Source: Candidatus Saccharimonadota bacterium | GTDB lineage: Bacteria; Patescibacteriota; Patescibacteriia; 2-12-FULL-60-25 | NCBI GenBank assembly: GCA_963718585.1 | Contig: OY970357.1 | Coordinates: forward strand, 1-32,000 | Direction of reading: 5' to 3' | DNA: 32,000 nucleotides | Shown here: positions 1 through 32,000 of the stretch, in pieces | Layout: every line of letters starts with the position of its first letter | How positions within the stretch are numbered: position 1 is the first letter of the stretch | Notes under the pieces: generated by a model | What the model was told of the DNA's origin: nothing | The model's input: the letters and a program-made list of their open reading frames with translations, nothing else | Databases searched by the model: none | Position numbers and translations under genes: made by a program

Positions 1-3000
1 ACCACCAACCTCACGGCCACCTCCGGCACCATCACCACCCTCAACAACACCACGTTGAACGGTGGGAATGCGACGTTCGACAACACGACGACCACCAACC
101 TCGCCGTCACCGGCCAGTCGAATCTCAACACGGTCTCATCCACGGCCATCTCGACGACCGACCTCACGGCCACCAACGGAACCTTCACGAACAGCACGTC
201 CACCAACTTCACCACCACGAACGCGACGGCGACCAATCTCTCGGTCACGAACCTGACCGTCACCGGCAACGCTCCAGCCTCCTTCGCGAACCTCACCTGG
301 ACCAATGCGACGGGGACCAACACCACCTCGACGAATCTCTTTGCCGTGAATGGGACGACGCTTGATCAATATGTCACGAACCTCACGGTGACCGGCACAT
401 CGAACCTCCAGAACACCACCTTTACCAATGCGACCGGCACGACCCTCGTCGTGACGAACGGGACCCTCACCAATGGGACCATCTCGAACCTCTCCTTCAC
501 CAATGGCACCTCCACGGGTTGGTTCGGCTTCGATACCGCCAGCGGCACCACCCTCAATGTCCTCACCTTGAACGCCTCCAACCTCACGACCCCGAATGCG
601 GTCATCACCGGCGGCACGATCGACAACACGGCGATCGGTCTCACGACTCCGTCCACGGCCATCTTCACGGACACGACCTCGACGAACAGCACCAGTACCA
701 ATCTGTATGCCACGAATGCGACCTTCCAGAACCTGACGGTCCTGGGTTCTGCCCCCTCCAACCTCACGAACCTCACCTGGACCAACGCGACGGGGACCAA
801 CACCACATCGACCAATCTCTTTGCCACGAACTTCACGGCCACCAACGGTGATCTCTCCGCCCTCACCTTCACCAATGGCACCTCCACGGACTGGTTCGGG
901 TTCGGGACTGCGAGCGGGACGAGCCTCTTCGCCTCCTCCGTCCAGGTGAACGGAACGAACGTGTGTCTGAAGGATGGCACCAATTGTCCGGGCGGGGTCT
1001 CGACCTCGACCTTCCAAGATGTGACTGATGTGGGATATGTCACGACGAATGCGATCCAGTTCAATGGAGGATCTTCCACTGCTGACTTCCTGCCCACCCA
1101 GGATGCCTCGTTCTCCCTCGGGAGTTCGACGGAACGCTGGAATGCCTTCCTCGCCTCGGTCACAGCCACGACCTTGGGGGTCACAGGCACGACCACGCTC
1201 CAGGACCTCGTCGTGAATGGATCCACGAGTCTTCAGAACGTCACCTTCCTGAACGCGACTGGCACCGGTCTCTTCGTCGACAACCTCAACGCCACGAATG
1301 CGCTTTTCACGAACGCGACCTCCACCAATTTCAACACCACCAACCTCACGGCCACCTCCGGCACCATCACCACCCTCAACAACACCACGTTGAACGGTGG
1401 GAATGCGACGTTCGACAACACGACGACCACCAACCTCGCCGTCACCGGCCAGTCGAATCTCAACACGGTCTCATCCACGGCCATCTCGACGACCGACCTC
1501 ACGGCCACCAACGGAACCTTCACGAACAGCACGTCCACCAACTTCACCACCACGAACGCGACGGCGACCAATCTCTCGGTCACGAACCTGACCGTCACCG
1601 GCAACGCTCCAGCCTCCTTCGCGAACCTCACCTGGACCAATGCGACGGGGACCAACACCACCTCGACGAATCTCTTTGCCGTGAATGGGACGACGCTTGA
1701 TCAATATGTCACGAACCTCACGGTGACCGGCACATCGAACCTCCAGAACACCACCTTTACCAATGCGACCGGCACGACCCTCGTCGTGACGAACGGGACC
1801 CTCACCAATGGGACCATCTCGAACCTCTCCTTCACCAATGGCACCTCCACGGGTTGGTTCGGCTTCGATACCGCCAGCGGCACCACCCTCAATGTCCTCA
1901 CCTTGAACGCCTCCAACCTCACGACCCCGAATGCGGTCATCACCGGCGGCACGATCGACAACACGGCGATCGGTCTCACGACTCCGTCCACGGCCATCTT
2001 CACGGACACGACCTCGACGAACAGCACCAGTACCAATCTGTATGCCACGAATGCGACCTTCCAGAACCTGACGGTCCTGGGTTCTGCCCCCTCCAACCTC
2101 ACGAACCTCACCTGGACCAACGCGACGGGGACCAACACCACATCGACCAATCTCTTTGCCACCAACTTCACGGCCACCAACGGTGATCTCTCCGCCCTCA
2201 CCTTCACCAATGGCACCTCCACGGACTGGTTCGGGTTCGGGACTGCGAGCGGGACGAGCCTCTTCGCCTCCTCCGTCCAGGTGAACGGAACGAACGTGTG
2301 TCTGAAGGATGGCACCAATTGTCCGGGCGGGGTCTCGACCTCGACCTTCCAAGATGTGACTGATGTGGGATATGTCACGACGAATGCGATCCAGTTCAAT
2401 GGAGGATCTTCCACTGCTGACTTCCTGCCCACCCAGGATGCCTCGTTCTCCCTCGGGAGTTCGACGGAACGCTGGAATGCCTTCCTCGCCTCGGTCACAG
2501 CCACGACCTTGGGGGTCACAGGCACGACCACGCTCCAGGACCTCGTCGTGAATGGATCCACGAGTCTTCAGAACGTCACCTTCCTGAACGCGACTGGCAC
2601 CGGTCTCTTCGTCGACAACCTCAACGCCACGAATGCGCTTTTCACGAACGCGACCTCCACCAATTTCAACACCACCAACCTCACGGCCACCTCCGGCACC
2701 ATCACCACCCTCAACAACACCACGTTGAACGGTGGGAATGCGACGTTCGACAACACGACGACCACCAACCTCGCCGTCACCGGCCAGTCGAATCTCAACA
2801 CGGTCTCATCCACGGCCATCTCGACGACCGACCTCACGGCCACCAACGGAACCTTCACGAACAGCACGTCCACCAACTTCACCACCACGAACGCGACGGC
2901 GACCAATCTCTCGGTCACGAACCTGACCGTCACCGGCAACGCTCCAGCCTCCTTCGCGAACCTCACCTGGACCAATGCGACGGGGACCAACACCACCTCG

Positions 3001-3637
3001 ACGAATCTCTTTGCCGTGAATGGGACGACGCTTGATCAATATGTCACGAACCTCACGGTGACCGGCACATCGAACCTCCAGAACACCACCTTTACCAATG
3101 CGACCGGCACGACCCTCGTCGTGACGAACGGGACCCTCACCAATGGGACCATCTCGAACCTCTCCTTCACCAATGGCACCTCCACGGGTTGGTTCGGCTT
3201 CGATACCGCCAGCGGCACCACCCTCAATGTCCTCACCTTGAACGCCTCCAACCTCACGACCCCGAATGCGGTCATCACCGGCGGCACGATCGACAACACG
3301 GCGATCGGTCTCACGACTCCGTCCACGGCCATCTTCACGGACACGACCTCGACGAACAGCACCAGTACCAATCTGTATGCCACGAATGCGACCTTCCAGA
3401 ACCTGACGGTCCTGGGTTCTGCCCCCTCCAACCTCACGAACCTCACCTGGACCAACGCGACGGGGACCAACACCACATCGACCAATCTCTTTGCCACCAA
3501 CTTCACGGCCACCAACGGTGATCTCTCCGCCCTCACCTTCACCAATGGCACCTCCACGGACTGGTTCGGGTTCGGGACCGCAAGTGGGACGAGCCTCTTC
3601 GCCTCCTCCGTCCAGGTGAACGGAACGAACGTGTGTC
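1..3637. repeat. In-frame 1335-bp tandem repeat array (445 aa per unit): two full copies plus a 967-bp third copy, starting mid-unit at the window edge
   Basis: Nt 1, 1336 and 2671 are in register. The ORF-track translations of all frames are identical between copies except for one base (g828 vs c2163). Copy 3 shows its first differences near 3579 and diverges after 3637. Confidence 0.95.
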
Positions 3638-6600
3638 TCGTCGATGGGACGAACTGTCCTGGGGCCCCTGCGACGACGGCAACGCTTCAGATCATCACGG
3701 ACAACGGGAACACGACGACGAACGCCATCCAGTTCGCCGGAGGGACGAGTACGGGGGACTTGGCCGTGACAGGGAACCAGATCACATTGGAGAACAACGA
3801 TGCACAGAATGCGGCTCTGCTGATCAAGGATGCGACCACCGCGGCAGATGGGGCTGGTCCGGCGATCATCCTTCAGAATGACGTTAGCCAGGATTATTTC
3901 ACGAAGTTCTCGAGCGGGGACTCCGGTCAACCAAATTCGCTTCTTATCCAACAGAATGGAGCGACCGGTAACCTGATCTTAGGTTCAGCGAGTGGAAGCA
4001 TCCTTTTCTGGGGCGGCCTCCCTGGCGGTTCACTGACGCAGCTCGGCTTCTTCGCCTCCTCCGGTGTGCTCACGATCGGTGCGGAATCCACCAGTCATGG
4101 CTTGAATGCGCAAGGCGACCTTATTGCGAATGCGGGAGAGTTCAACGGGAGTTTGTATGCGGACGGCTCGTTGACCGTCGCAGGATATAGCAGTCTCAAT
4201 GGATTGAATTGGACATCGGCATCCGGGACCAACACCACATCGACCAATCTCTTTGCCACGAACTTCACGGCCACCAACGGTGATCTCTCCGCCCTCACCT
4301 TCACCAATGGCACCTCCACGGACTGGTTCGGGTTCGGGACTGCGAGCGGGACGAGCCTCTTCGCCTCCTCCGTCCAGGTGAACGGAACGAACGTGTGTCT
4401 TGCGAATGGGACGAATTGTCCGGCAGGGTCAACGACCTCCTCTCTTGCCCAGGTCACGGCCGCAGGCGCCACCACCACGGACATCATCTACGCGCTCGGC
4501 GGCATCCAGACCCTGAACCTCACGGCGACCGGGTCGCTTGCGGTCAGCGGGACGTCGACCCTCTCCGGATCCCTGGACGTCACGGGCCAGACCACGCTCG
4601 CGGATGTCACGGGCCAGAGTGCGACCTTCACCAACCTCGCCGTCACCGGCCAGTCCAACCTCACCAACGTCTCTTCGACCAACCTCTCTGCATCGGGGAA
4701 CGCGACCATCGGAGGAACGCTCGCGGTCTCCGGCTCCTCCACCGTCTCCGGCGCCCTCAACGTCTCCGGTGACACTTCCCTCCAGAACGCCCTCTTCGTG
4801 GATGCGACCGGCACGAACCTCGCGCTCCTCGGTCTCCTCACGGCACCCTCCGCCTCGTTCACGGATCTCTTTGCCACGAACGCGACGACCACCAACAGTA
4901 CCTCCACCAATCTCTTTGCCACCAATGCCACGATCACGAACCTGAACGTCTCGAACTTCACGCCGACCGATATCACCTGGGTCCATGCGACCGGGACATA
5001 TACCACCACCACGGATCTCGGCGTCCTGGGATATATCGACACAGACCTCCTCCCGTCCCTTGATGCCGCCCTCTCCATCGGCTCTTCCGGCCTCCGGTGG
5101 AATGGGATCTTCGCGAACACCACCTCGACGAACGCCACCACCACGAACTTGTATGCCACGAACGGTTCCATCCTGAACGCCTCGACCACCAACCTCACGG
5201 CCACCTCCGGCACCATCACCACCCTCAACAACACCACCTTGAACGGAGGGAATGCCACGTTCGACAACACGACGACCACCAACCTCGCCGTGACGGGCCA
5301 GTCCAACCTCAACAACGTCTCTTCGACCAACCTCTCTGCCACGAACGGGACGATCACCGACCTCACGGCGAACTCTTCCACCATCACCACCCTCAACAAC
5401 ACCACCTTGAACGGAGGGAATGCCACGTTCGACAACACGACGACCACGAACGCGAACACCACCGACCTCACGGCCACCAATGCCACGGTCACGAACCTCA
5501 CGGTCTCGAGCCTCACCCTCACCGGGTCCACCCCATCTTCCTTCACGAACCTCATCTGGACCAATGCGACGGGGACCAACACCACCTCGACGAACCTCTT
5601 CGCTGTGAACGGGACGACGCTTGATCAATATGTCACGAACCTCACGGTGACCGGCACATCGAACCTCCAGAACGCCACCTTCACCAATGCGACCGGCACG
5701 ACCCTCGTCGTGACGAACGGGACCCTCACCAACGGCACCATCTCGAACCTCTCCTTCACCAATGGCACCTCCACCGGCTGGTTCGGGTTCGAGACCGCTT
5801 CCGGCACCACCCTCAATGTCCTCACGTTGAATGCCTCGAACCTCACGACCCCGAATGCGGTCATCACCGGAGGTACGATCGACAACACGGCCATCGGTCT
5901 CACGACCCCTTCGACCGCCATCTTCACGGACACCACCTCCACCAACAGCACCAGTACCAACCTGTATGCCACGAATGCGACCTTCCAGAACCTGACGGTC
6001 CTGGGTTCTGCCCCCTCCAACCTCACGAACCTCACCTGGACCAACGCGACGGGGACCAACACCACATCGACCAATCTCTTCGCCACGAACTTCACGGCCA
6101 CCAACGGTGATCTCTCCGCCCTCACCTTCACCAATGGCACCTCCACGGACTGGTTCGGGTTCGGGACTGCGAGCGGCACCAGCCTCCTTGCCTCCTCCGT
6201 CCAGGTGAACGGAACGAACGTCTGTCTCGCAGACGGGACGAACTGTCCCGGTTCCCCTGCGACGACGGCAACGCTTCAGATCATCACAGACAACGGGAAC
6301 ACGACGACGAACGCCATCCAGTTTGCCGGAGGGACATCGACCGGGAACTTCAATCCCGGCACGAACGATGCCTATGCGCTGGGGTCGAGTTCGACCCGGT
6401 GGTCCGACCTGTGGACCGCGAATCTCCATCTTGGGACCTCGACGTGGGATCTGACACAGGGCGCGAACGGCCGATTGTCCATTTCCAATCAAGGGAGTAG
6501 CTACTTTACGGTCCTCCAGAATGGGAACGTCGGCGTCGGGACCTCGACGCCGCTCACCGCGTTCCAGGTCGCGGGGACCTCGACACTGCAGGATCTTGTC

Positions 6601-8868
6601 CCGGCGTATGATCTGGCATACAGTCTTGGTTCCTACGCACAGCGATGGAACGAAGGGTGGTATGGTCAGATCAATGCGACCAGCGTGAACGCAACGAACG
6701 CGACGTTCAGTTCCATCACGATCTCTGGAACATCGCCGTCGGCGTTCGAGAACTTGAGCTGGACAAATGCGACGGGGACCAATACCACTTCCACGAATCT
6801 CGCGGTCCTCGGCGGTTTGACGCTCCCGGCCGACAGCGTCACAGACGCCATGGTCTCGGACACGATCAGTGTCGGATCGGGCGGGAACGTCTCGGCGGAC
6901 GCCGTGAATTCTGGGACGCTCGGGAACTCCAACGTCACGCTCGACTTGAGCGGGTTCGGGAGCGTTGCCGGTACATTGTCCGCGGATCAGATCACGTTTC
7001 CATCGACGAACACGTCGCAGGTCAATTCGGTCCAATATCTTTATAATCTTGCGATCTCACCGGCGATCGTATCCGGCGGCGACTACGTCCAGACTGCGAG
7101 CGGGACGTTCCAGATCAGCGCCGGTCGCGGGTATATCGGGACGGACCCGACGGATGTCACGGCCAACATCGACCTCGTGGATTGGGCGACGTCGACGATC
7201 AATTTGACCGGGAATGATTGGCTTTCCGTCGCGGTCTATTACAACAACGGTGATCCCATCATCGTATCGACGGCCACGGATACGTATGATAACTACGAAT
7301 ATCTCAAGATCGCGAAGGTTCGGAACAAGGGGAACGGCGAGATGGATTACCACGATGATCGCTTGCTCCGACCGCGTCCGATCCAGCGCCTCCAGCAGTT
7401 CTTCGAGGAGAACATCAAGCACACGGTCACGAACGGATGTGTCGCTTCCGTGACAGGGGCGTTGAATCTCGCGGTCAGTGCGTGCACGGAGTGGTATGGG
7501 ACAGATGAAAAGATTTTGTCAGCCATCGACACATCGAGCGGGGATTCGCTCAACGTATTCGTTCGGAACGGTTCGGGAGGGTATTACGATGAGGCGACCA
7601 CGACCGTCCTGGACACGACGCATTACGATGATAATAGCGGGACCCTGGCGTCTCTCGGATCCGGGGAATATGGGAACCTGTGGATCTATGAGGAGGAAGA
7701 CGGTCACGTCGATGTTCTCTTTGGCCATCAATCATTCACGGACCTCACCTCCGCGGAGGCGGAGGCACAGCCTGGCACGCTTCCGACCCAGTTGCAGGAT
7801 TTCGAGCACGGATTCCTGATCGCACGAATGACCTTTTTGAAAGGTGATACGTCAGCGCAGCATATCGCGGATCTGCGTCCGATCCTGGTCCGTCAGGACG
7901 TCGTTACCGGCGGTGGCATCACGGATCACAATGATCTCAACGGCCTCCAAGGCGGTGCTACGGGAGATTACTACCATGTCCGTCGTGACGGGTATGACTT
8001 CTCCGGCCCGCTCGAGTGGAGCGCGAACTTCGGCGGACTCTTCGACCTTCGGAACAATGCGCCGACGGACACGAAGATCACGATCGAGAACCTCGGCGGC
8101 GGGTCTGCAAGCCTCGACATCTCGAGCGGCGGCCTCGAGCTCGCGTCGACGACGCGCATCACGAATGCCGGGTACGGATATCTGACGGGGCTTGATGTCG
8201 GATATGGCGGGATCGTGAATGTCGGGGACATCAGCGGGGTGTCGAATCTGACGGTCACGGGAACGACGTCGCTTGCGGATCTGACCTTCACGAATGCGAC
8301 AGGTGTCAGCGCGACGACGACGAACTTCTACGCGACGAACGGCGCATTCCAGACCTTGACCGTGACGGGTGCCACTCCGTCGAACTTCGCGAATCTCGCA
8401 TGGACCAATGGGACCGGGATCAACACCACATCCACAAATCTCTTCACATCCAATCTCTCGTTCCTCAATGCCTCTGCCACGGCCCTGACGGTCCAAGGAT
8501 CTCCGGTCTGTCTTTTGGACGGAACCAACTGTCCGCCCGGTGCAGGCGTGCCGACATTGGATTATGTCGCCGCCGCAGGGTCGGCGACCACGCACACCCT
8601 CCAGCTCTATGGGGGCTTCCTCGCCGCGTCTTCGACCGTCACCTCATCGCTGAGCGTGGTCGGCGATCTCACGGTCACGGGGGACACATCGCTCCAACAT
8701 GCGCTGTTCGTCGATGCGACGGGAACAGACCTGACCCTCCTGGGGCTCTTCACGGCTCCGAACGCCCAGATCGATGCGCTCTTCGCGACCAATGCGACCA
8801 CGACCAACAGCACGTCGACGAATCTGTACGCGACGAATCTGTACGCGACAAACGGGGCGTTCGACTGA
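1..8868 (+). CDS. Giant Thr/Asn-rich repeat protein, fibre/adhesin-like with phage-tail-fibre-type motifs (5' partial, continues upstream of window)
   Basis: Frame 1 is open from nt 1. Nt 1-54 translate TTNLTATSGTITTLNNTTLN, identical to 1336-1389, so the Met at 55 is internal. More than 2950 codons run to TGA 8866-8868. Recurrent motifs: WTNATGTNTTSTNLFA, NGTNVCLxDGTNCP, D..xLGSSxxRWN, GNVGVGTSTP, HNDLNGLQGGATGDYYH. Confidence 0.85.
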   Translation, partial: TTNLTATSGTITTLNNTTLNGGNATFDNTTTTNLAVTGQSNLNTVSSTAISTTDLTATNGTFTNSTSTNFTTTNATATNLSVTNLTVTGNAPASFANLTWTNATGTNTTSTNLFAVNGTTLDQYVTNLTVTGTSNLQNTTFTNATGTTLVVTNGTLTNGTISNLSFTNGTSTGWFGFDTASGTTLNVLTLNASNLTTPNAVITGGTIDNTAIGLTTPSTAIFTDTTSTNSTSTNLYATNATFQNLTVLGSAPSNLTNLTWTNATGTNTTSTNLFATNFTATNGDLSALTFTNGTSTDWFGFGTASGTSLFASSVQVNGTNVCLKDGTNCPGGVSTSTFQDVTDVGYVTTNAIQFNGGSSTADFLPTQDASFSLGSSTERWNAFLASVTATTLGVTGTTTLQDLVVNGSTSLQNVTFLNATGTGLFVDNLNATNALFTNATSTNFNTTNLTATSGTITTLNNTTLNGGNATFDNTTTTNLAVTGQSNLNTVSSTAISTTDLTATNGTFTNSTSTNFTTTNATATNLSVTNLTVTGNAPASFANLTWTNATGTNTTSTNLFAVNGTTLDQYVTNLTVTGTSNLQNTTFTNATGTTLVVTNGTLTNGTISNLSFTNGTSTGWFGFDTASGTTLNVLTLNASNLTTPNAVITGGTIDNTAIGLTTPSTAIFTDTTSTNSTSTNLYATNATFQNLTVLGSAPSNLTNLTWTNATGTNTTSTNLFATNFTATNGDLSALTFTNGTSTDWFGFGTASGTSLFASSVQVNGTNVCLKDGTNCPGGVSTSTFQDVTDVGYVTTNAIQFNGGSSTADFLPTQDASFSLGSSTERWNAFLASVTATTLGVTGTTTLQDLVVNGSTSLQNVTFLNATGTGLFVDNLNATNALFTNATSTNFNTTNLTATSGTITTLNNTTLNGGNATFDNTTTTNLAVTGQSNLNTVSSTAISTTDLTATNGTFTNSTSTNFTTTNATATNLSVTNLTVTGNAPASFANLTWTNATGTNTTSTNLFAVNGTTLDQYVTNLTVTGTSNLQNTTFTNATGTTLVVTNGTLTNGTISNLSFTNGTSTGWFGFDTASGTTLNVLTLNASNLTTPNAVITGGTIDNTAIGLTTPSTAIFTDTTSTNSTSTNLYATNATFQNLTVLGSAPSNLTNLTWTNATGTNTTSTNLFATNFTATNGDLSALTFTNGTSTDWFGFGTASGTSLFASSVQVNGTNVCLVDGTNCPGAPATTATLQIITDNGNTTTNAIQFAGGTSTGDLAVTGNQITLENNDAQNAALLIKDATTAADGAGPAIILQNDVSQDYFTKFSSGDSGQPNSLLIQQNGATGNLILGSASGSILFWGGLPGGSLTQLGFFASSGVLTIGAESTSHGLNAQGDLIANAGEFNGSLYADGSLTVAGYSSLNGLNWTSASGTNTTSTNLFATNFTATNGDLSALTFTNGTSTDWFGFGTASGTSLFASSVQVNGTNVCLANGTNCPAGSTTSSLAQVTAAGATTTDIIYALGGIQTLNLTATGSLAVSGTSTLSGSLDVTGQTTLADVTGQSATFTNLAVTGQSNLTNVSSTNLSASGNATIGGTLAVSGSSTVSGALNVSGDTSLQNALFVDATGTNLALLGLLTAPSASFTDLFATNATTTNSTSTNLFATNATITNLNVSNFTPTDITWVHATGTYTTTTDLGVLGYIDTDLLPSLDAALSIGSSGLRWNGIFANTTSTNATTTNLYATNGSILNASTTNLTATSGTITTLNNTTLNGGNATFDNTTTTNLAVTGQSNLNNVSSTNLSATNGTITDLTANSSTITTLNNTTLNGGNATFDNTTTTNANTTDLTATNATVTNLTVSSLTLTGSTPSSFTNLIWTNATGTNTTSTNLFAVNGTTLDQYVTNLTVTGTSNLQNATFTNATGTTLVVTNGTLTNGTISNLSFTNGTSTGWFGFETASGTTLNVLTLNASNLTTPNAVITGGTIDNTAIGLTTPSTAIFTDTTSTNSTSTNLYATNATFQNLTVLGSAPSNLTNLTWTNATGTNTTSTNLFATNFTATNGDLSALTFTNGTSTDWFGFGTASGTSLLASSVQVNGTNVCLADGTNCPGSPATTATLQIITDNGNTTTNAIQFAGGTSTGNFNPGTNDAYALGSSSTRWSDLWTANLHLGTSTWDLTQGANGRLSISNQGSSYFTVLQNGNVGVGTSTPLTAFQVAGTSTLQDLVPAYDLAYSLGSYAQRWNEGWYGQINATSVNATNATFSSITISGTSPSAFENLSWTNATGTNTTSTNLAVLGGLTLPADSVTDAMVSDTISVGSGGNVSADAVNSGTLGNSNVTLDLSGFGSVAGTLSADQITFPSTNTSQVNSVQYLYNLAISPAIVSGGDYVQTASGTFQISAGRGYIGTDPTDVTANIDLVDWATSTINLTGNDWLSVAVYYNNGDPIIVSTATDTYDNYEYLKIAKVRNKGNGEMDYHDDRLLRPRPIQRLQQFFEENIKHTVTNGCVASVTGALNLAVSACTEWYGTDEKILSAIDTSSGDSLNVFVRNGSGGYYDEATTTVLDTTHYDDNSGTLASLGSGEYGNLWIYEEEDGHVDVLFGHQSFTDLTSAEAEAQPGTLPTQLQDFEHGFLIARMTFLKGDTSAQHIADLRPILVRQDVVTGGGITDHNDLNGLQGGATGDYYHVRRDGYDFSGPLEWSANFGGLFDLRNNAPTDTKITIENLGGGSASLDISSGGLELASTTRITNAGYGYLTGLDVGYGGIVNVGDISGVSNLTVTGTTSLADLTFTNATGVSATTTNFYATNGAFQTLTVTGATPSNFANLAWTNGTGINTTSTNLFTSNLSFLNASATALTVQGSPVCLLDGTNCPPGAGVPTLDYVAAAGSATTHTLQLYGGFLAASSTVTSSLSVVGDLTVTGDTSLQHALFVDATGTDLTLLGLFTAPNAQIDALFATNATTTNSTSTNLYATNLYATNGAFD
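4224..4400. repeat. Dispersed partial copy of the repeat unit (matches unit positions ~793-980)
   Basis: gggaccaacaccacatcgaccaatctctttgccacgaacttcacggccaccaacggtgatctctcc... is repeated almost verbatim and encodes SGTNTTSTNLFATNFTATNGDLSALTFTNGTSTDWFGFGTASGTSLFASSVQVNGTNVCL. Confidence 0.9.
5178..6245. repeat. Fourth, diverged copy of the 1335-bp unit (with an internally rearranged 5320-5540 segment)
   Basis: The protein segment TNLTATSGTITTLNNTTLNGGNATFDNTTTTNLAVTGQSNLN ... WTNATGTNTTSTNLFAVNGTTLDQYVTNLTVTG ... NGTNVCLADGTNCP is collinear with the unit, with scattered substitutions. Confidence 0.85.
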
Positions 8869-9612
8869 TCTCGCTCGTCACAAATGTTCGCAGGCACGAA
8901 TGTCGTGTGGAGGAATGCGACCGGGACATACACCACCACGACCGACTTCGGCGTGCTTGGGGCATGTCGACACAGACCTCCTCCCGTCCCTTGATGCCGC
9001 GCTTTCTCTTGGGTCCTCCGGCCTTCGCTGGAACGGGATCTTCGCGAACACCACCTCGACGAATGCCACCACCACGAATCTGTATGCAAGAACGGCTCCA
9101 TCTTGAACGCCTCGACGACGGCTCTTACGGCAGCGTCGGGGACGGTCCTGACCCTCAACAACGCGTCTTTGAACGGGGTCAATGCGGCCTTTACCGCGGT
9201 CACGACCACAGGCCTCGTCGTCACGGGCGTGACGGATCTCGGCACCATCACGGCCACGAACGCGGTCTTCGGCAACGTGACTTCGACGAATCTCGTGACC
9301 TTGAACAAGACCGACATCAATGAGCTCACGTTCGTGAATGCGACCGGCACGGGCAACCTCGTCACGACGGGTGTCGGTTTCTTCGACCTTCATCCACGCG
9401 CAGGAATCCACGATCGGCGTGGCGACGGCTTCGATCATTGAACGTGGATCAGGTGCTCCACGTCGGGCGTCGGGCAACTTCCCGATCGTCGGGAACTCCG
9501 TTGCCCAATTCGGTGGCACGACCAATACGTATCTCCAAGTGAATGTGCAGAACCACTCGAGCGGGGACAGCGCTTCGACCGATTTCGTGGCCACGAACGA
9601 TATCGGTGAATG
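8865..9612 (+). pseudogene. Frame-disrupted segment linking the giant ORF to the next ORF (coding sense passes through F1, F0, F1, F2, F1, F2, F0)
   Basis: The segment is collinear with the intact paralogous segment 4920-5230 (VSNFTPTDITWVHATGTYTTTTDLGVLGYIDTDLLPSLDAALSIGSSGLRWNGIFANTTSTNATTTNLYATNGSILNAST) only if single-base indels are allowed near 8865, 8886, 8957-8966 and 9088-9091. Further shifts lie near 9365-9441 and 9600-9612. ORF-track pieces 8774..9106, 9103..9441 and 9338..9613 are fragments of it. Confidence 0.7.
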
Positions 9613-12359
9613 ACTCCAGCTACTACGTCGACCTCGGCATCAATGGCTCCGGATACAACGATCCGGCCTATTCCATCGGCGGTCCGAACACGGCCTACCT
9701 CTATTCCGCCTCCTCCAACCTCACGATCGGCACGGCGAGCGATACGGGCGTCCTCAAGTTCCACGCCGGCGGTACGACCGCGGCAGACGAGGTCATGCGG
9801 ATCACGTATGACCATCTCGTCGGCATCAACACGACCAATCCGTCAGCCACGTTGGATGTCATCGGGGATGGTCGGTTCACGGGCATGCTGACGGTGGGCG
9901 GATATGCGGACTTCCAAAATCTGCACTGGGGTGATGCGTCGGGGACGAACACGACCTCCACCAACTTCTTCGCGACCAATGCGGATCTCACGAACCTGTC
10001 GGTCTCCAACACGGCGACGTTGGCGGGATCCTTCTACGTCCCATCGCTCGGCGGAACCTCGTCCACGAACCAAGACATCGTGAATGATGTGTTGTCGACG
10101 GGTTGGGTTTCGGGTGGTGCCATCACGGACGCTGGAAGCGAGACAGTCAACGTTGCCGCGGGCGTCGGGTATATCCGGCTGGTCAACTCGCCGACAGCGC
10201 AGATCTATCGCATCACCTGGCCGGCGGCGAGCGGCCTGTCGGTCCCGACGAATACGAATCGGAACATCTACATCTCCTACAACAGTGGCGATCCGATCGT
10301 GGTCGCGGATGCGAACGAAGCGCCGAACACGCAGCAGTACATCGAGATCGGTGAGGTCCACAACATCGGCGGGACGCTGGAGATCCACTTCCTCCCGCGC
10401 AATTCCGGAGACATGATGAACCGGATCCAGACCTATACCGCGGCGTTGATCGGGAATCGGATCGCGTCTGGAGAGAACGTCGGTTCTACGAGCACGCGCT
10501 ATATCGAGATCTCTGCCGGGGATATCTGGGACTTCTACTACAACGAGCACCTCACGTCGGATTTCGACTCTGCGACCTCCGGGACGTTCTCGAACTTCTA
10601 CCGGGACGGATCCGGCGGGTTCAACGTGGAGACCGGTCAGACCCAGTGGGAGAATACGAAGATCGATTCGCCGGCCGGGACGCTGACGACCATGACAGAC
10701 GGGTACTATGCGAACCGGTGGGTCATCCGGAACTACAGTGGAGATGTCGGCGTCATCTACGGGACCGCGGAATATGCGACCGAGGCGGATGCCTTGGCCG
10801 CCACCCCGCCCACGGCGCGGCCTGAGCCGTGGGCTGAGCATGGCTGGAACGTCGCGCAGATCGTCTTCCAGAAGAATGCGACCAGTGCGGCCGACATCGT
10901 GAGCATCAAACCGACGATCGGCGGATCGAGCGGGGGCACGACCGGCGGGGGCGTGACCAATCACAACGAGCTTTTCGGCCTTCAAGGCGGTCAGCCGGGC
11001 CAGTATTATCACCTGACCGCGGCGGAGCACAGTTTCCTGACGAACACGTCCACGCCCAGCGACGGGGCGATCCTCTTCAGCGATTCCGCGGGGATCTCCT
11101 ATGATCAGGCCGACTTCACCTGGGATCGGACCTCGAACGTCCTCACCGTGAATGGGGGGATCGTGGCGACCAATGCCACGGCCACGAATCTGTATGCGAC
11201 GGACGCATCCTTTGCAGGCTTGACGGTCGCGGGCGCGACGCCGGCATCCATCGACCAACTCACCTTCGCCGACGGCACTTCTACGGATTGGTTCGGCTTC
11301 GCGACCGCATCCGGCACCGTGCTCCATGCGAATACGCTCTATTCGCCCAACGCCTACCTCACCGGCGGGACGCTGGACAACGTGTCGATCGGGGACATCG
11401 TTCCGGCCGGAGCGGTCTTCACGAAGGTCACGGCAACGAACGCGACCGCCACCACGTTGGCCTTCACCTCGGCTTCCGGATCTTCACTCACGATCGCGGG
11501 ACAAAGCGTCTGTCTGCAAGACGGGACGGACTGCCCGCCGACCCCGACGTTGGCCCAGATCACGGCCGCCGGTGCGACCACGACCGACCTCATCTACGCA
11601 CTCGGCGGGATCCATACGATGAACTTGACCGCCTCCGGCACGCTGGACGTCACCGGACAGACGACCTTGGCGGATCTCACGGCCACGAACGTCACCACCA
11701 CGAACCTCTTTGCGTCAGGCCTTACACAGCTCAACGATCTGCGCGTGACGGGGTCTTCGACGCTTGGGCTGACCTACCTCACTTCGGTCACGACGACAGC
11801 CTTGTCGGTCCCGGGGTACGTGTATACCGATCTGATCCCGTCGGTAGATGCGACACTCGCGCTCGGCTCGTCCGGTCTCCGTTGGAACGCGAACTTCGCG
11901 ACCGTCACGACCACGAACCTGTTCGCGACGACCGTCTCATCGACCAACGGTCTATTCACGAATGTGACGTCCTCCCATCTCTACGCCACGACCGGCGTCA
12001 TGGAGGATCTGACGGCCACGAATGCGCTCTTCACGAACGCGACGGCCACGACATTCACCGCCTTGAGCGACTTCGTGGTCGCAAGTGGGACGACGCGTGC
12101 GGACCTCGGTATCACGGCCTTCCCGGGCCGTGTCGCATCGACGGATGAGGTCGGATTGACCTTGAACAAGAACGCGACCGTCCGGTCCGGTCTCGTCAAT
12201 GAGGTCAGATGGCCAGCTCTTGAGCTTCGCGATCAATGCGAATCAACTCGGGGGTCGTTCGACATCGACGATCGGTGCCATCTTCCGGCTCGATACGCGG
12301 CCAGGGAATCCGTATTGGAATCTCAAACGCCAGCCCGCCACCTCTGGGACGAGTTATGA
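9543..12359 (+). CDS. Fibre-like protein fragment with a globular domain ending in the HNELFGLQGGQPGQYYH motif; the protein-like part is ~9608-12203
   Basis: 938-codon ORF. Content includes NDSSYYVDLGINGSGYNDPAY, VGINTTNPSATLDVIG, a domain paralogous to 7050-7985, VCLQDGTDCP and DATLALGSSGLRWNANF. The first ~20 and last ~50 residues of the ORF-track translation look out of frame (Arg/Cys-rich). Confidence 0.75.
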   Translation: MCRTTRAGTALRPISWPRTISVNDSSYYVDLGINGSGYNDPAYSIGGPNTAYLYSASSNLTIGTASDTGVLKFHAGGTTAADEVMRITYDHLVGINTTNPSATLDVIGDGRFTGMLTVGGYADFQNLHWGDASGTNTTSTNFFATNADLTNLSVSNTATLAGSFYVPSLGGTSSTNQDIVNDVLSTGWVSGGAITDAGSETVNVAAGVGYIRLVNSPTAQIYRITWPAASGLSVPTNTNRNIYISYNSGDPIVVADANEAPNTQQYIEIGEVHNIGGTLEIHFLPRNSGDMMNRIQTYTAALIGNRIASGENVGSTSTRYIEISAGDIWDFYYNEHLTSDFDSATSGTFSNFYRDGSGGFNVETGQTQWENTKIDSPAGTLTTMTDGYYANRWVIRNYSGDVGVIYGTAEYATEADALAATPPTARPEPWAEHGWNVAQIVFQKNATSAADIVSIKPTIGGSSGGTTGGGVTNHNELFGLQGGQPGQYYHLTAAEHSFLTNTSTPSDGAILFSDSAGISYDQADFTWDRTSNVLTVNGGIVATNATATNLYATDASFAGLTVAGATPASIDQLTFADGTSTDWFGFATASGTVLHANTLYSPNAYLTGGTLDNVSIGDIVPAGAVFTKVTATNATATTLAFTSASGSSLTIAGQSVCLQDGTDCPPTPTLAQITAAGATTTDLIYALGGIHTMNLTASGTLDVTGQTTLADLTATNVTTTNLFASGLTQLNDLRVTGSSTLGLTYLTSVTTTALSVPGYVYTDLIPSVDATLALGSSGLRWNANFATVTTTNLFATTVSSTNGLFTNVTSSHLYATTGVMEDLTATNALFTNATATTFTALSDFVVASGTTRADLGITAFPGRVASTDEVGLTLNKNATVRSGLVNEVRWPALELRDQCESTRGSFDIDDRCHLPARYAARESVLESQTPARHLWDEL

Positions 12360-13221
12360 GGTCTCGGATATGCAGATCTCGACCGCCGGAGACATCGGAC
12401 TCGGCGCCGGTCATGCGTCGGACTTGAACAGCTTTGGCGGGCAGGTCCATGTATTCACACGCTCAAGTTCGACCCGGGTCCTTGTCTTGCAGGGGAATGT
12501 CGGCCAGACCGCGAATCTGACGGAATGGTGGAATAGCTCCTCGACGCCGCTCGATGTCGTCACGCCGAACGGGTCGCTCGGGGTCGGGACATCCACCCCG
12601 ACGGACAAGCTCCAGGTCGTCGGTTCCTCACGCTTCAACGGGAGCGTGACGGTCGCATCTGCCGGGACATCGTCCACGGTCGCATGGGCGAATTCGAACT
12701 TGTCCGCGACCGGGATCGAATCGATCCGTTCCTTGGACGTCTTTAATGGATATCTTTACGCCGGCCGGGGAGACAGCGCGGGTGATGGGGATGTGATGAT
12801 CTGCGACCCGAGCGTGGCTGGGGATCCGTCGGTCTGCGACAACGCATCCGACTGGTCGACGTCGTACAATAGCGCCGTGGCGAACAATGTGTTGTCCATG
12901 ATCGAGTACAAAGGCCGGCTCTATACAGGTTCTGGAGATGCGAGCGGGATGGGCGTGATCCGATACTGTAACCCGGCCACGACCGGCGATCCGAACAAGT
13001 GCGACAGCGGGGACTGGGTCACGTCGAATTCGACCGGACGCAATCGGATCTCGGCGTTCGCCGTGTACAACGGATATCTCACCGCCGTCGGGGATAATGG
13101 ATCGTTTAATTCCGGCATCATCTATACCTGTAACCCGGCTGCTGCGGGCAATGCGAATGAGTGTGACAATGCGGCAGATTGGACTAGCGTCAATCTCTCA
13201 TCCGTCGTAAGCGGGATATGA
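12199..13221 (+). CDS. Fibre-like protein fragment: N-terminal LTEWWNSS...GSLGVGTSTPTDKLQV module followed by blades 1-3 of a Cys-pair propeller-like repeat
   Basis: 340-codon ORF in frame 1, closed upstream by TGA 12163-12165. The ~50-aa repeats follow the pattern xxISxxxVFNGYLYAGxGxxxGDGxVxxCDPxxxGDxxxCDNxxDW. The ORF ends in the middle of a repeat at TGA 13219-13221. Confidence 0.75.
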   Translation: MRSDGQLLSFAINANQLGGRSTSTIGAIFRLDTRPGNPYWNLKRQPATSGTSYEVSDMQISTAGDIGLGAGHASDLNSFGGQVHVFTRSSSTRVLVLQGNVGQTANLTEWWNSSSTPLDVVTPNGSLGVGTSTPTDKLQVVGSSRFNGSVTVASAGTSSTVAWANSNLSATGIESIRSLDVFNGYLYAGRGDSAGDGDVMICDPSVAGDPSVCDNASDWSTSYNSAVANNVLSMIEYKGRLYTGSGDASGMGVIRYCNPATTGDPNKCDSGDWVTSNSTGRNRISAFAVYNGYLTAVGDNGSFNSGIIYTCNPAAAGNANECDNAADWTSVNLSSVVSGI

Positions 13222-13261
13222 AGAGATCAACTCCCTCGTCGTCTACCTCAACCGGCTCTAC

Positions 13262-15244
13262 ATGTTCGTCGGGAACTCCGGCGGAGATAACGATATCTTC
13301 GCCTGTGATCCGTCCCAGGGTGGGAATACAGATGCGTGCGACAATGCGTCCGATTGGACTCGTCTCTATAATTCTGCGAACGTCGGGTATAACTCCATCG
13401 TGAGTTCCGCGGTCTTCGACGCGAACCTGTACATGGGCATGGGGAACGGGACCGGCGATGGCGACCTGGTCGAATGTAATCCGACGTACGCCGGCGACCT
13501 GTCGCTCTGTGACAACGCGGGCGACTTCAACAATTTCACGCCGACCATCAATAACGGTGGGACGATCTCGACGTTGGCCGCCATGGCGAACTACGACGGG
13601 ACCCTCATGATCGGGATGGCCGGGACAGCGTCTGGGGATGGGCAGATCGACGAGGTCCGTAAGACATACTCAGTGACCTCGAATTCCGGTACCGGCTTCC
13701 AGGCCACGTACGCCTTCACGGTTTACAACGGGTATCTCTATGCCGGCCGTGGGAACGCGAGCGGCAATGGTCAGGTGTGGTACTACCATCGCGCGCGTTC
13801 CGTGAGCAATAAGCTCAACTTCGAGACGAACTCCAGCACGGCATCCATCTGGTACGACAATTCGTCGTACAACAATACGCAGGTCGGTGATCAAGGGCTG
13901 CAGAGCGGCGTGTTCAAATTCTCGCAAGGCATCATCACGTCCGCGGGGTCTTACGACTTGGCCGAGTCCTATACGGCGTCTGAGGCGGGTCTCGAGGCCG
14001 GGGACGTCGTCGCATCGGACCAGAAGCTCAATGCGAGCGTCCGCCGTTCGGACAAGGCCTATGATCCGTATGCCTTCGGTGTCGTCTCGACCAAGCCGGG
14101 GTTCCTCCTTTCGTCGGATGATCAGACCGGGACCGTACCGGTGGCGCTGACCGGCCGCGTTCCTGTGAAGTTCTCGGCCGAGAATGGTCCGGTCCAGCCG
14201 GGCGATGCCCTGACCGCGGCAAATATCCCAGGGTATGCGATGAAGGCGACGGCAGACGGCCCGATGATCGGTCGTGCGCTCGCCGGCTTCAAGATCGACG
14301 ATGGCACGGCGACCTCGACCGCGACAGGGACGGTGCTCATGCTCGTTCAGGCGGGGTATCACATGTCTGCATCGAGCGCGGACAGTCTCTCACAGCTCAT
14401 GACCGGTTCCGGCAGTTCGACCGGGGATGCGCTCCAGTCGCCTGGCGCGACCCCGGAGACGGCCCTCCCGGCCGGATCGCAGATCTCCCAGGGGCTCGGC
14501 GTGCTGACGCTCGTCGCGCGTGACGCCACGTTCACGGGGAATGTCACGGTCCTTGGCCCGATCACCTTGCGCGGACCCGTGGTCCTCGGCGCGTCCAATG
14601 CCGGACGCGTGAAGGTCGATCCGGGCGACTACATCATCAACGTCCTCTTCCCGAAGACCTATCCCATCCCGCCGCACGTCTTCGCCACGCCAGAGATCGT
14701 CGATGTGTCGGGCGGGACCGGCTTCGATCATGCGGAATGGGATGGCGCATACTATCTCGCAAATGTGACGACGACCGGATTCACCATCGAACTTCCGGGT
14801 GGCGGGTACTGCCCGACCTACACGATCAAACCATGCCCGATCGAGCTCTACTTCAACTGGTTCGTCGTCGGCTTCGAAGACACGTCCGGGACCCCGGCCA
14901 CGGCACAGACCGCGCCGAGCGAGGGGAATCCGACATCGACCACCACATCATCCGGCACGACGTCCGGAACCCCAACGACGGATCCCACGGGATCTGGGAC
15001 GATATCAAGCACGACATCAGGGTCGACCACGGGCACGCCGCCGGCAGATCCGACGCCGTCCGGGAGTTCGACGACGACATCTTCTGGGACGACGTCAGGA
15101 ACGCCGACATCCCCGACGAGTGGAAGTTCCTCGACAAGCACCTCCAGCGGCACGCCGCCGGCAGATCCGACGCCGTCCGGGAGTTCGACGGCGACATCGG
15201 ATCCCGCTCCGCCCACCGACACATCTTCGACGTCAACGCCGTAA
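13262..15244 (+). CDS. Fibre-like protein fragment: propeller-like blades 4-7, a conserved C-terminal globular region and a Thr/Ser/Pro-rich tail
   Basis: 660-codon ORF in frame 2. The frame is open upstream of the Met and there reads GYEEINSLVVYLNRLY, the missing start of blade 4. The C-terminus is low-complexity TSGTP/PPADPTPSGSST. Confidence 0.75.
   Translation: MFVGNSGGDNDIFACDPSQGGNTDACDNASDWTRLYNSANVGYNSIVSSAVFDANLYMGMGNGTGDGDLVECNPTYAGDLSLCDNAGDFNNFTPTINNGGTISTLAAMANYDGTLMIGMAGTASGDGQIDEVRKTYSVTSNSGTGFQATYAFTVYNGYLYAGRGNASGNGQVWYYHRARSVSNKLNFETNSSTASIWYDNSSYNNTQVGDQGLQSGVFKFSQGIITSAGSYDLAESYTASEAGLEAGDVVASDQKLNASVRRSDKAYDPYAFGVVSTKPGFLLSSDDQTGTVPVALTGRVPVKFSAENGPVQPGDALTAANIPGYAMKATADGPMIGRALAGFKIDDGTATSTATGTVLMLVQAGYHMSASSADSLSQLMTGSGSSTGDALQSPGATPETALPAGSQISQGLGVLTLVARDATFTGNVTVLGPITLRGPVVLGASNAGRVKVDPGDYIINVLFPKTYPIPPHVFATPEIVDVSGGTGFDHAEWDGAYYLANVTTTGFTIELPGGGYCPTYTIKPCPIELYFNWFVVGFEDTSGTPATAQTAPSEGNPTSTTTSSGTTSGTPTTDPTGSGTISSTTSGSTTGTPPADPTPSGSSTTTSSGTTSGTPTSPTSGSSSTSTSSGTPPADPTPSGSSTATSDPAPPTDTSSTSTP
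15032..15190. repeat. Perfect 42-bp direct repeat (15032-15073 and 15149-15190) in the Thr/Ser/Pro-rich tail
   Basis: ggcacgccgccggcagatccgacgccgtccgggagttcgacg occurs twice, 117 bp apart, and encodes GTPPADPTPSGSST. Confidence 0.9.
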
Positions 15245-15309
15245 CGAGCGAAATCCTACAGAACGGGTAGCCGCGGCAAAGAAAGACGTGGTATACTTCT
15301 AAAAACAGT

Positions 15310-16122
15310 ATGAAAGAAACCGTACCCTCACGTCGTCGCCGAACCTCGCGAACGACGCCACCACCACCCCCGCCTGGGAATCCTATGCCGTCCGCTACAA
15401 AGATGCCGTCACCCCCTAAAGGGGCGACACGGCTGTCGACGCTTTCTGTCGCGCTCCTCGTCCTCATTTTGGTCACGGCGGCGATCCTCTGGGCTGTCAG
15501 TACGCTCCAGAAGCCGTCATCATCCTCAGCAACGGGGGAGAGTGCCGCATCAAAGGACGTGCAGACCCTGATCTCTGACGTGAGTCGGCACATCGTGGTC
15601 AAACAGGATGAACAGCCGACCGTCGCGACGGTGCAAGATGCGGACCTGCTCCGTAAGCAGAACCCGGAATTCTACAAGGATGCACAGAATGGCGATCGGT
15701 TGTTGATCTGGTCTGACAAAGCGGTCTTATATTCGTCGTCCCGTGATCTGATCCTGTCTGTGTTGCCGATCAATCTCCCAGTCAATGCCGCGACATCGAC
15801 GAACACGACGACGACCAGTCAGACGTCGCAGCAGGAGAACGCGACGATCGAGGTGCGGAACGGTTCTGGTGTCGCTGGCCAAGCGGGCTTGCTCGTGACC
15901 AAGCTGAAAGGGGAGGGGATGACCGTACTGACGCCCACGGATGCCCGTGTGAAGACGCGGTATCCCAAGACCTTGGTCGTTAATGCATCCGGCAAGGAGC
16001 TCCCCGCGACGTTGAAGGCGCTTCAGAGCGCAACCGGCGGGCAGGTAAGCAGTGCGCCGGCCGGTGAAGAGCCGATCAAGGGAGATGTCCTGGTGATCAT
16101 CGGGACGGATTATACGAACTAG
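15310..16122 (+). CDS. Membrane-anchored LytR_C (LytR/CpsA/Psr C-terminal) domain protein
   Basis: Pro-rich N-terminus, a single TM helix (LSVALLVLILVTAAILWAV), and a C-terminal IEVRNGSGVAGQAGLLVTKLKGEGMTV...GDVLVIIGTDY typical of LytR_C. Confidence 0.75.
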   Translation: MKETVPSRRRRTSRTTPPPPPPGNPMPSATKMPSPPKGATRLSTLSVALLVLILVTAAILWAVSTLQKPSSSSATGESAASKDVQTLISDVSRHIVVKQDEQPTVATVQDADLLRKQNPEFYKDAQNGDRLLIWSDKAVLYSSSRDLILSVLPINLPVNAATSTNTTTTSQTSQQENATIEVRNGSGVAGQAGLLVTKLKGEGMTVLTPTDARVKTRYPKTLVVNASGKELPATLKALQSATGGQVSSAPAGEEPIKGDVLVIIGTDYTN

Positions 16123-16129
16123 CACTTGT

Positions 16130-16531
16130 ATGAAGAGAAAACAGGTTTTGTGGGGATCTGCCATCGTCGCAGCCCTCATCGTGATCATCGGACTTGGATT
16201 CTTTTTGAAACTTTCCTTTGGTCACGGGGGCGCGGCACGGAGCGGCCTCTACGGCGTATTCCTCGACAATGGCCAGGTCTACTTCGGAACGATCGCCCAG
16301 GAGGATCAGAAGGTCCTCCGACTTGAGAATATCTATTATATCCAGTTGAAGGACACCACGACCCAGGACACGTCGCAAGGTGATGTCTCGTTGCTCAAAC
16401 TCGGGAATGAGCTCCATGGCCCGGAAGACTGGATGGAGATCAATCCGGAGCATGTCCTGTTCGTCGAACGTCTCAAGTCGGATGGGAAAGTCGCGCAGGC
16501 GATCGCCTCGTATAAACAAACTGGCCAATAA
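16130..16531 (+). CDS. Small membrane-anchored hypothetical protein
   Basis: 133-codon ORF starting 8 nt after the preceding gene. It has an N-terminal TM helix (SAIVAALIVIIGLGFFL). No family recognised. Confidence 0.6.
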   Translation: MKRKQVLWGSAIVAALIVIIGLGFFLKLSFGHGGAARSGLYGVFLDNGQVYFGTIAQEDQKVLRLENIYYIQLKDTTTQDTSQGDVSLLKLGNELHGPEDWMEINPEHVLFVERLKSDGKVAQAIASYKQTGQ

Positions 16532-16605
16532 AGGACGATGGGTTGGATCCAACAGCGGGTGTACATCGCCCGCTGTTCCGTTATAGTGGCTTCATTCTCG
16601 GCTTT

Positions 16606-17847
16606 ATGCGACTCATCACCGATTTCCACCTCCATTCCAAATGGTCCCGCGCCTGCTCAAAGGAGCTGACGCTTCCGAATATCGCGACCTATTGCGAGCG
16701 GAAGGGGATCGCCTTCGTAGGGACATCGGACGCGTTCCACCCGGCGTGGCGTGCGGACATCGGGTCTCTGTTGAAAGATGCGGGGGAAGGGACGTTTGAG
16801 CTCGCGGATGGTTCGTCGAAGACCCGCTTCCTGTTGTCCACGGAGATCTCCTGTATCTACAAACGCGATGGAAAGGTCCGTCGGGTGCATCATCTCATCC
16901 TCTTTCCGTCGGTCGCGGCATTGGATCGGTTGACGACGGCGTTGAACGAACGGGGGTGCAACTTGAAGAGCGACGGCCGTCCGATCGTCGGGGTCGATTC
17001 CGAAGAGCTGCTGAAGATGACGCTTGACGCCGATCCGGCCTGTCTCCTCATCCCGGCGCACGCCTGGACGCCATGGTTCGCGGTCTTCGGTTCAAAGTCT
17101 GGTTTTGACAGTCTGGAAGAGTGCTTCGGAGACATGGCAAAACACATCGTCGCCATCGAGACGGGTCTGTCGTCCGATCCTGGGATGAACTGGCGGATCT
17201 CCGGTCTCGATCGGATCTTCCTCGTTTCCAATTCAGATGCGCATTCGTTGAACAATCTCGGACGCGAAGCCAGTGTCTTTGAGATGGAACATCCGAGTTA
17301 TCACGAACTTCGACGGATCTTGGTCGAACACGATCTGTCGAAATTCCTCGAGACGATCGAGTTCTTCCCGGAAGAGGGGAAATATCATGCGGATGGGCAT
17401 GCTTCGTGCGGGTTCTGGTGTGATCCGGAAGAATCAAAACGGTTGAAGGGGATCTGTCCGAAGTGTGGAAAACCGTTGACGATCGGCGTGCTGTCTCGCA
17501 TCGCGGATCTCGCGGATCGTGCCCCGCATCCACCCCGCCCAAAAGGCGCTGTGCCGTATCGTTCGATCGTTCCGCTTGCGGAACTCGCCGCAGACGCATT
17601 GGGTGTCGGGAAGTCGTCCAAACGCGTGCAACGAGCGGTCGATGCATTGCTGACAGACGGACGGAATGAATTCCAGGTCCTTTTGGATCTCCCGCGATCA
17701 GAACTGGAACGAGACGCGATCCCGGAGTTCGTGGAGGCGATCCTGAATATGCGCGAGGGGAAGGTCGAGATCAGGCCCGGATATGATGGGGTCTTCGGCG
17801 TCATTCATGCGCGAGGGGAGCGTGAACAGCAAGATCCCTTGTTCTAG
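16606..17847 (+). CDS. Endonuclease Q family protein (PHP-type domain plus Zn ribbon)
   Basis: Motifs DFHLHSKWSRA, RVHHLILFP, PAHAWTPW, SNSDAHS, EEGKYH, CPKCGKPLTIGV and PGYDGVFG. Start chosen at ATG 16606 (MRLITDFHLHS); the ORF-track Met at 16543 adds 21 non-conserved residues. Confidence 0.8.
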   Translation: MRLITDFHLHSKWSRACSKELTLPNIATYCERKGIAFVGTSDAFHPAWRADIGSLLKDAGEGTFELADGSSKTRFLLSTEISCIYKRDGKVRRVHHLILFPSVAALDRLTTALNERGCNLKSDGRPIVGVDSEELLKMTLDADPACLLIPAHAWTPWFAVFGSKSGFDSLEECFGDMAKHIVAIETGLSSDPGMNWRISGLDRIFLVSNSDAHSLNNLGREASVFEMEHPSYHELRRILVEHDLSKFLETIEFFPEEGKYHADGHASCGFWCDPEESKRLKGICPKCGKPLTIGVLSRIADLADRAPHPPRPKGAVPYRSIVPLAELAADALGVGKSSKRVQRAVDALLTDGRNEFQVLLDLPRSELERDAIPEFVEAILNMREGKVEIRPGYDGVFGVIHARGEREQQDPLF

Positions 17848-17872
17848 CGTAGCGCGTCGTTCTTTTAGAAAA

Positions 17873-17899
17873 AAACGATCCGCATTACGCGGATCGTTT
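17873..17899. terminator. Bidirectional rho-independent terminator between convergent genes
   Basis: aaacgatccgc / gcggatcgttt forms an 11-bp stem with a 5-nt loop. There is an A-run on the left (a T-run for the minus-strand gene) and tttg on the right. Confidence 0.7.
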
Positions 17900-17914
17900 G
17901 TGCATGAAGAAGAT

Positions 17915-18091
17915 TTACTTCTTCCGCTTCGCGGGCTTGCGCTTCGCGGGCTTGCGCTTCGGAGCGGCCTTCCGTTTCGGAGCGGCCTTCCGCTTCGCGG
18001 GCTTGCGCTTCGGAGCGGCCTTCCGTTTCGGGGCGGCCTTCCGCTTCGCGGGCTTGCGCTTCGCAGCGGTCTTACGTTTTTTCATCGGCAT
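17915..18091 (-). CDS. Histone H1-like Lys/Ala/Pro-rich basic protein (58 aa)
   Basis: MPMKKRKTAAKRKPAKRKAAPKRKAAPKRKPAKRK... A strong SD (GGAGGGTGA) lies 9 nt upstream of ATG 18091. The longer ORF-track start at 18235 has no such signal. Confidence 0.7.
   Translation of the reverse strand: MPMKKRKTAAKRKPAKRKAAPKRKAAPKRKPAKRKAAPKRKAAPKRKPAKRKPAKRKK
17921..18075. repeat. Codon-level tandem repeats (15-18 nt subunits, 51-bp higher-order unit starting at 17987 and 18038)
   Basis: cttccgcttcgcgggcttgcgcttcggagcggccttccgtttcgg(a/g)gcggc is repeated and encodes PAKRK/AAPKRK units on the minus strand. Confidence 0.85.
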
Positions 18092-18184
18092 TGAAATCAC
18101 CCTCCTTTCTTTTTGTTCGTCCCGACAATTATCGAGATCGATGTCGCGACCTGCGTGCGACGCAAGGTCATCGAACATGACATG

Positions 18185-18210
18185 AGTATAACATACTTTT
18201 TGCGTGTCAA
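18185..18210 (-). promoter_or_regulatory. Candidate promoter for the histone-like gene (extended -10 TGTTATACT, TTGACA upstream with a short 14-nt spacer)
   Basis: The minus strand reads TTGACAcgcaaaaagtaTGtTATACT. Sequence pattern only. Confidence 0.3.
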
Positions 18211-18271
18211 GGATATTTTTTGTGCGTCTCAGCACATGTTGAACGTTCGTTTGGTCTGTACGGCGACACCC

Positions 18272-18300
18272 TTTACAAAACGGGTAAGGTGTGCTAGTCT
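18272..18300 (+). promoter_or_regulatory. Candidate promoter for the RRM gene (TTTACA-17-TAGTCT with TGc extension)
   Basis: tttacaaaacgggtaaggtgtgctagtct. It would give a ~125-nt 5' UTR. Sequence pattern only. Confidence 0.3.
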
Positions 18301-18430
18301 ATCTCCGGAGTGTACGTGCGAAGGTCCGTCGGTACGTCGCGTTCAACGCGGCTGACTCCGTTCTACGGAGTGGTCGAAGACAGGGTCCGTGCGCAAACGA
18401 CTTCCAGAATAATTCATTGTCAAAGTACGC

Positions 18431-18697
18431 ATGCCCAGTAAGCTCTTCGTCGGAGGCATCCCTTTCCGCATGACGGAAGATGAACTCCGCGACGCGTTTT
18501 CGCAGGCGGGTGAGGTGACCTCGGTTTACATTCCGATGGATCGCCAGACCGGCCGGCCGCGTGGTTTCGCTTTCGTCGAAATGACGGACGACGCCCAGGC
18601 CGAAGCCGCGATCGCCATGTACGACGGGAAAGATCTCGGTGGCCGCACGGTCGCCGTGAACAAGGCCCGTCCCATGGAGGACCGCCCCCAGCGCTAA
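18431..18697 (+). CDS. RNA-binding protein with a single RRM domain
   Basis: RNP-2 LFVGGI and RNP-1 RGFAFVEM motifs in an 88-aa protein. Confidence 0.9.
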   Translation: MPSKLFVGGIPFRMTEDELRDAFSQAGEVTSVYIPMDRQTGRPRGFAFVEMTDDAQAEAAIAMYDGKDLGGRTVAVNKARPMEDRPQR

Positions 18698-18707
18698 TAA
18701 GCGCAAT

Positions 18708-18738
18708 AAAAACATCCCCCTTTTGGGGGATGTTTTTT
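18708..18738. terminator. Bidirectional rho-independent terminator
   Basis: aaaaacatccccc tttt gggggatgttttt forms a 13-bp stem, flanked by an A-run and a T-run, between convergent genes. Confidence 0.85.
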
Positions 18739-18749
18739 ATAGAGATGAC

Positions 18750-18917
18750 TTACTGACCAAGGCAGGTGTCGCATTTGGCCGCTGAAGCCTCGACAACATT
18801 CCCGCACGTGCATGTGCAGGTCCCTTCCTTGCACTCCATGGAGGCATGGCACTTACTGCAATGGGGCTGGCCTTCTTGCAACGCCGCGCCGCACTGGGCA
18901 CATTTCATTTCTTCCAT
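18750..18917 (-). CDS. Small Cys-rich protein (55 aa, 11 Cys), putative metal-binding or zinc-ribbon-like
   Basis: MEEMKCAQCGAALQEGQPHCSKCHASMECKEGTCTCTCGNVVEASAAKCDTCLGQ. Start chosen at 18917, 11 nt after the stop of the upstream gene; the ORF-track start at 19016 overlaps that gene. Confidence 0.55.
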   Translation of the reverse strand: MEEMKCAQCGAALQEGQPHCSKCHASMECKEGTCTCTCGNVVEASAAKCDTCLGQ

Positions 18918-18928
18918 ATAGAGAAAGA

Positions 18929-19837
18929 TTAAGAATGAGGTAACGACAGGATATCGCCGGTGCTCTGTACAAGCAAACCATCTTTGACAAGCCGGGTGCA
19001 CATGGCGCGTATCCATTCGAGATCCGAGATCGGGTCGTAGTTCTCATCCACTGCGTGTCCGATCTGAGAGATGGTCCTCTTTCCCCGTGTGCGGATCAGT
19101 GCGAGGATCCGTCCGCGGTAGATCCGGTCCGGGGAGCTTTTTCCTTCATGGATGCGTTCGGTCTTGCTCGTCATTTTCCTTTTTCCGCGGTTCATGTTGA
19201 TGAGACCGTCTCCGAACTTTTTTCGCGCTTGGCAATCTGCGCGAAGCGGACACTGTGCGCAATCGGGCGTGCGTGGCGTGCATACCGCATTGGCCAGATC
19301 CATGAACGCCTGCGGCACGTCCCAATGGCGACGTCGGATCGGTGTGATCCGTTCGAGCGCTCGACCGATCCGTGGGTCGTCATTCGGTGTCGGATCCGGG
19401 ATCCCTCCTGCAAGCCGTCCGACGACGCGGCGGACATTCGTGTCAATGACGATCGCGCGTTGATGATCCACGAATTCGGCGAGGGCGCTCGCCATATACG
19501 GACCGACGCCTTTTAATCGGCGCCATGCTTCTACCCCCTTTGGGACGTCGCGTTTGATGACGTCGCGTGCCGCTTCCCGTGCATACAACGCGCGGCGGTT
19601 ATACCCGAGGCCGGCCCACGCATGGATCAGATCGCGGGTCGAAGCGTTGGCGAGCGATCGCCAGGACGGGAATCTGCGGAGCCAGGCGCGAAAGATCGGC
19701 AGGACGCGGTCCACCTGCGTCTGCTGGAGCATGAGTTCGGAGATGAAGATCCGATACGGGTTCCGCGTGCGACGCCAGGGGAGCATTCGTCCATGGGCGT
19801 CGTACCAGGCCAGGAGGCGCCGCGTCACGGCCTCCAT
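18929..19837 (-). CDS. mutY: HhH-GPD base-excision glycosylase, MutY/A-G-specific adenine glycosylase-like, with a 4Fe-4S cluster loop
   Basis: LPWRRTRNPYRIFISELMLQQTQV, GLGYNRRA, VDTNVRRV, and the Cys motif CTPRTPDCAQCPLRADC (C-x6-C-x2-C-x5-C). Confidence 0.8.
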   Translation of the reverse strand: MEAVTRRLLAWYDAHGRMLPWRRTRNPYRIFISELMLQQTQVDRVLPIFRAWLRRFPSWRSLANASTRDLIHAWAGLGYNRRALYAREAARDVIKRDVPKGVEAWRRLKGVGPYMASALAEFVDHQRAIVIDTNVRRVVGRLAGGIPDPTPNDDPRIGRALERITPIRRRHWDVPQAFMDLANAVCTPRTPDCAQCPLRADCQARKKFGDGLINMNRGKRKMTSKTERIHEGKSSPDRIYRGRILALIRTRGKRTISQIGHAVDENYDPISDLEWIRAMCTRLVKDGLLVQSTGDILSLPHS

Positions 19838-19841
19838 ATCT

Positions 19842-20549
19842 TTATTGTTCGAATGTCATGGTCCCGAGCGTATCGAGGACCGTCGAATCTTTTGAAGAAC
19901 CATCTGGCTCCTTTGCCCAGATCAGATGGGTCGGATCTCCATTCCGGACCGAGAGGATGTAGACGTCTTTCGTCTCTCCGGCAAGATGTCCTTTGACGCC
20001 CATCAAGAGCCGGTCACCGACGACATAGGCGACAGGAGTGGATGTCGTGAGCTGCATGCGCATCGCGGCTTCGGTCGATGTGTCGTACGGGATGATCGAC
20101 AACCATCGCGTATCCGTCAGGGCGTCTCCGGAACCGTTCGAGAGCGTAAGCGCTTCTGCATCGTTGTTCTCGACCGTGGCATCCCCGGGATATTTCAATG
20201 CGATCCCGAGCGGCAGGTCGACGGTCTCCTTCCACGATCGAAGGACCGTGGGTTTTGGCGGCACGAGCGTCGGAGATCGTGACATGAGTGTCCGTTCGCT
20301 CTGCAGGTCTTTGATGATGCTCTGCGCTTTTGCGATCTGGACGTTCGCGGTCTCCAGTTTATGGTTCGCATCCCGGATCGTCTGATCGGCATTCGCTTTC
20401 ACTTCCTGGCTCGTTTGGACGGCGTCAGCCGCCTGTTTTGCCAGCTGTTCCCGATCTGTATTCGCTTTTTGCAGGAAGATCCCCATGCCGATCGCGACAG
20501 CGAGGCCTCCCAGAAGGATCGAAGAGAAGATGGGAACGAGTCGTCGCAT
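19842..20549 (-). CDS. Membrane-anchored hypothetical protein with a coiled-coil-like segment
   Basis: 235-codon ORF with an N-terminal TM helix (IFSSILLGGLAVAIGMGIFL), followed by a Q/A/K-rich helix-like stretch. It lies 4 nt upstream of the glycosylase gene. Confidence 0.65.
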   Translation of the reverse strand: MRRLVPIFSSILLGGLAVAIGMGIFLQKANTDREQLAKQAADAVQTSQEVKANADQTIRDANHKLETANVQIAKAQSIIKDLQSERTLMSRSPTLVPPKPTVLRSWKETVDLPLGIALKYPGDATVENNDAEALTLSNGSGDALTDTRWLSIIPYDTSTEAAMRMQLTTSTPVAYVVGDRLLMGVKGHLAGETKDVYILSVRNGDPTHLIWAKEPDGSSKDSTVLDTLGTMTFEQ

Positions 20550-20573
20550 ATCGTGCTTGAGTGTACCTGCCGG

Positions 20574-21137
20574 TCAGCGGCTATTCAACCAGCCCTGAAG
20601 ACGGGCTTTGCTTTCGGGATCGGAGGCCATCCGGAGGATCTCCAGCATCACATTCGGCTGACGGAGTTCGCGTGTGAGGCAATGCTCGACGAGTTCTTCC
20701 CAAGAGACCGTCATCGTCTCGATGCGTTCACCGCTGTCGTGATGTGTTCCGTGTCCATCGGTCAGGTCCGTCGCAAGGAAGATGAAGGATTCGTAACGGT
20801 TGATCCCGGTCGAGGGATAGCGCCCCCAGAGGAGATGTCTTCCGGCCTGGTAGCCGGTCTCTTCTTGGAGCTCGCGAATGGCTCCGGTCGCGGGATCTTC
20901 ACCCGTGTCGATCCGTCCACCCGGAACGTCGATGAATGGAGTGCGATGCGGTTGCTCTTGTCGCGTCAGGAGAACGGTCTTGGGATCAAGGAATGCGATC
21001 ACAGCTGCGGTATCCGGACGGATCACGCATTCGAACGTCTCCGTTGTCCCATCGTACATGGATTGTTCCCATTGCCAGAGGTCCAGGATCTTTCCGTGGA
21101 AGGCGCGAGTTGCATGCTCTGGCGGTGGGATGGGCAT
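20574..21137 (-). CDS. NUDIX hydrolase
   Basis: Nudix box GGRIDTGEDPATGAIRELQEETGY. Confidence 0.85.
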   Translation of the reverse strand: MPIPPPEHATRAFHGKILDLWQWEQSMYDGTTETFECVIRPDTAAVIAFLDPKTVLLTRQEQPHRTPFIDVPGGRIDTGEDPATGAIRELQEETGYQAGRHLLWGRYPSTGINRYESFIFLATDLTDGHGTHHDSGERIETMTVSWEELVEHCLTRELRQPNVMLEILRMASDPESKARLQGWLNSR

Positions 21138-21140
21138 AGG

Positions 21141-22634
21141 TCACTCATCTTGCAGGAGCCGTCTTGCCTCTGCAAGCGCCTCATCATAGGTGCGGATGTC
21201 TCCCGCATCCCGCATCGTCTCGATCCGTTCGATGATCTCTCCGATCCGAGGGCCAGCCGGCAGACCGAGGGCGATGAGGTCGCGTCCTTGGAGCAATGTC
21301 CGCGTGGGTTCTTCCGCGAGGTCCAGATCATGTACGGTCTGGGCAAAACGTTCTCCGGCGACGTACGGTCCCTCTTCCGCGCCAGGGAAAGCGCGACCGC
21401 GATGGTCGGCTTCTGCGACCGCGATGAGCACGCGCCACGAGACCGGGGCGATCCGTTTGAGGAGTCGCCGGATCGCGTTCTCATACTGCGCATCCGTCAG
21501 CTCTTTGCGTTCCAGGGATCGATACAGCATGGACGGCTTCAGGTGCTCGGTCGCCGCGACAACGGCTGCGTGCGTTGCACGTTCGCCGAATGTCCATCTT
21601 CCGAGCAGATCTTCCGTCAGCTCTTTCCCCGCCTCTTCGTGACCGTGGGATCGGATACGGCCACCCATGCCTTTTGTCGTCTTGGGTTTGCCGAGGTCGT
21701 GACACAAAGCACCGAGCATGATCCGAAGAGGCTCGCCGGATCCGAGATCCGCGCGTGATCTGCTGATGGACGCTGCTGCATTCAGGACCATGAGGGTGTG
21801 TGTCCAGACGTCACCTTCAGGATGCCATTCAGGCTCCTGCGGCGTACCGATGAGGGCGTGGAGTTCGGGGAGATCTCGTTCCACGATCCCGAGATCTTTG
21901 AGAAGCGTGAGGCCGAGGGAGGGTTGTTCTGCCTTCAGGAACAATTTACGGAGTTCCTCCGTGATCCGTTCGGCCGGAAGTTCATCGAGCGCACCCTGTG
22001 CGACCATTTTTTTCATGAGCGTGAACGTCTTCGCTTCCACGCCGAGTGTGAAGCGTGCGGCGAACTGGACCGCGCGATAGACCCGAAGCGGGTCTTCGAC
22101 GAACGTCTTTGGATCGACGGCGCGCAAGAGCTTCACGTCGAGGTCAGCGACCCCACCGTAGGGGTCGGTGATCTCTCCGGTGGCGCCGTCTGCGTAGATC
22201 GCGTTGATCGTGAAGTCCCGTCGTCGCGCTGCCTCCACGACCGTCATGCCGGGGTCACCTTCGACCGTGAAGCCGCGATGCCCGGGGGCGGTCTTGGATT
22301 CACGCCGGGGGATGGAGACATCGATCTCTGCATCATCTGCCAGGGGAATGAGGAGAATGCCAAAGGCACGACCGACCGTGTTGACCCGTTCGGGAAAGAG
22401 ATCGGTGAGCACGCTTTCAAGTCGTTCCGGCGCGACGCCGAAGACCTCGAGATCCAGGTCCGCGGAGCGGCGCTTCAATAGCGCGTCGCGGACGCAGCCG
22501 CCCACCAAAAAGACCCGCGGTTCATTGGTGAACCGATGATCGGCAGGGATCCGGTTGATCGCATCTGTGATGCGTCTCAATCCTTCCTCCAGGCGTGGGT
22601 CAAACAGACGGAAATCGATCCGTTCAGCGGACAT
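21141..22634 (-). CDS. cca: CCA-adding enzyme / tRNA nucleotidyltransferase with an HD domain
   Basis: N-terminal FLVGGCVRDALLKRRSADLDLEV (polymerase beta-type head), RDFTINA, and a C-terminal HD motif CHDLGKP. Confidence 0.85.
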   Translation of the reverse strand: MSAERIDFRLFDPRLEEGLRRITDAINRIPADHRFTNEPRVFLVGGCVRDALLKRRSADLDLEVFGVAPERLESVLTDLFPERVNTVGRAFGILLIPLADDAEIDVSIPRRESKTAPGHRGFTVEGDPGMTVVEAARRRDFTINAIYADGATGEITDPYGGVADLDVKLLRAVDPKTFVEDPLRVYRAVQFAARFTLGVEAKTFTLMKKMVAQGALDELPAERITEELRKLFLKAEQPSLGLTLLKDLGIVERDLPELHALIGTPQEPEWHPEGDVWTHTLMVLNAAASISRSRADLGSGEPLRIMLGALCHDLGKPKTTKGMGGRIRSHGHEEAGKELTEDLLGRWTFGERATHAAVVAATEHLKPSMLYRSLERKELTDAQYENAIRRLLKRIAPVSWRVLIAVAEADHRGRAFPGAEEGPYVAGERFAQTVHDLDLAEEPTRTLLQGRDLIALGLPAGPRIGEIIERIETMRDAGDIRTYDEALAEARRLLQDE

Positions 22635-22685
22635 GGGGACAGTGTATCAAGGCCGCGGACCCCCGGCCATGTATGAAAAACCCCG

Positions 22686-22714
22686 ACATCGAGAGACGTC
22701 GGGGAGTGGATCAG
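22686..22714 (-). terminator. Rho-independent terminator downstream of tRNA-Cys
   Basis: The minus strand reads ccccgac gtctctcgat gtcgggg ttttt. Confidence 0.7.
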
Positions 22715-22760
22715 CCGGTATTTTTCGCGCATCCGCACGAACGGGACCGGTGGCCCGTTG

Positions 22761-22831
22761 AGACCAGAGCAGGACTCGAACCTGCGATGGCGGTGTTGCA
22801 GACCGCTGCCTTGCCGCTTGGCGATCTGGTC
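22761..22831 (-). tRNA. tRNA-Cys (GCA), CCA not encoded
   Basis: Hand-folded cloverleaf: acceptor GACCAGA/TCTGGTC, anticodon arm GCGGT-CTGCAAC-ACCGC, T arm GCAGG-TTCGAGT-CCTGC, discriminator U. Confidence 0.9.
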
Positions 22832-23253
22832 ACCTCTCTGTCGGACCGGTGCGTGCTTTTGCGCGAACCGGTCCGGCCGAGAGCGAGGCTCTGCTTCCTC
22901 TTGGCTCACCACTTCGATGGCAGAGGCAGGTGACGCCTCTTGTGTTGGTTGGTGAATGATCAGGGTCTCACGCCAGCCTCCGTTCTTTCCGTGTGGATCT
23001 TTGTTTGGGGAACGAGATGTTCGTCATGAACGTCTCGTCTCTCACGAGCGGCGAAATTCCACCGCGCCAGAGAGAGAGGCGTTCCAAGATCGGTGTTGGA
23101 AAGGGGATGGTCCCTCCCCTCAGTCGGTCCGACAAGCTGGATCGACTCAAGGCAGAGGCCATGCGTTCATCACTCTTTCCTCTGGTGACGAACCCCTAAA
23201 AGGTTCTGTTTCGTTGCCGATCCGTCTGACAAGCTTGGACGTTTTTGGCAACG
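22832..23253 (-). ncRNA. Candidate structured ncRNA or unusually long leader co-transcribed with tRNA-Cys (family not recognised)
   Basis: About 420 nt with no convincing ORF, lying between a near-consensus promoter and the tRNA. It has many stable hairpins (for example cgaga-t-gttc-gtcat-gaac-g-tctcg, agggga-gggacca-tcccct, ggaccggt...accggtcc) and repeated AGAGGA/AAGAGG purine motifs. Confidence 0.35.
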
Positions 23254-23259
23254 ATGTTC

Positions 23260-23288
23260 GGTATAACATAGGCTGAAAAAAGTGTCAA
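23260..23288 (-). promoter_or_regulatory. Sigma70-type promoter (TTGACA-17-TATACC with TGt extension) reading toward tRNA-Cys
   Basis: The minus strand reads TTGACActtttttcagcctaTGtTATACC. The -35 is at 23283-23288 and the -10 at 23260-23265. Confidence 0.5.
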
Positions 23289-23408
23289 GTATTGACTATA
23301 CAAACTTATGGAAGTGGAGAAAAGCTCCTCTTTTTTGCATGTATTCTTAAATAAATGATGGCTGACGGAAGGCTCGCGAACGCAAAGTGCGCCATGTCAA
23401 TCATAGGC

Positions 23409-23437
23409 TTGACATATTCCGAAAAAGCTGGTACCTT
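23409..23437 (+). promoter_or_regulatory. Sigma70-type promoter (TTGACA-17-TACCTT with TGg extension)
   Basis: ttgacatattccgaaaaagctggtacctt. The -35 is at 23409-23414 and the -10 at 23432-23437. Confidence 0.45.
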
Positions 23438-23443
23438 CCAGAT

Positions 23444-23914
23444 GCAATCTCGCGCTTGTGTGAGAGGCCGGACAGCCGGTGGGCTGCTCGCGTTCTTTCG
23501 ACCGCCAAGGTCCCCCAGCTGTCCGCAACCCCTGTCAAAAAAACAGATGAGGTAAGGACATGCAGTATCGGGAAACGGCCCCCTGCACACATTCGAGTTC
23601 GCGCTTGATCCACGACGAGGATATCTCGTTCAGGATCTGCCGCGACTCTGTCCGCTGCGAACGCAGCGGCTGTGATCACTCCGGACAGCGATGTTCGTGA
23701 GTCAGGGGAGCGGTTCAATGGGAACGCGCCAAATGACGAAAAACAGCAGCGCGACCTCTTGTGCAGCTACAGCCACCACCGATCCCGCAAGCCCCCTCGG
23801 GCGACCGAAGGAGAGCTAAGATGGGCGGATATAGCGGATTCTAGTCCAGCAACACGTGCGTCAGCACGGTTCGTGCCGGTCCTCGGGAGATCTTCTCTCA
23901 GGACCGGTTTTTTT
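23444..23914 (+). ncRNA. Candidate ~470-nt ncRNA bounded by a promoter and a strong terminator (family not recognised)
   Basis: No protein-like ORF. Extended hairpins are present (gagttcgcg-cttgatcc-acgacgagg...ctcgt-tcaggatc-tgc-cgcgactc at ~23598-23652; ctgtccg[ccgctgcgaacgcagcgg]...cggacag). The 3' end is a canonical intrinsic terminator. Confidence 0.4.
23876..23914 (+). terminator. Rho-independent terminator (T-run overlaps the stop codon of the convergent TrmB gene)
   Basis: ccggtcct cgggagatcttctctc aggaccgg ttttttt. Confidence 0.8.
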
Positions 23915-24662
23915 ATGCCTTCCGGTACTTTTCCGCGCCCTGATAGGCGAGCTTGAAGAGCTCTTTCATGCTCTGCGCGAGGATCTCGCTCTCAATGAGG
24001 ACGGAGATGTTCTTTCCCTGGAATGTCGTGAGGGCGACCCGATTCGCATACACCGTCACGTTCCCGAAGAAGGCGAATTCAGCCATGGGGAGCTGGATCA
24101 ACTTCGCGTGTTCACGTGATTTGAGATGTTTGCTCGAAAGGACGAGTGCTTCATGGACGGTCTTTTGCTTGTCGAGCTGCGTCGCGTAACTCATCAGTTC
24201 GTCGCGGGCGAATGTCGAGAACATCGCATCTTCGTTGTTCAGCTCATAGATGATGTCCGGATCCGCCTTCAGGATGTCGTCATGGATCGCTTTCAATCCC
24301 TCTTTCCCTTCAAAAAGACGGACGACCGGACGGTCGCCGCGCTGGACGAGCTTCAATTCGTTGATCGCGCTTTGCACCTCGCGGAGTGTGTTCTCCATCT
24401 CTTTCATCTTGGTATGCATGAAGGAGACGAGCCGATCCGGGGATTCAGCGGCGTACAGGGTCTTCTTCCCCTTTTCCACTGAGCTCATGAGCCCGTGTTT
24501 TGCGAGGGACTCGATGACCGCATACGTGGTCACGCGTGAGACCTTGGCTTTTTTGGCGATGTCTTGCACGGACGAAGGTCCGAGCTCCAGCGATAACAGG
24601 TAGATCTTGGCCTCACTGTCCGTGAATCCGAGGGATTTGAGAAGGGTATTCCACTGCATCAT
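23913..24662 (-). CDS. TrmB-family transcriptional regulator (N-terminal winged HTH)
   Basis: LGFTDSEAKIYLLSLELGPSSVQDIAKKAKVSRVTTYAVIESLAKHGLM is typical of the TrmB HTH, followed by a TrmB-like C-terminal domain. Confidence 0.8.
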   Translation of the reverse strand: MMQWNTLLKSLGFTDSEAKIYLLSLELGPSSVQDIAKKAKVSRVTTYAVIESLAKHGLMSSVEKGKKTLYAAESPDRLVSFMHTKMKEMENTLREVQSAINELKLVQRGDRPVVRLFEGKEGLKAIHDDILKADPDIIYELNNEDAMFSTFARDELMSYATQLDKQKTVHEALVLSSKHLKSREHAKLIQLPMAEFAFFGNVTVYANRVALTTFQGKNISVLIESEILAQSMKELFKLAYQGAEKYRKA

Positions 24663-24716
24663 ATGGCCGTAGTGTACACGGTTTGCTTGACTTGGCGAAG
24701 GTAGAAAAAAGCCCCG

Positions 24717-25175
24717 TCAAAATTTTGGCGAGGCGAGGAAGATGATCCGCGGTTGCAGCGGACTTTCGAGGAAGGTGAGCCGGAGTGACCATGGCCGCTC
24801 GACCGTGGGAAAACGCAACGCGTGGATGGTGAGTGTGACGGTCGATCCGTCTTCGCTTTCGAGGTGATCGAGCGAGGTGGTGATCTGCTCCTCATCCGGA
24901 GGGAGCGGTACAGCGACCTTGGGAGCGCCGATCCCGGCGAGCGTCGCCATTGGCGGTCGTGGTATGCGGTTCAAGAGCGGCCGGAAGAAGATCACGGAGA
25001 GCGGGGGTCGCTGCCATGTATCCAAAGCGACGAATTTGGTCGTCGGGTTGATCTGGATCATGTAGACGCCGGAGTGACGGCCGCTCATCAAGCGGTAAGT
25101 CCCACGGGTGCCGATCGAGACCCAGAGCCGGGTCATCACGAGTTTTGGATCGAGCGATTTGGCTGAAAAGGTCAT
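24717..25175 (-). CDS. Hypothetical protein
   Basis: 152-codon ORF with a strong SD (AAGGAGGG) just upstream of ATG 25175. The opposite-strand ORF 24822..25166 looks like an antisense artefact. Confidence 0.6.
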   Translation of the reverse strand: MTFSAKSLDPKLVMTRLWVSIGTRGTYRLMSGRHSGVYMIQINPTTKFVALDTWQRPPLSVIFFRPLLNRIPRPPMATLAGIGAPKVAVPLPPDEEQITTSLDHLESEDGSTVTLTIHALRFPTVERPWSLRLTFLESPLQPRIIFLASPKF

Positions 25176-25266
25176 AACCCTCCTTGGGATATAGCTAACA
25201 AGGTCTCGATCATTTCGTCAACGGTTGACGATGCACGTGTCTTCAACTATGCTCTTCCTGCTTTTT

Positions 25267-25342
25267 GGGCCCTTAGCTTAGTTGGTAGAGCGCCGCGTTT
25301 GCAACGCGGAGGTCATCGGTTCGAATCCGATAGGGTCCACCA
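25267..25342 (+). tRNA. tRNA-Ala (UGC), CCA encoded
   Basis: Acceptor GGGCCCT/AGGGTCC with G3:U70, anticodon arm CCGCG-TTTGCAA-CGCGG, T arm ATCGG-TTCGAAT-CCGAT, ACCA end. Confidence 0.95.
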
Positions 25343-25347
25343 TACGA

Positions 25348-25380
25348 AACGTCACCCAATCATCGGGTGGCGTTTTGTAT
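25348..25380 (+). terminator. Rho-independent terminator after tRNA-Ala
   Basis: acgtcaccc aatcatc gggtggcgt tttgtat (9-bp stem with one G-U pair). Confidence 0.7.
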
Positions 25381-25385
25381 ATTGA

Positions 25386-25530
25386 GGGATCTATCGGATT
25401 CGAACGGGAAAGGGGTGGGAAACGGAAGTTTCCCGCAAACGGAGGAGGGGGCACGGGAACCCGAAGGTTCCCGTGAGCGCAGACCGAGTGCGAGCGAGGT
25501 CGAGCAGTGAGATCCCGATAGGGTCCACCA
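25386..25530 (+). other. 145-nt hairpin-rich element ending in a copy of the tRNA-Ala acceptor 3' strand plus ACCA; tmRNA-like 5' motif; nature unresolved
   Basis: 5' GGGATCTATCGGATTCGAACGGGAA, then hairpins gggaaac-GGAA-gtttccc (25417-25434) and cacgggaacc-CGAA-ggttcccgtg (25452-25475), then 3' CCGATAGGGTCCACCA. It is followed by its own terminator. Confidence 0.35.
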
Positions 25531-25538
25531 TATATAAG

Positions 25539-25562
25539 GCCCCGTTCATGCGGGGCGTTTTT
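25539..25562. terminator. Rho-independent terminator (serves the + element; also lies just past the stop of the convergent minus-strand gene)
   Basis: gccccg ttcatg cggggc g ttttt. Confidence 0.7.
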
Positions 25563-25564
25563 GT

Positions 25565-26134
25565 TCAGGCGGCTGTTGACGGATGGTCTGTATCTTTCTT
25601 CGGCGGTTGTTTTTGCAGGTCTTCGAGGCGGAACATCGCGGGTCCCGTCTCTGGCGTCTCGCCGGCGCCGGAAACGTTCCTGAACGATGTTTCGCTCTTG
25701 CGGCCCGTTGTGATCTCCTCCGGTGTGCTTGCCGTGCCTCCGAGCTCGCGTCTATCCGTTCCAAACCCTTTGCGCTGGGTCTCAAGGATACGGCCGTGGG
25801 TCTGAAGGTTCCGTGCATCTTCGCCCGTGATGGTCACGCGGCGCGTTCCGGTCTTTTCTTGGATCCCGGCGATACCGAGCGCTCGACGGATCTCATCGAC
25901 TTTGGAGGAATCTTCCGCCATCGCCATCTGTTTTCGTTCTTCGAAGGCTTTTGCACGTTTCACGGATTCCATGACGCGGTGGCGGTGCTCGATCTCCTCC
26001 GCTTTTTGTCGCCGCGCAGCGGATTCCTTGTCTTCCGCAGCTTTTGTCTCCAATGCGCCAGCCTCCATGCTTCCGAGGGCGGACTCGAGTTCTTCATCGC
26101 TTGCACTCTTGAGCGGATTCTCAAACTTCGCCAT
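25565..26134 (-). CDS. Hypothetical charged (Glu/Lys/Arg-rich), probably disordered or coiled-coil protein
   Basis: 189-codon ORF filling the gap between flanking features. The 317-codon + strand ORF across it runs antisense to this gene and to the dehydrogenase. Confidence 0.55.
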   Translation of the reverse strand: MAKFENPLKSASDEELESALGSMEAGALETKAAEDKESAARRQKAEEIEHRHRVMESVKRAKAFEERKQMAMAEDSSKVDEIRRALGIAGIQEKTGTRRVTITGEDARNLQTHGRILETQRKGFGTDRRELGGTASTPEEITTGRKSETSFRNVSGAGETPETGPAMFRLEDLQKQPPKKDTDHPSTAA

Positions 26135-26143
26135 ATAAGGCCA

Positions 26144-26172
26144 AGATTAGCCTATTTTAGCGAAAAAGTCAA
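26144..26172 (-). promoter_or_regulatory. Candidate promoter TTGACT-17-TAATCT placed 9 nt upstream of ATG 26134 (near-leaderless transcript)
   Basis: The minus strand reads TTGACTttttcgctaaaataggcTAATCTtggccttatATG. Confidence 0.4.
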
Positions 26173-26173
26173 G

Positions 26174-27166
26174 CTATCTCGCCGGGTTGAGAGGCTGTTT
26201 TCCGGCCAAGACCGCGAGGAGATTGTCGACCGCGACGTTCCCCATGGCCTCGCGGGCTTCGCGCGTGGCGCTACCGATATGTGGTGTCAGGATGACGTTG
26301 TCGAATCGTTTCAGTTCCAAGTTGTCGGAGATGTCACAATCGATCGCGGGTTCGCATTCGAAGACATCGAGTCCGGCGCCTCCGATCCGTTTTGCCGTGA
26401 GCGCCTGCAAGAGGGCTTTTTCATGGACGACCGGTCCACGTGCCGTGTTGATGAGGTATGCGGTCTTCTTCATTCGTTTGAGCGCATCGGTCGAGATGAG
26501 ATGACGCGTCGAGGGAAGGAGGGGGACATGGAGTGAGACGAAGTCGGATGTCGCGAGAAGTCTCTTCAATGGGAGCTTCTTGGCGTGGTACGTCTTTTCG
26601 ATCTCTGGATTTCGGTGCATATCGGTGTAGACAAGCTTCATGCCGAAGCCGGTGCACCCGCGACGAGCGACGGCAGAGCCGATCCGCCCTGCGCCGACGA
26701 TCCCAAGCGTCTTGCCATAGAGGTCGCGTCCCATCATAAGGGTCGGATTCCATCCCTTATATTTTTCCGCCTTCGCATAGCTGTCTGCCTCGGAGATGCG
26801 GCGGGTGAGCGAAAGCATGAGCGCAAATGCATGCTCAGCCACGGCTTCGTTGACCGCGTCGCTCGGCGTGTTCGTGACGACGATCCCGCGTTCCTTGGCT
26901 GCCCCCCGATCGATATTATCGAAACCGACGGCATAGTTCGCGACGATCTTGAGCTGGGGACCTGCGGCATCCAGGACCTGCGCATCGATCCGTTCGGTCA
27001 GGAGACAGAAGATCGCATCTGCGCCTTTGACGCGTTTCAAGAGTTCTTTTCGCGGGATCCCGTAGGTTTTGGGATACATCTTGATCCGATACTTGGACTT
27101 CTTCAGTCGTGCAAGCGCTTCGTCTGCGAACCCTTTGGGATTGAATGTGATGGCAATGGTCTTCAT
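26174..27166 (-). CDS. D-isomer-specific 2-hydroxyacid dehydrogenase (glyoxylate/hydroxypyruvate reductase-like)
   Basis: NAD-binding motif GKTLGIVGAGRIGSAVARR, then NTARGPVVHEKALLQAL and GAGLDVFECEP. Confidence 0.9.
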   Translation of the reverse strand: MKTIAITFNPKGFADEALARLKKSKYRIKMYPKTYGIPRKELLKRVKGADAIFCLLTERIDAQVLDAAGPQLKIVANYAVGFDNIDRGAAKERGIVVTNTPSDAVNEAVAEHAFALMLSLTRRISEADSYAKAEKYKGWNPTLMMGRDLYGKTLGIVGAGRIGSAVARRGCTGFGMKLVYTDMHRNPEIEKTYHAKKLPLKRLLATSDFVSLHVPLLPSTRHLISTDALKRMKKTAYLINTARGPVVHEKALLQALTAKRIGGAGLDVFECEPAIDCDISDNLELKRFDNVILTPHIGSATREAREAMGNVAVDNLLAVLAGKQPLNPAR

Positions 27167-27214
27167 AGGTTGTTGGATGGGATCGTGTAGGATCCGTTCT
27201 TGGATACGTTCGTC

Positions 27215-28213
27215 TTAGCGCATGTGACGGATCTTGATGCGGTTCCGCTGACGCGTCGTCGGGTATGTGTCGAGGATGCCGGCCTTCGCCCCCATATGTG
27301 TGATGACCCCGAGGGCATTCAGGGTGCCGTTCTGCAGTGCGTGTGAGATCTCATCCCCTTTGATGAGGGCTGCGACGAGTCCGCTGCCAAAGGCGTCGCC
27401 AGCACCGGTCGTATTGATGGCCTTCACCTTGGGGGTCGGGGCGTACCAGGTCATTCCCCGCGCGTGGGCATAAGCGCCGTGCTTTCCGTCGGTCACGATG
27501 AGCGCCAAGCGTGGCAGGGCGCCGAGTGATCTGATGATCCCGGCAAGATCGCGCGGTGTCGTATTCGCGAGGGCTGCCGCTTCCTCTCGGTTGAGGATCA
27601 GGACGTCGGTCTGCATGAGGGAGGAGAGGAGTCTTTTTCTGCCCAAGGCGATCTCTTTGCCCCCGGGATTCCAAGCGACCTTGGTCAATGTCTTCTTTGC
27701 ATGCGCGAAGACGCCCGTAAGCGCTGAGCGGTTGCCGCCGAGGCTCGTCAGATAGATCCAGCGGCTCGAAAGCGTGGTCCAGGGGATCCGTTTTGGATCG
27801 ATGTCGTTCGATGCGCCGCGATGGACGAGGATGCTTCGACTGCCGGTCCCCGCGAGAAGGATGATGGAATAGGCCGTATGGCGTTCCGGATCCGTCTGGA
27901 TGCCGCGCTCGTCGATCCGTTCAGCTTTGAGTTTCTTGCGGACCTCGTCAGCACCCGCATCCTTGCCGACGCGGCCGATGCAGGCCGTCTTGAGATGGAG
28001 TCGGGCGAAGGTGACGGCAGCATTGGTCGCCCCACCACCGGTCTCGAAGACGATGTCGTCCACGGGGATCTTCGCCCCCATGGGGAGGCAGGCGTCCCAT
28101 CCGTCTGGGGCGCTGCTTGACGGCATCCGCTCGAAATGGGAACTGCGGACAAAGACATCGCGGGTCGCGGCGCCGACCGTGACCACGTCGAAGATGCGTC
28201 TGGCTTGTTTCAT
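27215..28213 (-). CDS. PfkB-family carbohydrate kinase (ribokinase-like)
   Basis: N-terminal VVTVGAATRDVFV, GGGATNAAVTFARL, and the C-terminal signature NTTGAGDAFGSGLVAAL. Confidence 0.9.
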   Translation of the reverse strand: MKQARRIFDVVTVGAATRDVFVRSSHFERMPSSSAPDGWDACLPMGAKIPVDDIVFETGGGATNAAVTFARLHLKTACIGRVGKDAGADEVRKKLKAERIDERGIQTDPERHTAYSIILLAGTGSRSILVHRGASNDIDPKRIPWTTLSSRWIYLTSLGGNRSALTGVFAHAKKTLTKVAWNPGGKEIALGRKRLLSSLMQTDVLILNREEAAALANTTPRDLAGIIRSLGALPRLALIVTDGKHGAYAHARGMTWYAPTPKVKAINTTGAGDAFGSGLVAALIKGDEISHALQNGTLNALGVITHMGAKAGILDTYPTTRQRNRIKIRHMR

Positions 28214-28227
28214 GCGCGTATTTTACC

Positions 28228-29922
28228 ATGTTTTCTAATATGAAGCGCTTCATCTTTCCCTTGGCCATGGTCGCGATCCTCGCGGCCGCGCCGGTCTCTG
28301 CCGCCGAGATCATCCATTCGTTCGCCGTGACCGCAACACCGATGGCAGGAAGTCGGAATCTCACGTTTCAGGAGAACATCCAGTATGATTTCGGCGACAC
28401 GGAACGTCATGGGATCTATCGGGACATCCCGGAAACGCATGTCCGCGACAACGCGACCTATGATTATCGTCTGCATCCGGTCGCGGTGACGCGTGATGGG
28501 TCATCGGAGAAGTACACGACCTCGCATAGCAACGGGAACTTGGAGTTGAAGATCGGCAATGCGGATCAGACCATCAACGGGGCGCATGCGTATGCCATCC
28601 GTTATGAGACCGATCGGGCATATACCTTCTTTCCGGATCACGATGAACTGTACTGGAACGTGACGGGGAATGAATGGAACGTGGCCATCGAGCAAGCGCA
28701 ATTCACCTATCCGCTGCCTGCGGGGACGGACATCGCACAGGTCAATGTCGTTTGCTATACGGGCGAGACCGGATCGCAAGCCGCGGATTGCACGACGGCA
28801 AAGACGAACGGAGCCGTGGTCGTCACCGCCACCCGCGTGCTTGAGCCGAACGAAGGGATGACGGTCGTGATCGGGCTGCCGAAAGGGGTGATCCCAGAAC
28901 CCACACAGACGGATCGGATCTGGATGATCGTGCAGGACAACGGCGTTCTCGCATTCCCGTTGCTCGCACTCATCCTCATGGGCGCGTTGTGGTGGACGCG
29001 AGGGCGTGATCCACAGAAACGGACCGTGGTGCCGGAGTACGAACCGCCGAAGGATCTCACACCGGCGCTTGCCGCTGCGACCATGGAGAGCAGCGGAACC
29101 CCACCGGCCCGCGCCGTGACCGCGACGATCATCGATATGGCGCGACGCGGATATCTGAAGATCCGGTTCGGGGAGAAGAAGCACCTCATCGGCAAAGAAC
29201 AGACCTACACCTTCGTGAAGGCGAAGCCGGCCGATGGTCTGGCGGATTACGAACGGGAGATCTATGACGGTCTCTTTGCGGCCGAGGATGAGATGACGCT
29301 GGAGGAGCTGAAGAAGACGACGTTCTATACGAGCATCCAGTCATTCCGTACGAAGATCCGCAAGGAGCTGACCACGCGCGGGATCTATGCAGGGGATCCG
29401 CAGAAGGTCCGCGCGACCTACATCGTCATCGGTATCGTCGTCATATGGGGAGGGATCTCGTTTTTGGGTGACACGGGCCTCGGGGTGGCCAGCACGATCA
29501 TCACCGGATTGATCGTGATCGCATTCGGAATGCTCATGACCAAGCGGACCCCCGAAGGGGTCAAGGTCCTTTCTGACCTGATGGGATTCAAATGGTTCTT
29601 GAGTGTGACGGAAAAGGACCGATTCGATTTCCATAACGCGCCGGAGCGCACGCCGGAACAGTTCATGGAATTCCTGCCATATGCGATCGCCTTCGGCGTG
29701 GAAAAGAAGTGGGCCGAGCAGTTCGCATCCATTCCCATGGATCCGCCGGCATGGGCAGAAGGTGCTTCAGCCGGGAGCTGGAGCGCGGTGGGGTTCTCCT
29801 CCGCGGTCTCAAGCATGAACACAGCCGCGACCTCCATGAGTTCCGCGGGAAGCGGGGGATCTGGATTCTCGGGTGGGGGATCCGGCGGAGGTGGCGGAGG
29901 CGGCGGTGGTGGGAGTTGGTAA
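28228..29922 (+). CDS. DUF2207-family membrane protein
   Basis: Signal-peptide-like start (the true start may be Met at 28240: MKRFIFPLAMVAILAAAPVSA), N-terminal beta-rich domain, several TM helices, and a C-terminal poly-Gly tail ending GGGGGGGGGGSW typical of the family. Confidence 0.8.
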   Translation: MFSNMKRFIFPLAMVAILAAAPVSAAEIIHSFAVTATPMAGSRNLTFQENIQYDFGDTERHGIYRDIPETHVRDNATYDYRLHPVAVTRDGSSEKYTTSHSNGNLELKIGNADQTINGAHAYAIRYETDRAYTFFPDHDELYWNVTGNEWNVAIEQAQFTYPLPAGTDIAQVNVVCYTGETGSQAADCTTAKTNGAVVVTATRVLEPNEGMTVVIGLPKGVIPEPTQTDRIWMIVQDNGVLAFPLLALILMGALWWTRGRDPQKRTVVPEYEPPKDLTPALAAATMESSGTPPARAVTATIIDMARRGYLKIRFGEKKHLIGKEQTYTFVKAKPADGLADYEREIYDGLFAAEDEMTLEELKKTTFYTSIQSFRTKIRKELTTRGIYAGDPQKVRATYIVIGIVVIWGGISFLGDTGLGVASTIITGLIVIAFGMLMTKRTPEGVKVLSDLMGFKWFLSVTEKDRFDFHNAPERTPEQFMEFLPYAIAFGVEKKWAEQFASIPMDPPAWAEGASAGSWSAVGFSSAVSSMNTAATSMSSAGSGGSGFSGGGSGGGGGGGGGGSW

Positions 29923-29926
29923 GACG

Positions 29927-29960
29927 AAACGGTCCGTCCCCGTAGGGGAGGACCGTTTTT
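29927..29960 (+). terminator. Rho-independent terminator
   Basis: aaacggtccgtcccc gta ggggaggaccgttttt. Confidence 0.85.
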
Positions 29961-30032
29961 GTGTATATAAAACGCCCCCGAGAGTTCGGGGGCGAAGGAG
30001 GGCGAGGAGCGCGTGCTCCTCAAGGGGCGTGG

Positions 30033-30764
30033 TCAGGCTTCGGATGCCTGTTTGGGAAGGTGCGCTTCGAGTTTGCGGGCCGCTTGGAGCAGCTTCTTCT
30101 TTTTGCTCTGCCGCAGCTCGGTGCAGAGGACGTTCCGCAGAGATGCGAAATCGCCGTTGCGTAGAGCTTCATTGATCGCATAGCTCTTGGGATCGAGCGC
30201 ATGGAGGATCTGCACGATCGCGGCCCGGGTCCGCTGTTCGTCCTCCGGCCACTTCCGGTGGACCACGATCTCGTCGACGGCCTGGATGGTGTCGTTGGTG
30301 AGATCATCGTTGTCCGGGATCGTGAGGCCGTACTGGTCATCGAGCTTGAGGCGGATCTGGATGATCAGGAGCGAGGACGTCGCCGTCGCACCAGGCGGCG
30401 GGATGCTCGCGGACTTGCCGCGGGCCTTGTCGAACTCATCGGCCGAGATGGAGGGCGGTTCGCGCTCTCCGATGATGGCCGAGTCCCGTCCTTCGAGGAG
30501 CTCGTCGTCACCGACCTCGATCGGATCATCGTCGAAGAGGTCGTCGATGGCCGCCGCCTCTTCCGGTGGGAGTGATCCGGTCTGGACTTCGATCTCGGCG
30601 CCGTCGTCGGAGGAGGAGTTGTCATGTGATGACAACGGCTCCGTATCCGGCGCTGTTGCGTCGGCTTCACCAGACGGGGGCGGCGAACGGGTGGGACGAG
30701 AGTCATCCCAGTCCTCGTCGACCGGAGCGTCTGCTTCGGCTTCAGGGATATGGGCGCTCAACAT
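30033..30764 (-). CDS. Acidic hypothetical protein (disordered Asp/Glu/Pro-rich N-terminal half, folded C-terminal ~110 aa)
   Basis: 243-codon ORF. No family recognised and no SD before ATG 30764. Confidence 0.55.
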   Translation of the reverse strand: MLSAHIPEAEADAPVDEDWDDSRPTRSPPPSGEADATAPDTEPLSSHDNSSSDDGAEIEVQTGSLPPEEAAAIDDLFDDDPIEVGDDELLEGRDSAIIGEREPPSISADEFDKARGKSASIPPPGATATSSLLIIQIRLKLDDQYGLTIPDNDDLTNDTIQAVDEIVVHRKWPEDEQRTRAAIVQILHALDPKSYAINEALRNGDFASLRNVLCTELRQSKKKKLLQAARKLEAHLPKQASEA

Positions 30765-30814
30765 CGGTGGAGGTGTGGCCTGCTCGGCCGTCTCTTCCGA
30801 CGATGCCGGCGCCC

Positions 30815-31699
30815 CTAGGCTTTTGGGCCTTCGTCCTCCGCTCCGTCGATCACATCGGAGACCTCGGTGCTTTCGGGGGCCTCCTCGACCGTGATCTCCT
30901 CGACCACCTCTTCGAGCTCGAGCGGGCGTTCGAAGCCCATCTTCTTCGCAGCGACCTCGATGAGGTTCTTGAAGTTGACGAGAGGGATGTGCGTCACGAT
31001 CTTGGACACCGTGACGATCTCCACCTCGTGCTTCGCTGAGAAGCGTTCACCCGGCTTCGCCTTCTCGAGCTCCAACCGGGCCTTGTCGACCGCGGCGCGG
31101 ACTTCAAGCGGGATCTTCGCTTGCCAGAGCTCGTAGTCGAGCGCGGTGCGGAGGTCCCAGTGCGTGATGATGGGCTGAAGCTTCTTGTTGTCGAAGTCGC
31201 GATCGCTTCGCAAACACGAGTTGAGGAACTTCTCCATGACCAGTCGGTGTTCTTCGGTGTCCTGGTCGAGCGGAAGCGCGTCCATCGCGCTGAAGAACAG
31301 GTTGGCGGCATCGCCATACAGGACAAGTTCTTCGGCCTTGAAGGCCACCTCGAACTCGGCGGACGTCCGATCCTCTTCGAGGACCTCGTCGAGGAGGGAC
31401 GCCTGCATGTCCGGAGCCATGCGACGGGCTGCCTTGGGAAGGAGTCCGGTCAGCTCCGTGACGATCCGTTGCCGGATGTCGGGACGCTGCTCGAGCATGC
31501 GCATGCGGTCCGTGGCGGTCAGCGCCTCGCGGCGTTGTTCCGGGGTCCACCAGGGGAGGTCGAGCTCGCGGAGCTCCTTGAGGAGTTCTGCGAGGATCTG
31601 CAGCGCCGGGCTCTTGCCCAGCGCGATATCTGCCTCGTGGTCGAGGACATCGTCTTCGACGTCGGGGTCTTTGTGAACGAGCGCTGAAATTGGGACCAT
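30815..31699 (-). CDS. Hypothetical protein (helical, acidic C-terminus)
   Basis: Start chosen at ATG 31699 (MVPISALVHKD), preceded by the SD AAAGGAGGG; the ORF-track Met at 31735 has none. No family recognised. Confidence 0.6.
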   Translation of the reverse strand: MVPISALVHKDPDVEDDVLDHEADIALGKSPALQILAELLKELRELDLPWWTPEQRREALTATDRMRMLEQRPDIRQRIVTELTGLLPKAARRMAPDMQASLLDEVLEEDRTSAEFEVAFKAEELVLYGDAANLFFSAMDALPLDQDTEEHRLVMEKFLNSCLRSDRDFDNKKLQPIITHWDLRTALDYELWQAKIPLEVRAAVDKARLELEKAKPGERFSAKHEVEIVTVSKIVTHIPLVNFKNLIEVAAKKMGFERPLELEEVVEEITVEEAPESTEVSDVIDGAEDEGPKA

Positions 31700-31773
31700 T
31701 TGCCCTCCTTTGTTGGTAAAATGGCAGTCAGACATTTGCAGATATCTGCGCTTTTGTCAAGTGTGACAAGGCC

Positions 31774-31799
31774 AAAAAACCCTCCGCTCGGAGGGTTTT
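31774..31799 (-). terminator. Rho-independent terminator after the aldolase gene
   Basis: The minus strand reads aaaaccctccg agc ggagggtttttt. Confidence 0.8.
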
Positions 31800-31819
31800 C
31801 ACGGTGTCTTTCGGATGTG

Positions 31820-32000
31820 TTAGGCGCGCCCTGCACTCTTGAAGAGCTTCATCTTTCGCATGGCCACTTCGCGCATGAGGAGATTACCCGGTTCGAGCAG
31901 CTTCCGTGGGTCGATGACCTTCGGCAGATCATGGACCGCTTCCCGGACGCCCGCCGTGAAGGCGAGACGGAGATCCGTGTCGATGTTGATCTTGGACACG
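31820..32000 (-). CDS. fba: Class II fructose-bisphosphate aldolase, C-terminal 59 codons (gene continues beyond the right edge)
   Basis: My translation of the minus strand gives VSKINIDTDLRLAFTAGVREAVHDLPKVIDPRKLLEPGNLLMREVAMRKMKLFKSAGRA* (stop TAA 31820-31822). It matches the conserved KINxDTDLRLA...DPRK...GS(A)GKA C-terminus of class II aldolases. It is absent from the ORF track because no Met start lies in the window. Confidence 0.8.
   Translation of the reverse strand, partial: VSKINIDTDLRLAFTAGVREAVHDLPKVIDPRKLLEPGNLLMREVAMRKMKLFKSAGRA

Follow-up and report, generated by a model that had tools for sequence, protein, structure and literature searches.

The first 15,244 bases of the window, as the whole 32,000-nucleotide stretch of DNA analysed here is called, raise the question whether their reading frames belong together, what they encode and whether the product belongs to a cell or to a phage. 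The frames are pieces of one gene and not independent ORFs. With a probability of roughly 0.65, bases 1-15244 represent the 3' 15.2 kb of a single chromosomal gene from an ultrasmall Candidatus Uhrbacteria-like CPR bacterium, encoding a giant secreted fibre of the MAT (mosaic adhesive trimer) kind. Judged from its sequence, the product of at least 5,077 aa is assembled from phage tail-fibre-type parts and probably serves the gripping of other cells. The gene is laid out in the following segments:

1..8865, + strand: 5'-truncated main open frame (frame 1), 2,955 codons; the start codon and presumed signal peptide are further upstream, outside the window
8866..9610, + strand: lesion cluster, in-frame TGA 8866-8868 followed by frame changes; coding sense runs through all of it
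9609..12206, + strand: frame-3 segment of the giant fibre gene
12208..13215, + strand: frame-1 segment, entered via a 1-nt insertion at 12207; contains capping-loop motif 3 and the start of the propeller
13217..15241, + strand: frame-2 segment, ending at the true stop TAA 15242-15244

As assembled, the fibre gene carries one stop (TGA 8866) and at least eight small indels, mostly within 8866-9610. Frame changes in the lesion cluster are located at ~8962 (+1), 9089 (-1), 9376, 9440 (+T), 9473 (+2) and 9608 (+A), those outside it at ~12207 and 13216. Across the frame switches, homology to the paralogous stretch 4960-5260 and to the intact proteins P0006 and P0019 is unbroken. The main open frame 1..8865 is collinear with residues 371-1096 of the intact orthologue P0019 (41% identity, E 2e-147), and one HSP to the same protein (797 columns, 42% identity) bridges the frame change at 13216. 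Intact CPR relatives display an identical module order within a single ORF of 2,815-3,348 aa (P0019 2,824 aa, L006 3,348 aa, L009 3,200 aa, L010 3,108 aa and L012 2,815 aa). The motif counts given below refer to a conceptual protein of 5,077 aa, obtained by stitching the frames together.

The gene as given is unable to make the full-length protein. If stop 8866 and the frameshifts are real, the locus would be a recently inactivated pseudogene or in a phase-variable OFF state, giving at most a truncated fibre devoid of the C-terminal chaperone and lectin end; we consider this possible, if doubtful. The in-frame TGA is a genuine stop here, as it ends 5 of the 16 flanking genes, and none of the lesions lies in a long homopolymer, so that the indels are not typical homopolymer errors. 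The distribution of the lesions argues the other way: about 8 of 10 fall into 745 of 6,375 nt and 2 into the next 5.6 kb, for which a binomial estimate under uniform neutral decay gives ~1e-6. Moreover, these downstream 5.6 kb are free of further stops and conserved over the 797 columns aligned to P0019, and therefore do not have the appearance of drifting sequence. The flanking genes are intact and agree at 100% identity with an independent Logan assembly, which goes with the lesion clustering. That they are free of errors, and that neither a promoter-like site nor a signal peptide was found for separate expression of the downstream pieces, suits an inactivated gene. The same holds for the likewise frame-broken fibre genes of the relatives L004 and L011, because of which instability may be real, but the 1.3-Mb contig of L011 is, to judge from its isolate name, probably a long-read assembly. 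Consensus errors in strain-variable genes are common in long-read assemblies. Taken as a whole, so dense a cluster seems more in keeping with a local consensus error in a hypervariable gene than with neutral decay.

Read as one chain, the fibre begins with a repetitive shaft that is punctuated by cysteine pairs:

1..3577, + strand: near-identical tandem shaft units of 1,335 nt (445 aa); the array may extend upstream
955..993, + strand: Cys-pair module 1 (TNVCLKDGTNCPG), ending a shaft unit; putative disulphide staple
2290..2328, + strand: Cys-pair module 2
3625..3663, + strand: Cys-pair module 3
4387..4425, + strand: Cys-pair module 4
6214..6252, + strand: Cys-pair module 5
8500..8538, + strand: Cys-pair module 6
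11502..11540, + strand: Cys-pair module 7

Shaft copies 1 (1-1335) and 2 (1336-2670) differ in one base (unit position 828), while copy 3, starting at 2671, equals copy 2 exactly for ~907 nt, with one difference to copy 1, and then diverges; diverged copies of the unit are found at 5185-6266. Recombination between the near-identical units could change the length of the shaft. The protein is composed of 18.9% T, 10.6% G, 10.0% S and 9.7% N, and for the T/N-rich shaft, about half of the chain, no detectable solved homologue was found. The original prediction, made from the letters of the DNA, had described a single compositional family with long runs of N-x-T-type triplets; the protein has 241 NxS/T sequons against 139 ± 10 expected from composition. 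Its more than ten WTNATGTNTTSTNLFA-type units amount to 11 on the conceptual protein, and the Cys residues of its seven Cys-pair modules are where it had placed them; the underlying pattern xxVCLxDGTxCP, present seven times, arose 5 times over 2,000 shuffles (~0.0025 per shuffle). It was right about the presence of a D..x(L/I)GSSxxRWN motif and too low in its count of five, as the pattern D..x[LI]GSxxxRW[NS] yields seven copies (nt 1102, 2437, 5062, 6364, 6610, 8993 and 11847). All cysteines of the fibre protein (28/28) fall in 14 local pairs, which speaks for a location outside the cytoplasm.

Between and beyond the shaft segments, further modules are interspersed:

6307..6618, + strand: MAT-type beta-helix 'capping-loop' module (NDAYALGSSSTRW ... 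GNVGVGTSTPLTAFQV)
6808..8010, + strand: globular tail-fibre-type module 1, with HNDLNGLQGGATGDYYH at its end
9377..9884, + strand: 'VSSTFIHAQE ... NDSSYYVDLGINGSGYN ... HLVGINTTNPSATLDV' module, present in conserved form in every orthologue; the opening part falls within the lesion cluster
10020..11108, + strand: globular tail-fibre-type module 2 (HNELFGLQGGQPGQYYH), paralogue of module 1
12571-12624, + strand: capping-loop motif 3, within the frame-1 segment

The window sequence 6307..6618 by itself matches the Bd2133 structure 8OND with E 8.4e-5, and a profile of the GxVGIGTxxP module (A5) does so with E 4.4e-15, matching 8OML, 8OJN, 8OL4 and 8ON4 as well. The G(N/S)(V/L)GVGTSTPxxxxQV motif that had been noted before occurs in two copies of the form GxxGVGTSTPxxxxQV (6523 and 12571) and as the variant HLVGINTTNPSATLDV at 9813. 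The two copies of HNxLxGLQGG..YYH (7927 and 10962) belong to the globular modules, which share 32% identity (BLASTP E 7e-41) and have 2,632 representative relatives, with Mtd_N, Gp53-like_C, BclA_C and C1q among the companion domains. Pfam, NCBIfam and PHROGs did not recognise the modules of the window directly above threshold; among 68 shorter relatives of the globular module, 39 match phrog_5668 'tail fiber protein'. The motifs described earlier as typical of tail-fibre proteins are recognised only weakly by curated phage profiles when these are applied directly. The AlphaFold model of the globular module superimposes on phage proteins (Foldseek E 1e-25, TMq 0.5-0.65); solved phage fibres and baseplates are matched as well.

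The C-terminal part harbors four further regions:

12712..13786, + strand: beta-propeller-like domain, a unit of 50-55 aa repeated ~7 times; the frame change at 13216 falls within it; fold read from the sequence
13955..14404, + strand: 'DLAESY' domain, a phi29 gp12-type C-terminal auto-chaperone-like beta domain
14600..14881, + strand: H-type-lectin-like beta-sandwich domain with one Cys pair
14882..15241, + strand: Ser/Thr/Pro-rich low-complexity C-terminal tail of ~120 aa

The propeller-like repeats follow the pattern xYNGxLYxGxGxxxGDGxxxxC-x10-C-DxxxDW, five of the blades carrying one Cys pair each, and the region is collinear with intact P0019 inside the single 797-column HSP. For the DLAESY domain, the model (pLDDT above 90) matches 3GQH_A with TMt 0.55 and prob 1.0, and in the alignment of profile A3 (E 0.005) DlAEsy falls on residue 1 (DFAEYFE) of the fragment that gp12 releases. 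Among homologues, the DxAE motif hardly varies at D and E, and the tblastn matches of the domain are situated in proteins of PA5oct-like phages of Pseudomonas and CP220-like phages of Campylobacter that are tail-fibre or virion proteins. The gp12-type fold also matches phage capsid cement proteins. The H-type-lectin-like domain scores E 3.6e-4 and 21 bits against Pfam H_lectin, under the 24-bit cut-off, and in Foldseek resembles 2CCV, the agglutinin of Helix pomatia (TMt 0.52, prob 1.0), as well as 6CL6, the tip of the R2 pyocin fibre, and 4RU5, the tailspike of phi297. The Foldseek matches of the C-terminal domains have modest E-values, between 1e-3 and 5e-2. Neither an LPXTG motif nor a TM segment was found in the tail 14882..15241; orthologue tails are Pro/Glu/Thr-rich. 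As far as predicted models go, they show the folds of the globular module and of the lectin-like domain. The phage tail-fibre-type modules of the original prediction are thereby recovered in profile and structure searches, with relations to fibre and beta-helix folds (8OND, 3GQH and phage fibres) through phrog_5668 relatives and MAT, gp12 and H-type lectin/pyocin-tip matches, and the phage tail-fibre relationship of the modules is real.

The fibre gene is followed by two conserved neighbours:

15310..16122, + strand: membrane-anchored LytR_C-domain protein (Pfam E 4e-10), adjoining the fibre gene in 9 related loci
16543..17847, + strand: PHP-like protein of 434 aa, 63-70% identical in 8 related loci

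The order of the fibre, LytR_C and PHP-like genes is kept in at least eight CPR loci (L004-L009, L011 and L012) on contigs of 260 kb to 1.3 Mb. These contigs are named Ca. Uhrbacteria, Parcubacteria or Patescibacteria, as are all close relatives of the fibre gene, in line with the CPR origin suggested before. The orthologues begin with Sec-type signal peptides with AxA sites and vary in architecture, with one or two globular modules and different tips; genes for a cohesin-like membrane protein and for a dockerin-like protein directly precede the fibre gene in the closest syntenic relatives.

From these elements a mode of action may be proposed. The precursor would be exported by Sec, as the signal peptides of the orthologues suggest, and three chains would form an intertwined beta-structured shaft, because the GxVGIGTxxP capping-loop modules are homologous to solved trimeric MAT beta-helices. 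Trimerisation may start from the gp12-type domain, which may also cleave itself at Y|DLAE; it is not the last domain, and self-cleavage would cost the fibre its lectin-like domain. The observed pairing pattern of the cysteines would correspond to 14 short-range extracellular disulphide staples. An N-terminal domain of ~130 aa, located outside the window, would anchor the fibre on the cell, possibly held with the help of the upstream cohesin-like and dockerin-like proteins. The distal parts, namely the two tail-fibre-type globular modules, the ~7-blade propeller-like domain and the H-type-lectin-like domain, would attach to glycans or proteins on the surface of a host or partner cell. At ~0.4 Å per residue, as in Bd2133, the fibre would by rough extrapolation measure ~200 nm, about one CPR cell diameter.

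This adhesin role is the part that we infer. The protein might instead be a structural envelope component (an S-layer-like coat, fibrous sheath or spacer) that gives the cell a fuzzy surface or sets cell-cell distance or contact in the absence of a defined ligand. Its huge size, its repetitive T/N/S/G-rich and, given the 241 sequons, probably glycosylatable chain and the conserved synteny with the LytR_C envelope protein are compatible with such a coat, and there is a report of a CPR bacterium whose fibrous surface is ascribed to giant proteins (PMC8080830). Several of the modules, including the lectin-like terminal domain, however serve phage fibres, pyocins and MAT adhesins for receptor binding, and the architecture varies between relatives, as is typical of host-range determinants. 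We therefore regard a coat as improbable and retain the adhesive fibre.

In the downstream 17 kb, the genes are intact and of housekeeping type and have no PHROG matches. This agrees with the earlier description of housekeeping flanks lacking phage genes for one side of the locus, since the 5' flank lies outside the window. That the gene is a prophage or tailocin fibre gene or remnant, placed among housekeeping genes by chance, is largely refuted. In its favour, phage tail-fibre proteins predominate among the more distant relatives of the globular module, in sequence and fold, although those closest to it are proteins of CPR cells, and the DLAE domain is present in phage fibres. Against it, no gene for a capsid, terminase, portal, baseplate, sheath or integrase was found in the 17-kb flank or in the 10-kb flanks of the relatives, the chromosomal position is constant in at least eight CPR genomes, IMG/VR yielded no close relative, and the orthologues have Sec signal peptides, for which virion fibres assembled in the cytoplasm have no need. 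Owing to the conserved synteny, the flanks without phage genes and the signal peptides of the orthologues, the fibre gene is cellular, as originally proposed, and vertically kept.

Among known systems, phage tail fibres of family phrog_5668 and related receptor-binding proteins (from uncultured Caudovirales, and fibre or virion proteins of Stenotrophomonas phage DLP_6 and Rhodobacteraceae phage LS06) have the HNxLxGLQGG..YYH globular module in common with the present protein, the window's own module staying under the PHROG threshold when tested directly. In contrast to them, the present gene lies outside a phage genome, exceeds theirs in length by an order of magnitude and has a product that is probably Sec-exported. 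With the phi29 gp12 pre-neck appendage auto-chaperone (PDB 3GQH, 3SUC) a beta-stranded fold (TMt 0.55) is shared, and the conserved D-x-A-E at its start coincides in the alignment with the beginning of the fragment released from gp12; the sequence similarity is marginal (E 0.005) and the chaperone and cleavage role putative here. While the gp12-like domain is the last fibre domain in many homologues, ~290 more residues follow it in the present protein.

In Vampirococcus, a CPR predator, giant membrane proteins are proposed to attach the cell to its host (PMC8080830). The envelope proteins of Vampirococcus lugosii (1,392-4,163 aa) are alike in size and in their proposed role in host recognition and attachment; they contain WD40, PKD, integrin, fibronectin and DUF11-type domains, with no phage-fibre architecture reported (PMC8080830).

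The closest known kind are the MAT fibres of predatory Bdellovibrio (Bdellovibrio bacteriovorus Bd2133 and Bd3182; Caulton et al. 2024, PMC10769870). They are cell-encoded and Sec-exported, as would apply here, assembled from phage tail-fibre or tailspike building blocks and located on the predator surface, where one of them binds prey glycans (PMC10769870). No CPR member appears among the MAT-like proteins in the tables of that study, and the host lineage of the present fibre is monoderm CPR, unlike that of MAT. The present fibre is 3 to 5 times larger (at least 5,077 aa versus ~1,000 aa) and differs by its T/N-rich, sequon-rich shaft with Cys-stapled 445-aa tandem units, by two phrog_5668-type globular modules and by a Cys-paired propeller-like domain. 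Instead of an S74 peptidase it contains the phi29 gp12-type domain, followed by the H-type-lectin-like domain and an S/T/P tail. MAT fibres and the orthologues of the present protein have a beta-rich N-terminal domain of ~130 aa after the signal peptide, a likeness without established homology. Both kinds of fibre have a phage-type beta-helix shaft with the capping-loop motif V-G-G/N-pi-x-x-P-x-x-x-L; the GNVGVGTSTPLTAF module of the window matches MAT 8OND with E 8e-5 as a single sequence and with E 4e-15 when used as a profile. Both also have adhesive tips of lectin type at the C-terminus that can be swapped, count many members with an intramolecular chaperone and belong to an organism that lives on other bacteria.

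The evidence supports the reading that this locus of a CPR bacterium encodes a giant cellular fibre of phage-fibre type, built like the mosaic adhesive trimer (MAT) fibres of Bdellovibrio and with a putative adhesive function. Bases 1–15244 (+) form a single gene with over 5,077 codons, which as assembled is untranslatable end to end. Frame 1 contains no stop before the TGA at 8866–8868 (2,955 codons from base 1, the 5′ end being cut by the window), and downstream of 8868 the same protein goes on in shifting frames. An alignment to the paralogous segment 4960–5260 places a +1 and a −1 indel within 8800–9200, and reading in three frames, together with a tblastn comparison to P0006, an intact homologue, reveals additional frame changes near 9376, 9440 (extra T), 9473 (+2) and 9608 (extra A). 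Two isolated shifts are located at 12207 (extra A) and 13216.

The whole architecture is contained in a single ORF in the intact homologue P0019 (2,824 aa) and in the related CPR loci L006 (3,348 aa), L009 (3,200 aa), L010 (3,108 aa) and L012 (2,815 aa). P0019 aligns to the conceptual protein over 759 columns with 41% identity and over 797 columns with 42% identity, the latter alignment crossing the frame change at 13216 unbroken. Several separate genes are ruled out, since the orthologues are one ORF and the downstream fragments possess neither a start context nor a signal peptide nor promoter-like sites, none of the latter being present in 8700–15500. An alternative code with TGA as a sense codon is dismissed because five of the 16 flanking genes terminate with TGA, which is therefore a true stop in this genome. 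The single-ORF relatives, the alignment across 13216, the absence of such signals from the fragments and the genuine stop codon lead to a single, interrupted gene. The original prediction had assigned all frames of 1–15244 to one compositional and motif family; judged by the single-ORF orthologues, they are pieces of one gene.

About eight of the ten lesions are packed into 745 nt (8866–9610), a clustering that uniform neutral decay would be very unlikely to produce. All genes of the 17-kb flank are undamaged and agree without difference with an independent Logan assembly of ERR11571143, and no fibre-derived Logan protein is found among the similarity-search matches. The fibre genes of the related loci L004 and L011 are likewise frame-broken with intact neighbours. 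The clustering points either to a consensus artefact confined to a strain-variable region or to a local biological process, such as real instability of the fibre gene. Homopolymer-type sequencing error is unsupported as their cause, as no run of five or more occurs in 8866–9610 and no lesion lies in a long homopolymer. In L004 the frame lesions are located at 9600–10050, in L011 at about 9350 and at the end of the ORF 9341–15805.

Motifs were counted on the 5,077-aa conceptual protein stitched from the homologous frames (G+C of the window about 60%). Together with the domains discussed below they are arranged as follows.

Features of the fibre gene (nucleotide positions in the window, all + strand)
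955, 2290, 3625, 4387, 6214, 8500, 11502: Cys-pair module xxVCLxDGTxCP, seven copies
1102, 2437, 5062, 6364, 6610, 8993, 11847: D..x(L/I)GSxxxRW(N/S) motif, seven copies
6523, 12571: GxxGVGTSTP....QV motif, two copies, with one variant at 9813
7927, 10962: HNxLxGLQGG..YYH motif, two copies
6307–6618: GSSxxRW ... GNVGVGTSTP...QV module
6808–8010: globular module 1
10020–11108: globular module 2
12712–13786: repeats read as a propeller-like domain
13955: start of the DLAESY domain
14600–14881: H-type-lectin-like domain (below the Pfam threshold)

In addition, the WTNATGTNTTSTNLFA-type unit occurs 11 times, consistent with the more than ten predicted originally. The seven predicted Cys-pair modules are recovered with agreeing coordinates, and their pattern is met only five times across 2,000 shuffles. 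The GVGTSTP motifs are present as anticipated; the GSSxxRW motif is also confirmed as such, with its number to be corrected from five to seven.

Thr, Asn, Ser and Gly make up 49% of the residues. Asn-x-Ser/Thr sequons are enriched over the number expected from composition (241 versus 139 ± 10 in the conceptual protein 1–15241; 161 versus 98 ± 8 in its unique part), which may merely reflect the repeat structure or may point to N-glycosylation of the shaft. Copies 1 and 2 of a tandem 1,335-nt unit differ by a single, silent base (window 828 versus 2163), so that they are distinct in the assembly and either extremely young or homogenised; copy 3 equals copy 2 exactly over about 907 nt, with one difference to copy 1. 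All 28 Cys codons (964–14834) fall into 14 short-range pairs, of which seven are C-x6-C, five C-x10-C (propeller blades), one C-x14-C (globular module 1) and one C-x7-C (lectin-like domain). Such pairing is the pattern expected for an extracytoplasmic protein stapled by disulphides. For the T/N-rich shaft units, which account for half of the protein, no solved homologue is detectable by phmmer of the 445-aa unit or with a shaft profile against PDB sequences.

The module at 6307–6618 alone matches the structure of the MAT fibre Bd2133 (8OND, E 8.4e-5), and A5, a profile of six sequences of this module, retrieves 8OND (E 4.4e-15), 8OML (1.8e-9), 8OJN (4.6e-7), 8OL4 (6.7e-5) and 8ON4 (2e-3). MAT fibres carry a capping loop of the consensus V-G-G/N-pi-x-x-P-x-x-x-L (PMC10769870), and 6307–6618 corresponds to their capping-loop beta-helix shaft units. 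Its GSSxxRW half aligns weakly to the fibre protein gp28 of cyanophage P-SCSP1u. By homology to the trimeric beta-helix structures of MAT and phage fibres, an intertwined homotrimer would be formed. A search for a link between the orthologue N-terminal domain and the MAT N-domain gave only eight unnamed, uninformative matches.

When all fibre pieces are scanned directly against Pfam, NCBIfam and PHROGs, nothing exceeds the threshold, the only sub-threshold matches being H_lectin, phrog_19602 and phrog_18345, and phmmer against PDB sequences finds no match for the pieces 6241–8865 and 13262–15241. Globular module 1 has 2,632 representative relatives at E ≤ 1e-3. The module itself matches no PHROG family, phrog_5668 included, at E ≤ 0.001, and 39 of 68 shorter relatives match phrog_5668 'tail fiber protein' (best E 2.7e-51). 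The link to this family is thus transitive, running through homologues, and the predicted fold adds support: an AlphaFold2 model (pLDDT 82.8) matches predicted viral proteins in Foldseek (E 1.2e-25, TMq 0.5–0.65), the best solved structures being the phi812 baseplate, the tail fibre of Haloferax virus HFTV1 and the fibre of cyanophage A-1(L). Annotated phage tail-fibre genes are found by tblastn at 22–28% identity, and Mtd_N, Gp53-like_C, BclA_C and C1q are among the companion domains of the relatives. Globular module 2 is a paralogue of module 1 (32% identity, E 7e-41). The tail-fibre-type modules of the original prediction are accordingly borne out by profile and structure searches, through the transitive phrog_5668 link, phage folds and MAT structures.

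Towards the C-terminus about seven repeats of 50–55 aa, of the type YNGxLYxGxG...C-x10-C-D..DW, are read from their sequence as a propeller-like domain. In the model of the C-terminal region (pLDDT 78) the two following domains both exceed 90. The first, beginning at Y/DLAESY, is predicted to adopt the fold of the C-terminal fragment of phi29 gp12 (3GQH_A, TMt 0.55, rmsd 4.6 Å over 181 columns, prob 1.0, E 1.5e-3; 3SUC, E 1.3e-3), a fold that also matches phage capsid cement proteins. A3, the profile of this domain (46 sequences), aligns DlAEsy to residues 1–7 (DFAEYFE) of 3GQH_A with E 0.005. The acidic motif at the domain start, in which the D and E of DLAE are nearly invariant across the 46 homologues, is thereby aligned to the gp12 cleavage boundary. 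In gp12 the domain is a beta-stranded intramolecular chaperone freed by autoproteolysis (PMC4690869). DLAESY-type domains are terminal in many homologues and also occur in tail-fibre or virion proteins of PA5oct-like and CP220-like phages; in the window the domain is not the last of the polypeptide, being followed by about 290 residues that comprise a linker, the H-lectin-like domain and an S/T/P tail. Peptidase_S74 gives no Pfam match at E ≤ 0.1, the gp12-type domain standing in its place.

The H-type-lectin-like domain scores 20–21 bits against the Pfam cut-off of 24 for PF09458 (E 3.6e-4 to 7.6e-4) and hence stays below threshold. Its model is predicted to form an H-lectin beta-sandwich, with Foldseek matches to Helix pomatia agglutinin (2CCV, TMt 0.52), 4Q56 (TMt 0.50) and discoidin II (2VM9) at prob 0.9–1.0 and modest E-values of 0.04–0.25. 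It also matches the R2 pyocin fibre tip (6CL6) and the receptor-binding domains of the phi297 (4RU5) and Pam1 tailspikes. A variable adhesive C-terminal tip as in MAT fibres is therefore recognizable at the level of the predicted fold only, its adhesive role being putative.

The close relatives, with 42–45% identity across the globular module, all reside on MAG contigs of Ca. Uhrbacteria, Parcubacteria or Patescibacteria of up to 1.3 Mb. The synteny in related genomes, which the original prediction had proposed to check, is kept: in L004–L009, L011 and L012 the fibre gene adjoins the same LytR_C-domain membrane protein together with a PHP-like gene (none detected in L008). The LytR_C gene lies downstream of the fibre gene in the window, L004 and L012 and upstream in the others. 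Two of the related loci, L005 (fibre, LytR_C and PHP-like genes) and L008 (fibre and LytR_C genes, no PHP-like match detected), are deposited as uncultured Gammaproteobacteria MAGs yet show the CPR-type neighbourhood, and are probably mis-binned CPR contigs.

The flank of the fibre gene in the window encodes HhH-GPD and NUDIX proteins, a CCA-adding enzyme, TrmB, a 2-hydroxyacid dehydrogenase, PfkB, a DUF2207 protein, an RRM protein and two tRNAs, without any PHROG match. No capsid, terminase, portal, sheath, baseplate or integrase gene is found in this downstream flank or around the relatives, and no close relative of the fibre is found in IMG/VR. Housekeeping flanks devoid of phage genes, as originally claimed, thus hold for the downstream side of the window and for the flanks of the relatives. 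A prophage or tailocin is rejected on these flanks and on the kept position in CPR chromosomes; the location beside tail genes of a phage or prophage, as for a phrog_5668 phage fibre, is likewise not found, given the housekeeping-type flanks and the CPR synteny. Consistent with a cellular origin of a surface protein, the orthologues start with Sec-type signal peptides (e.g. ...KPSAVQA/SIPTTLGYQGRL), followed by a conserved beta-type 'YQGRL' domain of about 130–150 aa.

Further elements of the window flank are an 88-aa single-domain RRM_1 protein at 18431–18697 (+; Pfam E 2.5e-23), which is kept near the locus in L004, and a 106-aa ORF at 17915–18235 (−) with a Lys/Ala/Pro-rich, histone-H1-like tail, (KRKAAPKRKPA)n, that stems from a DNA tandem repeat and has no Pfam or PHROG match. 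Between tRNA-Cys and the gene of the TrmB-type regulator, about 1 kb (22956–23900) lacks a convincing ORF and has no called gene in the Logan contig L002 either; within the gene-free 22.6–24.0 kb the tRNA is the only Rfam match, even at E ≤ 1.

In the loci whose arrangement is syntenically closest, L004, L010 (twice), L012 and L017, a gene pair directly precedes each giant gene. It encodes a dockerin-like protein (about 270 aa; Dockerin_1, E 0.003) and a cohesin-like protein (about 410 aa; Cohesin, E 1e-4) that carries a TM segment at its C-terminus; the two Pfam matches lie below threshold.

Dockerin-like/cohesin-like gene pairs (nucleotide positions in the respective locus)
L004, 6822–8843: pair
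L010, 6708–8484 and 19455–21199: two pairs
L012, 6424–8477: pair
L017, 6727–8572: pair

A docking system for the fibre is a plausible reading of these sequences. In one Ca. Uhrbacteria genome two giant genes of this kind, for fibres of 3,108 and 2,815 aa, lie in tandem, each with such a pair; they are those of L010 (8927–18253) and L012 (8759–17206), both situated on contig JACRQE010000002.1.

The analysis shows the gene architecture, the homology of the modules, the chromosomal synteny, the orthologue signal peptides, the Cys pairing pattern and, for the globular module and the two C-terminal domains, the fold; the following mechanism is proposed. The precursor would be exported by the Sec pathway, as the orthologue signal peptides suggest, and would assemble to the trimer with the assistance of the gp12-type domain, which might cleave before D-L-A-E. 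The N-terminal domain may fix the fibre to the cell, by analogy to MAT fibres, and the distal propeller and lectin domains, perhaps also the globular modules, would bind ligands, probably glycans. Scaled on Bd2133 (370 aa per 142 Å), 5,077 aa would correspond to a fibre of about 200 nm, whose shaft length could be altered through recombination among the near-identical 445-aa units. The domain order poses a puzzle, as self-cleavage of the gp12-like domain would detach the lectin-like domain behind it; either cleavage is absent in this subfamily or the C-terminal piece remains bound.

A far-reaching version of this mechanism, which we regard as unlikely in its entirety, holds that Uhrbacteria-type CPR have domesticated phage receptor-binding machinery as a conserved chromosomal host-capture apparatus. 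Its parts would be a trimeric fibre some 200 nm long, tuned in length by near-identical 445-aa tandem units, with a shaft full of NxS/T sequons that may be N-glycosylated and with a lectin and propeller at the distal end, and a dedicated cohesin-like/dockerin-like docking pair encoded immediately upstream, and the frameshift clusters in the window and two relatives would represent real on/off or population variation of a host-range determinant.

Outside Saccharibacteria, for which type IV pili are implicated, little is understood of how ultrasmall CPR/Patescibacteria locate their hosts and stay attached to them. With this locus a family of giant exported fibres is defined that is conserved and syntenic in Uhrbacteria and Parcubacteria, and for this uncultured lineage the fibre offers a specific candidate for host recognition that is open to testing. 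The gene may also serve as a marker, as module swaps and changes in repeat number could follow host range. Annotation of such genes requires caution, since frame errors and repeats tend to split them into many 'hypothetical' ORFs.

For the CPR predator Vampirococcus, a role in attachment to the host has been proposed for giant surface proteins (PMC8080830); their domains differ from those of the window fibre. MAT-like proteins have been tabulated from other predators and from Omnitrophica, none from CPR (PMC10769870), and no earlier description of phage-fibre-like giant proteins in CPR was found in the literature searched. The locus widens the known range of phage-fibre 'domestication' among cells living on others.

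Among known systems the MAT fibre superfamily of Bdellovibrio comes nearest; its members are situated on the predator surface, one of them binding prey glycans (PMC10769870). Both fibre types have in common the capping-loop beta-helix units at the sequence level, a signal peptide with an N-terminal domain (on the CPR side in the orthologues), mosaic adhesive tips (here at fold level) and an intramolecular chaperone (here, putatively, the gp12-type domain). The CPR fibre is three to five times as long and belongs to a different host lineage. Unlike MAT fibres it possesses a T/N- and sequon-rich, Cys-stapled shaft, phrog_5668-type globular modules, a Cys-paired propeller-like domain and an H-lectin-like domain with an S/T/P tail. 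The gp12-type domain replaces the S74 chaperone, a terminus that is present in 13 of 21 Bdellovibrio MAT members and is not obligatory. The building blocks of the family are at the sequence level common to the characterised prey-recognition fibres of Bdellovibrio and to phage receptor-binding proteins.

Follow-up and report, generated by a model that had tools for sequence, protein, structure and literature searches.

Clustered single-base frame disruptions in a giant bacterial gene are probably a local consensus artefact

We find that positions 1-15244 (+) of a 32,000-nucleotide stretch of bacterial DNA (hereafter the window, meaning the whole of that stretch) belong to one giant gene, and that this gene changes reading frame about 10 times between 8865 and 13216. 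Eleven single-base edits convert it into one ORF with zero internal stops. Intact ORFs at syntenic loci and homologous proteins that continue unbroken bear out an earlier sequence-only reading of the locus as one gene with single-base frame errors, collinear past the annotated stop; the roughly eight disruptions which that reading placed in 8865-13221 are real, but the count was too low. We think it probable that the frame disruptions are a local consensus or assembly artefact, most likely errors in the deposited consensus.

Results

The giant gene is open at window position 1 and therefore continues upstream, so that the 5,078 codons of the repaired ORF are a minimum; its true stop is at 15242-15244 (+), in frame 2. 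The 5' part (1-8865, +, frame 1) is collinear at 43% identity with residues 195-978 of the giant ORF at one syntenic locus, L001. It contains 1335-bp near-perfect tandem repeats from 1 to ~3580 and a first "core" domain at ~6265-8508. Tandem Repeats Finder missed the 1335-bp repeat (its longest period was 500), and direct measurement showed that the tandem copies differ by one base. Further downstream, a frame-0 segment (9611-12206, +) holds the rest of a "SYYVDLGIN" domain, a second core domain (~10100-11400), N/T-rich fibre repeats and the start of a "GQLLSFAIN" domain. A seven-bladed beta-propeller domain occupies 12682-13819 (+), with homologues 46-61% identical across all 378 residues; its predicted structure (pLDDT 87.4, pTM 0.89) most closely matches WD40 and LGI1-EPTP propellers. 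The 3' part (13217-15244, +, frame 2), collinear with residues 2125-2802 of the L001 ORF, completes the propeller and adds a C-terminal module and an S/T/P/G-rich tail. Searches of Pfam, PHROGs and PDB sequences left the giant protein without a family name, the sole match being a sub-threshold one of the C-terminal module to the H-type lectin family (H_lectin). We predict that the product is a fibre-like surface protein, rich in N/T and of a kind typical of Uhrbacteria-like Patescibacteria.

We derived the coding path from a GC3 frame plot, labelling frames by start coordinate mod 3. The path runs in frame 1 to 8865, frame 0 over 8868-8885, frame 1 over 8887-8961 and frame 2 over 8966-9088. 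It continues in frame 1 over 9091-9372, frame 2 over 9374-9436, frame 0 over 9438-9467 and frame 2 over 9470-9607, and ends in frame 0 over 9609-12206, frame 1 over 12208-13215 and frame 2 over 13217-15244. Seven ORFs of at least 80 aa lie along it, which makes the five ORF pieces described previously an approximation. The edits remove nine extra bases and restore two missing ones, at base runs of 1-4, and homologous proteins run unbroken over every junction except the first pair.

This first pair, sites a and b, is ambiguous. Site a (8865-8868, +) is a probable missing base after GAC (CC to C) that yields the TGA at 8866-8868 ending the long ORF, and site b (8886, +) is a probable extra G (aat G ttc) that compensates site a by returning to frame 1. 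Because the path is in frame 1 both before and after the pair, a plain in-frame TGA is an alternative to two shifts. Repeat similarity (LISLVTN), together with GC3 at five of seven codons for the two-shift reading versus three of seven, leads us to favour the -1 shift at ~8865 and the +1 shift at ~8886 that had been suggested. Reassignment of TGA (code 25) at 8866 was considered and rejected, as the relatives are Uhrbacteria-like, G+C is 60% and the later stops would still need frame changes.

Sites c and d were placed both by DNA alignment to the paralog at 4860-5260 and by frameshift-aware protein-to-DNA alignment. Site c (+) is an extra G in GGGG at 8958-8961 that moves frame 1 to 2, within the 8957-8966 interval proposed at the outset, and site d (+) is a missing base at 9089/9090 (gca[a/c]g aac, where the paralog has gcc acg aac) that moves frame 2 to 1, as had been claimed for ~9088-9091. 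The frameshift-aware alignment placed the shift of site c at 8963. Edges of a gene-conversion tract were also examined as a source of c and d and were rejected, both sites lying inside the high-identity zone and not at its edges.

For sites e, e2, e3, f and h we used frameshift-aware alignment to the homologues P0001, P0008 and P0002. Site e (9373, +) is an extra G (ggt G tcg) that changes frame 1 to 2, across which P0001 and P0008 read NLVT.G(T/S)VSSTFI without a break. It confirms the +1 shift expected somewhere in ~9365-9441, but two to three further events at 9437-9474 had been missed. Site e2 (9437-9438, +) is an extra T (atc atT gaa; frame 2 to 0) whose repair gives SIMNVDQ against VMNVDQ in the homologues. 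Site e3 (9465-9474, +) has a net effect of +2, leading to frame 2, and its repair gives HVGVGNFP against RVGVGNFP; it is best taken as GG lengthened to GGG at two places (gtc ggG c gtc ggG c aac). Site f (9609-9610, +), an extra A (ggt gAa tga; frame 2 to 0), falls where a +1 shift at ~9600-9612 had been anticipated and is repaired to DIGDDSSYYVDLG, the homologues having DIGDD.SYYVDLG.

Site g (12207, +) is an extra A (gtc A gat) in no homopolymer run; it moves frame 0 to 1 and is repaired to GLVNEVDGQLLSFAIN. Fourteen homologues read "GL..EV.GQLLSFAIN" unbroken, placing the shift at 12207 (GLVNEV|DGQLLSF), and E-V-x-G-Q/T surrounds the site in eleven aligned homologues. The homologues thus uphold the +1 shift that had been called here but not its assignment to the GG run at 12201-12204. 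Site h (13213-13215, +) is an extra G in GGG (agc ggG ata tga; frame 1 to 2), corroborated by the homologue alignment exactly where it had been predicted, and its repair gives SSVVSGYEEINSLVVY against SSVLAGYEELTSLVVY in P0002. Frameshift-aware protein alignment, which the sequence-only reading had put forward as a check, confirmed junctions c, d, e, f and h and revealed e2 and e3.

Syntenic loci carry the giant gene as a single intact ORF, which spans 2,815 aa at L001 and 5,725 aa at L009; in both, the LytR_C and endonuclease-Q genes follow it as they do in the window. In the window, the corresponding synteny anchors 3' of the giant gene are a LytR_C protein gene (15310-16122, +), a small ORF (16130-16531, +) and an endonuclease-Q family protein gene (16543-17847, +). 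By exact matching, the pieces were recovered once, on one contig of 1,084,458 bp. GTDB representative genomes and JGI metagenomes contained no near-identical sequence, the relatives reaching at most 61% identity. The nearest relative has an endonuclease Q that is 79% identical, and its contigs end at the giant gene or lack it. No publication on this genome emerged from literature searches. Elsewhere the window is intact, as first noted: Pfam domains are covered end to end, and orthologues in L001, L009 and L012 are collinear and equal in length.

We considered whether the pieces could be separate functional genes derived from a split giant gene (ORFs 9543-12359, 12199-13221 and 13262-15244), or downstream silent donor cassettes for gene conversion, and regard either as very improbable. 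ATG codons are present at 9543, 12199 and 13262, and the gene caller outputs the pieces as proteins. Site h, however, splits the propeller within blade 4, sites f and g cut conserved domains mid-sequence, and the piece starts lack both the TAYACT-like upstream hexamer found before other genes and, by eye, a signal-peptide-like N-terminus. The upstream paralog, at 72% identity, would be a poor partner for conversion, and no terminator was found after 8868. The orthologous loci are uninterrupted single ORFs with no separate starts at the junctions, and the disruption of a single gene accordingly survives as an interpretation.

The lesions are indels only; nonsense substitutions and larger deletions are absent from every segment. 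Between 8966 and 9088, where the sequence is out of frame, 39 of 41 aa match the paralog, and 12 of the codon differences are synonymous while 2 are non-synonymous. Indels are densest in 9374-9607 (4-5 within 234 nt), and this zone retains 33 of its 35 strongly conserved columns. The corresponding figures are 47/51 for the site g domain and 87/100 for the SYYVDLG domain, both within the range of intact homologues. The disrupted segments show none of the marks of relaxed selection, whether nonsense substitutions, deletions or eroded conserved residues. It is this indel-only pattern that leads us to favour consensus error over recent decay.

A genuine and very recent inactivation, leaving either a new pseudogene or an inactivated allele that dominates the sampled population, is the main alternative, and we consider it less likely. 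The N-terminal ~2,950+ residues might then still be made, with the downstream 6.4 kb collecting frameshifts. The lesions do fall in one gene only, ~17 kb of adjacent genes and 8.8 kb upstream being intact; the affected stretch is no obviously unresolvable repeat, and the orthologues keep one intact ORF where this copy is broken. Inactivation also often hits the surface proteins of bacteria that attach to hosts. Yet the ~11 indels are accompanied by no nonsense substitution, larger deletion or excess change at conserved residues, whereas the usual excess of substitutions over indels predicts many amino-acid changes and a few stops. Insertions also outnumber deletions 9 to 2, opposite to the usual deletion bias of bacterial mutation, and genomes of ~1 Mb keep few pseudogenes.

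The distribution of the events also bears on decay. Event density is 10.7/kb in 8866-9612, 0.36/kb in 9613-15244 and 0 in the window's remaining 25.6 kb. Eight events lie within 750 bp and two in the following 5.6 kb, for which uniform decay gives P ~1e-6 (1.3e-6 for at least 8 of 10 events in the first 11.7% of the downstream part), and the probability that all 10 fall within 28.5% of the gene is 3.6e-6. Neutral decay after a first stop spreads evenly, whereas this clustering is extreme and points to a local cause. Within the window, the affected stretch has no paralog closer than 72% identity, and the sequence at sites g and h is unique; no obvious cause of failed polishing is thus visible. 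Of the earlier suggestion of consensus errors in a hard-to-polish paralogous region, the indel-only pattern thus favours the consensus error, but paralogy gains little from the sequence.

Regulated expression, through phase variation at short G runs or through programmed frameshifting in which GGG-N is decoded as a quadruplet, would account for the lengthened G runs at c, e3 (twice) and h, and reading GGGN as one codon would restore the homologous sequence there. We nevertheless find it highly unlikely. Phase-variable loci typically have tracts of at least 7 units and one or few switch sites near the 5' end or promoter. Here the runs are 1-4 bases long, longer runs elsewhere in the window are unaffected, and there are ~11 mid-gene sites, lying 8.8-13.2 kb or more into the gene, instead of one switch. 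Sites a and d shift the other way, sites b, d and g are outside any run, orthologues and homologues stay in one frame at these positions, and other window genes need no shift. No slippery motif common to the lesion sites was visible by inspection. With short runs, many sites, both directions of shift and at least three sites off runs, the proposed on/off slippage at short G runs does not hold, and we reject independent genes, phase variation and programmed frameshifting alike. Homopolymer-driven error or slippage was likewise rejected: the window has more than 100 homopolymer runs of at least 5 bases, and these longer runs are untouched. We also give very little credence to real indels in a gene still used or unusually hit, whether through a localized indel-specific burst silencing the distal half of an adhesin-like giant gene in the sampled population or through quadruplet or +1 recoding at many sites of one Patescibacteria gene.

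Discussion

We favour a local artefact in the deposited sequence, in which an indel-dominated fault, as from long-read consensus or from mixed strains piling up over a surface-protein gene that is variable and rich in repeats, would have produced lesions that are probably absent from the organism's own DNA. Tandem copies of 1335 bp that differ by one base imply that long reads or manual finishing were used; both the origin of the lesions in assembly or polishing and the technology responsible are what we infer. In keeping with such a fault, the lesions are single-base indels free of substitutional damage. Against it, all of them lie within one gene, with flanking genes and the first 8.8 kb clean, which is exactly the pattern of a pseudogene, whereas gene borders mean nothing to assembly errors. 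Long homopolymers are the usual place of residual long-read errors, and the sites here have neither these nor, in the window, a near-identical repeat. In favour of such a fault, a preprint documents residual frameshifts in complete long-read assemblies of microbes with small genomes and reports ~5.9 per genome (10.64898/2026.05.13.725050); against it, the local lesion density is ~400 times that typical residual rate.

If the disruptions are an artefact, the deposited genome breaks a gene of more than 5,000 codons into a set of "hypothetical proteins" that mean nothing, protein databases already use some of them as cluster representatives, and the locus should be re-polished or annotated as a single gene. 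If the indels are real, they would mark a fresh loss of the distal half, with its propeller and lectin-like C-terminal parts, of the largest surface protein of an ultra-small and probably host-attached bacterium, a modestly interesting but ordinary inactivation of a surface protein. Neither outcome raises a new question.

Residual indels of long-read and hybrid assemblies resemble those described here in being single-base only, in leaving adjacent pieces that match one homologue and in lacking substitutions, and the setting is also similar, a closed ~1.08-Mb contig with kilobase tandem repeats resolved. Unlike typical cases, the density is hundreds of times higher and limited to 4.4 kb of one gene, the sites are off long homopolymers, and there are more extra than missing bases. 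Frameshifted pseudogenes of host-dependent or reduced-genome bacteria share the multiple disruptions of one gene whose orthologues are intact in relatives, but the giant gene differs from them in its lack of nonsense substitutions, deletions and relaxed constraint and in its extreme clustering. Phase-variable contingency loci also affect surface-protein genes, and some events here lengthen G runs, whereas the tracts are too short and the sites many, mid-gene and shifted in both directions.

The closest known counterparts of the gene itself are the giant fibre-like proteins of Candidatus Uhrbacteria (HZC53_00805, HZC53_00830 and relatives, 2,400-5,700 aa), with which it is collinear in domain order, 40-76% identical by domain and has downstream neighbours in common. 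In contrast to these relatives, the window copy has one more core domain and long tandem repeats of 1335 bp; among the giant genes examined, no other copy is out of frame.

Frame disruptions in a single giant gene

The coding signal in a GC3 frame plot moves through frames 1, 2, 1, 2, 0, 1 and 2 (start coordinate mod 3) between 8.8 and 13.3 kb, inside a giant forward-strand gene with its true stop at 15242-15244. DNA alignment of 8790-9200 to a paralogous stretch upstream in the same gene (4860-5260) revealed a 17-nt difference containing a TGA, one base too many in GGGG at 8958-8961 and one too few at 9089/9090. The last two, both proposed earlier, were also supported against the paralog by a custom-written protein-to-DNA alignment allowing frameshifts, which we used with three homologous proteins (P0001, P0008 and P0002) as well. 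At the TGA, where the sequence-only reading had placed two shifts, the pair is ambiguous: this alignment favours readthrough of the TGA in frame 1, whereas the two-shift version ('…NGAFD-LISLVTN-FAGTNVVW…') better fits the repeat pattern and the GC3 signal (5/7 codons vs 3/7). Alignment to the three homologues placed further proposed disruptions at 9373, ~9609 and ~13213 and added two or three events at ~9437 and 9465-9474, namely an extra T at 9437/8 and GG-to-GGG changes at 9465-7 and 9472-4, compensated within 37 nt. Frame 0 of the window reads 'LNVDQVLHVG' here, matching 'MNVDQFLHVG' in P0008. The cluster is therefore confirmed, with these additions raising the count from about eight to about 11.

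The stretch around the shift near 12.2 kb is absent from the closest giant proteins, and a word-indexed search there matched nothing besides the window's own gene call of 283 aa. Exhaustive HMMER searching recovered 3,500 relatives of its domain, 14 of which cross the junction, and the 11 aligned per residue share an invariant E-V-x-G-Q/T (e.g. '…GL.TEV.GQLLSFAIN…'). Because this motif is invariant, the extra base falls at 12207 (GLVNEV/DGQLLSF); the shift exists, outside the GG run to which it had been assigned. With eleven one-base edits, at 8865/6, 8886, 8958-61, 9089/90, 9373, 9437/8, 9465-7, 9472-4, 9609/10, 12207 and 13213-5, positions 1-15244 become a single ORF, 5,078 codons long and free of internal stops; in its predicted product, peptides such as ...DIGDDSSYYVDLG..., ...GLVNEVDGQLLSF... 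and ...SSVVSGYEEINSL... would cross the repaired junctions. Nine edits remove extra bases and two add missing ones.

Homologues of 2,400-3,200 aa, each a single protein, align collinearly to the window through all its frames, and two syntenic loci carry one intact giant ORF each, of 2,815 aa in a Ca. Uhrbacteria MAG (L001, JACRQE010000002) and of 5,725 aa in a 1.36-Mb JGI contig (L009). In both, a LytR_C-domain gene (47-50% identity) and then an endonuclease-Q gene (71%) follow on the 3' side, as at 15310-16122 and 16543-17847 in the window, and synteny with L001 extends to a poly(A) polymerase gene. The proposal of one disrupted gene holds, as neither orthologous locus has separate genes at the junctions. 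The disruptions at 9609/10 and 12207 fall mid-sequence within conserved domains, and that at 13213-5 splits a domain modelled with high confidence as one seven-bladed beta-propeller (pLDDT 87.4, pTM 0.89; best PDB matches, WD40 and LGI1-EPTP propellers). The ORF pieces start without the TAYACT-like hexamer found 5' of most other window starts, no signal-peptide-like N-terminus was seen by eye at these starts, and no terminator was found downstream of 8868. Given the intact single-ORF orthologues, domains cut mid-fold, starts lacking the hexamer and no terminator after 8868, we rejected separate genes; split genes or silent cassettes are very improbable.

Extent and architecture of the giant protein

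Frame 1 is already open at the window's first position and 1335-bp tandem units fill the first ~3.6 kb (1-3580) of the gene within the window, so the listed ORF 55-8868 is the interior of a gene starting upstream, where further copies may exist. Copies 1 and 2 differ by a single base (offset 827), and copy 3 is identical for ~900 bp and divergent thereafter.

The protein runs from N/T-rich fibre repeats through two ~450-aa core domains (6265-8508 and 10100-11400), each ending '…HN.L.GLQGG..G.YYH…', to a 'SYYVDLGIN' domain, a 'GQLLSFAIN' domain, the propeller, a C-terminal module and an S/T/P-rich tail. Pfam, PHROG and PDB sequence searches gave no name-giving match, their sole hit being a sub-threshold H-type lectin near the C-terminus. 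Distant relatives bear tail-fibre-type modules, Peptidase_S74 (chaperone of endosialidase) and BppL_N, and the domain architecture suggests a putative giant fibre-like surface protein. One region of the L001 orthologue aligns to both core domains (43% at 6265-8508, residues 195-978; 31% at 10107-11387, residues 501-934); the L009 orthologue is likewise enlarged in overall size, and lengths differ about two-fold among family members.

The 'GQLLSFAIN' domain (12150-12650, 'GQLLSFAIN…IGAIFRLDTR…PYWxLKRQ…GAGHASDLNSF') matches no Pfam model and has 3,500 matches (E<0.001) in a representative protein library; a 'G.LGVGTSTP' motif adjoins it, with up to 50 repeats per protein in some matches. The ~130-aa C-terminal module (13931-14348, 'SYDLAESY…GDVV…AYDPYAFGVVSTKPGFLL…') shares 34-49% identity with Bacteroidota, Ignavibacteriota and Cloacimonadota proteins, which suggests that the module is widely exchanged. 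GC3 phase flips once more at 14971-15271, within the internally repeated S/T/P/G-rich tail, where 'SGTPPADPTPSGSS' is present twice; because no stop is involved, the flip seems to be a compositional effect of low complexity and not a further frameshift.

Genomic context

The window has 60% G+C, and its exact proteins occur once, on one NCBI/ENA contig of 1,084,458 bp, in the public protein collection; their nearest relatives belong to Candidatus Uhrbacteria and other Patescibacteria. No second, independent assembly of the organism was found in the collections searched. As the sequence-only reading held, the other genes are intact: Pfam coverage and comparison with orthologues both show them at full length. 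Beyond tRNA-Cys(GCA) at 22760-22831 (-) and tRNA-Ala(UGC) at 25267-25342 (+), no Rfam family scored above threshold in the window. A TAYACT/TATACT-like hexamer lies 8-15 nt 5' of many starts (15310, 16130, 20549(-), 22634(-), 24662(-), 28213(-)) and Shine-Dalgarno sequences are nearly absent before window start codons, together suggesting that this organism's transcripts are leaderless or have very short leaders. In the nearest syntenic relative (L012, endonuclease Q 76% identical), a short-read contig begins right at the endonuclease-Q gene, so the giant gene's expected place is missing; the break is consistent with giant genes routinely breaking short-read assemblies.

Character and cause of the disruptions

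All of the disruptions are indels. Between 8958-61 and 9089/90, the out-of-frame segment of 41 codons encodes a protein 39/41 identical to the paralog; 12 of its codons differ synonymously and 2 non-synonymously, so it evolved as coding in that frame. Where the events are densest, with 4-5 indels in the 234 nt of 9374-9607, 33/35 strongly conserved columns are kept and both misses are conservative. Conserved columns are kept at 87/100 in the whole SYYVDLG domain and at 47/51 in the domain around 12207, and these two values are typical of intact homologues in that they lie inside their range. Nonsense substitutions and larger deletions are absent from every segment. Event density is 10.7 per kb across 8866-9612 and 0.36 per kb across 9613-15244, with none detected in the window's remaining 25.6 kb; by chance, 8 or more of 10 events would land in the first 11.7% of the downstream part with a probability of 1.3e-6.

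Confinement of the lesions to one gene is a pseudogene-like pattern, and a genuine, very recent inactivation is a possible but less favoured cause. Neutral decay after a first stop should spread lesions evenly over the released sequence, with substitutions several-fold in excess of indels in bacterial mutation spectra. Neither the even spread nor the substitution excess is observed, which disfavours such decay. Were the indels real, a mutational burst specific to indels, or recoding at multiple sites, could lie behind them, which we regard as far-fetched.

Changes in the length of runs of 1-3 bases can describe seven events and, with a poorer fit, the one at 9373 as well; those at 8886, 9089/90 and 12207 lie outside runs, and over 100 runs of at least 5 bases in the window are all untouched. 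On/off switching by slippage at short G runs, raised earlier, is rejected on these grounds, and regulated frameshifting or phase variation is most unlikely.

A local consensus or assembly artefact is the probable explanation. Near-identical 1335-bp tandem copies are beyond what short reads can resolve on their own, and that these kilobase repeats are resolved implies the use of long reads or manual finishing. Residual frameshifts are documented in long-read complete genomes of small-genome microbes, at ~5.9 per genome (10.64898/2026.05.13.725050). Poor local consensus, possibly from coverage that was low or mixed strains, or from a patch derived from long reads, would yield locally concentrated, indel-only errors in a repeat-rich surface-protein gene that is probably strain-variable. 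Against an artefact, the lesions stay within one gene, the local density exceeds the documented background of residual frameshifts hundreds-fold, the sites avoid long homopolymers, and the affected region has no near-identical repeat in the window (best paralog 72% identical), which gives little backing to the suggestion of a hard-to-polish paralogous region. Overall, the cause is most likely technical.

Follow-up and report, generated by a model that had tools for sequence, protein, structure and literature searches.

A previously undescribed family of structured RNAs with conserved translation signals, convergent with a TrmBL2-like gene in Patescibacteria

The transcription unit and its convergent neighbor

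We analyzed a window of 32,000 nucleotides (the whole stretch of DNA under study), in which an island of 1278 nt (22635-23912) has tRNA-Cys as its sole content, in agreement with the initial annotation, which had described a non-coding island here. On the forward strand, positions 23409-23914 represent, judged from the sequence, a genuine gene for an RNA of about 470 nt with its own predicted transcription, and we assign it to a previously undescribed family of Uhrbacteria-type Patescibacteria (CPR). It is followed on the reverse strand by a gene (23913-24662) for a TrmB-family, TrmBL2-like DNA-binding protein of 249 amino acids (Pfam TrmB, 5e-14), whose AlphaFold model (pLDDT 91) matches TrmBL2 over the full length (E = 1e-12); in every locus, the gene that follows the unit is encoded on the other strand. 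The promoter, the Shine-Dalgarno (SD) sequences and the starts of the unit are all predictions from sequence.

The unit begins with TTGACA (23409-23414), a 17-nt spacer ending in TGg, and TACCTT (23432-23437), a predicted extended -10 promoter of the sigma-70 type (23409-23437, forward strand) whose layout recurs in relatives; the start of transcription is predicted near G23444. The pattern TTGACA-N14-TGN-TANNNT has a single match in the 32-kb window compared with 0.01 expected, and 11 of the 13 related loci have this architecture with its 17-nt spacer at the corresponding place, which bears out the TG-extended promoter proposed initially. A generic promoter scanner reported no site at 23409-23437, because the -10 box matches in only three of six positions, and the promoter call is therefore based on the conserved extended -10 pattern. 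The -35 box is overlapped by a palindrome, TGTCAA-N8-TTGACA (23395-23414, forward strand), an arrangement that is also found in L098 and L100 and is degenerate in other lineages; it is a possible operator, a function that we infer.

At the 3' end, an intrinsic terminator (23876-23914, forward strand) consists of a two-tier GC-rich hairpin (23876-23907; 9 + 6 = 15 pairs in the MFE structure) and a run of seven T (23908-23914) that extends into the convergent gene's stop codon (23913-23915). The initial annotation had rated this terminator as excellent, and rightly so; the scanner did not report it, solely because loops longer than 8 nt exceed its limit. A hairpin was found at the 3' end of the unit in all lineages, and the lower terminator stem (CCGGUCC/GGACCGG) is recognizably kept in L098, L099, L103, L107 and L082.

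Distribution and synteny of the family

When the island was compared with 80 related genome loci by blastn and nhmmer, the only match was an identical contig (L001), and homology of the unit became visible only through synteny with the TrmB gene. Of 14 orthologous loci that are informative, 13 have the unit after the TrmB-family gene, and one lacks it. Its anatomy recurs 3' of TrmB orthologues of 55-76% identity (L002, L014, L082, L098, L099, L100/L101, L102, L103, L104, L106, L107 and L109-111); the family sample comprises about 13 lineages of Patescibacteria, some of them closely related (L099/L103/L104). The unit had first been taken for an orphan, which it is not: it is the member of a family and is always convergent with a TrmB-family gene. 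The locus showed no similarity to phage and plasmid records, an origin from a mobile element was rejected on this basis, and the locus is syntenic and apparently vertically inherited. In the literature on CPR non-coding RNAs and TrmB-linked small ORFs we found no description of the unit. To our knowledge, hardly any information exists on the regulatory RNAs of Patescibacteria, and the family, for which Rfam holds no model, would be among the first CPR-specific RNA families.

RNA structure and comparison with known RNA families

The unit in the window folds with an MFE of -195.7 kcal/mol, compared with -171.8 +/- 6.4 for shuffled sequences (z = -3.76), and the opposite strand folds about equally well (z = -3.52), so that fold stability alone gives no strand assignment; folding energy was rejected for this purpose as uninformative. 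RNAalifold with six lineages identified a 5' domain of about 90 nt with two covarying helices. Helix P1 (23444-23468, forward strand), a hairpin directly after the 5' GCAAUC, comprises eight pairs with 92% of cells paired and compensatory changes in three pairs. Helix P2 (23469-23476 with 23518-23525, forward strand) likewise has eight pairs, with 98% paired and compensatory changes in three pairs, and it encloses an inner hairpin and a CU-rich loop with the anti-SD-like motif GUUCUUUC (23492-23499). Taken together, P1 and P2 are 90% paired with compensatory change in 8 of 20 pairs, compared with 34-46% paired in slid controls. A covariance model of this domain (R1) matches TrmB-adjacent units only. 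In the close trio L099/L103/L104, 12 pairs show compensatory change, e.g., in a hairpin that changes from CCCGAC/GUCGGG to UCCGGC/GCCGGA. The comparative alignment and covariation analysis that had been suggested for the unit thus identified it as an RNA whose structure is conserved and whose helices covary.

Between the two translation starts lies a core of about 250 nt that is strongly folded. Because this core evolves too rapidly to be aligned between lineages (48% column identity), any global structure of it is putative, and a global alignment of the core was rejected as meaningless. The long imperfect hairpins noticed initially are present in part: 23608-23638 and 23653-23670 form in the MFE structure, whereas the nested arms (ctgtccg/cggacag) exist in the sequence and are absent from that structure. 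The same applies to the long-range pairing proposed at the time. Positions 23800-23813 are the top duplex partner of 23493-23506 (-24.3 kcal/mol, rank 1 of 122 windows), whereas the MFE structure selects another partner.

Neither the window nor 14 related loci gave a match in Rfam 15 at the gathering score, with families including RNase P RNA, tmRNA, 6S, SRP, OLE, GOLLD, HEARO, ROOL, raiA, riboswitches and T-box covered by the search. At E <= 10, Ms_IGR-8 was the only hit inside the unit, with 16.4 bits against a cut-off of 44 bits (E = 1.5). ARAGORN detected only tRNA-Cys and tRNA-Ala in the window and no tmRNA; a tmRNA has a resume codon without SD and AUG, whereas the mini-ORF of the window has both. 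Identity with a known RNA family was therefore rejected, and the unit, in which the initial annotation had found no conserved motifs of RNase P RNA or tmRNA, is neither of these nor a member of another Rfam family.

Reading frames and the mini-ORF

The unit carries two conserved SD-AUG sites. SD1 (GAGGUAAGGA, 23549-23558) precedes ORF1, which extends over 46 codons from the ATG at 23560 to a TGA at 23700 (23549-23700 with its SD, forward strand); SD1 and AUG1 align in six lineages, and their position, some 115 nt into the RNA, is conserved. A second ORF (23705-23819, forward strand) has the SD GGGGAG (23705-23710), begins with ATGGG at 23718, comprises 33 codons and ends with a TAA (23817-23819) that sits 1 nt 5' of the ATG of a third, very short frame; the stop lies beside the start in L109 too, where the TGA of ORF1 is found 2 nt ahead of the corresponding ATG. 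This mini-ORF (MGGYSGF, 23821-23844) reads ATG GGC GGA TAT AGC GGA TTC TAG and follows SD2 (GAAGGAGAG, 23807-23815) after a gap of 5 nt; the arrangement (23807-23844, forward strand) is kept in 13 of 13 lineages. The GGAG of SD2 is found in different frames and at different spacings between lineages, which identifies it as an SD and not as codons.

The mini-ORFs share their architecture and little of their sequence. SD2, ATGGG and a stop within 5-7 codons (AUG-GGN plus 3-5 codons) occur together in all 13 lineages, with the peptides MGGYSGF, MGNNGV, MGCNGC, MGSYCGG, MGYSG, MGGSVS, MGGSIK, MGSGGL, MGTSGF, MGSSF, MGGLG, MGMTGG and MGLSDN, and still more distant relatives have mini-ORFs of three to four codons only (MGT, MGLE). 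Gly is invariant at codon 2, each mini-ORF has one to three Gly codons, and Pro-Pro is absent from all of them in the 13 lineages. The codons of the mini-ORF in the window are common ones (13-27 per 1000 in the window's genes), and a sponge for rare tRNAs was rejected for this reason. From the stop of the mini-ORF to the T run, the distance ranges from 32 to 136 nt across lineages; in L002 and L082, no more than 7-8 nt separate the stop from the hairpin. Both the variation of the peptides beyond Met-Gly and this wide range of distances count against a simple peptide function and a simple attenuator.

The frame of AUG1 is unusually open. It has no stop in seven of nine units, at about two expected per frame, and three stops in total compared with about 17 expected; AUG2 is in frame with AUG1 in seven of the nine and additionally in L102. 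ORF1 is open up to the stop of the mini-ORF in L099, L100, L106, L107, L082 and L102, and it ends after 46 codons in the window and 45 in L098. L002 lacks ORF1 altogether: this minimal member of about 125 nt consists essentially of an SD, the mini-ORF and the GC-rich hairpin.

These patterns bear on the possibility that the unit is a purely non-coding RNA, i.e., a base-pairing sRNA or a protein sponge, in which SD and AUG would be structural motifs without ribosome use. Such an RNA would be expected to show the strong fold and the covarying helices, its ORFs would resemble non-coding sequence, as they do (see below), and SD2 is mostly paired in the predicted ensembles (unpaired probability <=0.26 in 9 of 11). 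However, a stop within 5-7 codons of ATGGG in 13 of 13 lineages contrasts with a short ORF after only 5 of 24 occurrences of the SD-ATGGG motif elsewhere in the loci, and the AUG1 frame is depleted of stops; both are properties of reading frames, which RNA structure leaves unexplained. For a sponge of the CsrA/RsmA type, many GGA motifs in loops and an enrichment of GGA and SD-like motifs would be expected, whereas for most members of the family the counts of GGA and AGGA differ from those of dinucleotide shuffles by no more than about 2 sd, and this candidate was rejected. We regard a purely non-coding RNA as highly improbable. The original designation as a large ncRNA is therefore partly right: the unit is independent, structured and not a usual protein gene, but the novel RNA carries conserved translation signals at two sites, including a mini-ORF in every lineage. 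The ORFs had been set aside initially, which is probably right for their amino acid sequences and probably wrong for their translation. The family unites covariation at the RNA level, a frame that is kept open with no conservation of the protein, and an ultra-short 'MG...' ORF, invariant and next to a hairpin. It is a case from nature where selection appears to act on translation itself rather than on the protein.

Protein-coding potential

The longest forward-strand ORFs of the unit encode 46, 42, 66, 73 and 94 aa. GC content at codon positions 1/2/3 is flat (0.59/0.60/0.61), whereas the real genes of the window have a GC2 of 0.33-0.58 and a GC3 of 0.64-0.81, and the codon-usage log-odds of ORF1 (-0.22) compares with +0.54 +/- 0.23 for in-frame and -0.69 +/- 0.30 for out-of-frame gene chunks. 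None of the ORFs of the island matched Pfam or NCBIfam, the read-through translation had no homologue among 5.8 billion proteins, and the ORF1 products of different lineages showed no detectable protein similarity. The initial annotation had seen no protein-like ORF here, and the flat GC, the codon score and the empty searches confirm this; with nothing in Pfam, NCBIfam or the 5.8 billion proteins, a degraded protein gene was rejected as well. Recoding of UGA, which would join the ORFs of the window, was also rejected, because the genome uses TGA as an ordinary stop codon, e.g., at the end of the genes for the CCA-enzyme, a NUDIX protein and others.

One might nevertheless read the unit as an ordinary mRNA whose product (ORF1 of about 30-120 aa with an MG... 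tail) would be a small basic protein, disordered and evolving rapidly, with a copy in the window that would be truncated or pseudogenized by two in-frame TGA codons. The ORF1 frame, open to the stop of the mini-ORF in six lineages and mostly in frame with AUG2, would agree with this, as would a mild GC3 excess in L106 and L107 and the bona fide proteins encoded at the equivalent position in more distant TrmB loci (homologous membrane proteins in L085/L086, an SGFGGK-repeat protein in L083, and a secreted protein in L087-L090). However, the ORF1 products are dissimilar even where the neighboring TrmB proteins are 60-76% identical, and in the trio L099/L103/L104 indels of 1 nt and 8 nt inside the 'ORF' shift the frame between close relatives, with long ORFs kept in both. 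Compensatory base-pair changes fall within the 'ORF', SD2 is kept at the nucleotide level in varying frames, and a GC2 of about 0.6, the flat periodicity and the non-coding-like codon score are unlike those of real genes. In addition, there is no homologue among the 5.8 billion proteins, L002 is without ORF1, and TGA serves as a normal stop. An ordinary mRNA therefore appears rather unlikely to us.

A translation-gated RNA as the preferred interpretation

We propose that the unit is a translation-gated regulatory RNA, the output of which is translation of the mini-ORF; we infer this function from the conserved signals and give it an even chance. Both SDs would be base-paired at equilibrium through closing interactions between the 5' and 3' parts, in the window through pairing of the CU motif (23492-23506) with the SD2 region (23800-23813). 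Ribosomes loading at AUG1 would read through, unfold the core and deliver, or couple, translation to the mini-ORF, so that the output would be translation of a minigene beside a stabilizing hairpin. In the window, this relay would pass through three ORFs (46, 33 and 7 codons), the second of which stops 1 nt ahead of the mini-ORF AUG; the three-ORF relay is an interpretation, ORF1 stopping at 46 codons in the window and at 45 in L098. An effect could come about via the Gly-rich 5-7-mer, via engagement of ribosomes or tRNAs, or via altered termination with antisense read-through into trmB. In favor of gating, the predicted ensembles show SD2 mostly paired, as given above (unpaired probability <=0.26 in 9 of 11). 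SD2 is the best or near-best partner of the CU motif in five of nine lineages, and a universal pairing of the two was rejected because it is top-ranked in these five only. The SD1 region has its best partner 25-85 nt upstream of AUG2 in seven of nine. The long-range pairings that mask the SDs differ between lineages. As a caveat on SD gating, most bases of such a GC-rich folded RNA are predicted to be paired anyway.

The hok mRNAs of type I toxin-antitoxin systems offer a parallel: they are compact RNAs of about 400 nt in which 5'-3' pairing masks the SDs and mok is needed for expression of the downstream frame. Long-range 5'-3' pairing that masks SDs and an upstream frame before a downstream one are predicted in our unit as well, but it has no hydrophobic toxin peptide and no similarity to hok in sequence or in Rfam; no promoter for an antisense RNA was found inside it. 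Dual-function sRNAs such as Staphylococcus aureus RNAIII/hld, SgrS/SgrT and SR1/SR1P are also structured RNAs of several hundred nt with their own promoter and terminator and a small ORF with a ribosome-binding site, all of which are predicted here, and RNAIII is transcribed divergently from agr P2 as the unit is from its neighboring unit. Unlike in these sRNAs, the ORF has only 5-7 codons without a conserved sequence, and a long, non-conserved open frame is added.

A short SD-led ORF just ahead of an intrinsic terminator, as present in all lineages, is also the layout of the trpL, hisL and pheL leaders, with which the unit probably shares a coupling of translation to RNA folding. It could therefore be a leader-peptide attenuator, in which the ribosome position on ORF1 and the mini-ORF would decide on the terminator and antisense read-through would lower trmB. 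The terminator abuts the trmB stop, and trmB (reverse strand) is without a U-tract terminator of its own; the short gap of 7-8 nt between stop codon and hairpin in L002 and in L082, and the invariant Gly at codon 2, with one to three Gly codons per mini-ORF, could be understood in the same way. Several observations stand against this: the distance from stop to T run varies between 32 and 136 nt, the search for a conserved alternative antiterminator gave none (no mutually exclusive antiterminator is seen in the MFE and centroid structures of the window unit), and the Gly codons do not form the regulatory run of classical leaders. Furthermore, the unit is far longer than the leaders and no co-directional structural gene follows it, the next gene being convergent in all loci. 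An attenuator thus seems improbable.

Alternatively, the mini-ORF might directly specify a Gly-rich oligopeptide (GGYSGF after removal of Met) that serves as a signal or ligand, e.g., for the neighboring regulator. The invariant Met-Gly start is suggestive in this respect, since Gly at position 2 allows Met excision, and peptides of 5-7 residues that are hypervariable between lineages next to a constantly adjoining regulator gene resemble pherotype-like cassettes; the combination of G/S/C with one hydrophobic residue also echoes the C-terminal repeats SGFGGK and GGGIGGC in the proteins of L083, L085 and L086. However, there is no export signal and no gene for a transporter or for processing nearby, and the regulator has the fold of TrmBL2, a chromatin-type DNA binder without a known peptide pocket; a hint of peptide binding in this protein was rejected, the fold being uninformative. 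The peptide is not under purifying selection (MGCNGC in L099 vs. MGYSG in its close relative L103), and the mini-ORFs of distant relatives have three to four codons only. We consider a peptide signal very unlikely.

Comparison with CreT

With regard to anatomy, the closest known counterpart of the unit is CreT of the CreTA systems (Haloarcula/Halobacterium, Pseudomonas aeruginosa), a small RNA that is transcribed from a separate promoter and has a strong SD, an AUG and a mini-ORF of about 4-6 codons immediately upstream of a stable GC-rich hairpin. In CreT, a strong SD, an AUG mini-ORF of four to seven codons and the GC-rich hairpin were shown to be necessary, and the architecture of CreT toxins is conserved and their sequence poorly so (PMC8501985; bioRxiv 10.64898/2026.06.02.729485). 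By analogy, the unit could be an RNA toxin of the CreT kind, in which efficient translation of the minigene beside a stabilizing hairpin would jam translation and the TrmBL2-like protein would act as a transcriptional guard, i.e., a CRISPR-independent analogue of CreTA. The strong SD, the few-codon mini-ORF (in the window SD2, 5 nt, ATG plus 6 codons and TAG) and the downstream GC-rich stem-loop of 15 pairs (23876-23907) are all present and conserved in the family, the minimal member L002 has essentially these three elements, a gene for a DNA-binding protein always adjoins, and the palindrome in the window overlaps the -35 box. However, the consecutive rare codons (AGA, AUA) or Pro-Pro of CreT are absent from the mini-ORFs, the codons of which are common. 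CreT further lies within a CRISPR-Cas locus, where a CreA guide represses it, whereas the unit has neither nearby: 13 proteins of the window scanned contained no Cas domain and the island no CRISPR-like pair of repeats with repeat-spacer spacing. The locus is syntenic, apparently vertical and without similarity to phages or plasmids, repression by the TrmB-like protein is putative, and the window RNA, at about 470 nt, is far longer than CreT, in which its covarying 5' domain and its predicted upstream translated frame (ORF1) have no counterpart. A toxin of this kind is, in our opinion, quite unlikely.

A broader form of the analogy, which we likewise consider unlikely, would be a two-gene cassette, new to the CPR, in which the TrmBL2-like protein guards a minigene RNA and translation of the minigene leads either to arrest, as in CreTA, or to a Gly-rich signal of 4-6 residues. 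The minigene would consist of the SD, AUG-GGN with 3-5 further codons and the hairpin, and the conserved 5' domain together with the stop-free upstream frame would act as a gate. With about 125 nt in its minimal member, the unit provides a portable test object for the question whether minigene RNAs of the CreT type occur outside CRISPR loci, and the family also allows one to ask what connects a TrmBL2-like protein functionally with the RNA beside it. Recognition of the family is of practical use for genome annotation as well, since gene callers have placed spurious 'hypothetical proteins' of 58-175 aa over the RNA unit in related contigs.

A conserved transcription unit convergent on a TrmB-like gene

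The stretch at 23409-23914 on the forward strand is a real, conserved and unannotated transcription unit. A -35 box TTGACA (23409-23414) is followed, after a 17-nt spacer ending in TGg, by an extended -10 box TACCTT (23432-23437), and ~470 nt past this promoter a GC-rich hairpin of two tiers (23876-23907; 9+6 MFE pairs) runs directly into a T7 run (23908-23914). A generic scanner listed neither signal, because the -10 box matches at just 3 of 6 positions and the terminator loop is longer than the 8 nt that the scanner allows. The promoter and terminator named in the initial annotation are present as sequence elements: the 32-kb window has a single match to TTGACA-N14-TGN-TANNNT, with 0.01 expected, and TTGACA-N14-TGn-TAnnnT with its 17-nt spacer is kept in 11 of 13 related loci. 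The long GC-rich terminator is conserved too, with a lower stem, CCGGUCC/GGACCGG, that can be made out in several lineages.

Plain nucleotide searches with the intergenic island against 80 related genome loci gave no matches, and the family was found by synteny, from orthologues (55-76% identity) of the TrmB-like gene that converges on the unit (23913-24662, reverse strand). The 14 informative loci come from genomes, metagenomes and Logan assemblies; 13 of them have the same layout, with the unit directly downstream of the TrmB-like gene on the opposite strand (loci L002, L014, L082, L098, L099, L100/L101, L102, L103, L104, L106, L107 and L109-L111); L108 has no unit, and L105 is truncated. 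Predicted transcripts range from ~125 nt in L002, through ~250-350 nt in L014, L082, L102 and L109, up to ~470-630 nt. What lies on the far side of the unit differs by locus (the CCA enzyme, small ORFs or others); it is therefore the TrmB-like gene that the unit accompanies, not its other neighbour.

The unit does not behave as a protein gene

Forward-strand ORFs in the unit are short (46, 42, 66, 73 and 94 aa), and GC content at codon positions 1/2/3 is flat (0.59/0.60/0.61), against 0.33-0.58 at position 2 and 0.64-0.81 at position 3 in the window's real genes. The codon-usage log-odds of the 46-aa ORF is -0.22, compared with +0.54 +/- 0.23 for in-frame and -0.69 +/- 0.30 for out-of-frame chunks of real genes. 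Pfam and NCBIfam had no matches among the island ORFs, and a read-through translation of the unit found no relatives among 5.8 billion proteins; these results agree with the earlier description of the ORFs as not protein-like, and the searches likewise returned nothing that would indicate a degraded protein gene. The products of ORF1, the 46-codon frame opened by the first conserved start (AUG1, at 23560), show no detectable similarity between lineages, while the adjacent TrmB proteins are 60-76% identical; even the close relatives L099, L103 and L104 are separated by 1-nt and 8-nt indels inside this "ORF". TGA is an ordinary stop codon in this genome, so the ORF interruptions in the window are real.

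In public assemblies, gene callers place "hypothetical proteins" of 58-175 aa without Pfam domains over homologous RNA units (L098 2456-2983, L099 3812-4291, L100 927-1229, L104 2334-2744, L106 3473-3760, L109 3363-3539); these are probably mis-annotations.

A structured RNA with a covarying 5' domain

The unit is predicted to fold at -195.7 kcal/mol, against -171.8 +/- 6.4 for shuffles (z = -3.76), and its complement also folds better than shuffles (z = -3.52). No conserved motif of RNase P RNA or tmRNA had been recognised at the outset, and within the unit neither Rfam (at E<=10 as well as at the gathering score) nor ARAGORN found anything. A conserved 5' domain consists, in order, of 5' GCAWUC, a hairpin P1 and a longer-range helix P2 (cGGACAGC...GCUGUCCG) that encloses a CU-rich motif, (G)UUCUUUCC. 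Across six lineages 90% of the P1/P2 cells are paired and 8 of 20 pairs are changed on both sides, whereas with slid partners pairing falls to 34-46%; several G-U pairs are compatible with the forward strand only. The comparative alignment suggested earlier thus yields covarying helices, and the consensus fold of the L099/L103/L104 trio adds 12 pairs with compensatory changes (e.g., hairpin CCCGAC/GUCGGG to UCCGGC/GCCGGA). Besides its training units, a covariance model of the 5' domain recovers L103 (E = 2e-10) and L082 (E = 3e-4); elsewhere in 0.4 Mb it gives only a weak match (E = 0.056), which lies in the 5' UTR of the gene convergent with TrmB in L085.

Conserved translation signals and an ultra-short final ORF

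An SD with its start codon (SD1-AUG1) is conserved ~115 nt from the predicted 5' end. The core of ~250 nt between AUG1 and a second SD (SD2) is unalignable across lineages (48% column identity), and what follows is again conserved: SD2, a 5-12-nt spacer, AUG GGN, 3-5 more codons and a stop. In the window this mini-ORF (23821-23844) encodes MGGYSGF; its counterparts read MGNNGV, MGCNGC, MGSYCGG, MGYSG, MGGSVS, MGGSIK, MGSGGL, MGTSGF, MGSSF, MGGLG, MGMTGG and, with a weak SD, MGLSDN (L014). Because the GGAG of SD2 varies in codon phase and spacing, its conservation is that of an SD, not of codons. Over all loci, every TrmB-adjacent copy of the motif GGAG-N4-10-ATGGG leads into an ORF of <=8 codons, against 5 of 24 copies elsewhere.

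The AUG1 frame is free of stops down to the mini-ORF in seven of nine units (3 stops in total against ~17 expected; the other two frames have 28 against ~35, and the reverse frames match expectation), and AUG2, the mini-ORF start, is in frame with AUG1 in seven of nine, plus L102. In units with an interrupted AUG1 frame, another ORF terminates directly at the mini-ORF: the window has a 33-codon ORF (SD GGGGAG, ATGGG at 23718) that stops 1 nt ahead of the ATG at 23821, and in L109 the TGA of ORF1 lies 2 nt ahead of the mini-ORF ATG. Most simply read, selection acts on ribosome transit and on the ultra-short final ORF, and not on the encoded sequence. The large ncRNA proposed initially therefore stands as a new structured RNA family, but its non-coding character is at odds with the conserved translation signals and the invariant mini-ORF.

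Proposed mechanism and comparison with known systems

SD2 is mostly base-paired in predicted ensembles (unpaired probability <=0.26 in 9 of 11 units). The best duplex partner of the window's CU motif (23492-23506) is the SD2 region (23800-23813; -24.3 kcal/mol, first of 122 windows); this is the long-range pairing suspected earlier. SD2 is likewise the best or nearly the best partner in L082, L106, L104 and L107, though not in the four remaining lineages. The best partner of the SD1 region lies 25-85 nt upstream of AUG2 in seven of nine lineages, and in the trio it is the conserved block CACCUCGUGUCGAGCA. From these pairings we propose that the RNA may close on itself, masking both ribosome-binding sites. 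Translation starting at AUG1, probably shortly after the RNA is made, would open the core and be coupled to the mini-ORF. The output would be mini-ORF translation beside a stabilising hairpin, which could act through the peptide, by engaging ribosomes or tRNA, or by reading through into antisense trmB. This self-closing, translation-coupled mechanism is the best-supported account, and we give it an even chance of being correct.

CreT RNA toxins have been shown to need an SD, a mini-ORF of few codons and a GC-rich hairpin (PMC8501985; bioRxiv 10.64898/2026.06.02.729485), and the 3' module of the unit has all three. However, the unit does not qualify as a member: the window mini-ORF uses common codons, the mini-ORFs lack Pro-Pro, and the CRISPR-Cas context is absent (no Cas domains among the 13 window proteins scanned). 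Unlike leader-peptide attenuators, the unit has neither downstream co-directional genes nor a recognisable antiterminator, and its likeness to dual-function sRNAs and hok-type folded mRNAs is confined to the general design. The idea of a CsrA-type sponge found no support.

At the terminator apex (window 23884-23899, and in homologous terminators) an SD-like purine tract (GGGAGA, GGGAGGG, GAGGGGAAA) is often paired with a CU-rich strand; CUCUC at 23895-23899 could pair alternatively with GAGAG of SD2.

Small-protein genes at more distant TrmB loci

Among more divergent TrmB loci, the convergent unit is a genuine protein gene. L085 (~1020-1700, reverse strand) and L086 (~3260-3950, reverse), with TrmB identity of 41-42%, have homologous membrane proteins of ~130 aa ending in GGGIGGC and GGGVGC repeats, and L083 (~5550-6300, reverse; 46%) has a membrane protein with six C-terminal SGFGGK repeats. 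The marine-metagenome relatives L087-L096 (36-38%) have a secreted helical protein of ~105 aa (L087 ~860-1500, reverse; also L088, L090-L093 and L096); here, after the stop, come an anti-SD/SD hairpin (CCUCCUUUC...GAAAGGAGG) and then a mini-ORF of its own with 3-5 codons (MGDGM, MGT, MGLE), an arrangement that looks like an explicit design for translational coupling. Given these proteins and mini-ORFs, the Uhrbacteria-type RNA may derive from a small-protein mRNA whose body lost its protein constraint while the leader, its translation and a Gly-rich tail ORF were retained. The composition of the Gly-rich tandem repeats in L083, L085 and L086 recalls the mini-ORF peptides.

Genomic surroundings

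The island (22635-23912) is flanked by a CCA-adding enzyme gene (21141-22634, reverse strand), whose best relatives (<=61% identity) are in Candidatus Uhrbacteria and other Patescibacteria MAGs, and by the TrmB-family gene, whose AlphaFold model (pLDDT 91) matches along its full length TrmBL2, a chromatin protein of archaea (E = 1e-12). The neighbourhood also includes a PfkB kinase and a 2-hydroxyacid dehydrogenase; the locus shows no similarity to phage or plasmid records.

The island also holds a divergent reverse-strand unit (22681-23288) with a promoter of the same class (TTGACA, 23288-23283), a ~420-nt leader, tRNA-Cys (22831-22760) and a terminator (22704-22681). The leader has no Rfam matches and contains two AGCUUGUC boxes (plus-strand GACAAGCT, 23131-23138 and 23228-23235) and a ~35-nt block (plus-strand 23125-23160) conserved in L098 and L100/L101. 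In relatives it precedes varying small protein genes (31-212 aa), and it is missing from L099 and L104. The divergent unit of some relatives encodes a small protein family (87-101 aa; L100 1727-1981, L101 1700-1963, L107 4432-4737, all forward) with a C-terminal DCGNPDCP[IA]HG motif and no Pfam matches. A TATACAAA box 6 nt upstream of the -35 element of the reverse-strand unit (plus-strand TGTCAAGT-N6-TATACAAA) recurs in ~10 loci (window 23260-23300, L002, L014, L082, L098, L100, L102, L106, L107, L109) and is a possible UP element or binding site for a regulator. A 26-nt segment of the forward unit (CCACCACCGAUCCCGCAAGCCCCCUC, 23773-23798) is 73% alike to one of the divergent unit (CCAACACCGAUCUUGGAACGCCUCUC, 23074-23099), which may be chance.

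Elsewhere in the window, a giant ORF (55-8868, 2937 aa; window 1-8868) includes three 100%-identical tandem repeats of 1335 nt (1-4005) and, further along, diverged copies. A second gap free of long ORFs (17900-19020) is coding, with three small ORFs: a Lys/Ala-rich histone-H1-like repeat ORF (17915-18235, reverse), an RRM-type RNA-binding protein (18431-18697, forward) and a Cys-rich 88-aa ORF (18750-19016, reverse).
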